From: Lepidodermella squamata
Taxonomy: Eukaryota > Animalia > Gastrotricha
NCBI GenBank assembly: GCA_047495785.1
Contig: JBLDXI010000054.1
Coordinates: forward strand, 1,302,001-1,366,000
DNA: 64,000 nucleotides
Direction: 5' to 3'
Shown here: positions 1 through 64,000 of the stretch, in pieces
How positions within the stretch are numbered: the first letter of the stretch is position 1
Layout: every line of letters starts with the position of its first letter
The notes under the pieces: generated by a model
Told to the model about the DNA's origin: nothing
Seen by the model: the letters and a program-made list of their open reading frames with translations, nothing else
The model's database searches: none
Program-made: the position numbers and the translations under genes

Positions 1-1024
1 GATTTCAACTTCCGCTACTCAAAGCAAGAAGGCGTAACAGATATGTGAATCAGCGCGCTGTCAAAGTTTAATTCAAAGGAAAAGTCCCAGGAGATTCACC
101 CAAGGAAAAGTCAGTGATATGAAAGCATTCGCAACTTGATAACATTTCAAAGGGTCTGAAGCTGTGAATCACTGTGAAGTGCAACAACGTATAGACACGA
201 AAGGGCAGTACTTATCGAACAGCTTTAAAAAAGGTTTTGTATGAGGATACAATTTTTTGAGAAATCTACGCGTCTGTACTATATCGACATCCGCATGGTG
301 TAAATATGATCTTGTCTGAAGCTTAATAATATCTTGACCTAGCATAAAATATTTGCTTTCACACATAAAATAATAATTTTTATAGAATGATTAAAGCTCA
401 AAAACATCGGTTACAAGTGACGAATCCTATTCTAACTTTAATAGACTATAGACTATAGACTACTTAAACGAAAGGCCAAGGCCTAGACAACACATTGAAT
501 GGGCTTCGCAAAGTCAAGTTTTCGATTTTGGGGTCAGTAAAATAGTCACTGTTTGGTTCGTTAGAAATTTGAAGTTTCGCCAGATTTCATCGCATCACTC
601 TTTCAAATGTTATAAAGGCTTTATTGCTGGTGCATCAATGTAGGATGGTTCAACTCCCACCGCATAATGAAAAAATACCCCAATTTTTCTCGCATACAGA
701 GCCTACACCTACATACATGTATGGACATGTCTAACAATGCATCAAATGTCTAACTTTTTCGAAGGACAAAATCAAAAGTGAACACTGAGAGAACCAGGAA
801 ACAAACATGCATAATAAGTCATTTTTTGTCCACATAGCCGGATGTCGGAGCATTGAGTTAGATGCCCGCACGTTTGAGATCATAGGAAAGCTATTTCACA
901 TTAGAAATTAGCTGTTAGCTGCCGCTATATTGAATAAAATCGACTACTAACTGTATGAGCAATCTACGCATTCGAATTAATTATAAACATTAACGTTCAA
1001 TTTCCACTTTGAGGAGCAATAGCC

Positions 1025-3529
1025 ATGAATATAGCCACTGCAATAATTAGCATAATTCTGGCATTCGATTTTGAAAGGCTAATGGCCATCAAGCTAAATT
1101 TGTCCTCACCCATACCCGCTCAGATCGCTTCATCGTCCTTCCAGGCGAATGACATAACTCGAAAGCCTTTGAGAATTGTAGCCGCCTGTCATTATGCAGG
1201 TCAGCTGTTCGCATTCGGACCGATTTGTACAGAAGGCATGCGATTCGCCCTCGATTCCGTCAAAAAGCAGCCGAATCTGTTACCGAATTATGAGCTCATC
1301 ATCGAACCATTCGACGATATGGTAAACTTAAATCTCCCTTCAAATACTTGATAACAGTAAAACATTTTAGTGCACAAGACCGCAAGCAGTTTCCAAGTTC
1401 TTGGAAAAGATGAGGCGAAACGATGAAGCTCAAAACAGGCTTCCATTCACAATTGGATCACTATGTACCGCCAATTTCTATGTTGGCCAAATGATGCATC
1501 ACTTCAACTTTGTATCGGTAATCGCGTTACTAATTACTTTATAATTAATCGAACTACTTACATCTAATTTCTATGCAGATAACTGCATTAATGCTGGTTG
1601 AAGAAGGATTTTCTCAGCGAAGGCGGTTTCAGAATTACTTTCCAATCACTGCCAACTACAAAACGCAATTCGATGCTCTAGCAGAATTTATGGCTGCTAT
1701 GAAGTGGCGAAATATCGCCATTGTCTCCGAGGCAAGTGAATTCTACACTCAGCTCGAAACACATTTCGTCACTGTTCTTGAGAAGCGAAACATATCAAGA
1801 GTGTTAAGTATCTCGAAATTTCCCTATACTGCTGGAATTCCAGCCGAGTCCTCTCACATCGAAATGGCAGTTCGAGATATGTTAAAAGTTGAGCCTCGTA
1901 TAATTCTACTTAACACAATAGTGAAAACTCGAGTTATATGCTGGCTGCATCGATTGGGTGTATTTGGACCGAATATCGTGATATTCATATCCTCCCAGCC
2001 CTCCTTTAACATTAACGACCCCGGACGGTTCGATTGGTGTACTAATGACATGCTTCGGGATATCGAACCATGCTTGATTGTGTTCGGGCAAACGAACTAT
2101 GTGAGCTTGAACAAAGGCTATGTTCGCGACTCCCTGGGGAATTCTGGCCTTGATCTAGACTCGATTTTGCTTGGTAGCATAGCTAATCCAACAGTTAGCG
2201 ACTTATGGCTATCAATGCGACAACAGTGCTATGACTCAGTAATGGTTACAGCTCTAGCTCTTAATCGAACTGAAGAACTCCTACAATCTCGAAATCAAAC
2301 GCTGTCTGACTGGGTCACTAACGGCGAGAGATTGAAGTCTGAAGGAGGTTACATCGCTAATATCATGAAAGAGTCGCTTTACACAACCGAAATCCAAGCT
2401 CAGTTTGGAACAGTGAAGTTCGATAAAAAAACTACTTTGAACTCAGAAGGGCAGACTCTTTTCGGAATATTCCAGTACCAGTACTCTACCAACTCAACCT
2501 CTAGCACGTTGGTACCAGTAGGAGAGTACGACATGTTAAAGAAGGAGCTGGCATTCGATTCTAAAAAGTTAATATGGAGAACTCGATCAGGAAACGCGCC
2601 AACCGACTACGTCAAGGTGATAAACGTCTTGCAGCCGTTGATACCAAAGGAAGCTTTCATTGCCCTAGATATCCTAACAAGCATTGAGCTCTTAATCGTT
2701 ATAATTCGCGTATTCACACTTGGCATCAAGCTCCACCTCTCTAAGGAAAATTCTATAGTCTATGTGGGCGATATTTTGATTTTGATTTCAGTGCTAGTTC
2801 AACCCCTGGAATATATCGATAATTTGTCTACCCACTGCATGTCGTCCAACTCCATCCTGGTAATCGGTAGTGGAGCGATTCTTGTTGGGCTATGGGTTAA
2901 ACTTGAACTAGCTGGGTTTTTGTTCAGGCAAGAGCTGAAATTCAGATCCAGAACAAAAAGTAGCTCGTTAGCTACGCCAGCTAACCAGTCCGCTCGAGTT
3001 AAATATTATCGATTCAAAATTTATTTAAGCCTCCTCGCAGTTTCGCTGCTGGTTCTAGTGTCCATTTTAGTTGCGATCATGTTCTCATGCGATCCGATGA
3101 CATCAGAAAAGATCAGCGGTGAAATTATGTTATTGGCAGACGATATTTCAATTGTTTTTCGCAAAATCGCGCCGCAATGCAATTTGGGGAATTCATTAGC
3201 AACAACTGTTATTATTCCTATACTTCTTCTCACCTATGCTTGCATTGTCATCCGAGCAGGATTGCTGTCTCTTACATTAAAAACGGTGAGTGTAAAAGGC
3301 CCTTCTCCAGAGGTAAAGTTAACCCTTTTTGATATAGAAATGGTTCAAAGAAATTCGAGGTCTCAGCAACGTTATCCGCTGCTTCTACGCAACGCTTTTA
3401 GCAGCGGCCTGTGGAGGCGTCGTGGCAGGTGCAATTTTCACCAGCCAAGCGAACCAACGAGCTGCAACATCTGCCACAATCATCGCATGCGTCGCGATAA
3501 ATCTGAGCAGCTTTCTGCTGCAAACATAG
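1025..3529 (+). CDS. GABA-B-like class C GPCR, copy 1 (subfamily A); exons 1025-1321, 1371-1517, 1579-3285, 3338-3529; ~780 aa
   Basis: Three GT-AG phase-0 introns (49, 61, 52 nt) join one open frame. Signal peptide, then ANF-receptor/Venus flytrap domain (ALDSVKKQPNLLPNYEL, DDMCTRP, GSLCT, MKWRNIAIV, YDSV..ALAL), then 7 hydrophobic helices with GABA-B hallmarks (TM3 G...L..GLWVK, TM4 DPM, ECL2 Cys). Stop falls right after TM7. Confidence 0.9.
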
Positions 3530-4329
3530 ATATCATTGAAAAGAAATCGCGGAGATCTCCCCGGAAAAGTTGGAATAAAAACACCCTGAGATTCAGTTTT
3601 GACTCTTTCCTACTACACATGCGGTGCACGTACTGTCAGCAAAGGTTCTTGATTGAATCATCAACTTCAGATTTTAATAATGGATGAATCAACGCTCGAT
3701 ATTCAGCGATTTCCAGAAAATCTATGAAAATTCATTCAAGTTAGCTCCCAGTATCCAGTTGTAGAGCTCGATCTGGACTTCACGGACCACTAAATAACTG
3801 CTTCAATTTCGATTTTGCAAGTGGTGTCAATTCATTTTTTTTTGCAATCGCAAAGCTTTCTTTTTTCGATTGTGGTGTTCGATATTGATTTGGAAATTGA
3901 CTTATAAGGCATATGAGGACAGATAGAAAGAAGATGTATAATGAAGCTGAAGCAATGGCAATACGAAGCCTTTGTAGGCTTATAGGTTTTAAGCGATGCG
4001 ATCTGCACTTCAAATACTTGAAATCGCAACCAATTAAGCAATTGCCTTTTTCTTCAATAATTAACAATGTGTCTCAAAACAGGTTTGTTATGTTACGTTC
4101 ACAAACTGCTTCGAGGACATGTCCGAAGTTTCAGCCTCCAAAGATTCGTAATCGCTCTCGGAAGTTAGAAACGCGCGCGCGGCCATTTGACCGCGCGAGG
4201 TAGGGCGACGACATAAATCAACTGTTCCTGTGGAAGTGACTTTTATTTGATTTGATTTGATTTGACTCAGAAAAAGATCGGGCTATTTTTCTAAGTGACA
4301 ATTCAGAAATCGACTATTGACTATTACTA

Positions 4330-4620
4330 CCCGTCTGATCAGCCAAACGGCGCCGTTTGGAAAACAGGCGGCCGAAATAGACGGCGCTGAAAATGGATAA
4401 TGCCGCCTGATTCGGCCGTCTGACTTGGTGCCGGTTCCGGTGCCGGTGCCGGTAGTGATAAAAAGTCACGGAGCAATATAAAACGCATACAATACGATGC
4501 ATGTATTATGCATAGCTTTTCCATGCATGCGCCATGCTATGCATAAACATGCATATGCTCATTTTTTTTATCCTGGGCCACCTGTTTTTCCAAACGACGC
4601 TGATTGGCTTATCAGACGGG
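4330..4620. mobile_element. non-autonomous TIR element (MITE) with TA target duplication
   Basis: ~45-bp imperfect TIRs (CCCGTCTGATCAGCCAAACGGCGCCGTTTGGAAAA... / ...TTTTTCCAAACGACGCTGATTGGCTTATCAGACGGG), TA on both flanks, no coding capacity. Confidence 0.75.
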
Positions 4621-4632
4621 TATATTAAATAT

Positions 4633-4710
4633 GATCACGTCCGCCGGCTGAATCAGTCGTCCTGCTTCAGCGGGCATGTTTGCCGGCTGATTCAGACGGC
4701 GGGCATGATC
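4633..4710. repeat. short imperfect palindrome adjacent to the MITE
   Basis: GATCACGTCCGCCGGCTGAATCAG ... CTGATTCAGACGGCGGGCATGATC form an inverted repeat sharing the GCCGTCTGA motif with the neighbouring MITE. Confidence 0.6.
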
Positions 4711-5180
4711 CTATAATTGATTCTCAGCTTCACTTCGTGATATTCAGAGGACTGACTTGAAAAGCCTGACGAGCTTTACAAGCTCGAAAGCCCACATCGA
4801 ACGCCACACAGTTATTCATGACAGTAAGCTCTGTTTAAGTTTTTTACATTCTTTCCTCTTGGATCATGCCCGCTTTTGCAAACTCAGACGTAACATCCTA
4901 AAATCTGTCCTGAAAAGTCAAGTTGAAAGTGGAAAATGTCTGTTAGAAATACTATTTTTCGCTTGGCGCGGCGATAATTACCCCTTAATCATGGCGTTAA
5001 TCATGGCGGCTTCTTGTCACCATAGTCCATTTCGATTAGTCTATAGTCGAGCGCAGTCACGTTCACCATCCCGAGCCATGAGTTATATAGCCAGGCTAAC
5101 TTGACAAAATCGTTCATTCGAACTCAAGCTATATACCCATAGATATAATTCAGTCTGAATTATATCTATGTATATACCTA

Positions 5181-7760
5181 ATGGCACATGTATTTTCCTT
5201 AGTCATCTCACTCAGCTTTCAGCTGATGATGAGCAACGGGAAAATACCTTTATCAAGCCCGATTCCTTCTGTTGTAAAATCATCTTACCCGTCTCCTTCC
5301 GTGGAATCGCTGAAAATTATCGCTGGATGTCATTACGCAGGTCAACTCTTTGCATTCGGACCCATCTGTACTGAAGGTATGAAATACGCTCTGGACAGCG
5401 TGAAACGAACTCCCAGCTTGCTCTCAGGCTACGAATTAGAAATCGAGCCATATGACGACATGGTAGTCCATAAATTCTTTTTGTACTATTATCCAATAAC
5501 CTGATATATTTTCAGTGCGTGAGACCCCTGGCTGTAGCAAAGTTCATGGAGCAAATGTTCCGGAATGACCAAGTCAAAAACAGGTTTCCGTTCGCTATCG
5601 GATCCGTTTGCACCGGAAATCTCTACGTCGGCCAGCTGATGCAGCATTTCAACTTCATTGGGGTCATTCAAACATAAAAATGTGAGCAAAGCAAATTTAA
5701 CTTGAATTGTATGTTTAGGTTACCATGCTAATGCTCGTCAATGAAGGATTCAGGCAGCGAAACAGATTTCGAAACTACTTTCCTCTAGCGTCGGATCTCT
5801 CAACGACTTATGACTGCTTGATGGAATTTTGTTCTGCTATGGATTGGCGCAGAATTGCTATAATTTCGGAGAACAGCGACTTCTACCATCAACTTGAACG
5901 CGAATTCATTTCCAAGCTGGAAAAGCGGAATTCCTCAGATATCATCGGAATTTTCAAATTTCCCTATACCACAGGCGTTCCCCCAGAATCGAGCCACGTG
6001 GAATTAGCTGTCAAGGAAATGTTACCTCATGATCCAAGAATAATAGTTGTAAACACCGTGATCCCAGTTCGCGTTCTCTGTTGGCTTCATCGAGCCAAAC
6101 TGTTTGGACCGAATATAGTTATATTTATCTCGACACTGCCAGCTCTGACTGTTGATGATCCCCTTAGATATGACTGGTGTACTCCGGCCATGATTCGAGA
6201 CTTACAATCAAGTGTAATCGCATACGGCCAAACAAACTCTGTTACTTTGAATCAAGGGGATGTCAAGGACTCACTCGGAAATTCAGGCCACGATCTGGAT
6301 AGAACTTTATTGGATGGTATTGAGAATCCAACTTCAAAAGATATCTGGCAGTCTATGCGCCACTACTGCTACGATAATACAATGCACGCAGCGTTAGTTT
6401 TAAATGAAACCGAGACTTTGCTGCGGCGCCGGAACCAAACTCTTTCCGACTGGGTGACTACAGGGAGTCTGTTCAAAGCCCATGGATCTGACATAGTGGC
6501 TATCATGAAACAAGCCATTTTCAATGTCAAGGCTCAGGCTAACTTTGGAACGATATCTTTTGACGAGAGAACAACTCTCAACACTGGCGGTCGAACTTTG
6601 ATGGGAATATTCCAGTATCAGAACCAACAAAATTACACCGGTTATACGGCCGTCCACATTGCCGAATATAACACGCTGACAAAACAGCTGAGCATGGATA
6701 AAAATAAGTTGAAATGGGGAACAGCAACAGGCAATGCACCTCGTGACTCCTTAAAGATAATAGACCTCGAAATGCCCGTGATACCCTGGGAAGGCTACAT
6801 ATCTATAACAGTAATATCGGCTATTGGAGTAGTGTTGGTTTTCAATGAAAAAGTTCGATTGGCGATCAAACTGAAAAACTCGTGGGTGACGATTGACGCC
6901 GTTACTTTAGCCCTAACATCAGGCGATATCTTTCTGTTAATATCAAACTTACTTCAAACGCCGGAAAATCCAAAGTTCCTGCACATCAATTGCATGATCT
7001 CTTACTTTTTCTTGCTGCTCGGGGTGAACGGGATTTTACTCGGATTTTGGATCAAATTAGAAGCAGCAGGTTATCTTTTCCGATCAGATTTTCAAACCAA
7101 ATCAAGGAGTAGAAGTGCACTAGGGACGATGAGATCAACAAATGATATTGACTTCAAGGGGTTTACAAAACGTCTGATTTTTGCCGCTTGCGGAATAGCT
7201 TGCGTGATATCTGGTCTATTTATCGTAATGCTCGCTTTAGATCCTGTTTCAAGAATAGCCAAGGTAAGCACGACTCTTACTTCAGAGCGAGATAGTTCCT
7301 TCGCATATCGAATTATATCCTATGAATGCGAATTCGGTGGGGATGCAGTCACTGACGTTGCCGTAGCAATCATTTTCGCTGCGTATGGATCTATAATCTT
7401 GAGAGCAGGGTTTCTCTCGTTCACTTTGAAATCGGTGAGTTTCTTCCTGTTTTATCCTAAAATAGCTTTCAAGTCATTTGTGTCCCTAAGAAACGTTTCG
7501 ATGAAATTCGAGACTTGCAAAACATCATAAGGTGCTTCTACGCAACTTTGGTCGCTGCGATATGCGGAGGTGTTACCGCTGGTGCAGTGTTCACGAGCCA
7601 GGAAAATCGAAGCATTACAATAGCAGCTACTGTTATCGCCTGCGTCATTTTAAATCTCATTTGTGTATCAAGCGTGAGGACGACGCAAATCACCGTCACC
7701 CTGCGAGCAAGCCTCGCCCGTCAGAGGAGATCATTTGGTGCCCTTACAAGAGCTTTATAG
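5181..7760 (+). CDS. GABA-B-like class C GPCR, copy 2 (subfamily A); exons 5181-5462, 5516-5662, 5719-7434, 7491-7760
   Basis: Same three intron positions as copy 1 (53, 56, 56 nt). Open spliced frame with signal peptide, VFT domain (DDMCVRP, GSVCTG) and 7TM with DPV and ECL2 Cys. Confidence 0.9.
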
Positions 7761-8200
7761 TGCATAATTGGCAATTCAATCATAAAAACTACTTTAGATC
7801 TCAGATCTCAGATCTCATATTGCATCAAGACATTTCAGCTCGAACACCGAAATAGAAACAGGGAAATAAAACCTTCGCGCATTCTCGCATATGTACCACA
7901 CAAATGGATAAGTATAAAAATGAATCAAATGTCAAACTCCTGGACACATTTGATACTGAACACCGCGAGAATCGGTAACGGAAAAAACAAGCAAGTCCTT
8001 TTAGTCCACACAGCCGAATGTCAGATGCTAGAGTTAAATGCCCTCGTGACTGAGATCACGTAGGACCTATCCCGCAGTTGTAATTAGCTGTTAGCTGTCT
8101 AGAATAACATCGATATCTTGGTGTAATAGCCATTCACGCATTCAAATCATTAACAAGTATTACCTTGAAGGTTAAATTTCCAAGTATAGGAGCACTAGCA

Positions 8201-10799
8201 ATGAAAATAAGCCTTACAATAATAAGCATCATTCTGGCATTTGGTTTCCGAAGACTGGAAGCAGACAAACTAACTTTTTCCTCGCCAATACCCGCACAGA
8301 TCGTTTCGTCGTCTTTCCAGGCAAATGACACAACTCGAAAGCCTTTGAGAATTGTAGCCGCCTGTCATTATGCAGGTCAGTTATTCGCTTTTGGGCCGAT
8401 CTGTACAGAAGGCATGCGATTCGCTCTCGATTCCGTCAAAAAGCAGCCGAATCTGTTACCGAATTATGAGCTCATCATCGAACCATTCGATGACATGGTA
8501 AAATTTGATCTCCCTCAAAATACTTGATAACAATCAAACATTTTAGTGCACAAGACCGCAAGCAGTTTCCAAGTTCTTGGAAAAGATGAGGCGGAACGAT
8601 GAAGCTCAAGACAGGCTTCCATTCACAATTGGATCACTATGTACCGGCAATTTCTATGTCGGCCAAATGATGCATCACTTCAACTTTGTTTCGGTAATCG
8701 TTACTAATTAGTTAAAAACAGTTTGGACTGTATCAAATGTCTATACAGATAACTGCATTAATGCTGGTTGAAGAAGGATTTTCTCAGCGAAGACGCTTTC
8801 AGAATTACTTTCCAATCACTGCAAACTACAAAACGCAATTCGATGCTCTAGCAGAGTTTATGGCTGCTATGAAGTGGCGAAATATCGCCATTGTCTCCGA
8901 GGCAAGTGAATTCTACACGCAGCTCGAAACACATTTCGTCACTGTTCTTGAGAAGCGAAACATATCAAGAGTGTTGAGTATCTCAAAATTCCCCTATACT
9001 GCTGGAATTCCGGCCGAGTCCTCTCACGTCGAAATGGCAGTTCGAGATATGATGAAAGTTGACCCTCGCATAATCCTACTCAACACTGTCGTTAAAACTC
9101 GAGTTATATGCTGGCTGCATCGACTGGGCGTATTTGGACCGAATATAGTGATATTCATATCGTCCCAGCCCTCCTTTAGCATTAACGACCCAGGAAGGTT
9201 TGATTGGTGCACTAATGATATGCTTCGGGATATCGAACCAAGTTTAATTGTATTTGGGCAAACTAACTACGTTAGCTTGAGCATAGGCTATGTTCGCGAC
9301 TCCCTGGGGAATTCTGGGCTTGATCTAGACTCGATTTTGCTTGGTAGCATAGTTAATCCGACAGTTAGCGACGTATGGCTATCAATGCGACATCAATGCT
9401 ATGACTCAGTCATGATCACAGCTCTAGCTCTGAATCGAACTGAAGAACTTCTCCGATCTCGAAATCAGACATTGTCTGATTGGGCCACTAATAGCGAGAG
9501 GTTCAAGTCTGATGGGAGTAACGTTGCAAATGTCATGAAAGAATCGCTTTACACAACCGAAATTCAAGCTCAGTTTGGAACAGTAAAGGTCGATAGGAAA
9601 ACTACTCTGAATACTGAAGGGAAGACTCTTATCGGGATATTCCAGTACCAGTACTCTACCAACTCAACCTCTAGCACGTTGGTACCAGTAGGAGAGTACG
9701 ACATGTTAAAGAAGGAGCTGGCGTTCGATTCAAAGAAGTTGATATGGAGAACTCGATCAGGAAACCCACCAACCGACTATGTCAAGGTGATAAACGTGTT
9801 GCAACCCCTGATACCAAGGGAAGGTTTCATAGCTCTCGATACTCTAGCAAGTATTGAGCTCTTAATAGTTATCATTCGCGTAACCGCTCTTGGCATCAGG
9901 TTCCATCTCTCTACTGAAAATTGTCTGGTATACTGCGGCGATATTCTGATTTTGATTTCAGTGCTAGTCCAACCCCTTGAATTTATCGGTAATTTGTCTA
10001 CCCTTTGCATGCTGTCCAACTCCTTCCTGATAATCGGTAGTGGAGCGATTCTTGTTGGGCTATGGGTTAAACTTGAACTAGCTGGGTTTTTGTTCAGGCA
10101 AGAGCTAAAATTCAGATCCAGAACAAAAAGTAGCTCGTTAGCTACGCCAGCTACCCAATCATCTCGGGTTGAATACTTTCGGGTCAAATTGTATTTGAGC
10201 CTTGTCGCATGTTTACTCCTAGCTGTGGTGTCCGTTTTAGTTGCAATCATGTTTTCATGTGATCCTATGGCATCGGAAAAAGTCCGTGGTGAAATTCTGT
10301 TATCGGCGGACGATATTTCAGTTGTTTTCCGCAAAATCAACCCGCAATGCAATTTGGGAAATTCATTAGCAACAACTGTTATTATTCCAATTATTCTCTT
10401 CATGTATGCCTGTATTGTCATCAGAGCAGGTTTATTGTCACTGACATTGAAAACCGTGAGTTTCAAAAGACATTTTCCAGCTTGAAAGTTAACCCTCTTT
10501 TGATATAGAAATGGTTCGAAGAAATTCGAGATCTTAGTAATGTTATCCGCTGCTTCTACGCATCGCTTTTAGCAGCGGCCTGTGGAGGCGTCGTGGCAGG
10601 TGCAATTTTCACTAGCCAAGCAAACCAACGGACTGCAACGTCAGCCACAATTATCGCGTGCGTCGCGATAAATCTGAGTAGCTTTTTGCTGCAGAGATCG
10701 AACTTGGAAAACGTGTCAGCTCAACACGCACAATCAAGCCGCCGCCGCCATTCTGCGCGTGGTAGATTCGCAGCTGTGACTAGCCAATTTGAAACTTGA
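8201..10799 (+). CDS. GABA-B-like class C GPCR, copy 3 (subfamily A; recent duplicate of copy 1); exons 8201-8497, 8547-8693, 8749-10455, 10509-10799
   Basis: Exons 1-3 have the same lengths as in copy 1 (297/147/1707 nt) and very similar sequence, including intron 1 and upstream DNA. Retains a ~34-aa basic C-tail. Confidence 0.9.
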
Positions 10800-11305
10800 A
10801 ACGAATGGAGTATCCCGGAAGAATATAATGTTTGATGTTTGAAATAAACAGACAATAAAATGTCGAAATTCTTCGATATCGTACCTCTTCGATACCGCAA
10901 GATGGGACATTCAACCAACATTTATTTAAAAATGTCTCAAAATTCACTGCTTATTTATGAGCTTAAAGCATTGTTTTCATTGCCCCTGTCGTTTTCAAGA
11001 AAAATAATTGAAAATTGTGGCTAATTTTAACGGCCTGTCCGTGTAGCTGACGAAATTGCGCCCACGTGCATGAATCGTGACTTTGCCCAAAACAATTACC
11101 TAATATTTCACACGAGATAGCATAAAACTCGAATTTCATCGCGTTGAACTCAACGTCTTTATTGAGATCAGAAATGAAAAGACATTTAGATTCCGAGGAG
11201 CGATTCTATCAACAGTCTATCAGCTGAAACGCCTCGTTTGTCGGAAATAAAAAACATTACCGAGTCTTTTCTTGAGAACACTAGGAGAATACATTTACGG
11301 ATGGA

Positions 11306-13907
11306 TTAAGGCGTTACACCTTGTCCGATAAATATTTGGCTTGAGCCACGTGCAACGTAGAATGACGGGGAACGGTCGAGTTCCACAGCAGCACGTCTTG
11401 CGTAATTGCTAACACTTGGGACAGCGAGATTCAATGCAACGCAGCTTATAGCCATTACGGAGAGCGTTATACGTTGATAAGAAGAGTATTTGAAGATGGC
11501 ACCAGCTATAATGCCGCCACAGGCCAGCAGCATCACAGTCCCGTAGAAGCTTGCTGTTGTCATTTTCACGCTCGAATCGACCATATTTGATTTCTAAAGA
11601 AAAAGTAAGCAAAATATACTGAGAAAATACTTTAGGGACAATAACTTACTGATCTCAGTTTGAAAGCGACAACTGCACCTCGCAAAATTATGACACCATA
11701 AATAGCACAAATCAGTACAATAATCACTTCGGAGGCAAGCGAGGAGCTGAATTCCAACTCGAATTTAGCTAGCTGCAAGCGATAACTATCATCATTTGCT
11801 TCTTCATTATCGATGAAGTATTCGACTACAACATCTGGCGGAGCTGTGACGAACCAGATAACGAGCAGTCCGACAATAATGGCTAATGCAATCCATCCTA
11901 ATGTTTTAATAGCAGCCGTTTTCCACTGCGATCGCCTGCTAACGGAAGCGACAGCTGCTTCAGCATATTGAGACGAAAAACGGGGTTTCGATGGCCCTCT
12001 TGCTGCAGCGATAACGTTAACCTTTGAGTATGCTACTTCAAGCTCTGAAAACATGCCAAATAGAAGGCAGCAGATTCCAAGAAACAGACAGCTCAATGCT
12101 GCGAAACCCAAGGATTTGAGGCGTGGACCAAATTCAAGCGGCTGAATTAAGATATAGCTCATCATGAGCAGATTTCCCAGTAATCCAAAGATGAGCTTTT
12201 CTTCGCGTTTTCTCTTCAACCTCCACACTCCAAACATGAGAATCAATACAGTTTCAAGGCATGCTATTACGGTTAGTCCGATGTAGGCTGCTTCTCCGAT
12301 TAGCGGCATGGAAATGGTAATCAGCTGAAGTTGATCCAGTGGGGGCTTGCCGGATCTCGTGAGCCACACAAGAGGCTCGAGCCCGCAGTTGAGTGTCTTC
12401 GTTCCAGATGAGTAGACGCAGATAGGATGCGAAACTATGCTTGCAGACTGTTCTGATCTGCGAAGCTGGTAGAAACCAAGAATTGTATCTCCCCCAGAGT
12501 TAACGGTGGTGTTCCTATCAAAAGCTATGTCTCCAACTTTGGAGCGGAATCGAGCAGTGTAAACCGCTTCCTTCATGACTCTAGCTATTTCATTCCCACT
12601 TGTTTTGTAGAGATCCCCATTCGTCACCCAATTTATCAGTGATTGATTTCCTGTAGTAAACAAGAATGAGAACCACAATTCTTGTTGCTTAGTAATTGGC
12701 TTAACTTACGCCTCCTTAAAATCGACTCAGTTTCATTGAGAACGAACACTGCGAACATGGTATTGTCGTAACACATGTGACGCCCGTGAGCCCAGCTTTG
12801 GACAACCTCAGGGTTTTCAATCAACGACGTCAAACGGGTGTCGAAATCTCGACCTGAGTTACCTAACGAATCAATGTCCCCACTCATATTAAGCGACATC
12901 AAGCTGGTATATCCGAAAGCTACAACGCTTTTTAGAACGTCCCGAAGCATCGACTCAGTGCACCATTCCGTGAAACGGGTTGGGTCGTTTTGAACGAACA
13001 TCGTAGTTGTTAGCATGAAAATGACTACGCTTGGACCGAATAGTTTGTATCGGTTGAGCCAGCAAGCCGCCCTGGCAGTTGTGACTGAGTTGACAACAAT
13101 TATTCTAGGATCGACTTTCTTCAATTCCGTTACAGCAATTTCAATCTGCTCAGATTCTGGCAGAGTGCCTAGAATGTACGGGATTTTGAAAATGCCTGTA
13201 ACTTTAGAGCTGTTGTCTTTCTCGTAAACTGAGATGAAGTGCGACTCGACTTGATTGAAATAGTCGCTGCCTTCTGATAAGAAAGCAACTTTTCGCCAGC
13301 TCATCAGATTGAGAAATTTCGCGAGGGCTTCATAGGCAACGCTCAACTGCGGTAGCATGACAAAGTAGTTCTGATATCGTGATCTCAGAGTTTGAAGCTC
13401 GCTCTGAACTGAAGTCATCGTGAGCCCGACAAAGTTATAATGTTGGAGAACTTGGCCGGTGTAGTAGTTAGCGGTCATGAACGCTCCTAATGTAAGAGGA
13501 AATCGATCTGTTGTTTTCTCTGTGTTATGCAGCTGCGTTAAAATTTTGACAACTCCAACAGGCCTTGAAAACTGAAAATATAAGTTTTGAAATAACTCAG
13601 GGAAAAAGAACCAGTGACTGACCCAATCATCTATGATTTCGACTGCCAACTCATAATCGGGGAGTATTTTCAGTTTCTTCACGCTGTCCAAGACTAATCT
13701 CACTCCTTCGCTGCAAATTGGCCCGAGAGGTTGAATAGGACCGCCATAGTTATAAGACGCCATAATACTGATGACTGGGCGGCTCGAATCGTTAGCGTTG
13801 TAGTTGGAGGAATAAATGCGTGGTTGTAATGGGGCTGACATTGGCAATTTGCTAGAAGCTATTCCAAGCAAGCAAATCCAAAGAATAAAATTTAGGATTA
13901 TTTTCAT
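11306..13907 (-). CDS. GABA-B-like class C GPCR, copy 4 (subfamily B); exons 13907-13623, 13571-12710, 12650-11650, 11593-11306
   Basis: Introns of 51, 59 and 56 nt join one open frame. Signal peptide, VFT (VLDSVKKLKILPDYEL, MSWRKVAFL, CYDNTM) and 7TM; clearly homologous to copies 1-3. Confidence 0.88.
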
Positions 13908-14099
13908 TTTTAAAACTCGATGTCTTGAGTGTAACTTAGCTGTTCAAGCTGTCATTATTTCTTGATTTCATGAATGACATGGTGGAGTTAATGGCAGGAA
14001 ACATGCTATTTTGAAGACCCTCTCAGCTTCACATCCGACATCCTAACTTACGTCGAACATGCTGCCACGCAAGCCTTGTGTTGCTTTAAAGACAGTGCT

Positions 14100-14480
14100 T
14101 AAAAGCTTCATAGAACAGAATTCGACACCCAATCGGCCTGCGTAGCATGAGCATATATTTGGACTGAATGCATAGGACCAATACAGCAGTAAATCTCTAT
14201 AGACTTTATTTGTCTAATGGCTATAACTTTTTCAAAGGATGAGCTGATAAAATTGTATATATCATTCCATGGAAGCGTCTTCACTTTTCACTCACGAGAG
14301 CTTCATTTTTCAGCCTGAGTTGCAGGATATTTACTTAGTTGCCGCAGGTATCGACGGGGAAGCCAGGAGCGATAGTGCTGCTGGTTGTGTAGGTGACTGA
14401 CACGAGATTCGGCGCTGCAGCGCAACAAGCCTGGAAAGTGGAGAAAGCCGCTGAAGGCCAAACCGGCTGTATAATCAATT
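14100..14480 (-). pseudogene. decayed 3' relic (C-terminal fragments + 3'UTR) of the ~760-aa helical protein family
   Basis: 14100-14228 aligns with 23054-23200, the 3' flank of gene 23265-25559 including its AATAAA. Translated fragments such as LLRCSAES resemble LLRCANAEC. The relic ends at the piggyBac-type MITE. Confidence 0.6.
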
Positions 14481-14482
14481 AA

Positions 14483-15134
14483 CCCTCCAGCGCCCACGGA
14501 TGCGCGTGTCTATGTGCGCGTATACACGCAAAGGCGTTTTTCGGTGATTTGGCGGGTTTACACGCCGACTTGGACGCGTAAACCCGCTTTTTCAAAAACT
14601 CGACGTCTATACCCGCAAGTTGCGAAAAAAATTACTAAGACGTCTCGACACGCTAATGAGGCGTCTTGACACGCAAAAATTGAGGCGTCTAAACACGCCC
14701 ATATGCTAATTTTATTCATGATTTTGACCATTTTTATTCGGAAATCGCAGGAATTTCAACGATCTTCGCTAAAATCAACAATAATCAATCACTCAGCTTG
14801 CAAGCTTGCTAGTTAATGTCTTCGGCGTCTTGTGACGCAACATTGTTCGCGTGTGAACACGCACTAGCTGTGTGACCATTGTGGCGTGTTAAGACGCCAA
14901 CTTTGCGTGTTAAGACGCACCATAAGCGTGTAAACCAGCGATTAGGCACTTGCCAACTTTGCGTCGACAGAGGGCACAGGTGTTTCAGCAAAATTTTTTT
15001 GAGGTCGATATTTTGCATCGCAATCATAGTGAAATAAATTATCAGGTGAAAAGAAAAGGCTGATTGATAAAATCTGAATTTGTCGGGTATTAAAAGTGAA
15101 AAACGCGTGTATACACGCCGTGGGCGCTGGAGGG
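14483..15134. mobile_element. non-autonomous piggyBac-type element (TTAA MITE)
   Basis: Perfect 17-bp TIRs CCCTCCAGCGCCCACGG / CCGTGGGCGCTGGAGGG with TTAA on both sides. Many internal GCGTCT.GACACGC-like subterminal repeats. Confidence 0.88.
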
Positions 15135-15161
15135 TTAATGAATTTACATGAGTTTCAAGTT

Positions 15162-15839
15162 TTATAAGCTATATTCTAAACTTACACTGCCGGCACCAGG
15201 AGAAACTTGGGTCGTCCCAGCCCCTGTCAGGACGCAAGAATTCGGGAAGCGAACGCAACGACCTGGTGGTGAGGGGGAAGCACACACCTTGTATGGAGTG
15301 GAATCAATTGCAGCCATGCAATATAAAAGCGGGGTTGACGACTGTGTATACACGTCGTAGAAAATGTTGGAGCTTCCGAGAGCATCGCAGCAGGCTTTGA
15401 ATGAGTTGAACGTTGTCGTCGAAACACCGGTCGCAGGCTTGAATAACATACCGGTGAGTAATCAAGATTCTTCTTACTAGTCACTCATTCATACCACAGC
15501 TGTTGGCGTTGTGGAGCATGCAGTAGCAGCTACATGTGTGCAAAATTTGATGGTTTTTCCAACACCACTACCGGTACCGGCCGTTGTTAACTGACACATG
15601 GTGAATTGGTTCTAAACGGTGAGGATTGAGTATAAGACTCATTCGCTCATATTCAACAATTTTACGTTATCGGCACAAGATTGCGTTGAGGTGCATGCAG
15701 TTGCGGCACAGCTAGTTCCAGTGGCGCAAGTGGGCGAAGCGGGACAGGACGGGCATGGCGTTGGGGTTGTGGTTGACGTGGGAGGGCAAGCGTAGCACCC
15801 AGCAAGCACAACGGCCACAATAAACAGCGCTTTCAACAT
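15162..15839 (-). CDS. small secreted Cys/Thr-rich protein (~188 aa); exons 15839-15666, 15611-15495, 15437-15162
   Basis: Signal peptide MLKALFIVAVVLAGCYA, two phase-0 introns (54, 57 nt), ~17 Cys and Thr/Ser/Pro-rich segments. The third-exon acceptor (TTCAAG) is inferred from frame. Confidence 0.75.
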
Positions 15840-16121
15840 GACTTCGTAGAATAGTTGAGGAAAATCTAGTTGGAGAAGAACAGAATACGGTTTTATCGCG
15901 GGAAATTCTAGGACTTGAAGTAAGAGATTGAAAAGTAATAATTTGGGCGTCGATATTCCCTTTAAGATAATTCGGGTAAAGAGAAGATAAGCTACAGGCG
16001 CCCAACTCATAATTCCTCTGTAATGCTCCTGCTCGAAGTTCGCGCTTGAAGACTGTTACAAAATCACTGCTTTTATACTGCACACATTTGGCACTTGTCC
16101 TTTCGGCACGCTAGACGTTAG

Positions 16122-17700
16122 AGATATCAAAAATTCCATTGAATTTTTCGTGCTCATCAGTGCAACTTTCGCGTAACTGCGTGGTATTTTTTTGTCGTTT
16201 TTCTGCTGACCTTTACGCGCATAACAGCATTGTCGCCTTGCACTTTATCAGTGCACTGGAATGTCAAAATTCATCAATAAGCTAGTGTTAGAAGTAAGGG
16301 GAACATTTCTTATTAGTCGCGCCCTGCCGTGACTAGCTTTAACGATTATTTACTAGTATCATTGTTCTTTTTTCATTCGACGAGCAGATATCAAAACATT
16401 TCATCACATTTTTTGTGATCATCAGTTTTTTTTGCTGACCTTCACGTGCACAACAGCATTATCGTTTTGCAGCTCAATTCCGGGCCCATCGTAGTTCCGT
16501 CCGGCGCGCGCGCGTCGGTTGCGCAATTGGAGGGTAAAAGTGGAGGGTAAAAGTGGACTATAGCAATAAAACGCTATGTCGAAATTTTCATCAAATCCAG
16601 AGCCGCGTGCGCTAATGTCAAAAGACTAGTTTAGATTTTTTGGGCGGTTTTTACACCAAAATGAAGAGGAGGCGATTCACTATCAAATGATATATGCTTC
16701 TAGCGTGATAAAATTAAAGAAAATAATTTTTACGTGAATCTCAAGTTATAAGAAGCGAGTGTGCGCGCTCTCAACTGGCGCGCAAAACCTAAGGTGCGCG
16801 TAAAACTTTTTTAGTTTAATTTTTTCGCGCGAGAACCCCATATTCAATCGATAGAGAATTGTCTGAATTATTTTTTGATATAAAAACCGCCGAGATATTC
16901 AAAAGTAACCCTTTAGCATCTTCGCGCGCGGTAAAAAATTTGTTAAAAATCAGAACTTGGCTCACGCGCATCAGTTTCATTGATTTTTAACATATTTAAT
17001 ACCGCGTGCGCTGATGTCAATGGGCTACTTTTGAATATCTCGGCGGTTTTTATATCAAAAAATAATTCAGACAATTCTCTATCGATTGGATATGGGGTTC
17101 TCGCGCGAAAAATTAAACTAAAAAAGTTTTACGCGCACCTTAGGTTTTGCGCGCCAGTTTATGAGCGCGCGCACTCGCTTCTCAAAAATAAATACGCGTG
17201 GAAACCTTCTTTATTTTAGTTTTTCGCGCGAGAAACCCATTTCAATGGATAGAAAATTATTTGAATTATTTTTAGGTATAAAAACCGCCGAGATATTCAA
17301 AAGTAGCCCTTTGACATCAAGGCACGCGACGTTGAAATTCATCAAAATTTCGACTTGGTGTTTTGCGCTAAGTCCACTTTTACCCTCCAATTGCGCAACC
17401 GACGCGCGCGCGCCGGACGGAACTACGATGGGCCCGGAATTGAGCCGTTTTGCACTTCACCTGTGTACTGGAATGGCAAATTCATCGAGTTAGTGTTAGA
17501 GCAAATTCAAAATTCCTTAAAATAGTCACGCCCCGCCGTGACTAGCTCGACGATTATTTACTAGTAACATTGTTCTTTTTCCATTCGCCACGCAAGATAC
17601 ATCAAGAATTTTCATCACGCAGGCATTTAGGAGCTCATCATTTTATCGTAACAGCGGGGAATTTTTCGTTTTTTTTGTTGACCAGTGCATGCATGAAATC
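16122..17700. repeat. degenerate tandem repeat, ~250-bp unit, about 2.5 copies, interrupted by the foldback element
   Basis: Blocks such as GCCGTGACTAGCT..ACGATTATTTACTAGTA.CATTGTTCTTTTT recur at ~16326 and ~17535. Unit starts AGATATCAA occur at ~16122, ~16386 and ~17595. Confidence 0.7.
16472..17445. mobile_element. Mutator-like foldback element (non-autonomous)
   Basis: Nearly the whole 974 bp is an inverted repeat (ends GCTCAATTCCGGGCCCATCGTAGTTCCGTCCGG / reverse complement). Exact 9-bp TSD CGTTTTGCA at 16463-16471 and 17446-17454. Confidence 0.9.
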
Positions 17701-19367
17701 ATAATTGCTTCGCACCATACTTTTTTTATTGACGATTTTCGATCTTGATTTCAGAGATGCTGTGGCAGGTCTGGAGAGTTAATTTCTCGTTTAAAGGAAC
17801 TGTTGCTGACATCATGTTGCGGAAACTCCTTGAAAGAGAGGTCTTTCCAGTCATCGACCAGTTGTTAAGGGCAAAGGTATAGTTGAGCTGAATTTTTGGC
17901 GCCGAATCTCGAGCGTATTCAGACTTGGTGCTGGTTTTTCACGATTGGTCACTGCCACTGCAATACAGTGCTCCCTCGAAAAAAGCACTGGGTCGGGAGC
18001 CAGACCCAGTCTTTAAACAAGGGAAAGCTGTAACGAGGGCTTTAATTAAATGCAGGGGCTAACAATTTGCAGTTGCTAAGTCTTGAGACAGTTGCAAGGG
18101 CGACTTTTGGTTGGCCATTGTTTTTTACTCTGATTTTCTGTCCTGCCTGGGGTTAACGAACTCACAATAACAACAGAACCTGAAATCTCGTTAACCATTT
18201 CAGTTTACTTCAAAGGTGCACAGCTCGTCCGATTAAACACAAGATAATTTCATTTAAAATCACAGCTTTAAATGCAATCATCTTGGTCATCCCAAGCTTT
18301 AGGTAAAGAGGCTGTGAATAAACATGGCGTCACTGCAATTGGCCATCTCTGAATAGGTGATTTTAGAAACGTTCCACCCGCAGAAATCGCTTCTTCGTGT
18401 CTTGGTTGGTTAATTATTGTTCCCATGGCTGTGGCTTTGCGCTGGTCCTGATAACGATTCTCGCTTTAAACAGTTTCTTTGAGTGCGATCAGCATCAAGC
18501 ATTCAGCATTCAGCAATCCACGGTAATCACATTTAAATTTTGCGATGCCGCCGCAATCGAGAGGTTGAGCAACGGAGGTCACGTTAGCCGTAGAGTAAGT
18601 TGAAAAATTGGGCTGAAGCTCCCGCCGCCCGTCATCGGGATGTTGCCATTTTCAAAGACAAAATGAAATGAAAAAGTTGTGCAAAAACCGGAAAAATTGC
18701 CACTATACGCAGAAAAAGTAAATCTTAAGGTAGAGGAAATGTGGGCTTCTTTAAGCACCTAATGTGCACACCTGGTCTGTCGCCTCGCTGGCGCCAGACC
18801 CTTTATCTCATGTACCTGACTTTTTAGGTTAGGCTCTTGAACTCTTTTTTTTCTATCTCTGTTTAACTTTGAATCTCCCCTGCCTCACTCTTCCCCGTTG
18901 CCTCAAGCGTGGTCTTGCTGTGGACTATCATGTAGTAAAAGTTGCCACTTGTTGTCATCCTGCAATATTGTCTGTGTTTCAACCTCCAGCCTATGACAAC
19001 GACCCTGTCCCTGATAAACTTCTTGTTTCCCCATTTACTGGTTCTCTCACGCACCATCGTCGACGAGCGTAGCTTCATATTGTACACTCGAGCCTGATGA
19101 TCAGATTTTGCAAGTCTTTTTCTTTCATTGATAAATATATAATCAATAGATAAAGATTGCATGAGCACATCTACTAACACCATATTATTGAAACGAATGC
19201 TATATTTGCCAGGACACAACAATATGCTTATGTTTATGCTTTATGTTCACATTATTTGCAAATTTTATGAGATAATTTTTGTTACTTCAAGGTTTCATCT
19301 TGTACAAAGATAATCAGATGATCCACACTCCTTCCCCACGGAACGCCGTCCAACTCTGTGGGCCTTG

Positions 19368-20358
19368 TCAGCAAGCCACTGAAATCGGACTTGCTCCTCG
19401 CGACCTCAGCAAAGCGGCCACAGCTGTTTCGCCTTTGCAATTCGCCAATTTGAGCGCTGTCCTGCCCAAATAATCTCTTGCATCCTTATTTGCACCTCTA
19501 TTCAGCAGCAGTTCAACAACCTCGCCTTTCCCACGATAAGCCGCATGCATCAAGGCCGTTTGAAATTGGTAATCCTTGGTCTCGATGTCAGCACCACGAT
19601 CCAGCAACAGTTGAACAACTCCTACTCGCCCCATCTCAGCCGCATTCATCAGCGCCGTCATGCCAAGGACATTCTTAGCCTCGATGTCAACGTTGAGATC
19701 CAGCAACATTCGAACTATTTCGACGTGCCCACCGTAAGCCGCAGACATCAGCACCGTCCTGCCTGTGTTCCTGTGATCAATGGTAGCGTTGCGATCCAGC
19801 AACAGTCGAAATACTTCGATGTGCCCATTATGAGCCGCACCTGACAACGCCGTAGTGCCATAGTCACCCTCAGCCTCGATGTTAGCGTTGCGATCTAGCA
19901 ACAGTCGAGCTATGTCAACATGCCCATTTTCTGCTGCACGCATCAACGCCGTAGCCCCATATTCATCCTTGGCCTCGATGGTGGCGTTGTGATCAAGCAA
20001 CAGTCGAACTAGGTCAACTTGCCCATTCTCTACTGCACGCATTAAGGCAGTCCAACGATGTTCAGTCTGTATGGAATTTACATCAGCACCGTGATCCCGG
20101 ATCAACAGTTCAGCTATTTCCACTCGCTGGTCTGATTGAGTCCGATTAGTACACATGACACTGTGAAGCAGTGGGCTATCTAGCATATTCCATAACATAG
20201 AATACTTTTTCCAAGAATCGCAGGATACCAACGCTGGGTTGCGCCAGTTTGGGTTGAAGTTGCCGCCGGTGGCATTGTCGATCTCCGCAATCAGTTGCCC
20301 CACCAGCGCCACGTCTTCCGCCTCGGCTGTTGCATTCCACAGCCTCTCGTATGCTGAG
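19368..20358 (-). CDS. ankyrin-repeat coding exon (~8 ANK repeats); probably the terminal exon of the upstream protease gene
   Basis: Canonical repeats (G.TALM.AA..GH..IVRLLLD.GA.I...D). No in-frame ATG before the acceptor-like TTTTTCACATTCAG, and an in-frame TGA further upstream. Confidence 0.88.
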
Positions 20359-20639
20359 CTGAATGTGAAAAACAGATAGGTATATAGATTCCACAGCAGC
20401 ACTGGAAAGGGGTCTGATATAGATAACTGGGAGAATCAGCTACGCGATTCAGTAAAAATGAAAGATGCGCACTGCGCACTACCAGGCGTTCACTACACAA
20501 CCAGCCGGCTTAAATAATCTTACATCCGTTTCAACGCAATGCGACCTTTCCAGAACCTTACAGATTAAGCGTGCGGATTTAAACCTCGTCCGAAACCTCA
20601 ATTCAAACATCTGATTGTGAATATATGGCAGCAACTTAC

Positions 20640-22274
20640 AGATGCTGACTCTATGAAAACGCAAGAACCAGGCTGTGACCAGGCTGAGTGCGATAGGCAT
20701 GATATTGCAGCATTTCCCTGAATCTCGAAGTTTTCATTGCATGATATGGTTCGAGCGGCTCCGAAGCTCGAGAGACCAGGCGATACGTTGCCGTTTCTGA
20801 TCGTAGGAACAGTACCGCAGCCTTAACAGCCCACATTAAAATTGGGGAAATGCTACAATGTTTAAAACTATTACTTACCTATAGGGTTACACATTCCATT
20901 TATCATTGGTTGAAATGGAGGCAGGCACGTTGCAATTGAGACAGATGAGGAGTAACCGTAACCAGGGTTGCATTTAACACTCACTACAACTCCCCTTTCA
21001 ACAACTGCTCCAGGCATTAGAACTGCCCCAGTATCTTGGGAGGTTTCTGGGCCGACTCGGGTGACAAATCCCTCCGTTAAGCTAGGTATGGTACAGGACT
21101 GGACTGCTGGAGTGCTGCTTTGTCTTCGGAAATCTGTGTTGTTTGAAATCCAATCCAAAACCATGCAGACTCTGCTGTAGATGCCAGGCTGTCCTGCGGT
21201 GCACGAATCGGCTTTGTTCGAATTTATGCCGAGCAGGTAAGTCCTATTTGATTGCGAACACATGAGTGGACTCCCAGAATCGCCAAGGCAAACGCCACTG
21301 TCATCGGCAGCGAAACACATCGTCGAGTCGCGGGAATACTCCTGCGAACAATTTTCGTACGATCGAACCTGCAGATTAAGTTTTCTAGGGATCTCAGATC
21401 TCGTTTGGGCTGAAATACAAAAATAGCAATTAGGCTATGTGTAGCGGCGACGAATTTATGTCAACCAATCGCCTCCAACTAAGTAGACACGGTCTTCCCG
21501 TATGATCGTGTCCTATCTTCAAAATTCCAACGAATCACTGGCCAAAATCTTAGTCTGACTGGTAGGGATAATGTTAGAAGATACCTTGTTCAAAACGACC
21601 CCAGCCAACTGCGACAGCCGATTCGCATTCATCAATGGAATTGGCGGTGAGAGAGTGGGCTCGGCACATGGTTCTCGCGTCAGGCAAACAAATCGGTTTG
21701 ACCTGCTGCGAAAATTTGGGAATCGGCCTCTTCAATTGCAAGAGGGCGAAATCAAAGTCAGAGAAATTCTGATTTCCATCGTATAGCGGATGCACCAAAG
21801 GTGGAAGAGATACGAAAGATTCATAGGATGCTCCCTTAGATCGATCACTTGTATTATGGTGACCCAGCGTTGCTTTGATCCTGTTAAAACAAACGATGAA
21901 TCGCGGAAGTAGGGGAAATTACTCGAACACTCACGAAATAGGTGACATTCCGGCAATTGAAACGCAATGAGCTGCTGTTATCAGCCATGTCTTGGAGATG
22001 AGGGAAGCTCCGCAGTAAAACGGCGATGATTTGCCGCTTTTGTAAATTTCAATGAAGGCCTTGAATTAACATTCTGTTATTGTTTAATGAATCAATATTT
22101 TGAATGCAAACATACCAGCCACGGGTAGGCATTTGGTTCCACTGGTTGACTGCCTGGCTGGCTTGATTCTGCATCAGGAGCAGTGGAGATCAAAGCACCG
22201 CATTCAATATCATCTTGACAAGCAACCAGTTCGGATGCCAGCCCAAGAAAAACGATTACTAAGCGGAGACGCAT
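20640..22274 (-). CDS. secreted S1-family serine protease with two C-terminal sushi/CCP-like domains; exons 22274-22116, 22059-21935, 21880-21585, 21409-20879, 20821-20640, then continues via a GTAAGT donor
   Basis: Signal peptide; catalytic triad motifs TAAHC, DFALL and GDSGSP on phase-compatible exons. CCP-like Cys pattern follows (C..P.I.NG...ISCNENFEIQG...ISC.....WS..GSC). No stop before the donor at 20639. Confidence 0.88.
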
Positions 22275-23264
22275 TTTGAAAATTAAACAAGAAAACTGAG
22301 CTTTCAAATAAGAATTTCCTCTCGCCAGAGTGTGCGCATTTACGTGCTACGTGTTTGTTTTCGTTCAAGAATGTTTCTTATATATTGGGGTTTAACTGTG
22401 TTTTTCTCCTTTTGTAATATTGAAGCAATGCATGAGTAATAAATTATTCAGAACCTTTGTTGGCAAATTTTCATTAATTAAAGAAAATATAAATCGCAGA
22501 TTGAAAACATCCGGTTAGGAAACCTGAATAGTAAGGATGCATAAGATAACTCATATGCCTCACTTCGCGCGCTGAGTTCAACTCAGCGGTAGAGTGATTG
22601 AGAAATCGAGGCATGCTTCTCGGTTAACCGAAAGCTCCATTAACCAATTAAACGTTTACGCGGGTGAACTTGTAGCGTTTATAGTGTTGTTGTAATTAAA
22701 CTCGCCATCGGGCTGGAAACTGTTAGAAACGCATTCGAACCATTCCGCGAATTTCACTGGAAAATGGAGATTGCAATGTGCTTTAAAATTTGTCTTACGG
22801 ATACCCTGCAAACTAACTACGTGGGTTCTTGTATGACGGATGTAGAAATTACCACTGTCGGCCTGGGGCCATTGACAGCTGACAGGGAACTCCCTAAGAG
22901 AGGACAGGAAATCAGACCGGAACGCAAGTCAAACCTCAACGGATCGGACCGCAGTAATTTTCGTGTTTTCACCGATTTGAGTCATCGTGCTTTGCTCGCT
23001 CATCGCTTATTATCCAGCGCAAAAAAAGCCGGCGGCGGCTTTTTAAATGGCTGAAAAGCTTCGTGGGAAACAATTTCCAACCTGAACAGATACCTCGAGA
23101 CAGCATGTGTGGAATGAGCATATATAGGTAACTTGGACTGAATACAAAATACTAACGTAACAGTAAATCTCCGACTTTATTCGCTCTAATAGCTAAAACA
23201 TTAATTTAAAACAATAGTTCATTTTAATCAAAGAATTAGACATGATCAGTAAAGTTCAGTAATG

Positions 23265-25559
23265 TCACAAAAAGAATTGAGCCATTATAGAAGAATCCAT
23301 CACTGGAAATCGCTCGTTGGCCAACACTGGAGGCTTCTTTGTTAAGGCTTTCACAGCAGCTTTCATATCTTCAATGATTTCTTTGCGTAATTCAGCGTCA
23401 GCTAACAAAATCTGCCGAGCAAGCTTGTTCTGCTCAGCCAAGCCGGCGAGAACCAACCCAGCGCTGCTGGAAACCCATGCCAATGATTGGACAACTTCAA
23501 CTCTGCTTTTGTTCTTCGAATTAACCACGTACAACGCAGCGTTGTGCTGGAGATATATCATAAACTTGTGTAATTTTTCGCGGCTTTCATCGTCGGAAGT
23601 AGGCTCAAAATAGGCATCGAAAGGAACGATTACCGGTTTACGAAATGAGATCGCATGCAGGACAAGCTGAGAGTAACTCAAATCAAGAGAGCTGCCCTTT
23701 TTCTTAATAATCCAAGACAACGCCGCCTTGGCAATATTGAGCAATTTCGGAGCGAATTTGGTCTTCCAACGATTTCGGCATTCGGCATTAGCACAGCGAA
23801 GCAGATTTGCGATTAATAGCAAACTGACAGGTCCGCCTTGATTAGATGGAGGTAGAGAGAAAATCAAACCAACAAGAGGATCAAATTCGGGCGATGTAAT
23901 AATTTTAGTGAAACAAGACGAGTTTGAAACTGCGGCAAGAGTCGATACGAAATCAGTCACTTGTCTGACAGTTATGAAATTCTTGTATCGGCCCAACTCG
24001 CTTTCCATCAAGATTTCGAGGCCCGTTTTCAAGATGGGAATATAGTTTTTGCAAAAGCTCTCACTTCTGGCGAGAGGAGCAGCCATTTCAGGACCATTCC
24101 ACATTACGTAGTTAGTCATCGGGACCGCTAGAAAAGACAACAAAAGCATTTGGTCGCCGGAGACGCCCAACTTTTTGTAGTTTTCGATGAAAAACCCACA
24201 TCGAGTAGCCAAATAATTTAAAAAAGGCACATGGTGAATTAAATAATCGGGAGATGGAATCGAATCACGGAAAAAGATGAGAGTAAAAGCCTGAGAAATG
24301 TGCAAGGTGTGGAAAAGGTTCCCGGTAGTTACAACATTTCGAAGAGAACATTCTATGGGCGGAGTTTTGAACTCTGAGTATTTATGCTCCGCAAAAGAGA
24401 TCGTAGAGATGAGAGAAAGTAAATCCAAGGCTTCGAAAAATTCCCGTTTTGACATCTCTTTCAAAGAATTTTTTAAATTCGGGTTCTTCATGGCCTGTTC
24501 AGTCAACGCCTTGATTAAGGTGTTCGAAAGGAAGTTCTTGCCGTTGAAGAGAAACATTACGGCACCTCTACAATAAGTTAACAGATTGTCAAATGGCTGG
24601 AAGAGAGCCTGATTTTTCTCATCAGAGTACTTCGGGAAGTTGAAAATCGGATGTGAGAACAAAAACCAGCTTTGATACAAATCAGTAAAATACTCGCTGG
24701 GCAAGCTATCAGCCATTTTCACAGCAGCTTCCGGGCTGAATAGAGATTTTCCGAAATTCTTGAAAAAATCGACGTACCACTGACTTTTCAACAACTGCTT
24801 GTTTAATTTCGTGGTTTTGCCGTCAGAAAGCCTCAGCATTAGAGCAATCAATTTGAAAAACGAAGTTAGAAGCCACATGTCGAATTGTGCCAAAGTCGAA
24901 AATTCTGCTTTGGCTAGGTAAGCTAGCAGCGCTTCATTTTTGCCGATATTCGAGATAAATTCACTAAAACGCTGCATTCTATCCATTTGGACCACATTTT
25001 CAGTTCGCCGCTTTTCGATTACACGGTAGGCATGGCCTGCTAAGAAAAGGGCTGTCCTAACGTCGAAATTCGGCTCGAGGCTTTCCAAACGACTAAGGAC
25101 AGATTCCAATTTTTCTTCGGAATACATTTGCGAAATTACAGCCTCGCTCAGCTTGAAATCAGATACGAGACGCCGCTCCATTTTCAGCTTGCCAAACCGG
25201 ACCTCGGCGCAGTAGAATACGCCAATAGCTTCTTCCAATTTACCCATGATCCGGGTAGAATGGCAGTAGCCAACGTGAGACTCTTCTCCAGACCAGCAAA
25301 CGAGATCATTAGTTTTGATGGCTATACGCTCCAATTCTCTCGCGTTCAATTCAGTGAAAGCTTTCCTGTGTTTCTTCATAAACTTCTCCGCTTCACGGGC
25401 GCGCGTTTCAAAGATGAAATCACTTTGGCCTCTCGTTTGCGTTCGAACTTCTGTGATATACAGCGGGACATCCCGTGGTTCGTTGATGCGAGAGAGAACT
25501 TCGCAGATTTTCTCGGAGCCCGGCTCAACATTTTCACCGAAAAGGAACCGATGAAACAT
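23265..25559 (-). CDS. uncharacterised 764-aa helical protein, family copy A (intronless)
   Basis: Long intact ORF, same length as and closely similar to 33151-35445. Shares FG....PGS, LR.A...CR..W and HAI...P.+V.F motifs with three more copies. AATAAA downstream. Confidence 0.88.
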   Translation of the reverse strand: MFHRFLFGENVEPGSEKICEVLSRINEPRDVPLYITEVRTQTRGQSDFIFETRAREAEKFMKKHRKAFTELNARELERIAIKTNDLVCWSGEESHVGYCHSTRIMGKLEEAIGVFYCAEVRFGKLKMERRLVSDFKLSEAVISQMYSEEKLESVLSRLESLEPNFDVRTALFLAGHAYRVIEKRRTENVVQMDRMQRFSEFISNIGKNEALLAYLAKAEFSTLAQFDMWLLTSFFKLIALMLRLSDGKTTKLNKQLLKSQWYVDFFKNFGKSLFSPEAAVKMADSLPSEYFTDLYQSWFLFSHPIFNFPKYSDEKNQALFQPFDNLLTYCRGAVMFLFNGKNFLSNTLIKALTEQAMKNPNLKNSLKEMSKREFFEALDLLSLISTISFAEHKYSEFKTPPIECSLRNVVTTGNLFHTLHISQAFTLIFFRDSIPSPDYLIHHVPFLNYLATRCGFFIENYKKLGVSGDQMLLLSFLAVPMTNYVMWNGPEMAAPLARSESFCKNYIPILKTGLEILMESELGRYKNFITVRQVTDFVSTLAAVSNSSCFTKIITSPEFDPLVGLIFSLPPSNQGGPVSLLLIANLLRCANAECRNRWKTKFAPKLLNIAKAALSWIIKKKGSSLDLSYSQLVLHAISFRKPVIVPFDAYFEPTSDDESREKLHKFMIYLQHNAALYVVNSKNKSRVEVVQSLAWVSSSAGLVLAGLAEQNKLARQILLADAELRKEIIEDMKAAVKALTKKPPVLANERFPVMDSSIMAQFFL

Positions 25560-26057
25560 GAATAGATAAAAAAATCTCTATAATTATAATATATATCTCT
25601 CCATAATCTCTATATTATTGTATAGAACAGTTTTATTTCACTAATATTTGTACTCTACTCCAATTTACTTCATTTGAACACAAACATTATCTGAGTTTTA
25701 ACAAGTCAAAGCAGTTTTGGAGACTTTGTCAATTCAATTTCCGTGCCGATTCGAAAATTGCCCATTTTCAGATTGGCGGTAATTCGGCTGCAATTGCCTG
25801 AGCTATTGGTTCAAGAGTTTGAAATGGGTAATCGAGCTATACAGAATGCAGCTTTGTAACGGGTCCCGATAGTGAAAGACGGCGAACAGGCCGATTGAAG
25901 CTAAAAAATAGTAAAAAAATCAAGAGACATTTCTAGGAGCGGAATTAGTAAGAATGAAAAGCTGCGGCTACATCGAGACCTATGATAATACTTCGTTCAA
26001 TTCAAAAAGTATCAGCGGAAATCTTACTACGCTGGTCACAAACAAATTAAAGGAAAC

Positions 26058-26580
26058 ATGCGTCAAAGGCGCATCGATTACATAAAAATCACAAGAAATT
26101 GTCTGGCACGGCATATTCAAGCGACGCGAGAGCCGACAATTGTTTTCTTTGAAGAAGCCCAACAGCAGCAAGACGGAAGGACGAACCTAGCTCGCCGCAA
26201 AACAACTGTCTGGAAGATCTGCGGGCTACTATTGGATGACATCATCGTCTGGGGCTACACGTACGAGGAATGCTCGAACGGATTAAACTCATCCTTGAGA
26301 GACTGCCGGCGGCGCATTTCGTACTTGACCCACGAAAATTTCAGTTCGGTCTTGAAAATGATGAGAATTAAGGATTCTTCGTATCGAACCCGCTTTAGTA
26401 CGTAGCGGCGATCAGACACTAGTAAGCTTTCAAAGACCCTATATCCCTAATTTAGCAGATATATTCGAGTCACTGACCAGAGCGTGTAAAGGCTAGCGAT
26501 AGTATGGACTAAAGCGATGGAAGACGCTTTCGAGGCGCCCTCTTCGTCAGCCTATCCAGAGTCAGAACGTTGCTTGGCTT
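26058..26580 (+). mobile_element. degenerate Ty3/Gypsy pol fragment (RT/connection)
   Basis: LLDDIIVWGYTYEEC resembles the YLDDII.FG.T.EEH RT motif. Downstream IVWTKAMEDAFE resembles the W......AF connection motif. Stops and frameshifts present. Confidence 0.6.
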
Positions 26581-27983
26581 ATGGCTGATTTATCGGTTGA
26601 GCGAGAAAGACAGACTATGCATATTTCAGGCCCGACCCCAAACTGTTGGCCGAAGATGAACATCTCAAAAGAAATTTTACTTTTTACCCTCATTGGGAAC
26701 TATTTTGAAAGCCTTACAAATGGTCGCCGTCCAGGTTTTCTAAGAATTTCAATACGTCCGACTCTTCATTGAAATTACGATGGAATGACCATCAAAACGC
26801 TTGTATAAGATTTTAGCACGGTAGTGAATAAACTAATGATCAACGAACACTCGAATTCGGCAAATAAATTTGAACCGACGAATTCATGCATAAAACAATT
26901 CGAATACTTTTGACAACAATCGAAGTAGTTTCGAGTAATGCCGAAATCAAGAGCCATCCCTTAGACATTGAGATGACGAAAAAAGGAACACCGAAGCGCG
27001 CAAAACTGAACGCGGAATAATAGTAGAATCGGAATCAGATGAAGACTTGGCGGTATTCATTATTATTGCGTGATTATTTCAAAATTACATTTTATTCAGC
27101 ATAGATATTTGGAATTTTCTCATCTTCCAGAGACACCTGAACTCGCACCCTCTGCACAAAACCTCACTTCAAATGTAATTTTAGTAAAATCAAACATATC
27201 GGTACTATCATGCATTTTCTATTGATGATTCCTGAATCTGATACATGCTGTTCGTTTCGTATCGAGAAAGAACACTGACTGCATCTGGGCTCAATGATGA
27301 GTTTGACACTTATCTGTGCTACGTGTGCGCTGATACAGCTTCGAACCGCACTTAGCTGCGGGCTAACTCAATTTTTCAATTCTAGGACGCACCCTGATTC
27401 CAACAGTTGGTGTATCTGATTCCAGAATGCTTGAATTTGACCAGATTAAAACGCCCGAGCGCTTCTGCAGAGCAACCTGATCGATTTTTCCTGAGAGATG
27501 AATCTTTTTGCGACTCGGATGGTGTAAGCGTCACTGGAATATTTTGACGTGAAGAAATATCATGAAATCCCATTGCGAAATTGCACCTCCGGAGCCCTCG
27601 ATGCCCTCAGAGCGTCTAAGTTAGCGAATAAAATTGTTGAATGCCTCAAAGATCTGATTGGAAGTTCTCGAAAGTTCCTCGAGGCTACGTCTTGTTTTTT
27701 GCCCATCGAACTGGCTGACTAAAGAAAGCGTCAAATACTTCAAGTTCGGCGAGTTTGAGGTCAAAAGCATCGCCGAGAAATTCAGCCTCGACTGGTGGGT
27801 GGCAACTAAAGATCTTCGGGCCTGGAAAGATGGTCAAGAACCTCAGCGTTCCTGGCTTCAAAGCGGCCACCAATGCTGTGCTCAGGCTCGCGTTGCAGCT
27901 CCGGTGGATACGCAAAGCAAAAATGTTAAACTTGATATTTTTTCTTAAAAATAAATCAGAATCCGCGTAGAAATTCTCGCAAC

Positions 27984-28054
27984 TAGCTTCTCGTCTAATG
28001 GTAGGACGCTGCCCTTAAACGGTGTAAATCTTGGTTCGACTCCAAAGACAAAGA
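27984..28054 (+). pseudogene. tRNA-like sequence (tRNA pseudogene or SINE head)
   Basis: A-box/D-arm CGTCTAATGGTAGGACG and B-box/T-arm TTGGTTCGACTCCAA are present. Anticodon stem pairs weakly and acceptor stem does not pair. Confidence 0.55.
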
Positions 28055-28888
28055 TATAACTGAGCACTGAGCATAACCTAGCTCATGAGCGTTCGCGAGC
28101 GGAATTTTCTTTTCTAAATAGCTAATCCCCCTCCCCCTCGGATAAATTCCTACTTTCTATGCTGTCCTTTCCAGGCTGAGCGCCATAATGCAGCATAATC
28201 TAAGAAACAAGACAAATACTCACGTTTTTGAGGAGGAATTTGACGGCTCAACATCCGGATACCAATGAACCAGTTAGCATGGCGAAATGCCGAAGAGTAA
28301 AGCAGCCGTATCTTCGTTTGGCAAATTCAATGTTTAATCACATTCATTGGAGGACATTCCAAGGTTTATTTTTCAACTTGGCATAAGAATGACCTATAAA
28401 TCGACAGAGAAATAAAACGGCGGATTATGAAGAACTTGAAACTGATCAGGCAGCTATCAAAAGCTTTTCTGCCATGCAAAACGAAAACTGCATGACAGTT
28501 GGAAGGCATCGTCGTCGAATAGGAAAAATTCCGATCAAATTAACCGAATTGGGATGGTTTGGATCAAATTTCAGATGGGGGTTATTGAGCCTCTCTGAGC
28601 GTAGAATATAAATTAACCCAACGAGTTTTGGTCTCGGATCAACTCAGCTGAACTTCCAGCACAACATTCCATGCATGTTTTTTTAATTTTCCTTTACATT
28701 CCAATAGCTATATTGGTATCATATCTACGAATGAAACTACTAGTTTACTAAAAAAATATCAATGACTCAGACAGCCTAGTCCAAAACTTGGACAGAATGG
28801 CAGGATAGAAATACGGGAGTATAAGCAGTCAAACATGAAACAGCAACAACATGAAGAGCTAGACAGAATGGCAGTTCTGAAGGTTATG

Positions 28889-31460
28889 CTACATTTTCCG
28901 CTGGCATTGTTTCAAGCTTCCGCTAGACCACTGAGTTTCTATCAACTGCGGTTTCTTCATCTTAGGAAAGAAAAGCATGCCGAGATTCATTGTGATGCAG
29001 GCGAATATCATAAATGACAACGTGATGCGCTGATATGAACTTTCCTTGAAAATTGCCCCAGCAATGATGCCTCCGCAAGCGAGAAGCATCACTGTTCCGT
29101 AGAAGCAAGCTGATGCCGCTTTCAAATCGGTAATCTTTGGGATCGTTTTCTGCAAAAATAAATTTGAATGGATAGCTTTCGTACGAAATTAAAAATTACC
29201 GATCTGAGGGCATGCGCAAGGAAACTGCCTCTTAATGTGATGAGTGCGTTAATCAAACAAGCCACCGAGATGACAAACTGAGACATTCCCGAGGAACCGA
29301 CAGCCAAGCTGTAATTAACGAACTCTCTTTCTATCGAACTATCAACGGAAATTGCGTCAGTTGTTGAAATGACCTCCGGCGGCGATACCACGAAGCAAAT
29401 CAAAATGAATATTGCGAAAAATGTCAGTACAAGCGCCCCAACGCAGCAAATAGCAAATTTCAACCTTCCAAATCCAGCTACGCTTGCTGATTTTACCGAG
29501 GAAGTGTTAGTTAGCCGCAAAACTCGGAGGCTGCTCCTTGTCGGTAAGAGTAGGGCAGCCTTGTTCTGGGCAAAATATGCGAGTTCCAGCTTCCCTTCCA
29601 AACCAAACATTACACAGGTAATGCCGAAAAACAAAAGGCCATAGGCCAGAGTCATTAAATGCTGAAAATTCGCATCGAAGAGCATGGGTTGAAGCAGCAC
29701 GGAGGTTAGAAGTAAGATATTCCCGACCATGACGAACCGCCCAAACTCTGGAACGGATGTTGCGATTCTTTTATTCCTTTTCCGCATTTTTTCATGCCAG
29801 ATGAAAACGGAAACACAAGTTGCGAGTAATAACACCGCGAGTATCGTGATCGTTATGTAGGCGGGAAGACTGAGAAGTGGCGAGGTAGTTTTCTCTACGT
29901 GTACAGTATCAGAGGGAGGTTTCCCGTTCGATGTCCCCCAAGTCATGGGCGAGAGACTGCAATTCATATCTCGAAATTTCGAGAAGTAAAAGCATATCGG
30001 GATTTGTTTGATTCTGTTTGTAATTGGATCCCTTCTATACTGAAAAAGGCCTTGAACCGAACTACCGCCCGTGTTCAATGTTGTGTTCCTTTCGAAAGCG
30101 ACATCCCCGAGTTTCACTCTCAAGCGGGTCGAGAAGAGCGCTTCCTTCATAGTGTTAACTATAGAGCCGCCGTTTTGTTTGAACATATTACCACGAGTCA
30201 CCCATTGAGAAAGAGTTTGATTGTCTGGATGAAAACAAACCAATAATTTTCAGAGTTGAAATGAGTCAATACTTACCGCTATTGAGGAGGGTCTCAGTTC
30301 TGTTCAACACAAAGATTCCTGCCATGGTGGTGTCATAGCACGCATGTCTCCTAGCAGAAAAGATGGGTGAAGCCTCCGGCTTTTCTATTCTGGACGTTAT
30401 CCAGTTAGTTAGATCTGTCCCAGAATTCCCAAAGGAGTCCACATCATTGTCAATACCCAAATTCATCAGACTTGTGCAACCGAAAGCAATCACACTCTGT
30501 AGAACTTCCTCCAGCATGCTCTCAGTACACCAATCAAAGCGAGAAGGGTCATTAGGGGAGAAAACAAAGGTTAACAGCGAGAAAATGACCACATTTGGCC
30601 CGAAGAGCTTGTATCGATGTAGATAACAAGCCGCTCGAGTGGTTGACGCTGCGTTTAGAATAATGATTCTCGGATTCAGCTTTTTCAAGTCTGAAACTGC
30701 TTGTTCTATGTTTTCAGCATCAGCTAAAGAGCCGGCAATGTAGGGAATTTTAAAAACTCCCACGACTTTCGAGCCGTTTTTTCTCTCAAAATTGGCGGCG
30801 AATTCGGAATCAACCTGCCCGAAGTAGTCACTACCTTCAGACACTAACGCAACTCGTTGCCACTTCATCAATTCGAAGAATTTGTGGAGGATGTTGTAGC
30901 ACGAGCTAAGCGAGGTCTGAAGCACAAAAAAGTTGCGATATCGCGATCTTTGAACGAGAGGCTCGTTTTGTGATGCTGCCAACGTGATTCCGAGGTAATT
31001 GAAATGTTGAAGGATTTGCCCAGTGTTCATATTAGCCGAACTGAATGGACCAACTGTCAGTGGTAGTCGGTCTGAGATTGAATCATTGAAATGCAGCTGG
31101 GACACGATTTTACTCACTCCGATCGGCCTGGAATACTAACGAAAACAAATCAATGCAAAAATGTTGAATTACTCCTCCGCCTACCAAGTCATCAACGAAG
31201 TCCACAGCTAGTTCATAGCCAGGTAGCATGTTCATTCGTTTAACGCTATCAAGTGCGAGTCTGATCGCCTCGGTGCAAATGGGCCCCATAGGTTGAACAG
31301 TACCCCCATAGTTATATGACGCCATCATGCTGATGACTTTCCGGCTCGTATCGTTTGGGTTGTATGATGTTGAGAAAATTCTCGGCTCCAATGGGGCTGA
31401 CATAGGTATTTTCGCTAGCGCGAAGGCAGCGATTAACAAAGTGATAAATGCTCGAAACAT
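28889..31460 (-). CDS. GABA-B-like class C GPCR, copy 5 (subfamily B); exons 31460-31185, 31135-30277, 30224-29200, 29149-28889
   Basis: Same intron positions as copy 4 (49, 52, 50 nt). Signal peptide MFRAFITLLIAAFALA, VFT and 7TM; TM6 FYGTVMLLACGGIIAGAIF is identical to copy 4. Confidence 0.88.
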
Positions 31461-33150
31461 TGGATTAATTATTATGCTACGTTTTTTGTTAAACACGCTG
31501 CCTAAATAATGTCCACCGCTGCGAAATCGGCATAACATCCTGTTGAGCAATTTCCTGCCATTATCTTGAGTTTGATTGAATCTAATGCATTTTCTTCTAC
31601 CACACGACAACCGAATCTTTGACCCAAAAGCGTCATGTTTCACGCATGGCGTGCAATATGAGCTTACTTTTCAAAATCACGGATGTTCAATTCGACTATA
31701 TAGATTATTTGAGACCTCCACAGCAACAGTGATGAGAAGACGGGCAAGCTCGAGAATAATATATTCTCAATACCTTCTTGATGGAAACTAATGCGCCTTC
31801 ATCAACACTATTTCCTGCATTTCAGCGGCGATTGACGCATTTTCCAACCACGAAAAATGCCTCCATTCTTCGAAATTTGAGAATATGTACGGTGAAATAT
31901 CCTGCCATCAAGATGGGTATGATTTCCGATACTTTTAGCAACTGATATTGAACAATTCTACCAAAAGTGTCATTTTTCACACATGGCTTGCGCTAAGTAA
32001 ACCTGACATTCAAAACTCACGGATTTTCTTTCTGAACTATATTTGTGACATCAATAACAGCATGTGGACAAGGTCTTTAAGGAAGGAAATTGCCTGGATT
32101 AGATTCGCCCACTTGTTTTCACGGACCAATACCTCTCCCGACTCTATTTACTGCTTTTAAGCGGCGACACACCGATGCTCGTATATCCGAACGTGCTATG
32201 ATTCTTCTAAATTTGAGATGATAATAGTATCTGATGCGGAACCTAGAGCCCGAACGCTGGATCTACCGCGCGACACATCGAACACGACCAGCAGCTGGCT
32301 TGGTTCAGGCTAATGAAGGCAAGTCAACTATGGAGCCACTAACCATTAACCAGTTGAGCTATAGCATCATGGTTTCAGGAATGAAAAACTAGTAATTGCT
32401 TGCGGAAAAAATATGAAGAGTATGTGGCAACAAGAATGTGCCCAGGGGCCACCCGAATGTTAATCCGGCACCACCCTTAACCCCAAAAGGAAATTTTCGA
32501 AAAAATGAAAGCTGCTCCGACTAGGCCCAGCTCCAAAGGGGTGACAGATTTTTCCATTTTTTGAGCCAAAAATAACAAAATGTATCGGGGCCCTCACGTT
32601 TTCCCAAAAAGTGTCCGAATTTGCAAACGCCTACGTAGCGCGTAACTAAGTCAAAGACTGCCGCAGACGCATTTTTGCAATTTAGGACGTCATCCATCAT
32701 TTAACGCTTTCACCTTTGTCGTCCTAACCCACAACCCACTGCCCGCATATTTTTCTGAAGCAATAAATTATAGGTGAGTTGATACCGTAGATATAGGTGA
32801 TTCCTGTATCCAAATGAAACTTGCCAGACTAAGTGCGGCCATCTGAGATAACAGCGGGCAGCGAGTATCAGTTATAAATATGGTAACAGACGTAAAATGC
32901 CAACTTTTCAATTTAAAATCTAAACAAGAAAAAATCGTTGCCAACGATGCTTGAACAAAACCATGATTTGGGTTCATTCGAAATGAAGAAGCGAGCTGAT
33001 GATTACAAGAAGAATTGAACTATCCACTGAAACTTGAAACCAAGCGTTCCACATATACAATCACGGTTTCATAATCCTTAATTACAGCTTTCTGCAAGCC
33101 CATCCAAAACATGATTTTCACAATCTAACAAAGTCAATAAATTCTTCACA

Positions 33151-35445
33151 CTAAAAAAGGAGTTTGACAACTTCCGAAGGGTCAACGGGAGATGACATAT
33201 CACCTTTAAAAACCGGAACCATCTTAGTTAAACTGTTAAAGGTAGTTTTCAGATCGAATATGACTTCATCACGAAGCTCCGCGTCATCAAGCAAAACCCG
33301 GCGGGCTAATTTATTCTGCGCAGCCAGGGCACCCAGAAGAACCCCGGCAGTGCTGGAAATCACTTGAAATTCCACTATTCGCTCGTCAGAGCTCTTAGTC
33401 TCAACACCAGCTGGGTACAATGCAGCGTTGTGCTGTAGGTACAACAGAAATTTCTCCATTTTACTGCGATCTTGAGTCTCAGAGTTAGAGTCGAAATAGG
33501 CTGAGAAAGGTACGATAACAGGTTTCCGAAATGAAATCGCATGTAGAACCAGCTGGGAGTAGCCCAATTCAAGCAAACTGCCTTCTTTATTGATAATCCA
33601 TGAAAAAGTGGCCCTGGCAATATTCAATAACTTCGAGCCGAATTTCATTTCCCAGCGTTTTCGGCATTCAGCATTAGCGCAGCGCAGTAAATTCGCGGTA
33701 AGTAGTAAACTAACAGGCCCACCTTCATTAGACGGTGGGAAGGAGAAAAACAAACCAACAAGAGGATCGAATTCAGGTGATGTAATCATTTTCGAGAAGC
33801 AGGAGGAGTTCGAGACTGCAGCAAGTGTCATCACCAAATCAGTCACTTGCCTCACGATTGCGAAATTCATCACTCTACCGTAATCGCTTTCCATTAATAT
33901 TTCAAGTCCGGTTTTTAAGGTGGGGATGTAATTTATGCAGAAGCGCTCACTTTTGGCGAGAGGAGCAGCCATTTCAGGGCCATTCCACATGATGTAATTA
34001 GTCATTGGAACCGTTAGTAGAGACATCAATAGCACCTGGTCGCCAGAAACACTCAACTTTTTGTGATTATCAATGAAGAATCGGCATCGAGCTGCCAAGT
34101 AATTGAAAATTGGAAGATGGTGGATTAAATAATCGGGCGATGGAACAGAGTCACGAATAAATATGAGAATGTAACTCAGCGATGTATGCAAGGTGTGAAA
34201 AAGGTTTCCAGTCGTCACGAAATTGGTGTTAAGCCATTCTTTGGGTGGATTTTTAAATTCGGAATACTTGCACTCGGCGAAAGATATCGTAGAAATGAGA
34301 GCAAGCAAATCCAAAGCTTCGAAAAATTCACGTTTAGACATCTTTTTGACAGTATCCTTGAACACCTGGTTTTTCATAGCATTTTCAGTCAAAGCTTTAA
34401 TAAAGGTATTCGAAAGAAAATATCTGCCATTAAACAAAAACATCACAGAGCCTTTGCAATAAGCTAAAAAATTGTCAAACGGCTCAAACATCACAGGGTC
34501 TTTTTCGTCAATATATTTCGAATAGTTGAAAATCGGATGAGAAAATAAAAACCAGCCTTGGTACAAATCTGTGACGTATTCATTCGGCAGGCAGTCAGCC
34601 ATTCTTATAGCAGCCTCGGCGCTGTATAGAGATTTTCCGAATTTCTTGAAAAAATCGATGTACCACTGACTTTTCAACAACTGCTTGTTCAGCTTCGTGG
34701 TTTTGCCGTCGGATAACTTCAGCATTAGAGCGATCAGTTTAAAAAACGAAGCCAAAAACCACATTTCGAAAAACGTCAATTTAGGAAATTCAGCCTTAGC
34801 CAAATAAGCAAGAATTGCTTTATTTTTGCCAATATTCGAGATAAATTCACTGAAACGCTGCATTCTGTCCACAAGGACAGCATTTTCAGTTTGCCGCTTT
34901 TCGATAACACGGTAAGCATGGGCAGTCAGGAACAGACCTGCCTTGACGTCGAATTTAGCCTTCAGATGTTCAAATCGACTGAGCACATCCTCGAGACTGT
35001 CTTCGCTATACAATTCGAAAATGTCCTCCTTCGTTAGCGCGAAAGCAGGTTCAAAATAAGGCTCCATTTTCGCCTTACCAAATCGAGACTCGGCCGCGTA
35101 GTAAACGCCCATCCCTTCATCTTGTTTGCCCAGGTTCACCAGGGTTACGAGGTAGCCGATCATCGATTCTTCAGTGCACCAATAAATTAGATCATTTGCC
35201 TTCACAGCAACTGGCTCCATTACTTCAAGTTTACTTTCCATAAAAGGTTTTAGATGTTCCCGCATCATGGCCTGGGCTTCGAGGCCTCGTTTTTGGAAGA
35301 TGGTGTCATCTTGACCGCGAGCACGAGTTCGAACCTCGGAGATAAATTTCCGGACATCAGATGGCTCTTTGATGCGAGACAAAATATCACAGACTTCTTC
35401 CGACCCGGGTTGGACATTGTTGCCGAAAATGAACTGATGAATCAT
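33151..35445 (-). CDS. uncharacterised 764-aa helical protein, family copy B (intronless)
   Basis: Intact ORF, collinear paralog of 23265-25559 with long identical stretches. Confidence 0.88.
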   Translation of the reverse strand: MIHQFIFGNNVQPGSEEVCDILSRIKEPSDVRKFISEVRTRARGQDDTIFQKRGLEAQAMMREHLKPFMESKLEVMEPVAVKANDLIYWCTEESMIGYLVTLVNLGKQDEGMGVYYAAESRFGKAKMEPYFEPAFALTKEDIFELYSEDSLEDVLSRFEHLKAKFDVKAGLFLTAHAYRVIEKRQTENAVLVDRMQRFSEFISNIGKNKAILAYLAKAEFPKLTFFEMWFLASFFKLIALMLKLSDGKTTKLNKQLLKSQWYIDFFKKFGKSLYSAEAAIRMADCLPNEYVTDLYQGWFLFSHPIFNYSKYIDEKDPVMFEPFDNFLAYCKGSVMFLFNGRYFLSNTFIKALTENAMKNQVFKDTVKKMSKREFFEALDLLALISTISFAECKYSEFKNPPKEWLNTNFVTTGNLFHTLHTSLSYILIFIRDSVPSPDYLIHHLPIFNYLAARCRFFIDNHKKLSVSGDQVLLMSLLTVPMTNYIMWNGPEMAAPLAKSERFCINYIPTLKTGLEILMESDYGRVMNFAIVRQVTDLVMTLAAVSNSSCFSKMITSPEFDPLVGLFFSFPPSNEGGPVSLLLTANLLRCANAECRKRWEMKFGSKLLNIARATFSWIINKEGSLLELGYSQLVLHAISFRKPVIVPFSAYFDSNSETQDRSKMEKFLLYLQHNAALYPAGVETKSSDERIVEFQVISSTAGVLLGALAAQNKLARRVLLDDAELRDEVIFDLKTTFNSLTKMVPVFKGDMSSPVDPSEVVKLLF

Positions 35446-36399
35446 CAGATGGTAAATCGAATAAATACTATAATATTAAATTTTATTGGTAAATGAATTG
35501 AGTTTATCATTCCATACACAATGTTTCATAATGCGAGTGAAGAAGTAAATTGCTAGCTCCTATCAGCAATGCACGTCTCAAATATACAAAATAGATGTCT
35601 TGAATAAATCAAGGATGGTTGATAAAATCAATATAGGTCACGTTCATTTTGAATATTCAACCACTCGGAATGTGAGTGAAGATTTTTCAATGCGCAGGCC
35701 GGCCAGGTTTTGCAGGTGAGATATCGATAATGCAGCCGGGTGATCATTGCTAGATTAATCAGAATAAATTAAGCAAAATTACTTGATTCGGGCTAATGAG
35801 GGAAACAAACCACAGAGTGCACCATGGAATAGCTTTCAAGTCAACCAGAATAAATTAGGCCAGAAATTGGCGCGAAGCTCCAGTCAACTAAAAGATAAAA
35901 TATATGATCAACATATGCTCAATGATATTTCAGATTTCAGATGAATCCATTGATTTTAAATTTAGTCAACATGAAGCAGGAGGCGAACGGAAGAATCGCG
36001 ACCTATAATCAGCAGGTGGAGCGTTGGGTCGAGCGAATGGAGGAGATTGTTCGTCTTTGTCGTAATATAAATGTCTCAGTCTGTAACAGCGCAGATAAGC
36101 GGCAATCTTTTACAGGACCCAACTTCAAACGTTAGCAAACTTTGACGAAGGAAACCTACCAGCTCTGCCGGTTTTGGCACTGGAAAGTTTGCCCGAAGGC
36201 ATGGAGGCGCACTAGCGGTGTTCCACCTCTACTATCTACTATTATTTCTATGAAATTTGAGATTTTCAACTCTAATGTTCGTGTATAATAGGTTCAGTAC
36301 AGCGCTATTTCGATCCAACGCCACTCGTCCTCTCCTGGATTCAAAGCAGCCGTCGGCTTTACCAGCTAGTAGCTACCTAGCTCAAACAGTTCTAGACTC

Positions 36400-37824
36400 A
36401 AAGCGGTCAAAGCGGTAGTAAAATTCGACAACTACGCGTATTATTCGCGTACACCCACGGCTTTTTGTGAATTGAAAGTTCTCGCAGCGAATTTCGGTAT
36501 CGTTATCAAAACAATGCAACGCGTTATAGATGTGCGCTGGGAGTATTCGAGTTTCAACTCTCTGGCCTCACCGGCTGAAAACAACTCTTCGCCTTCTCAG
36601 TAGCAAGCTCGAAACGGCGAAGACGAGGAGAAACAAAAATATTCAAGATCTTTTTTAGTCTAGATTGCTAGATTGTTAGGAAACGACCCTATAGCTACAA
36701 GCACCCAAGACAAAGTTCTGCCCGAGGGATTATCACATGTGCATTGATTTGCCAAAACTTACGATGAAATTAATTTTCGATGAAAACAAGATGCTACAAG
36801 TAAAAGCCATCGGTTTCGGCGTAGGTTTCTGACATCACTTTGATTTATTGGGAACACGAACGTTACAAATTTCTCTCAGAATTAGCTAGTTTGTCGGCGA
36901 TGGCGGAGATAGAAATCGAAGTCAAACAGCAACTTGTTTTGGCCGTGAATAATGAAAGGCAGTTTGAAGGCTATTGACAGTTAATCGAAGAAATGTTGAA
37001 AAACGTTGAGAAAGACGTTGATAAAATGCTGGAACAATTTGGCCATGAAAACGCATGGAGACTTGAAGATATGCAGAAAGCCGATGAATTAGGGCTGCAG
37101 GATGTCAGGATACTGGAGCGGATGCAAGAAGAGACTTTGATGAATTCGAACCCCCAATACCAGCAATTGGACAATATTCTTCGCAATGGGATGGGCTATT
37201 ATGAGTCATTGGATTTGAAGAAACAATTGGTTAATCGAATGAGTCGTGAGGAATAATTGAGAAGCTTCTGCGTGCAGAAATCATTAGAAAAGATAGGTCC
37301 TAGAGTCGACCGGCACGCAGTCTACTCTGGTTGTCGATTCTTCTGCAAAGGTGCCCTGCTAGAATATGATGGGCCACCATGGCAAATTTGGATGCCCGTA
37401 ATGCGTTATCGAGGGGTATCACCTGGAGGGCGCAGTGCGCTTTCTCTTTCAAGAAGATATGCTGCTCAAAGATCACAAGAGTTGAAAGTTATGACGCTCG
37501 CTATTGAGCAAACTGGTAAATAGACCCGTGGCTTGATTCTTCTGATAGCTTGAAATGCTATAGCACGATCTGCAAGCCTAGTTACATACGACATTAACCC
37601 AATGAGTTCAACGATAATAAGCCAACCGCCCAACAAGGTGGCGCGGCAAGATGCCGAGGGATTTTACCTACTTCTCGGCGATGAAGGAACTGTTCTAGTG
37701 CGATGGACGTATTTCAGCTACCATTCTCTCCACGCAGCGGCTAACAACATCTCAGCGATCTGCAAGCAGCTCAGTAGCAAGCTTGAAACGGCGTGAAGAG
37801 GACGAGTAGAAACGGAAGATTCAA
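36400..37824 (+). mobile_element. possible highly decayed LTR-retrotransposon pol relic, interrupted by the DD41D element
   Basis: Weak fragments only: PAENNSSP (RNase H AE.NYS-like) and GRVE (integrase GRVER-like). Many stops. Confidence 0.3.
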
Positions 37825-38114
37825 TACAGGGTGACTTTTTTATAGTGGCAATAATCTTTCTTAGCAATATTTGCGTGTAGTACTGCATTACGCTTGTATG
37901 GCGAGTACTTGCACAGCCCGATGTCGATATCCTGTAGAATCAGATTAGACATGTTTACATGTAAAAAAACTTGGCAGTGATTGAGCGCGTAATAATTAAC
38001 AGTGCCGCCGCGACCTAGGTCATGTTGAGCCCCAACGAACGAAACAATTTAACAGGTGCACGAATAATTGTCGTTAGTCACATCTGTCAGTGCAAAATTT
38101 TCTCTGAACAAAAA

Positions 38115-39226
38115 ATGCCTGGTTCTTACTACTCACCTGTCGAACGCGCGGAAGTGGCGCTGCTATATCACGAGAAAAAGAATGCGAGTCTGGCGGCACG
38201 ATTATTTCGATCTAAACATCCTACTAGACCGAAGCCATCTGTTAACACGGTTAAAAGAAACTACACGCGCCTTGTAAACACAGGTAATAATTTATTACTT
38301 AGCTCACGCAGGTGATTAATCGGAATTATTTTTTCTGCATCAGGGGTGATGACGGATTTGCCTAGAAATCAACTTCCAACGAATCAGGTCGAAAATGTGG
38401 TTATCAATTACTTTACGCAACATCCCAGCAAGTCACTTCGCGATGCCAGTCGGGAGCTGAATTATAGCCCTGAAAGAATCAGATTAATTTTGAAAAAAAT
38501 GGATTTCACCCTCATAAATTGCGCCATGTGCAATCACTTAATCCCGCCGATTTCGAACTGCGATTATATTTTTCGGCGTGGTTTGACGCTCAATGTGAAT
38601 CTGAAATCGGTTTCGTGTGGGACATACTGGTTGGCGATGAGGCTAAATTTCGCTTAAGTGGTAAGGTGAACGTGCAAAACTTCCGTCACTGGTCGACATC
38701 CAACCCACATGAGATAATTGATAATCAAGACCAGGGTGCAGAACGCGTTGACGTTTGGTGTGGAATATTTCGCGACACGATAATTGGTCCCTATTTTTTC
38801 GAGGGCAGTGTTAATGGCGCGAAATATTTGAAGATGCTCGTTCAATGGCTGTGGCCGCTGATTCGAGAACGTGTGGGTCCTAGAAGCATGTTTATGCAGG
38901 ACGGCGCCCCATCACACTGGTCTCTCAAGGTGCGCAAATGGTTGGATCGACGATTTCCGCACCGGTGGGTTGGACGCGGAGGTCCGGTACCGTGGCCTCC
39001 TCGTTCGCCGGATCTAACGCCACTCGATTTTTACCTATGGGGTCACCTCAAAGACAAAGTTTATCGGGGGCGAATCGACAGTATGGATGAACTGAAGGAA
39101 AGAATCCGAGTCGCCTGTGGAGAGGTTACGCAGGAAGCGTTGGCTAATGTGCGGAGAAATTGGCAGGAGCGCGTTCGATCATGCATTGCGCATGGCGGCC
39201 AGCATTTTGAACAGCTTTTTCGCTAG
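38115..39226 (+). CDS. DD41D transposase; exons 38115-38283 and 38344-39226, with a 1-nt frameshift in an A7 run at ~38493-38499
   Basis: N-terminal HTH regions. Catalytic motifs GDEAKF, MQDGAPSH and PRSPDLTPLDFYLWG, with 41 residues between D2 and D3. 60-nt phase-1 intron. One extra A restores LKKNGFHPHKLRHVQ. Confidence 0.9.
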
Positions 39227-39364
39227 TTTCAAGGTGTGATTGTGTGAGGATGGTTTGAAAAGTTCAGAAATTTGAATAAAAAAATCGATTTTTTTCCAAT
39301 GTCGTCAATTTATTTCTTTCAGAATCGCGCAGTAGTTCACCTTCTCAACTCAACACCAGGTTTT

Positions 39365-39780
39365 TTAATCGTCCTCAAGGAGAGAACGAGCCTTGGCGAC
39401 GATAGAAGTCGCAGAGCGACCCGGCAATCGAGCGCGATAAATGCTGTCGATAAATTCGATATATACGCGCAAATTGAATTTCGTGGCTTTGCGGCCCGTG
39501 ACTCGTAGAAATTTAACAAATGCGCGACACACGTTGACCTCGTGGTCCCCCCAATTCGAGTTTTCTTTGGCTAAATTACAACATTTTTTTAGCAATATTT
39601 CTTAAATATTTTTTTAAAATACTCACGCAAATCAAGTAAAATGTCTTTTGTGGGAAGACCTGGCATGGGAGGAAGGTTATCGAGCGTTACGTCAGGATCT
39701 AACTCCCATGTCCTTTTTCTTTTTCGCTGTATTCCAGAGCCACCTCCGGGCGAGCTTTTGGCTTTTGGCGAATTAACCAT
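39365..39780 (-). CDS. 119-aa spliced ORF inside the DD41D element, convergent with the transposase; exons 39780-39627, 39570-39365
   Basis: ATG, then a 56-nt phase-1 GTGAGT...TTTAG intron joining two ORFs in frame. NLS-like QRKRKR; helical C-terminal half. Confidence 0.7.
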
Positions 39781-41149
39781 TCACGAAAAACAAACGAATT
39801 TCTTTTAAGCTAACCAAATGCACCGGCAAATTTTAGGACTGAATGGTAGCTGCGCAATGCCCTAGCTTTTTATTGCCCCACGCAGTTGCTGTCGATTTCT
39901 TCAAACTCTTGCAACCCGAGCTACTAATAAAACCGAGACAACAGTGCCAATTACTGAAACGCGCCGCGCGCCAAATCACTGCAAAAAACATCTTTTGCTA
40001 ATGTGGGACGCGTTGCTCGTACAAAACCAGGTCATTCTTGCGAACAGTACTCATATATGAATGCACGATTTCGCAAGTATTAGTTATATTGCCACTATAA
40101 AAAAGTCACCCTGTATATTGAAATTTTCCTTGACCGAATTCAGCTTTCTCGCTCAGTGTTGGAGCCGGGCTCTGGAAAACTCATCGCTCAGCATACTTTT
40201 TAATTATATCTAACTAATCAAATCTTATCACTTTGATAATGGCACCTAGCGTTTCAGAGGGAAGTTCCAATCGTTCTATGATGACGGAAATCGTGCTGAA
40301 GTTCTCAGTCAATTTTCATTTAGGATCGCGTATTTTAAAATTTTATGCTACAAGGTTCACTTGTTTTTTTATTTTTGAGTCATTGATTATAAAAATAAGA
40401 AATCATACATTTACTTACCAATATCAAGCTCAATCCTGAGGTGGCAGAATATATTTCGATAGTGAAATTTGAATTCGATTAAGGCATCAAATTTGCAACC
40501 ATAACGCAGGGGCAGAGTCACTGAGACTTACTTCTGAACTGAGTCTGAATGAAACAAAATAAAAAGATAAAAAGAATTAGACCAAGTCAAACTATTACTA
40601 CCTGGTGCACACCATCACGACTCAGCCTCGTTCTCGAATCCGGAATCAGCCAGTAATCAGCAAGTAATCGGCGCAGACTCAGCTAATATGAAAAAGAATA
40701 CGTCAGTTAAATCACAATTTTCTATGAATAGCCGCAATTGATTTTATATATTTTTAACTTTACATGGAATCTAGTTGTATTTTAATTACCTTTTTTGGTT
40801 TTTTAAGAGTACAGTCTAGGTCATACTATGCATTTATTCATTCATCCTTCAACTATATTATTTGCCGCAGGCGATTAGGCTAGTGCCACGTGGCGATGCT
40901 GGAAGCATGAACGGCGCAGCTTCCAGCGCCAGTTGTAAACATACCGCCGCTCATTACTTGGGTAATTTTCTCGGTTATAGCGTATCAAATATCAATAAAG
41001 CACCTATGGTCGTATTATCCTCGGTCTTGTTGTTATCATATTCCCACGAACCAGGTCAAGGCTACCTTTCATTGGCGCCGAGACCCGGCTAGGTCTTTTC
41101 GCCGCTGCGTTGAAAGTAACGAGCTACCAAGCGACGAGCAACGTTCAGA

Positions 41150-43100
41150 TCATTTTTTATTTTTAGATAAAATACCGATTAAGTACCGCATACCGCACCA
41201 CGCCGCATGCGTCCACGGGAAAATCTCCTCTCGAAATGACCTACGGAGTAAAAGCCCGGCAGCCGGCGTTCGCTTTGGGACCGCTGCCTCCGCATAAGAA
41301 CCCGACGCCTGAAGGCGAACAGAAGGCCGAGGGGTTGCGTGAAATATTTTCGCGCATATGGGCGGAAGCGCAAAAAGCTCAAGCAAGGGCAAACGCAAAC
41401 AACAAGCGTCGTGACGATGGGTCGGCCCGACCAGTGAACCCGTTCAAAATTGGCGACCTGGTACGTTCTAAGCTCCCCGAGAAGGACGGCGGGAAACTAG
41501 GAATTCGATTCGAAGGCCCGTTCGAGGTGAAAGAGATACTGGGTACCAACAACGTCCGGATCCTTCGAAACGAAGTAGATAGCGTGGAAGAATCAACCGG
41601 AAGAGTTGAAAAGGAAAGGGACGTCAGCGGTATTATCATCTGCAAAAGTAGCAGTCAAGTCCTCAGCGCCTACGACAGCGGCCAAGGAGACGTCGGCGGC
41701 ACGGGATGGGAAATACAAAAATACTTGAAATTCAATTTCAATCTGCCATGGATGTGGACCCTATAGTCCCCCCAGTCCCCCGAAACGAGCCAGATTTCGA
41801 TCGAGCTCACTTGCTCCTTAGACTGAATAAAATCACATGTTTCAATTGTGAGAAGAAGAATCATGAAAGAGCGGACTGTTTGTATCCACCGTGTATTTTT
41901 TGCAAGAAACCCGGACACCTACAGTATTACTGCAGGCAAGCTGAAGCTCATTTGGACCCCCAAGTTAGGAAAGCAGGCTGATCCGGACAGTACAGCGCTA
42001 GCGTCACCTGTCAAGTGGCAGCGCGCCGAAAATAGCCACGTTCAATAGCCAATTAAATAGCCACCAAGTCCACGTTCGACTTCACGGTATCTCTGGCATT
42101 GTCAGCGTATAAAGAATCGTGCAAAATAAAAAATATCGTTTGCCCTATTTCAGATTTCAAGGAGTCAAAGACTGCCTCTGAAAAAGCCTCTGATGGAATA
42201 ATTGCCCGCCTCGTCAATCTCGAGCGAGCAGTTAAGGATAAGGCTTCATCCAGCGCTTGTGACAACGCCAGCGGAAGTGGCAGTGGCAATGCCAACAGCG
42301 GGCCAACCGGCAGTGGCTAGTGGCTACGCCAGCAGTGGTGCAAGCGGCTACGGTCGCGGGATTTCTGGGCAGAAGCGCCAGCATTTCGGCCAGCCCCCAC
42401 CAGCCATGTGTATCTGGTGTCACCGCACCGATCACCTGCCATCACGCCAAAGCGTGTGATTACTATGGTCGCAAGAACCACTTGCTGCCGGCGCATCCAC
42501 TTACGTGCGCCGGCATCCACTTACGTAGAGACATTGAGAGGGGCACCGTGCGAGACGAATTTCAGACACCCGACGCGCAGACCGCCGCCGAGGGCTCAAA
42601 AGAGCAAGCCGACGATGAAATCAAACAGTTCAAAACAAGGACATTCGAATAAAAATAATAAAGTCTCACATAAACAACTATTTTTCTCAAAATCGTCTTA
42701 TGACATCTCTTGTGTCGATTCTGTTCATGGTGTCTATATTGCACGCCCGAAACCGTGCCTAATTAACATTAGTTCGCATAACTTGGTACTCCAAGCTCTG
42801 ATAATCACAGGGGCCACGATCTCGGTTGAATCGCAACAAGACGTGAATCTTATCCAAAAACAAGGACAAGTTTGGCACCAGCCAGGAAGTAGGGTCGCAA
42901 CAGATGTGGACGGTTGCACCTTGAAACTCTTCGGTGAAATCTATCTATAATAAAAGGTTTTCAAATCATTTTGCTGTCTGCCAAGGCGGCGGTGTCGGAA
43001 TTCTCTTAGGTTGGACTTTTTGCGACGAGTCCACGCCAACATCGATTTAGCCACCAACACTACAAGTTTCGGAGAATTTCCACTCCCACTCGCCACCTCA
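41150..43100 (+). mobile_element. rearranged/nested Ty3/Gypsy relics: integrase C-terminus, gag zinc knuckles, protease
   Basis: FKIGDLV...KL..RFEGPFEV (GPY/F module, 41236-41600); CFNCEKKNHERADC and CIFCKKPGHLQYYC (41840-41935); further decayed knuckles at ~42410; ALIITGATISV (decayed DTGA protease motif, ~42795). Confidence 0.75.
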
Positions 43101-46100
43101 ATTTGTCATGAGTCATGAAAGTATTGTTAATAATCTCGCTTATTCTAAAAAGTAGCTGGTGATAAAAAAAAGAGCTTAGGAATATTTCGATCCGAATTCG
43201 AGCGACGACGCGCACTTGCGAGATTACATCCGGCTGAGTCCAGGCAAAAGGAGTTCCTCTACTGGACATAAACCGACCGAGCCGATTGCCTCAGGCACGG
43301 GCCTATCGGAAGAAGAAGAAACTTTACTGCATGGCGGTGAGGGGAGCGTGGATCCGGCTTGTAAGGACTCAGCGGAACCCCCGACTGCTATTGATTCCGA
43401 CAACACTCCAACTGCGGCCCCCTCAGCCAGCATACGCAGGATCGGTATACTTATCCCCCTACTTCAGCATCTCACACCGGATGATAGGGTCTCTCTGCGA
43501 CCCCAGTTTCTCTGCGACGTACACAAGTGTTACTTCAGAACCACTATAAGACTCCGTGCACACATCCCTAAATATACGCTTCCGAAAATGAAGTACTGCT
43601 CGATATCGAGGGATGCGAGAATGAGGAGCAAGTTGTAGAGCAAATCATCAAGATGGAAGAAAAACTGAAGCACATGACTGCTTTGCGACTGCAACAGCGC
43701 TCAAACATTGGCGAGGGCTTTTGAAGTTTAATATGAAGAAGCAAATTGAATTTTTCGAATACATTGATGACAGGTACGCCATGAAGAAAACATTCGCTAA
43801 CACGATGATGCTGAATTATACTCGGCTTTCCGTGGAATGGAAAAATTTCTCAATTGTGCTATTCCCATATAGGCAGCTGATGAAGGCTGACCCTGTCTTT
43901 TTATGAAGAGCTGTGACGCCTTGGAAATCTGCGAAGATGGGATCCAAATCGATCATATTCCGTCTCGTTGCTGCTTTTGATATTACCCGAACCAGGTCAG
44001 GGTATCTTATCCTCCCTTCACTCACGAAGAACCACGAAATAGCTACACAACTCGCGGCTGTCCTGTGAAGCGTCCTTCTCGCAGAATCATTAATAATAGG
44101 CCCAGGAGGTCAACAGAACAATCAAATGTTGGCATCAGTGATCAAGACAAACGAATTATCTTTTTTTCCCAACTAAAGAACTGTTGAAACGGCTGCTAGA
44201 CGCCAGAACCGTTCGAAAATGCCCAGTCAAATCTGCGCCCTGTCTGTCCGTATCATTCCCCAATTCGGACGGAAGTATTCGTCTAGCTATTCGTAGTTCG
44301 TAGAGGTGAACTTCCGGTAGAATTAACATCTCTTTTCTACGGGTTATTCTCTATTATTTCGCCGCTATGGCGATAATTTTACTGTTTTGGCTCATTTTCT
44401 TGACTATTCTCATTTTCACAGCAAACATCATCATTGAACTCACCTGAAATCCCAAGATGCTGGCTGGACTCGAAGATAGCAAGGCGATATTGAAAGCCAA
44501 AATTTAAAATCGTTGAGAACATCGGCATCGCAACCAGGCAATCCATAAAGAGCCATACTGGAATCTGAAGCAAAAAAATTGATGAAGATCATTGTCAACG
44601 TCAAATCGTCAAAAAATTACCTAATACAGTCAGATCATTTTCATGGAACTTCATAGGAATCGATAGGACTTCGGATGTTCAGTGTTCAGGCAAGGGGTGC
44701 GCGTATTCATGCTAAAATAAAATAGAAATTGTTAATTGTTAGCACAGTTACAGCTCCTTTTCAATCAGAGTTGGCTGTTATCCAAACAATGCTATAATGA
44801 TCTAATAATAAGGTGCTTCAATAGATTCTTGCTGGGCATGATACACTGACACCTGACACTACCTGCAAGCTGATTTGGCAGGGTTGCCACTTCATCCTCT
44901 ATTAAATGAACATGACATGGACGGTTTTGGCAGCGATCCTGACAACGTATGTTGTCTTTTTCGGGCCGCCAAATTAAATTCTGGCATGGATTTCGGCCGA
45001 GCTCAAGGCTATCTGTCGTGGGACATCCGAGAGTTTCAGCCAATGACACATAGGACTGGCACGCGATGAATTGACATTGTGGACATCGTGTAAGCCATCG
45101 TGGAATTGACACTCAAATCGTTATAAACAAGCCCCAATTTCGCGAATGATCGACATCTAATCATAAAAGACTCTGTTAACCCTGAAAAACCCTGAGAATA
45201 ACCACATTGTAATTTTGTGAAATCAGATTTCTTCAGCGACTTCTATAGCAACACAACGTCAGTCGGCAGAGCCTGCGGCGGAATCGGCACCCAATAAAAG
45301 ACGTTCAATAATGCGTCAGCGAGCCGCATAGACAAAAAATGAACTTTTACGTTTGAATTCATCAAATTCATTTCCGAAAATAGCAATCAACCATTAAAGT
45401 TTTTTGAACAATTTATTCAGATTACGTCAGTTCTTGATCGCCCCAAGACCCACCTGTTCTTCTCCTTATCGAACACCAACGTCGGTTTTGAATCGTCGGG
45501 CAGAACCATGCGTTTCGGCGCTGGTTTGTTGCCGCTGTTCGCCGAGCCGAATGGCAGACGATTCAGGAGACCGCTCAACAAATTGCCCGATGGGGTTCCG
45601 CTACTTTCGTCGCCTTTCTTTTTGGGTCACTTGTCATTCTGGGATGGCAGCTCTCTGAGAGGATCTGGTAGTTCTTAGAACACGCATCTGATGACAGCAG
45701 ATCACCTCAGTTCTAACCATATCTCAAGTTTTTTGTCTGAGTATCTTCACGTGATTTCATGTGTCGACTGACGAGTCAGGTGATGAGTCCAGTTACAGCA
45801 GTGAGTACTCTGATGGACCAGAAGGAGCCGACTATGCTCCTGAGTTGTTGGAAGCCGGAAAGCAGAGGCAGAAGACTAATGATCCTCTCCGGCAAGTCGC
45901 AAGCGGCCTAGTTCTCAAGCCAATACATGCTGAGGCCCAATCCGAGCCGGAGAGGAACTCGACGGTAAGTGTGGTTCAGGCAGCATTTATTGCCTATTTT
46001 GGACTGATCGAGTAGATCACGCTTATGCCGATGGCGTGGGTCATCCTACTCTTGAGGGCCTTAAATTGAAAAGGTATCAGTTGATTCTGTGGACTATTTT

Positions 46101-46299
46101 AGCCATAAAACTTTATCGGTTGTTTTCCAGGAAACCCGAATTATGCTGGATTCGGATTCAAATCTTTAACTCAATACTGAAACGCTTTGGTCTATATGAG
46201 CAATGTTATGACAGAATGTCACCGTCACTTACCAAACGTTATTATATTGATCCATAAATTATTTGTGAATAATTATATCTGTCACTTTCATCAGATTTT

Positions 46300-46680
46300 G
46301 GTAGCTCTTGTCAAACAATGTCTCAGTAGCCTATCGAACACCAAAACAACGACCGCATCAGACGAAATTCCGGTGTAAAAAAACAGCAGATTTTTTGGCA
46401 CCGCGTCTCGCTCCCATTTACAATACCGTTATGATGGAGAGAAAAATTTCCTCAGCATTGGAAACGGCAACAGCCACACCATTGTTCAAAGACGGTGCAA
46501 AGACAAAGTCGGTAACTATCGACCTACCACGATTCTATCACTTGTATTTCGGACATTTGCACGATGTCTCTCTACTCAATTAAGGCTCATTTGATCAAAA
46601 TTCAATATTTATCTCCATCACAATTTGGACTTCGGAAATTTCACTCAACAGTCACCTGCTTTGCAAAAATGACTAATGTC
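46300..46680 (+). mobile_element. non-LTR (CR1/L2-like) retrotransposon RT fragment, frameshifted
   Basis: K....DEIP, LAP.LAPIYN, ATPLFK.G.K...NYRP, SQFGLRKFHST: the standard LINE RT N-terminal motif series. Confidence 0.75.
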
Positions 46681-47191
46681 GCAACTGTCGCACATTAGTC
46701 AATTCAGTTTAAGATAAGACGTTACTATATTCATTCTACAAACTCTGCCTGCAAATTAGTAACGCCTTTGTAAATCGTAACGCCCGAGTTTATCCACTTT
46801 GTTGTATACTATAAACCTCAGGTTCAAGTATAGTCACTTTTTTACTTTCTGGACTCGCACTCGCTATGAAAAACGAAAATTGATAATATTGGGACTCACC
46901 ATTTTACAATAGCGAAATCCCAGTCTTGACAAGCTGCCCATGCCACGACAAACTTGTATCCCGTTGCCCGTTGTCCATCTTCAGCCTTGAGTTATCGAGC
47001 TTTTCGAGATCGGATTTCGCAATCCCGCAGAAAATTTATAAAAAATCTAAAAATAAGAGAAACGAGAAGTTATCAAAATTCGTAAAACTTCAATAATTTC
47101 CAACAAAAATCGCTTACAAAAATTGACATGTAAAAGCGGCTAAAAATGAATCGTAATTACAATAAGTGGCATAAAAATCGGAATAATTCGG

Positions 47192-50100
47192 TCATTTCTT
47201 ATCGGCTGGAAACATTTTCGACACGATTGAAATAATCAGCGAATTTCCGTACAGCGTTTCATGCATGCTCGTCGCAATGTGGTTGAAAGTCGAGCTTTCT
47301 CGTAAAGAGGCCAAATACTTGCGAAAACGTGGGCAGTTTTCCGCCAAGGTAGCCATCAGCAACCCGGCTGCGATCGGCACCAATTCTTCATAAATCGGAT
47401 CATCGCCATGTTCTTCGTTCGAATCGTCGAAATTCGAGTAGATCGCGACCAATTTCGCGATTTCAGCAGCGAGTCGAGCGAAGTGGTCATCAGCCACCCT
47501 AACCGCATCAAATTGAACTAGTTTCGGACATTTAGCGAAAATTGCATGGAATGCGACCAAATAGTTCACGGCAATTTTCGGCTCTAATTCAGATAAATCG
47601 AGTAACTTTTCAAAAACAATTGAACCAATTTTTTCGAGTTGAACCCCATGAATTTTCAACCAACGCTCTCGACATTTTTCATCAGCTGATCGGAGTGAAA
47701 TTGCAATAAATTCGATTTTCACGTAATTTGAGCCCAGATTGAATTGATCGAATGCAAAATCAATTAGAGATTCAGATTTGATTAAAGCTTTCGGTAAAAA
47801 AGACAGCGGCATGCAGGCTAAATTCGTCATGAAAGACCACAGAATTTTCATTGAGTCCAAGTCTCGTAGTAGAAGAGGTAAAGCGCCTGAAATCGTATTC
47901 ACAAATTGCTTGGCAAACGGCTTGCATCTTGACAATCGCAACAATTGGTGGAAAAATTCAACTTTTAAGGCGGTATTTTTCAAAATTGAAATGAGATTCT
48001 TCAGTGTCGCTTTGCTGTTGGCGTTCAGCTTCTCCCAGTTTTGAGCTAGAAATTCAGATCGGCTGGTCAGTTGAACGTAGTAAGATAGGTGATCGATTAA
48101 ATTCGGCTTCTTGTCAAAAAGTGAGATGAGCAACTTGTCGGTGGTTTCCAGAATTTTCTTCGCAGAATGCGGCTGCGTCTCGGGCCCGTTGGTTAGATAC
48201 TTCTCCTAAATAATAAGTATACATATTAATATTCAGAATCAATGAAATAAAAGTTCTAAATTAAGTGAAATTATTGTAATGTTACGTCAAATACCTCCAA
48301 AAATATTCCGAAAATTAGCCAGAGTACAAATTAAATGCCGTCATAAGCAGACTTTCGACTGCTCGACTGAAATGGCTCAAAATCAAACCGATTGCCATAA
48401 AACATTCCGCACCAGTAAATTATTTTCAAACAAATTTTATACAACAGTAAGCAACTAGCATTTTCGCTTATATTTAATCACGAGAGCAGGAAAAAGGCAA
48501 CTGATTCATCTGCAGCAGATGCCAGATTCATACCTGGGAGTCATGTTACAAAGTCGTCTTGTATCATCTTGATAATACAATCGATCAATAGTAGAAGATC
48601 TTCCCCGAAGCAATGAAGGCTTTTCGAATCTTATGCGGTTTTAACAGAGACACAATCGAATATGCCGAGCTGAAAGGAACCGTCTACGACTGTTTGCGAC
48701 AGGTCGGAACCGACGAGGCCAGCGGCAAACGCATTAAAACAAGGATCAACAGATACATCGCGGCCAAGGCTTTCAGTAGTAAGATCATCACAATCGACTT
48801 ATCAAATCATTATTTCAGGCACTGACCACTCGTTGGCACTCATGTCTAACCAATTCACGGCTACCTTAGCTTCCATCACGTTAATCAGTGTTTTTAGGAC
48901 TTCGCGAACCCGAAAGTCGTTGTTAATTATTTTCGTCATATTCCCCGACACTCAGGCGAAACGAAACGAGGGATGCTTGGATGGAAGAAAACCCTGAGGA
49001 TGCAAACGCGGCTTTCGAAAGAATGGTTGGAAAGAAACAAGGGAAAATATATCGTCGTCAAGACCGGCCTCTGGCGTTAACATTTTCACCGTCATTCATT
49101 CAAATTTTTAATTCATTCAGCCGGCGGCTTCAACCGGCGTGGAACAATTTTTCTCGCAGCTGAAACTTCTTCTGAATCCCAACAAGAGTAGAACAAAGGC
49201 GTTATTGGCCGACTCAATGATGAAGTTGCGCATGAACTGGATAGTTAGGATGATAATTGGTTGATTATCGGAGCTATGTCTTTTATTTACTATCGAAAAA
49301 TGGCAAAGTCGCCGGTCAAACTTGACGCGGTTACGTCCACGAATTTTAACCGCAGCATCTCTAGTTGAAAATCCGCTATTTCTTTTAAAATCGAAGGTAT
49401 ATGCAGCATACCGAAATTTGTTTAAGGCTTATGATTACGCCCTGTTTTGGAGCTTTTCACCAAATCATAATTGATGACGACGACTTTAGAATAGCATTTG
49501 AGCCAAATCAAAGTGTGCAAGACGCCACAGCTTGATCTTCTCTTATTGTGCCAAACGATGGGCGTCAAATACGACAAAGTGACAAAGTTCAGTCGGAATT
49601 TCGAGAATGGAAAAAGTCTTGAGCATCTGGGCACAGTGCAGCGTTGCCTGCCGAGAAAACTGATTTGATGGGGCTGATCAATTCTTTGCGGACTTTCCCC
49701 GTCGCCACCGCTGAGTGTGAAAGAGGATTCTCTCAAATAAATCTGATTCACCGCGATCAACGCAATCGCTTGATGAAAGTCCCCGTGGTTAGCTCACCTA
49801 ACCTAATCATCTTCATGTATTGATTTTTCTCTAGATCTACTGTTCATCTCAATTAACGGCCAGCCAACATCCAAATTTGATCCCATTCCGTATTGTCGAG
49901 CGGGCCCGAACAGTGCTCGCTCGGCGAATAGGTTCAATTGTTTAAAATTGGTGCTCAGAGGTCGATACAACCCGTGCTCGACGAGGGCTTAACGGAGACA
50001 TAACCAAATACCAAATAATAAATATATTTATTTAAATATATTTGCCAACCTCTGAATGCTCGCAATTTCAGTAATTACTCGAGAAAACCGGAAAAATCCG

Positions 50101-51510
50101 GAAAAAATTACTCATGGGTAATTATCCGCTTTTAAACCGTTACCCTGAAGAATTTTGTCTTTATTTGAGATTTTTATTTGAATTATTAATCAAACGGTGC
50201 GAATAGATTTCACGAAAAGTAGCAGATATATAAAAACGTGAAAATACCTTGAATTGATGTTCCTTCCATTCAGCACTTGAAATCGCATTCAAAAGCAGCA
50301 ACAAATCGATCAAACCCGGAAAATTCGGCTCGTTAGCCGAAACCGCGGCCAAATATTTTGGCAAAGCATTGGCAAATAGCATCGAGCAAATCGATAATGG
50401 GCTTGCTTCCTCGAATTTCAACCCAGAAAACAGGAAAAACATCGAAGCCTGACAGGCGGTTTCGAAATCAGGAATTATCCAAGAAATGTCCCGTTGCTTC
50501 AATAACGGCTCGGCAAAGCTGAGCCAGCCGGAGAAAACGTCGTCGAAAATCGATACCTCGCGACAAGCCACCTTAATCGCAGACTTCGCCATAAATAAAC
50601 TCGCGCCAAATCGTTCGACGAAGGACAAATACCAGTCTTCGTGCAGTAATTGGTATCGAATGTTATGATGCCCGGTGTTGGCCGGGTAAAACCAGTTTGA
50701 AAACCAGTCCCACCAGGAATTACCCGATTCGGTTAATTTCACCCAGGCTGAAATCAACTTCATAAACCAGGCCAAAAATCGAAGTTCGAAATGGTCGGAA
50801 GTCGCAAAACTCGCTCGATTGAATAACGAAAATAACCGCTTATTATTCCGAATTTTCGGGATAAAATCGCTCCTTTGCCGCAAAAATTTCGAGATTTGAC
50901 GCTGGTTGCCGAATTTTATATAGCAGCATAAATGGGTAACCGGGTAGAGAAGTTCGGACCAGCTTTTCACGCCGTCCATATTTAGGATTCGATCGAGATT
51001 TTCGTCGAAATCGCGCTGGTCGAATGTTCGAACGACGCCCTGGTTCAAATCGGGCCGATGCCAAGTTTTCGACCCGACCCCGTTCGAAAAACCGAGTAGT
51101 GAATACGCGAGTGAGAAATGCGTTTTTTCCTCATTTTTCGGGAAATTTTCGTAGCCGGTAAACGCCAAAGCCGCGGCTTCTTCGTATCGTTTCTGGCCGA
51201 TCAGGGTTTCAATTGTATTTTCGAGTAAATCTTGGCTAAAGCCTCCTCGAATATTGCTGGCTGAGATGTAGTCATCGAAGGCTTGTTTCACATTTTTCGA
51301 TAATTTAGCGGCCTGGGCTGAATTTTGGAACACTGAAATGCGTCGCTGGCGCTCTTCGCAGGCCGATTTGCCACCAGCGGCACAAAGTCGGATTTCTGAG
51401 CAGAATCTTTCAACATCTGAGCGGTCGGTTATTGAGCTTAGGATGGATTGGACTTCAATTGAACCCGGTTCAGCCTGATCACCAAAAATCAGCTGATGAA
51501 AAATTGTCAT
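47192..51510 (-). CDS. helical protein family copy C (758 aa); exons 51510-50248 and 48205-47192, with a 2042-nt intron
   Basis: Phase-0 splice AAG|GTATTT ... TTTAG|GAG gives 758 aa, matching family length, with the family motifs in order. Confidence 0.85.
48500..49900 (+). mobile_element. decayed hAT transposase inside the intron of copy C
   Basis: TAECERGFSQINLIHRDQRNRL (hAT dimerisation motif) at ~49706-49772 and VGTDEAS (GTDGAS-like) at ~48703. Multiple stops; termini not identified. Confidence 0.7.
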
Positions 51511-52029
51511 GGAAAAAACCTAGATAGACGAAAAATAAAACAAAATTGAGAAAAAATAGTGAAAAATTCCGAAATTAGGAAAAATTGAGAATTTCAGATA
51601 AATTCGAACAAAATCACGGGAAATCAGAGATTTTTCAAGCCGAATGAATTTAATTGCCAAAAAATGAAAAAGACATTTTGGCCATGAATAATTCAAGATA
51701 TTAAAACTTTGATTTCCGAAAATAAGGCAAAATCGATAAAAAAAATTCTATTTTACTAAGACAATTCGATCTCTAATTTCAGGATTATTTTGATCACAAA
51801 ATTATAGCACATCTTCAATATTTTCTGAGAAATGAAAGCCACACGGAAACAAGACGTAGACAAGCTTCAAATTCTTAAAAACTTGAGGTTCATCTGAATT
51901 TAAAAATGTAATTAAAGATATTTTCCGCAGACTACACGCAAAAATTGTCACCGGTCATTTTAGGAGGAAATTATATAAATATGCACGAAATTCACATTCC
52001 GAAGAGAAAATGGTTCAATTGAGTAAATT

Positions 52030-55000
52030 TTAATCGCAAACATTGAAAAAGTGGTTTTTAGCAAGTAAAACCCTCAGATCATCCTCTTCATCACTACCAA
52101 AGAAATTTTCGTCATTTTCATCGTCGTCGATCAGAGTCTCATCAATGTCGTCTTCATCATCGCCCTCTTCACACTGAGAATTATCAGGGTCGAAAATATC
52201 TTGTTGCTCCTCCATAGCGGCGATGATAGTTTCGAAAGAATCGCGATTTTCTCGCAGAGCTCGTTTCGCCATTGGCCCAATTTCCACATTTTCAAGCATC
52301 GACGCCACAATCATGCCAACAATTATTTGGAGATACATAAAATACGTCTCGAAAACGTCGTCTTCGCTATGAGTTAGAAATTTATTCTCCTCAATTTCTT
52401 CAAAAATTCGTAGATAAGACGCCAATTGGTCGATAAAATTCGAGATTTCATCAAAAATCACAGCTGATTCGTCGAAAATCGATTCGAATGAAGCGAGAGG
52501 AGGAGATCGGCCGAAAATCGAGTGGAAACTGAATAAGTAATTGACTAATATACGCAGATTTTCTTCGTCAAATCTCGACGAGTCGTTGATGATTTTATAC
52601 AGATTTTTCGCAAGATTCCCAATTTCAGCGCCGTAATTTTTCGCCCATTTTCGACGGCAAACCACGTCACCAGACCGAAAAATTGCTGTAACAAATCGCG
52701 TGTGGATCGCATTCGTGCTGTCAAAATGATCGGAATTCAGCGAAAATTCGAAAATAGGCCGGGCGATATCCGTTTTTAAAGCCCTAGCGAAGACATTTTT
52801 CGGGAAAACAGCGAGAAATGACAGCGTTTGGAACGTAGAAGAGACCACATTTTCATCGCAATTTTCAGGTAAAACTGATGAAATCGCGCTGATGAATCGT
52901 TTGGAGAAAGGCGCCGACATGCCGATGCGAATTCTCGAAAACATGCTCATCGTTTTTAAGGCGGCTGTTGACAGGAAAATCATGAGAAAGTTGAAATCGT
53001 TGCGGCCAGTCTCCGTTAAATTGCCGTAATTTTTCGCCAAAAATTCGGCGCGTTTCGATAAAATTTCGTAAAATTGCGGCTGAGATGCGAACATAGCCTC
53101 GAGATTATCAGTCTCCAAACGCGACGCCAATTCAATCAAAGGCTGCTGGCTCAACGCGAGAATCGTTCGAGAAGTATAGGGCGGAGTTTTCATAATTTTC
53201 TCCGCCTCATTTTCCAACATTAAATGCTTCCATTCAGAGAAACCAATCGTATTAAGTAGCAGGATTCCGTTCAAAATTTTCGGGAAATCCGCGAAATTTT
53301 CGAGATATTTCGATTTTTCAGATTTCAACAATAGACATAACGCAGTGAGGTAGGTTGATGGGAAATTGATGCAGTAACTCAAGCATTTAGCCTCTCGATT
53401 CGAACTATTTTCGCAATGAAGCAAATCGCCGTGAAAGATGAAAAGCAGCGCGAGTTGCGTTAAGGTGGATATATCGTCCATTTTTGTAGTCGAGTCTTCA
53501 TATTCTTCGCGATTTCTAGTGAGAAACGGAATCGCGAAACCGACGTAGTTTCTTAGCACGTCTGAGAACATTCCAGGTTCGGCGGCCGCCAATTTCGCCA
53601 GAGATTCTTTCGAGATGAGAGATAACCCGAATCGAACGATGAAATCGTGGTACCATTGCTCGTTGAGCAGGAGGCTTGTGGGGGTCTTCTCCCGGTCAAC
53701 AGGTTCTGATGGGGAAGTTGGGTAGATCCAGGACCATAAATAATCAACAGTTCGAGAAATCCAGCCTAAAAAATTTAGAAAAATTAAAAATTAAAAATCA
53801 ATCGATTCGAAAAAATCATTTGAACTTTTTTAAATTTATAGTCAAAAATGTTACGCCTTAAGAAATCGCTTTATTTTTTTGTTTGTAGGACTGGAAATAA
53901 GTCTCCCCCAAATCCCCCTTAACACCCTTCGTACGTTACGAATTTATTTCTTGGAGCATAAGCATAATTAATTTTTCTCCGAGTTCAGTGATCACAAGGA
54001 TCAACGTCGAGATAAACTGGAAAGCCCACAAACAAAACAGAACTGACTGAACTGACTACATTTTAGCTATCCAGCTATCTCTCTGTTGTAGCTGCTCTGA
54101 TTTTTCAGTCGCGTTGCAATGAATTGCTTTGGTAGCCGCAACCAAATCACTTAGAACAACAAATTATTTCACATATTTTTGCTTCCGCTTAGAAGCCATG
54201 GCTGAATAGCTTTACGAACAGAAGGTTTCGCTGTGACTTAGGAATATGTACGCTGATTTGTTTTCATGATTATTACTGGCTTTCACGTTTTGGCCGCGTG
54301 ATGTGGCCGAAGTCGTCGAGCTGAAGACGAGGCCATAACTTAGGATCTATTCGCGGGTCGCAGAAGCCGGCTCTGGCAGCTCAAGCCGCAGCCCTCAGCC
54401 GTCAGAGAGCTGGCCGGTTGCCGCATCCGGCACCTCTACTGACGTCAAGTATGTCCGGACGGACAGCTCGAGCAGCATGGACCGATAACAGAGCGATGAT
54501 TGAATGATTTGGCTAAAAAATTAAAAGTGATTCACAAAATTTTGCTATCGCCGCTTTCCGTCAGCGTGTTGACACTTGTTGTAACTTCGATTATTGGCAC
54601 ATTTTAAATGTCACAAAATATCACAAAACAGCCCGCTCAAACTATTACGCGTGCAGGGCTGTCCCTCTATTCGAAAAAGCTTCTTTGTACGTTCGATTAA
54701 TCTGTTCGATTAATTTGTGATTAATCGAATTATCGATCGAGATCAAGATCTGAATAACGATCGAGATCGAGATCATCGAGATCGGATGTATCCCGAACTG
54801 GATCTTGAGCGTTATTTCCAAGCATTCCTCAACGTAAGTATTGCAGTGTGTGATTGATTCTACCTTTCCACTAGGTAGACGAAGAAGAGGAAGAAATTAT
54901 GTTGAATGAATGAAATAAATGAAATATTGAATGGTGTTTCCAGCCTTTTGTCATTTTCTAACAGGTCCCTTCCAGTAACATGGAAGACAATCGGATAGTA

Positions 55001-57215
55001 CAAGCTCAAAAGCTCAGGCGCCCATCTTTCATCAAACTGGCTTTCCCGTCGAATTCACGCAGCTATTCTGAAACAGTGCATTGGCCTAGTACCGCCGCTA
55101 TTACAGTGGGGAACTGATTTACTTCTATTATCATGTGTTCAAATCAATTGCAGCCGCCCTAACCCGGCAATATATGCCAGGGCTTCAGAACCCCCAAGTA
55201 TCTTAGAATCTCAGTATCTCAGCCTTGGAGTTTAAACTCGACCGTCAAATGCGTAAGAAAAATGCTATCAAGATACAGACATAGCGCCCGCGGATGAAAC
55301 AGCAGTCTGGCTCAATTGTCTATAAGGCGATAAGAGCGACGCAGTAGGCATCAAAACCACCGGGCATGAAAAGGCAAAGATAACTGATTCGAGCGGTGAC
55401 GCCAAAACGCAAATCAAGCCATTAGTTTTAATTAATCGAGCGAGTTGAGCCGATCAAAGCTAGTAGGGATGTCGAAAACACGGTATTTTACGAATGAACG
55501 GAATTTCTAACGTTAATTGATTAAGTGGATGGAACTAGAAACGTAAAGACGAGATTATCATTTTTATTTATGCTACAACTGCTGATAGACTAGGTAATTT
55601 TGCCGGCTAGACAGTATCCCATTGATAGCCGATTTACTGAAATTCGTACCTCCATTCCTGAGACAAATTTGAGATTAATATCCTTAGAATACACATTCAC
55701 TGTAGCAATAAAAGCTTTTTCGTAATCTCAGTGATCTCCGGAGAGAAACTTGATAATTCGAATGGGTTTCAACCGTGACGTTACCACTCATTTTATAATA
55801 ATTAAGAATATAACAAAAAAATATTAAGACACATTCTAAAATCAGGAATTAAAAATGTGATAGCAATTTTTCCAAATTTGCAAATATTCGTAATATTCAA
55901 AAGACTAAATTACTTTTCGCAAACACATCAAATCTCATGGCCAGAAAAATTTTACATCAGTTAGTATGTCGCTTGTTAATAGAATAAAAAATTCCGGAGA
56001 AATTTGGTTCAACCGTTCAAATTAACGAAAATTACCGAACCAGTTATCATCAGGGAGTTTCCAGTTTTTTGGTAAATTTGTTATTCTTCCCTTAAATCGA
56101 GTATAAAAAAATTCTCTCAGCGGGTTTTATTTAATAGGCCTTAAGGCTTAGGTACGAGGAAGAGTTTTCGAAAACGGCTTCCTAGACCAATGATATCGGG
56201 AAAATCACATATCCGTGAAATCGAATCCTGAAATCGATATTGGCTCTGCTAAATGAACGATATTCAATAGCGTAAATTACACGTAATATGGAGAACTACC
56301 TAATGCTTATTAATAATAAAAAAATAGAGAATTAATAGGAAATTAGAAGTTGAAAAATCAGAAAAAAAATATAAAAAAATCTTGAAAATCGTATTCCTGG
56401 GAAGTTTGACAATGTGATTATAAAAAAGACTAAGTTTTTATACCAGTATAACGATGAAATTTAATAAACACTCACCCGTCGGTCCGGTAGAATTCTCATC
56501 AATTTGCTCGACAATAACCAGCCAATTCGCCAACAGCATCATGAACCACGACAAAAACCGCAACTCAGCCGGGTCAGCCGTCGCGAAATCGATACTGCTC
56601 AACATTTTCATCAACCGCTTGTTGTACTTCAATCGCGGAATAAAATCAGTCCTTGTCTTCAAATATTTAACAACCGCCCGCCGTTTTCGACCATTGCCCA
56701 CCATCAAATGAGCTATACTATGCGTGACATTGAACAGCGCCCTGTCCCAGGTGATTTTATTATCCATGTCTAAAATCGCTTCGAGGTTCTCGTTCAAATT
56801 TTCGTCATCGAATTTTCCGACCGTTCGAACAGAAAACGTCCGTTCCCAAACCAAATTGCCTAACCCGGTCGGGTACCCAAGGCAGGAATAGGCGTAGACC
56901 AGGGGCGAGTAGTCTCGCTCGCCCCGAGACGGGCCCTCGTGGAATCGACAGACAAACCCCAACGCGGCAGCTTCGAAGATTTTTTCCTGTTGCATGTAGG
57001 ATAAAGCTAATCCATACAAGCAGTCGTAGCCTGGCGCGCCGTAAACTCGGCTGGCTTTCACGAACGAGTCTGCAGCTTCTCGGTATCGCTTTGACCCGTT
57101 CGATCGATTACCTTCCTTGCAGTGGTTACTGTATTGATTTTTCAATTTTAGAGTCTTCGACTGCTCACCGGCTGCATCGGCGCGATTTTCGGTGACGAAT
57201 AACCGAAATAATTAG
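52030..57215 (-). CDS. helical protein family copy D with acidic C-tail; exons ~57215-56476 and 53765-52030 (2710-nt intron); 5' end disrupted or missing, possible pseudogene
   Basis: Phase-1 splice ACG G|GTGAGT ... TTTTTAG|GC TGG is in frame. TPR-like segment EGNRSNGSKRYREAADSFVKA. Stop codons lie where the family FG....PGS N-terminus should be. Confidence 0.7.
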
Positions 57216-58827
57216 TTATTTTCGATCCAGTTGAAGGATGTGCAATTTCAAATACGCTCTAGTTTCGAGAAAGGACCTAGCTCAAACAAAAAAGTGCCGA
57301 AATTATTTGTCAGACATCCTCTAACGGGAAAGAAAACAGCTCTTCAACTCTCAAGCATATTGACCAGGTTTAAAAAATTGAAAAAAATCAGTCCCCGTTC
57401 GATTAGGTGCCAATGTTCGGCTTGATTTTTCAAGTTTTCCATGAAAATTTACCGATAAAATCCACCGAAAAATGGCAAATTGTTCTTTTCTATAGCTTTA
57501 TCTGAAATTATTCATTCCAACTATTCACATACATATGTTGACTGTAATAAAGTGCTCCTTCGTATGATTCTCGACGAGAAGGAAGATAGGCACAAAATCA
57601 TATACTGATGCCTTATGGAGATTCGAAGAAAGCGGTGTTTCGGCGAATTTACGGTGTTGTAAGGAATTTTCACCCTTCCATTGTCTTCTGTTTTTATTAT
57701 CACAAACAAATTCGCCCCAGATGGAACGACCATAATCTGATGAACTTACGGAAATTTTGAGTACCAGATTTTCTAATAAAGCTGTTAAAAATTATGCCTT
57801 ATTACGGTCATCATTCTTGCAAAATGTTGATACAAATTAAAAAATTTCAAAATATACTCTAACCTCTATTGATTATTGATAACTAAAGCCCATTCGTTTC
57901 GGCTTTAAATTTTGGGTCATGGCGTCGGCCGACTGTTACCCTGCTAGCACGAGACTGTTACACCTCGTGCTTTACACTGGCGCATCTGATTCTTCCACTA
58001 TTCCACTCGGAACAAAGGTTGTAACAACAATGGTCGAGCAAACTCCAGTTGAAGATCGAGGTTGAAGATCCCGTTTGGGACATCCTTCTTTCTATCGGAA
58101 GGAGTGGTCAGAAAAATATTCAATTTTTTCTCGTAAATTACACATCAAAATTACTATATCTACAAATGTCCATGCCAGCCTGATAGCGGAATAAGGATAC
58201 GGTCCTCAACGGGTTAGGGCCTTGCTTCGCCACTGAGAAAAGTTTGAAAAAACCAACTCCTCTGACAATGAATACCTTTCAAACTTAGCCGAAATATCGA
58301 CTACTAAGACGTTGAAGTCGGGTTTATTCTGAAATAGGGTCCTAGGTTTTCGCTCTCTTTAGCTCAGCTTCAAGCACAATTTAAAAATCCGACTTGAATT
58401 TCAAATTATTTCAGAAAGATGAATTCACGAATAAAAATTATGAAAATTCTAATCGATTTCCTTTCAATGATTTTTTAAAAATTTGCGAAATTTACTCAAT
58501 CACATCTTAAACTCACCGAGATTTATTACCTTCGGTTGTCTTCTTCAATCTTTAAATAGCGTTCTTCCGTTACAGCATCTCCAGCGGATATCAACAGGAA
58601 AAAAATCTAAAAAAAACCGGATTGAAAAAAATTATTGCAACATAACAAAATGTTTATTCAAACTAATATTGCGAGAAAATTGAGCAACAACAAAATTAGC
58701 AAGCACTCGGCAGGCATGATTGATACAAGGCAAGGATTGATATCAAGTATAAGAGAATGTATGCAAGTTGATCTATTTACAAAAAATAGTTGATCAAAGC
58801 TGAATATGTTGAGATTTTTCGATGAAA

Positions 58828-61110
58828 TTAGCAGACGCGAATAGCTTCATTCGCCGAAATTTGACTGTCAAACTGCGATATGACCCATTTGATCGACCCA
58901 TTCTCGGCGGTCAGATTCTTCCGGAAAGCGAAATTGACTTTCGCAAAATTCGAAATCGTAATTCCAGTCACAGTTCGTAAAATCGGCAAATAATCTCGAT
59001 TTTCTGCGGGATTTTTCAAGACGAAACTCGGTTTAAGAATCGAATTCAGATCGTCAATGATTTTCGCAGCTGATTCGTCGCAATTTGAAGTAATCGACAG
59101 AAAAATATCGTGAAATTTCACGATTTGAGGCGACCGGCCGAACAGGGCGTTAAAAGCCATCATGCAATTTATTTGATCAGAGATCGGCAATGAAAAAAGC
59201 TTCCTCGAGGCGAAAAAATCGAGGAGAAATTTCCCGATCTGGAAGAACTCAGATTCGTAACATTTTGACCATTTTTTCCGGGTCGTTTCGTCAGCAGTTC
59301 GGAGAAATACAGCGAGAAATCGCGATGAAGTCACCCGTTTTTCTTTGCCGGAAATTTCCTTCGAAATTAATTTCAAAATTGTTTCATCACCGGATAAATA
59401 CGAAAAATTAGAGCTTCCAGCTACAACTGTGATCGAAGCAGCGAAATCGAGAGACTGTTTCAAATATTCAAAGGCGAAATCGTTGTTCTTCAAACAGCTA
59501 TCCAGCGAAAAAATTGTCGAAGAAAGACCTCGAATTAATCGTTTTGACAACTGCGAGTAAGTCGATACTCGTTTCAATTGAGCCAAATTCGAGACAGATG
59601 ATTGAATCAACGCGATAATTTGAAGAGTTGTCATGAACAATTTCACGCCTTTTTCATTCAAATCTCCGCTGATTTCAGTTAGAGCTTCCAATCGGTTCGA
59701 TAAGCAGAGAAATAGAGGCAAATCACCGAGAATAAAATCCACCTTATCGAGTTTCTTTAGTTCAAATATCAGGATTTTGAAGATTTCATCGATATCGGTT
59801 AGCAAATGAGTCATTTTCGCATTCGATTGAGTCGATTTCTTCAGAAGACTAGGCTTCGCAACATTGAAAGCAATTGAAGACAACAAGCTGAGCAAATCGA
59901 AGCAACGAAGTGTTGATTCTTTTGAAAAAATCAGGTTAGAACAGCGATTTTCCAGTGAAATTCGTAAAATCTCGATCAAATCCCCCGAAAAATTCAACTC
60001 ACTCATCTTCGATTTACAAAACAATTCGACAGTTGCGAAATTAACACAGGGTGAAACTTCGTTAAACGGCTTCAAAATTTGAGTCGAATTATGGGAATTC
60101 ACAATGGTATCGAAAATCGGTTCGCAAAATTCGAAAAAACCGCTCAAGAGATCTTCAGAGACACGAGGCTCCATTGAAGACAATTTCGCTAGAGCTTTTT
60201 TGCTGGTGATATTCGCCACAAATCGTCTGATAAACTCAGCGTACCAGCTTTCTTTCAACAACCATCGAGAAATCGGCCGATCCCACGCGAAAATTGATTT
60301 GAATTTTCGAATTGCCCAATCAATAGTTCCTGAATTTTCGCGTTTTTCTGAGGCAGCAATCCAAATACCGATGAGTTTCATCAACCACGCGATGAATAAC
60401 TGATCATTTGGTTCTGAGGTGAGGAAATTCAGATTTGAAAAAGTACTCATCAGTCGAGGGTTTTTTCCAATTCTTTCGACAAAATCCGACCGTTTTCGAA
60501 TGACTCGTAAAACAGTGGCGAAATCGCCGTATTTCAGGTGGCAAATCAAGTGAGTGACGTAAAATAATCGATTCTTGCCTTCAATCGACAGAACTTGATC
60601 GATCGAGTACTCGAAGTCTTCTTCGTTCATCTCTCGGGTCGCTTTTCCGTACTGTTTGTTACACCATCGAAATCCAGGGAAACCCTCCGTGTAACCATAC
60701 GCCGAATACGCGTTGAAGAACAGTGATTTGTTAACCGGAGATTTGCCGTACTTCTCGCATAGTATGCAAGCCATCGCAGCCGCTTCTTTCAGGTGCTTTG
60801 AAGCTAAATGGACAGAAATCGTAGCTTGAAGGAGTTGTTCGGTGAAACCACCAAGAACGTGAAACGCTTGGTTGAAGCAGCTCATGGCTTCTTTGTAAGA
60901 ATAATTTTTCGAAAATTCGTGGCCTTGTTGCAACAAATCATCGTATTTTTGGCGGCGCTCGTCGACAAGTAAACGGCCTCCAGCGGCGAGAAATCTCACG
61001 TCTTTCAAGAAGCGTTCCAAGCTATCACTGCTGGTCAGATGAATAACCATGTCGCAAACTTCACGAGAGCCGGGGCTAGTATCATCGCCGAAAATCAATT
61101 CAAAAGCCAT
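58828..61110 (-). CDS. helical protein family copy E (760 aa, intronless)
   Basis: Intact ORF beginning MAFELIFGDDTSPGS; TPR-like LLQQGHEFSKNYSYKEAMSCFNQAF; shares family motifs. Confidence 0.88.
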   Translation of the reverse strand: MAFELIFGDDTSPGSREVCDMVIHLTSSDSLERFLKDVRFLAAGGRLLVDERRQKYDDLLQQGHEFSKNYSYKEAMSCFNQAFHVLGGFTEQLLQATISVHLASKHLKEAAAMACILCEKYGKSPVNKSLFFNAYSAYGYTEGFPGFRWCNKQYGKATREMNEEDFEYSIDQVLSIEGKNRLFYVTHLICHLKYGDFATVLRVIRKRSDFVERIGKNPRLMSTFSNLNFLTSEPNDQLFIAWLMKLIGIWIAASEKRENSGTIDWAIRKFKSIFAWDRPISRWLLKESWYAEFIRRFVANITSKKALAKLSSMEPRVSEDLLSGFFEFCEPIFDTIVNSHNSTQILKPFNEVSPCVNFATVELFCKSKMSELNFSGDLIEILRISLENRCSNLIFSKESTLRCFDLLSLLSSIAFNVAKPSLLKKSTQSNAKMTHLLTDIDEIFKILIFELKKLDKVDFILGDLPLFLCLSNRLEALTEISGDLNEKGVKLFMTTLQIIALIQSSVSNLAQLKRVSTYSQLSKRLIRGLSSTIFSLDSCLKNNDFAFEYLKQSLDFAASITVVAGSSNFSYLSGDETILKLISKEISGKEKRVTSSRFLAVFLRTADETTRKKWSKCYESEFFQIGKFLLDFFASRKLFSLPISDQINCMMAFNALFGRSPQIVKFHDIFLSITSNCDESAAKIIDDLNSILKPSFVLKNPAENRDYLPILRTVTGITISNFAKVNFAFRKNLTAENGSIKWVISQFDSQISANEAIRVC

Positions 61111-61685
61111 CTATTTCACATTCAAATAAAATATGAACAACAAATTATAAGCAACCCATTGCACAGACCAAAGATACTTGATTTTTCAGCAAAATACTAT
61201 CGAAGGGCATCCATTTCGTGATTACATGATTACAACCACAATGGCTCAATTAAATGAAGGCTATTGGTTCATGAAAAGAGGCTGATGAAGGCCCACAAAT
61301 CATCTGGAGTAGAGGCGAAACGAACTTCGCTCTTCAATTATAACGACAAAGCGAAGATTTTGTCGTGGCCCGATCGGAGCCTCGATAGCGACGGTGACGT
61401 AACAGACTGCGGCGGCTGGCTAGGATTTACATAATCAAAGTTCCTCGATAGAGGAATCGAAAATGCGAGAAACTTTGATAACGTAAGCAGGTAAGGTAAG
61501 ATCGTACGAATTTCGTAAAGAGTCGCGATATGTTCAGTGACGCAAGCTACGCATTTTGTTATTTACGAAATCAAATATCCCGATACATGCCAGTTACCCA
61601 ATAGAAAATCGTCGACCTAGATCCTAGATCAAGATTGAGTTGAAAGCAGGGTGGCGATAAGAGAAGTGTTTCACTGTTGCTTTTC

Positions 61686-61701
61686 TGTGTGTGTGTGTGT
61701 G
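61686..61701. repeat. (TG)8 microsatellite
   Basis: Read directly from the sequence. Confidence 0.8.
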
Positions 61702-62109
61702 CATTCTCATTGACGCCGCGTTAAAAGAGCCTTTTAACATATATACACTAGATAGAGGATAGAGAATTAGGTGATTGTACGGTATCTAAACAGACATAAT
61801 TACATAAATCTAGCGGTAGACTTGGCGGTGCGCCGTGTTCCGCAAATCACGGAAACCGAATCTGAGGGGCCATTCCCCTTCTCGCAGTGCCGCTCTTGGG
61901 TCTAGAAGCACTAATATAACGCACATAGAATTAACTAACATGGAAGAGACCTTCATAATTCATAATGAACTTTACAAAATTAAACTTAACGGGTCTAGAG
62001 ATAAGCAAGCCATTCATTCTGATGTTCATGTTCATACTGGAAGATGGATGGTGGCAATTTTTACGGGTTAGTGGGTTAGGGTTAGGGCGAGAGATTGAGA
62101 GTTAGGGCC

Positions 62110-62910
62110 CGATTGAAAACGACTTGCTATCGTATGACCTGCAAACTTCAGATATGTCATCAAACAGAGCTAGCCGAGGCGATAACAACAATAACTTGAT
62201 GATAGTTCTCTCAGGGTTGATTGGGTTTCCGACATTTGATCGAGCCCGAAATCCACGGTGGATTGTACCGAATCTTCACTTCCTTTCGCGGCAGTAACAG
62301 ACAACAGATTTCCCTGAGGCTCGCAATATCGGGTGCGCTACCACAAACCGCAATGACCAAGTCGGAACCACGTGGCCCAAGGCATCGCGCCAAAACCGAT
62401 TTGAACACACGAATGTCAAGGTGAAACACATGCCCTAAATATTAACATGAAATTTCAAGTAATATAATGTTCTAAGCAGTAAGATAGTCCAATTGCGTCT
62501 CAAAGCTTTAGTTTTAAAAGCATGCATTTTTTATTTTTTTTTAATTGTTCGATGAGCCATGAGCCCGTTTCCCGTCGTCTGTCGTCTCACTATCGAAAGT
62601 CAGCGGCGGAGAAATGACTGGTGCTGTTTTCACAAGCTTATTTCCCGTTTACTGTCAAATCGCTTTTTTGAGCATGCATTTGTCGATGTTTCCGATCGTA
62701 CGTGGCCAATGCCGCTTATCAGAAAGCAGCTTCCAGAATTTAATAAGGCAGATGAACCCTTGTGTCTCATTAATGTGGTTGATTTTCAGGCCACTTTCCG
62801 CTTTAACGATGACAGAATCTCGCGAAATAAGCCAACTGATCACCCCTTTTGTTCAGTTTCCTTTTCACGGCTGACGCTTCGGTACAGGGCGCTGGTGTTG
62901 CCGCCCTAAC
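62110..62910. mobile_element. decayed LINE fragments in opposite orientations
   Basis: Minus strand LP.KEVKIRYNPPWI resembles the EN-RT linker PW motif. Plus strand LTIESQRRRNDWCCFHKLI resembles the LINE ORF2 C-terminal L..RR...DL...YK motif. Confidence 0.4.
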
Positions 62911-63327
62911 TCGAGCGCAGGCTTACATTTCCCCATCTGGTTAGTGGACGTTTCAACGCTTTGTAGCCGCATTTCTTCGTGATTATTTCGGTCTTGTGAG
63001 GTCCATCCATGAATTTAAGTCATTATTCGAATGAATAGTTAAACATTTGATTTGATTTGATTTATCAATATAAGCTCTCGTGCAATAAACGGCAATGAAC
63101 GACAGCAGTGTGTACTATTCCAATTTATTTCTTAAACCAACCCAAGTTAAATCTGTTTCGAGAGAAAGTACGCTAATTTGTCAAACTCTACTGTGAGAAA
63201 CCAAGGCTATTATATAGGATGTGATCTCAACTAAGAAGCTACTCATCAGATTCAATATTCATATCCGAATTAAAAAGCTGCTGGCTGACCGTGCACGGCT
63301 GGTTTAGGCTTTAGCGGCGAAAAAAAA

Positions 63328-64000
63328 TTATAGAGCCAGCCGTTGGAGGGCTGCCTTGCAAGCAGCAGCTAATGCATCCACGGCCGAGGCTAACACATCA
63401 ACGACAGCTTTTTTATAAAGATTATCAGTGGTCGTGGTCGCGTTCGTAGTCGTCGTGGGTTGGGTCGTAGTCGTGATAAAAGGCGCAATCGTAGTGTCCA
63501 AGTTGATGCCCAGATTTAACTAGAAAACACAAGAATTTCGTATTTAAAGCTGTCAAGCCGCTCAAGCAATGATATTTACATCAGCCGATGCGTCGTAACC
63601 GTTGCAGAGAAGCATTCGCTTGGTAGTATCGAAGCCTGGAGATGTGAGGTACTGACCCTGCGCATTAATGTAAACACCCTGACCCGGCGAGAAGCTTAGA
63701 TTGCCTTCCTGAGAGTTATTGTAGCCAGCAGCCGGACTCCAGTTGGTGAAGCTTGTGTTCGTGAACTGTGTGCCATCGTCCCCTAAAGAGAAATTTTAGT
63801 GAAAAATACAGGGCGAATCAATGGCATTTACATGTCCAGCCATTGACGCCGATGCTGTTGTCATTGGCGTTGTGAAGGCCGATCCAGAATTCGTTGCCAA
63901 GGCCAGCCACTGCCTTGATCGCAGCGTTCAAGTCGTCTCGCGACTGGATGGTCGCCAAACCTCGGCGACAAGCGACTGAAACGCCGGTTTCGGGGGTCGT
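63328..64000 (-). CDS. C-type lectin-like domain protein, 3' part (5' end outside the window); exons >64000-63832, 63782-63580, 63519-63328
   Basis: LATIQS, FWIGL, W.WDDGT and FTNW CTLD motifs across 49- and 60-nt introns, followed by a Thr-rich stalk and an Ala-rich C-terminal helix. Confidence 0.85.

Follow-up and report, generated by a model that had tools for sequence, protein, structure and literature searches.

A lineage-restricted family of N-cap, TPR and armadillo proteins in the gastrotrich Lepidodermella squamata, with a probable TTC12-like ancestor

What are the five large genes that share one strand of this 64,000-nucleotide stretch of the Lepidodermella squamata genome (the window), and what kind of protein do they encode? 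A sequence-only reading of the locus had described five same-strand paralogs, four of them 758-764 aa long, and had proposed a rapidly diverging family of intracellular immune sensors/effectors or co-chaperones that could not be assigned to any known family. The relationship held: the five copies (A to E) all lie on the minus strand and match a single family profile, with E values from 1e-24 to 1e-267. A literature search returned no description of such a family, and the window genes belong to a real, previously undescribed orphan family. The features, in window coordinates, are as follows.

23265..25559, minus strand: copy A, 764 aa, with N-cap, TPR and ARM body, an intact single-exon ORF (profile 1-746, E 3e-264)
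33151..35445, minus strand: copy B, 764 aa, an intact single-exon ORF (profile 1-746, E 5e-267)
47192..48205, minus strand: copy C exon 2, encoding the C-terminal ARM repeats in 337 codons plus stop (profile 432-727, E 2e-26)
48206..50247, minus strand: copy C putative intron, 2,042 nt of mostly unique sequence, with consensus GT...AG and a polypyrimidine tract
50248..51510, minus strand: copy C exon 1, 421 codons, with N-cap, TPR and the first ARM repeats (profile match from position 2)
52030..53817, minus strand: copy D C-terminal piece, carrying an in-frame stop close to its start (profile 216-740)
56438..57208, minus strand: copy D N-terminal piece or relic, lacking an ATG and the FG....PGS N-cap (profile 32-251)
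58828..61110, minus strand: copy E, 760 aa, an intact single-exon ORF whose protein was modelled (profile E 5e-237)

The length of 758-764 aa holds directly for copies A, B and E, and for copy C only once it is spliced. Before splicing, copy C comprises two ORF parts (50161-51510, the N part, and 47192-48133, the C part). Genuine similarity stops at an AEWK motif; the donor is AAG/GTATTT (slash at the splice site), with the intron starting at 50247, and the acceptor TTATTATTTAG/G falls at 48206/48205, exon 2 beginning at 48205. The two exons fuse in frame into a predicted protein of 758 aa, and their junction agrees with the position that the family profile predicts; the spliced product was computed for this length alone, and the exons were searched singly. 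When the putative intron was compared with this genome, no repeat element was found and only short fragments matched elsewhere. Transposon insertion, considered as the cause of the gaps in C and D, was rejected: the sequence is mostly unique, with only small repeat fragments. The two D pieces overlap in profile coordinates (32-251 versus 216-740), and a dedicated HMM found no N-cap exon for D in 57100-58830; copy D is probably a copy in decay. Between the copies lie class-C-receptor-like genes and transposons, with transposons at 37.8-44 kb of the window. A nematode SL1 leader was absent, and the only upstream 8-mers common to the copies were T-rich words at shuffle level.

Similarity far beyond chance indicates that the copies are paralogs, albeit distant ones. 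By pairwise blastp, A and B are 66% identical and C and E 33% (E 2e-53), whereas A or B shares only 21%-24% identity with C, D or E (E 1e-21 to 1e-27), the low similarity between these groups that had been noticed from the sequence. The motifs listed in that reading also proved genuine: nine residues (G8, P13, G14, S15, R39, W289, F364, D405 and L409 in E numbering) are invariant in 11 full-length members, among which R604 and R611 are nearly invariant. The most conserved segment of the family is the 45-residue N-cap, with the consensus M-x-F-x-L-I-F-G-x4-P-G-S ... R-x2-A-A-G-G. In line with the sequence reading, the copies have no signal peptide and no catalytic domain; no membrane helix was found either, and the N-terminus is not hydrophobic (highest Kyte-Doolittle mean per 19 residues, KD19, at most 1.65).

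We assessed the fold of these proteins with structure models, which supported the proposed layout, with the TPR at the N-terminus and the ARM repeats after it, as in UNC-45 and TTC12. In AlphaFold models (pLDDT 80-85) the N-cap leads into a three-TPR domain and then into ~600 residues of armadillo solenoid; the AF2 model of copy E is all-helical (pLDDT 79.5, pTM 0.81). The TPR of E (residues 45-158) aligns with PP5 (Z 10.2) and, at an rmsd of 2.0 across 100 aa, with HOP TPR1 (Z 10.8), and its ARM body (160-757) with p115 (Z 13.7), CTNNBL1 (12.9), APC-ARM (12.8), HspBP1 (12.3) and beta-catenin (11.6), although scores of this order (Z 10-14) can arise between helical repeats from their common arrangement alone. 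In a separate model of the N-domain (pLDDT 85), residues 47-160 align with Sgt2 (Z 12.2), PP5 (Z 12.0) and HOP TPR1 (Z up to 11.5). Searched with the whole model, Foldseek returned only generic solenoids (TM <0.25), with UNC-45 (6qdl) at rank 5 and a TM-score of just 0.12. Sequence profiles were silent at their thresholds: Pfam, PADLOC and PHROGs gave nothing, no TPR model of Pfam or Pfam Arm (PF00514) matched any member, and the family alignment has no evident conserved asparagine ladder in the ARM body. The right-handed ARM solenoid of residues 160-757 resembles that of armadillo scaffolds (beta-catenin, APC, the p115/Uso1 head, CTNNBL1, HspBP1, KAP3; Z 11.6-13.7); the window proteins differ from these in lacking a Pfam Arm match, and the Z scores lie within the range of unrelated helical repeats.

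The five window copies account for only a small share of the family, which has 61 profile matches across the genome corresponding to at least 45 genes, a few of the further copies containing stops. Outside this genome relatives are scarce. An HMMER profile search of 1.84 billion proteins yielded four true relatives, all environmental sequences, and reached no TTC12; a word-index protein search gave no match with copy E and none with the relative P0008 at E up to 10, and the profile matched PDB sequences only marginally (PPR and TPR proteins). P0008, one of the four relatives, is homologous to the family (hhalign of the A1 profile, 98.3% probability, E 1.4e-14, 365 columns), and its TPR matches Hop (3e-10) and RPAP3 (1.6e-9) by sequence. 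In the Atlas, a protein language model resource, the six best clusters for P0008 were all TTC12 (0.94-0.96, the best sharing 215 of 256 features), at a recognition score of 2096 that is below the tool's comfort level, and copy E came no closer than 0.89-0.90 to its own neighbours there, UNC-45 and plant TPR-ARM clusters. The view that no known family could be assigned is thus softened, in that a homologous relative appears TTC12-like to the language model.

TTC12 is an axonemal dynein-arm assembly factor, normally encoded by a single-copy gene. The human protein, of 705 aa, carries an N-terminal TPR and then ARM repeats (PMC10267457), and TTC12 is cytoplasmic and soluble (PMC8836003). The window proteins are of similar size and show the same order of TPR and ARM in their models; they differ from TTC12 in occurring in dozens of copies in this genome, in bearing the FG....PGS N-cap and in lacking the residues with which TPR domains of this kind clamp chaperone tails. 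On balance, we favour the reading that the copies belong to a large family of soluble protein-binding scaffolds that is ancient and lineage-restricted, its members being of TTC12-like descent and now adaptors without classical Hsp70/Hsp90 tail docking. Descent from a TTC12-like helper protein is probable; the ancestor would have been a TPR-ARM assembly co-chaperone whose descendants became adaptors after expansion. In this reading the conserved parts, N-cap and ARM core, would maintain a common fold or partner, and the TPR head, together with the C-terminal tail in A and B, may supply a paralog-specific ligand. If the TTC12 descent is true, an assembly co-chaperone has, as rarely happens, multiplied within a single animal lineage into dozens of conserved paralogs that bear a new invariant N-terminal motif and no longer have the chaperone-docking clamp. 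This would be a natural experiment on the re-targeting of TPR-ARM adaptors.

Whether the copies might still dock onto chaperones was assessed from the two-carboxylate clamp, which Scheufler et al. reportedly defined in 2000 and which in HOP TPR1 comprises K8, N12, N43, K73 and R77. The five columns (K, N, N, K, R) were mapped via an alignment of P0008 with Hop and hmmalign, those in TPR3 depending on a weak alignment, and were near random across 27 members and conserved in no window copy (A, M-R-G-R-D; B, M-L-G-P-A; C, Q-Q-N-T-H; E, L-H-A-K-L). Judged by these columns, none of the window copies retains the carboxylate clamp for Hsp70/Hsp90. This bears on the alternative that the proteins are classical Hsp70/Hsp90 co-chaperones of the UNC-45, TTC12 or Hop kind, in which the TPR docks an EEVD tail and the ARM bodies present different clients. 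The TPR-ARM layout, the UNC-45 and TTC12 neighbours in the Atlas and the presence of Sgt2, PP5, HOP, RPAP3, Tah1 and CHIP among the top structural neighbours of the TPR are all consistent with such a role, as is P0008, which with R-N-N-K-L was counted as keeping four of the five clamp positions. However, the absence of the EEVD clamp residues weakens the classical role. Of three tested paralog pairs, two also showed weaker constraint on the TPR than on the ARM core (in A/B, dN/dS 0.31 for TPR and tail and 0.10 for the ARM core), which likewise speaks against it, and a search of 11 members for the UNC45-central domain (PF11701) gave no hit at E values up to 5. UCS myosin chaperones such as UNC-45 share the TPR head on an ARM superhelix and appear among the Foldseek and Atlas neighbours, but the window proteins differ from them in length (760 versus ~930 aa), in the lost clamp and in the missing UNC45-central domain. 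With Hop/Sti1, SGT/Sgt2, PP5, CHIP and RPAP3 they have the three-TPR fold in common, whereas in A, B, C and E other residues stand in place of the clamp K-N-N-K-R; the flat list of fold matches, in which 50 unrelated TPR proteins fall between Z 12.2 and Z 10.3, implies no specific affinity to the clamp-TPR subclass. We consider the classical co-chaperone role unlikely.

The adaptors of the favoured reading would thus act without classical docking onto Hsp70/Hsp90 tails. A bolder extension, which we put forward as speculation and regard as doubtful, is that the cilia-assembly co-chaperone TTC12 radiated into perhaps at least 100 N-cap-TPR-ARM adaptors that abandoned Hsp70/Hsp90 docking for a new invariant N-terminal docking motif, giving a private client-adaptor system for, e.g., many cilium or dynein types or another assembly line. 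The N-cap could alternatively be a docking peptide of substrate-recognition or scaffold subunits in a ubiquitin ligase or similar multi-subunit machine. Its standing as the most conserved part of the family fits such a function, and adaptor roles of this kind are common for ARM and TPR proteins, but the window holds no ligase-type neighbour gene, only the receptor-like genes and transposons, and we judge this alternative decidedly improbable.

The remaining proposal of function, that of intracellular immune sensors/effectors in an arms race with quick expansion and loss, could draw on the tandem arrays, the very low identity between paralogs, broken copy D, the few other genomic copies with stops and a lower-ranking fold match to the SARM1 ARM domain (Z 9.5). 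Substitution rates argue otherwise. Each tested pair is under purifying selection, with gene-wide dN/dS of 0.07-0.20 (0.17 for A/B) and 0.06-0.58 in the 60-codon windows with a finite estimate, two windows with saturated dS giving none. Divergence is also old: dS between paralogs is ~1.4 or saturated, and a quick tree of the family was deep and star-like, with the external environmental relative P0001 nested inside. Given the low dN/dS, this tree and the nested relative, the low paralog similarity reflects age and not speed, and by these sequence comparisons the family is old and conserved rather than racing. The rapid divergence that had been suggested was therefore not upheld, and birth-and-death has broken copy D as its sole support here. 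Conservation of the N-cap and ARM core also counts against an arms race, and neither Pfam nor PADLOC revealed a NACHT, NB-ARC, TIR, death or nuclease domain. An immune role thus appears very unlikely. That the ORFs are non-functional, as pseudogenes or transposon or viral passengers, is scarcely credible despite the broken D and the nearby transposons, as three copies have undisrupted ORFs of ~760 aa and a fourth carries consensus splice sites, dN/dS lies well under 1, nothing resembling a PHROG or a transposase was found, and the copies are 20%-35% identical (A/B excepted), unlike young mobile elements. The C-terminal piece of copy D has an acidic tail (84 D+E versus 47 K+R).

The TPR and ARM genes of the window (copies A to E) lie in a region of even composition (39-46% G+C across the window) within an assembly of 121 Mb and 151 contigs, and were resolved as follows.

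23265-25559, minus strand: copy A, uninterrupted ORF of 764 aa
33151-35445, minus strand: copy B, uninterrupted ORF of 764 aa
50161-51510 and 47192-48133, minus strand: copy C, two ORFs
50248-51510, minus strand: predicted exon 1 of copy C, 5' of donor AAG/GTATTT
47192-48205, minus strand: predicted exon 2 of copy C, 3' of acceptor TTATTATTTAG/G
56438-57145 and 52030-53592, minus strand: copy D, two ORFs
58828-61110, minus strand: copy E, uninterrupted ORF of 760 aa

Judged by blastp, these copies were confirmed as paralogs: A and B share 66% identity, C and E 33% (E 2e-53), and A or B aligns with C, D or E at 21-24% (E 1e-21 to 1e-27). A profile built from 11 full-length members drawn from the whole genome (A1) matched exactly seven pieces of A-E in the window (E 1e-24 to 1e-267). 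The five copies noticed in the sequence-only reading were thus confirmed by ORFs, blastp and profile alike. For copy C we favour a two-exon gene model with a putative intron between its halves, as the donor and acceptor join the exons in frame to give a predicted product of 758 aa. In profile coordinates the junction lies between about 412 and 432, with 16-17 residues available to fill 19 columns. Database and profile matches came from the exons individually, the joined product being computed for length only. A transposon in the 2,042-nt gap was rejected, the DNA there being mostly unique. Copy D is a damaged copy, and corresponds to the relic that had been proposed: its two pieces cover overlapping stretches of the profile (32-251 and 216-740), the latter contains an in-frame stop, the former lacks an ATG, and a dedicated HMM found no N-terminal exon upstream. 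Inside its gap (55963-56136) lies a repeat of ~170 bp that looks like a MITE or SINE, with hundreds of genome copies (518 first-look candidates) that are 73-82% identical.

The window cluster is a small fraction of a large family. Searching the L. squamata genome with the A1 profile returned 61 matches representing at least 45 genes, the majority of them open frames of 650-780 aa, with arrays at contigs C45 (865-925 kb), C59 (0-52 kb), C7 (2.89-3.18 Mb), C21, C2 and elsewhere. Gene content and gene order agree between the C45 and C59 arrays (loci L005-L030), with 95-98% protein identity between partners (dS 0.07-0.155, dN/dS 0.09-0.19); the two arrays represent either a recent segmental duplication or haplotigs that are very divergent. 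A quick maximum-likelihood tree had a deep, star-like shape, its terminal branches being about one change per site long. It placed A and B together in a single old lineage and grouped C, D and E loosely with C59 and C7 copies; an environmental protein, P0001, nested inside the family. This topology argues that the low identities between paralogs reflect age, and not the rapid divergence claimed from sequence alone.

Selection on the family is purifying throughout. Gene-wide dN/dS was 0.17 for A/B (dS 1.39), and six further pairs gave 0.07-0.20. Across 60-codon windows of A/B, values were 0.06-0.14 in the ARM body and 0.2-0.58 in the TPRs and in the C-terminal tail. All finite estimates stayed well below 1; in two windows dS was saturated and yielded none. 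By region, dN/dS for the N-cap (the conserved first ~45 residues), TPR, ARM core and tail was 0.23, 0.31, 0.10 and 0.31 in A/B, and 0.20, 0.42, 0.17 and 0.20 in the pair L021/L029. Of three pairs tested, two had a TPR domain under weaker constraint than the ARM core; the third showed no faster evolution of the TPR.

We modelled copy E with AlphaFold2 using A1, obtaining an all-helical structure (pLDDT 79.5, pTM 0.81). Foldseek returned generic solenoids only, RanBP5, CAND1 and UNC-45 among them (TM <0.25). VIA-align divided the model into an ARM body (residues 160-757), matching p115 (Z 13.7), CTNNBL1 (12.9), APC-ARM (12.8), HspBP1 (12.3) and beta-catenin (11.6), and a three-TPR domain (45-158), matching HOP TPR1 (Z 10.8, rmsd 2.0 over 100 aa), PP5 (10.2) and Sgt2 (9.6). 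The suggested UNC-45- and TTC12-like layout was therefore right, according to these models and matches. When residues 1-170 were modelled on their own (pLDDT 85), structural matches were again confined to 47-160, with a flat list of TPR proteins (Sgt2 12.2, PP5 12.0, and still 10.3 at rank 50); the first 45 residues were modelled as three short helices and had no structural match in that search. Conservation within the family is highest in this N-cap (M.F.LIFG....PGS..V......L..R.DV..F....R..AAGG). Neither signal peptide nor membrane helix was found in the window proteins, the former as previously stated. Pfam, PADLOC and PHROGs scans of family proteins gave no matches, and the proposal of an immune sensor was not supported.

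Relatives outside the genome were few. A word-index protein search with E gave no matches, and we found no literature description of the family. Against 1.84 billion representative proteins, the A1 profile retrieved seven matches, comprising three generic TPR proteins and four true relatives, all unnamed ENA or Logan environmental sequences: P0001 (766 aa, E 6e-82), P0002 and P0004 (N-terminal fragments with the N-cap) and P0003, which corresponds to the N-terminal half of P0008 (751 aa). P0001 comes from another species, since its identity to each L. squamata copy is only about 25%. A1 aligned with P0008 over 365 columns spanning the N-cap, TPR and first ARM repeats (hhalign, 98.3% probability, E 1.4e-14). 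The P0008 TPR is canonical (Hop 3e-10, RPAP3 1.6e-9; also Tah1, PP5, SGT and CHIP), and its best six ESM-Atlas neighbours are all TTC12 clusters (0.94-0.96; the best shares 215/256 features). Copy E reached only UNC-45 and plant TPR-ARM clusters (0.89-0.90). TTC12, a cytoplasmic TPR-ARM protein of 705 aa, is required for axonemal dynein arm assembly (PMC10267457, PMC8836003), and the link to it through P0008 is a lead. A two-exon P0008 ortholog (63-66% identical) occurs at C7:1990573-1992830 and C32:356735-358992, within a further array of 700-760-aa paralogs. Arrays of this sister subfamily, with canonical TPR, are:

C7:1986558-2078468
C32:275708-363096
C28:1770166-1835870
C33:184310-260422

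The pairs C7/C32 and C28/C33 have the look of blocks that are either duplicated or allelic. Counting A1-type genes therefore underestimates the superfamily.

Five HOP TPR1 "carboxylate clamp" positions were mapped through a P0008-Hop alignment and then hmmalign. P0008 keeps R-N-N-K-L, whereas A has M-R-G-R-D, B M-L-G-P-A, E L-H-A-K-L and C Q-Q-N-T-H; across 27 members no constraint is apparent at these columns, of which the last two are more weakly aligned. The window proteins thus share the TPR shape of TPR co-chaperones but lack the EEVD-binding residues. Our best reading is that the family comprises putative soluble adaptors or scaffolds, probably descended from a TTC12-like co-chaperone, in which N-cap and ARM core are conserved and the clamp-less TPR head is less constrained than the core (two of three pairs). 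What the window contributes is a further cluster, gene models for C and D, and the analyses of clamp and N-cap.

In 15 of 19 non-redundant family genes (E, at 61111-61123, and loci L003-L029), the start codon is preceded at a distance of 0-25 nt by a T-rich tract ending in (T/C)AG; E reads ...GAAATAG/ATG. The tract resembles a splice acceptor, which would serve either a 5'UTR intron or trans-splicing of a spliced leader; nematode SL1 itself is absent from the L. squamata genome. Other genes of the window include a second tandem family with ANF_receptor domains (Pfam E 4e-8 to 7e-6), one member lying between A and B:

1573-3687, plus strand: ANF_receptor gene
8737-10485, plus strand: ANF_receptor gene
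11632-13907, minus strand: ANF_receptor gene
29122-31643, minus strand: ANF_receptor gene
19368-20402, minus strand: ankyrin-repeat ORF, 344 aa (Ank_2, E 1e-59)
38519-39226: Tc1/mariner transposase ORF (DDE_3, E 4e-6), within the 37827-40113 and 41236-43638 region

Because 29122-30243 encodes the ligand-binding domain followed by several hydrophobic helices, the ANF_receptor genes look like class C receptors. Beside the Tc1/mariner ORF lie three others, each 140-180 aa long and lacking a Pfam match, that are possibly a degraded retroelement.

Follow-up and report, generated by a model that had tools for sequence, protein, structure and literature searches.

We describe a young two-gene transposon of the DD41D Tc1/mariner type, which is one of three copies in the genome of Lepidodermella squamata. 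It is located in a window of 64,000 nt, the whole stretch of DNA that was analysed, and all positions given below refer to this window. The second gene is small, spliced and encoded on the strand opposite to that of the transposase. Comparison with its homologues demonstrated, in the absence of transcript data, that this accessory ORF is a real element-borne and intron-containing gene which is kept by selection. Its product is tentatively interpreted, with somewhat less than even confidence, as an NLS-bearing, Myb/SANT-like partner of the transposase that would act in the manner of the Harbinger system; this function is inferred by analogy and no expression data support it. Tc1/mariner elements are the textbook example of self-sufficient transposons, which encode a single protein and need no host factor, and it is this self-sufficiency that has made Sleeping Beauty, Mos1 and Himar1 usable as tools across kingdoms.

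The element occupies positions 37827-40113 and is bounded by perfect inverted ends of 27 nt with flanking TA duplications (for an overview of all features see Table 1). The two arms (37824-37853 and 40087-40116), which comprise the 27-nt terminal inverted repeat (TIR) and the TA of each side, are 100% complementary. Within the genome searched (121 Mb on 151 contigs), three copies were found: the window copy, a full copy on C19 (98% identical) and a copy on C23 (99% identical), which lacks the right end and in which the region upstream of the accessory gene is shortened. The window and C19 copies both meet the criterion of the Tc1/mariner (IS630-Tc1-mariner) superfamily with respect to TA target-site duplication and TIRs. 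In addition, a family of MITEs of about 290 bp, of which at least 17 copies were counted, shares its terminal 28 nt identically with the element and a further stretch of about 100 nt at 79-89% identity. A search for subterminal repeats in the element revealed no prominent repeated motif except for a single 19-nt inner inverted repeat, which may, by inference only, be a candidate for a second protein-binding site. The Rfam search of the window gave no match.

Table 1. Features of the two-gene Tc1/mariner element, in order of position within the window.
Feature	Position	Strand	Basis or remark
TA target-site duplication, left	37825-37826	.	C19 copy also has TA at both flanks
Left TIR, perfect over 27 nt	37827-37853	+	Inverted-repeat comparison
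Left arm of inner inverted repeat, 19 nt, complementarity of 84% with right arm (39967-39985)	37971-37989	.	
Transposase exon 1, DUF4817 helix-turn-helix	38115-38283	+	Pfam
Transposase intron, 60 nt, GT-AG	38284-38343	+	Spliced frame open for 350 aa in C19 copy
Transposase exon 2, DDE_3, DD41D spacing, frameshifted in window copy	38344-39226	+	
A-run, 7 A against 8 in intact C19 copy (frameshift)	38493-38499	+	
AATAAA 3' of transposase stop	39275-39280	+	Read from sequence
AATAAA, 51 nt past stop of accessory gene	39309-39314	-	Read from sequence
Accessory gene exon 2, predicted three-helix Myb/homeodomain-like domain, including stop	39365-39570	-	
Accessory gene intron, 56 nt, GT-AG, phase 1	39571-39626	-	
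Accessory gene exon 1, 154 nt, ATG at 39780, basic NLS-like cluster, proline-rich motif ending (D/E)L	39627-39780	-	
306 bp upstream of accessory gene, inside element, presumed promoter (inferred)	39781-40086	-	Also in C19 copy
Inner inverted repeat, right arm	39967-39985	.	
Right terminal inverted repeat, 27 nt	40087-40113	-	Inverted-repeat comparison
TA target-site duplication, right	40114-40115	.	

An earlier note, made from the sequence of the window alone, had described an intron-containing DD41D transposase between perfect TIRs, and this description held in each of its parts (27-nt TIRs, 60-nt intron and a spacing of 41 residues). By Pfam, the N-terminal DUF4817 domain scored 24.9 bits with a cut-off of 22.6, and the DDE_3 domain encoded by exon 2 reached 26.5-27 bits, slightly below its cut-off of 28.6, and spanned positions 2-146 of the 146 positions of the profile. 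The protein meets the Tc1/mariner criterion of a DDE_3-type transposase with N-terminal helix-turn-helix (HTH) motifs, and its relatives in the same genome are 40-56% identical. The distance between the second and third catalytic aspartate was counted as 41 residues both in the window translation and in the intact C19 protein, so that the label DD41D is valid as a signature, without any phylogenetic placement in the rosa/Visitor clade. A frameshift at the A-run listed in Table 1 disrupts the transposase in both the window copy and the C23 copy, in which translation ends at residue 160, whereas the spliced frame of the C19 copy is intact. The window copy is therefore non-autonomous and would rely on the C19 copy; the broken transposase had not been noticed in the earlier note.

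The accessory ORF is convergent to the transposase and comprises two exons with 119 codons in total. It had been predicted at 39780-39627 and 39570-39365, and these coordinates were confirmed. Exon 1 closes in phase 1 at 39627 and is followed by GTGAGT, and the 3' end of the intron is the AG at 39571. The canonical 56-nt intron (39626-39571) and the QRKRKR signal described before were likewise present, and the stretch of some 330 bp said to lie upstream within the right end measured 333 bp from the ATG to the end of the element. Each of the two genes has its own AATAAA, so that the two 3' ends meet within a spacer of 138 bp, an arrangement that the earlier note did not mention. The three copies differ in the accessory gene by only two synonymous changes in exon 2 and three non-synonymous changes in exon 1. 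As the copies are 98-99% identical, these differences are too few, and dN/dS within the family is without power. The two exons were analysed separately, and the spliced product of 119 aa was never joined for search or folding.

Given only three near-identical copies, these uninformative differences and the lack of transcript data, the spliced ORF might be no gene at all, but a chance frame antisense to non-coding DNA of the element. This appears hardly tenable, as significant relatives of exon 2 occur at other loci of the genome, which speaks against a chance origin of the ORF. Besides the three copies, a six-frame genome search with the single sequence of exon 2 returned a match at E 3.7e-6 and weaker ones, and when these loci were read individually, a mariner-like transposase was found to adjoin each of them. 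A profile built from seven members (A2) identified 32 places in the genome, including new loci outside the profile at E values down to 1.7e-15. Homologues that share both the phase and the position of the intron, together with a confident fold prediction, are likewise not expected of a chance frame. At least nine diverged lineages of the genome have an exon 2 relative beside a mariner-like transposase. By tblastn with pieces of the transposase, such a transposase was located within 1.5 kb of the domain on C50, C42, C30, C4, C7 and C13, at two loci on C3 and in the three copies of the window family; for C31, proximity was taken from the coordinates only. At several related transposase loci, including a family of four copies, the searches revealed no accessory match nearby.

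On C4, the accessory homologue lies inside perfect 27-nt TIRs, which start with the same TACAGGGTG as the window element. The C4 element is a deletion derivative of 1.44 kb, from which most of the transposase is gone and in which the accessory gene is intact. A family from a different clade (L056-L061) consists of six copies which are 99.9% identical up to a common right boundary ending in TA. Its transposase is Tc1-like, with a DDE_3 match above the cut-off and 31 residues between D and E (DD31E), and a convergent two-exon accessory gene of the same kind is present inside the element. The accessory protein of the window is as similar to that of the DD31E family (35%) as it is to the proteins of its own clade. 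The earlier note had proposed that the ORF may encode an undescribed accessory factor and that the mariner lineage has two genes; this proposal gains support from at least nine diverged lineages and, in addition, from the DD31E family.

The structure of the gene is well conserved across these elements. In all eight members for which the junction was read (window, C3a, C7, C4, C30, C50, C42 and the DD31E family), the intron is in phase 1 and its AG precedes a nearly invariant Trp by 5-8 codons. The members also have a common layout of exon 1, in which basic residues close to the N-terminus are followed by a proline-rich stretch that ends in (D/E)L at the splice site. The orientation is less constant, as the accessory gene is arranged in tandem with the transposase, not convergently, in C42 and C3b. 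Between the C4 and C30 genes, pN was 0.16 and pS 0.74 (saturated); comparison of C50 with C4 and C30 gave a pN of 0.35-0.37 and a pS above 0.8. For the window gene compared with the others, both values were high (pN about 0.5, pS 0.67-0.81), and the case for selection on this particular gene therefore rests on homology and shared gene structure. Among the outcomes named beforehand as refuting the proposal were disruption of the ORF in the majority of copies, neutral evolution and a one-off fragment of a host gene. None of these three applied: the ORF is unbroken in all three copies of the element, the only indel within the gene falling into the intron; the C4 and C30 genes do not evolve neutrally; and two-exon homologues with the same intron accompany mariner-like transposases in lineage after lineage.

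The accessory gene has been kept in diverged relatives within the same genome and is therefore probably a working partner. The gene could also be a passenger, i.e., a host Myb-like gene that was captured by a Tc1/mariner element, was spread by recombination between elements and persists as an expressed and harmless or self-serving unit without any role in transposition. Such an origin would agree with the finding that some members of this domain family (e.g., L065-L069 and L047) have no Tc1/mariner transposase detected near them. We consider it unlikely, however, as a useless gene should decay as fast as the surrounding non-coding DNA, whereas here the place 3' of the transposase and the intron have been kept across lineages with saturated synonymous sites and with pN far below pS. 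Small size, a nuclear signal and a DNA-binding fold are, moreover, what would be expected of a transposition factor.

The N-terminal part of the accessory protein is basic and NLS-like and is followed by a short motif rich in proline, whereas the C-terminal part is predicted to form a three-helix domain of the Myb/SANT/homeodomain-like type, from which DNA binding is inferred. This nature of the domain had not been recognised in the earlier note. Structure prediction by AlphaFold2 with an alignment of 14 members (A3) yielded a model with a pLDDT of 92 and helices at 8-24, 30-40 and 53-66, along with a one-turn helix at 44-47; the Myb/SANT criterion of a three-helix bundle with helix-turn-helix is met by this model. 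By sequence, no Pfam model scored above threshold for either exon, and the criterion of a curated Myb/SANT profile was not met; a single paralogue matched PF00249 at a non-significant E of 0.23, and the sequence matches to c-Myb and B-Myb in the PDB were equally non-significant (E 0.3-0.8). Of the three aromatic core residues that are regularly spaced in Myb domains, the first Trp is nearly invariant and a Tyr or Trp follows some 30 residues on, and the third position is non-aromatic, the family having K-A instead. Foldseek returned nothing significant, with c-Myb, GT-1, TRF2 and other Myb domains among its best weak matches. In the exhaustive VIA structural search, homeodomains ranked at the top (Z 5.0-5.4), followed by the GT-1 trihelix (Z 4.8, 23% identity) and then by Zeste, ARR1, LUX and TRF1/2, all within an overall range of Z 4.2-5.4. 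A Z of about 5 falls in the range that VIA flags as common for small helical bundles; hence, the result supports a homeodomain-like/Myb-like three-helix DNA-binding fold and not membership in a family. Neighbours in the ESM Atlas (Myb_Rap1, HTH_TIMELESS and Myb clusters, score 0.83) provided a weak lead. As a separate matter, an origin of the domain by duplication of the DUF4817 HTH of the transposase was ruled out (hhalign probability 0.1%).

A small Myb-like protein encoded next to a transposase is well known from Harbinger elements, in which it binds the TIRs and mediates nuclear import of the transposase (PMC9392472) and in which both genes are needed for transposition (PMC9392472, PMC4122938). 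The window element resembles PIF/Harbinger in being a cut-and-paste element with TIRs that has a transposase and a separate small Myb/SANT-like three-helix protein, which in the window element bears an NLS-like cluster and is predicted to adopt the same kind of fold. It differs in that Harbinger elements have a DDE_Tnp_4 transposase, a criterion not met here, and a 3-bp duplication, whereas the window element has a DDE_3 transposase with DUF4817 HTH and a TA duplication; furthermore, the accessory domain remains below every Pfam Myb threshold and its role in transposition is inferred only. A general link of the domain family to Harbinger elements was rejected, since only one of the 57 PF13359 matches in the genome, a degenerate DDE_Tnp_4 on C29, is near a member. 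The TA duplication, short perfect TIRs, a DDE/D transposase with paired HTH, the DD41D spacing and MITEs sharing the ends are all in common with canonical Tc1/mariner elements, including the DD41D rosa/Visitor group; in contrast, the window element and its relatives bear a second, spliced gene, whereas mariner elements typically have a single ORF (PMC7325037, PMC4122938). That ORFs besides the transposase are possible in the Tc1/mariner group is illustrated by the ciliate TBE and Tec elements, which are multi-ORF members (PMC7325037). Their extra ORFs are, however, of another kind and no Myb-like partner has been described, whereas the window element has one small two-exon gene. In the full-text literature searched, no description of Tc1/mariner elements with a Myb-like partner gene was found; as most subscription journals and Repbase were outside this coverage, novelty is not proven thereby.

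By analogy with PIF/Harbinger, the small protein may enter the nucleus, may bind DNA of the element at or near its ends and may recruit or import the transposase; efficient transposition of the lineages bearing the accessory gene would then take two proteins. Several observations would also fit a regulator instead of a cofactor, either a repressor that competes for the ends of the element and limits its copy number, or a factor directed at the host that would act in anti-silencing or chromatin targeting, independently of the transposase. An accessory DNA-binding protein with such a function is VANC, the element-encoded anti-silencing factor of VANDAL Mutator elements. VANC likewise serves the element and not catalysis, and a comparable role, as suggested in the earlier note, remains possible for the window protein, although no relation in sequence or fold has been shown. 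The accessory gene is common to two unrelated transposase clades, the DD41D mariner-like and the DD31E Tc1-like one, and the window protein is equally close to members from both. Its orientation is free, and no co-divergence with the transposase was apparent, the pairwise identities of the two proteins being uncorrelated (17 pairs, Spearman -0.06). The intact gene of the C4 derivative, which has lost most of its transposase, points in the same direction. However, the co-divergence test was underpowered, as it was based on about 65 residues and on differing segments of the transposase, the DNA-binding fold is compatible with either role, and direct evidence for repression or anti-silencing is absent. 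A regulatory role thus remains doubtful, if by no means dismissed.

The tandem orientation in two lineages and the association with two unrelated transposase clades are more in keeping with an exchangeable module than with a cofactor closely co-adapted to its transposase. Together with the missing correlation and the transposase loci without an accessory match nearby, they also keep the regulatory or host-directed role and the passenger alive as explanations. Beyond the preferred reading of a Harbinger-style partner, one may speculate that, in this animal lineage, several unrelated clades of Tc1/mariner elements (DD41D mariner-like and DD31E Tc1-like) became two-protein transposons relying on an exchangeable, NLS-bearing Myb/SANT-like partner that moved between element families. 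We regard this broader scenario as rather unlikely at present. If true, a Harbinger-style division of labour would have evolved independently in the very superfamily that serves as the model of single-protein autonomy.

If several lineages indeed have a conserved second gene, either DNA targeting or nuclear entry has been split from catalysis in part of the superfamily, as in Harbinger, or the elements carry their own regulator; the intact C19 copy and the MITEs would allow a direct test of both possibilities. Such genes would also be a new source from which hosts could domesticate small DNA-binding proteins and would call for caution with annotation pipelines for transposable elements that assume a single ORF.

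Relatives of the accessory domain outside this genome proved to be rare. The word-indexed protein searches gave nothing with A3 and only the query itself with P0001. A HMMER search with A3 against 1.84 billion representatives recovered just five proteins with the full domain (P0001, P0002, P0009, P0011 and P0018), which stem from Logan, ENA or JGI assemblies and occur as singletons or pairs. Many further matches covered only the C-terminal half of the A3 profile, repeated several times; the four such proteins that were fetched are built of repeats bearing the motif W...E...L...LPGR(T/S)...A. Pfam assigned Myb_DNA-binding above the cut-off to two of these four and matched P0011 weakly. A metagenome scan with A5 detected no relative, and the corresponding scan with P0018 yielded a single contig of 2.8 kb (L074). 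This contig has a 2OG-oxygenase-like neighbour and no transposase, and the distant homologue there therefore looks like an ordinary gene.

In the window copy of the DD41D Tc1/mariner element, an A-run at 38493-38499 is one nucleotide shorter, which breaks the transposase, whereas in the copy on contig C19 (G000:C19:3070314-3072605) transposase and accessory gene are both intact. The C19 copy is the likely autonomous source. In a deletion derivative on contig C4, the accessory gene is intact and the transposase is reduced to its first ~180 residues (see table). In addition, a family of MITEs of ~290 bp flanked by TA duplications (at least 17 copies; L004-L030, e.g., L004:1501-1790) has an outer 28 nt identical to the ends of the window element, arms of ~100 nt derived from its left end, and a centre containing a short piece similar to window 39886-39932.

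A convergent two-exon accessory gene homologous to that of the window element also occurs in a Tc1-like element of ~2.16 kb, the transposase of which has a D-to-E spacing of 31 residues. This family looks recently active; its six copies (L056-L061; G000:C1:4352671 and contigs C10, C11, C15, C24 and C35) are 99.9% identical.

Members of the family of the predicted Myb/homeodomain-like accessory domain were also found at L067 (1462-2325), L065 and L066, where no Tc1/mariner transposase occurred within 1.5 kb. L067 contains a single open frame of 288 aa with two domains in tandem, and L065 adjoins a non-LTR retrotransposon ORF. These members may represent host genes or pieces of other elements. 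Among the 57 matches to PF13359 (DDE_Tnp_4) in the genome, only one, on C29, had a domain-family member nearby, ~1.9 kb from a degenerate Harbinger-type transposase (G000:C29:3565106-3567594; L037/L047).

Two further loci, L054 and L052, differ in gene orientation (see table). The accessory gene of L054 has the phase-1 intron of other members and a long acidic tail, and the accessory protein of L052 bears a C-terminal basic cluster. In the C3b element (L052), a 9-nt unit (CCTAATCCG/CCTAATCCA) is repeated in tandem between transposase and accessory gene, forming a short array at L052:1210-1300.

Coordinates of the deletion derivative and of the loci with same-strand accessory genes
Feature	Locus	Genome position	Description
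Deletion derivative	L044:665-2110	G000:C4	1.44 kb; TIRs 27 nt, perfect
Same-strand accessory gene	L054	G000:C42:1520953-1524141	On transposase strand, downstream; not convergent
Same-strand accessory gene	L052	G000:C3:440811-444008	On transposase strand, downstream; not convergent
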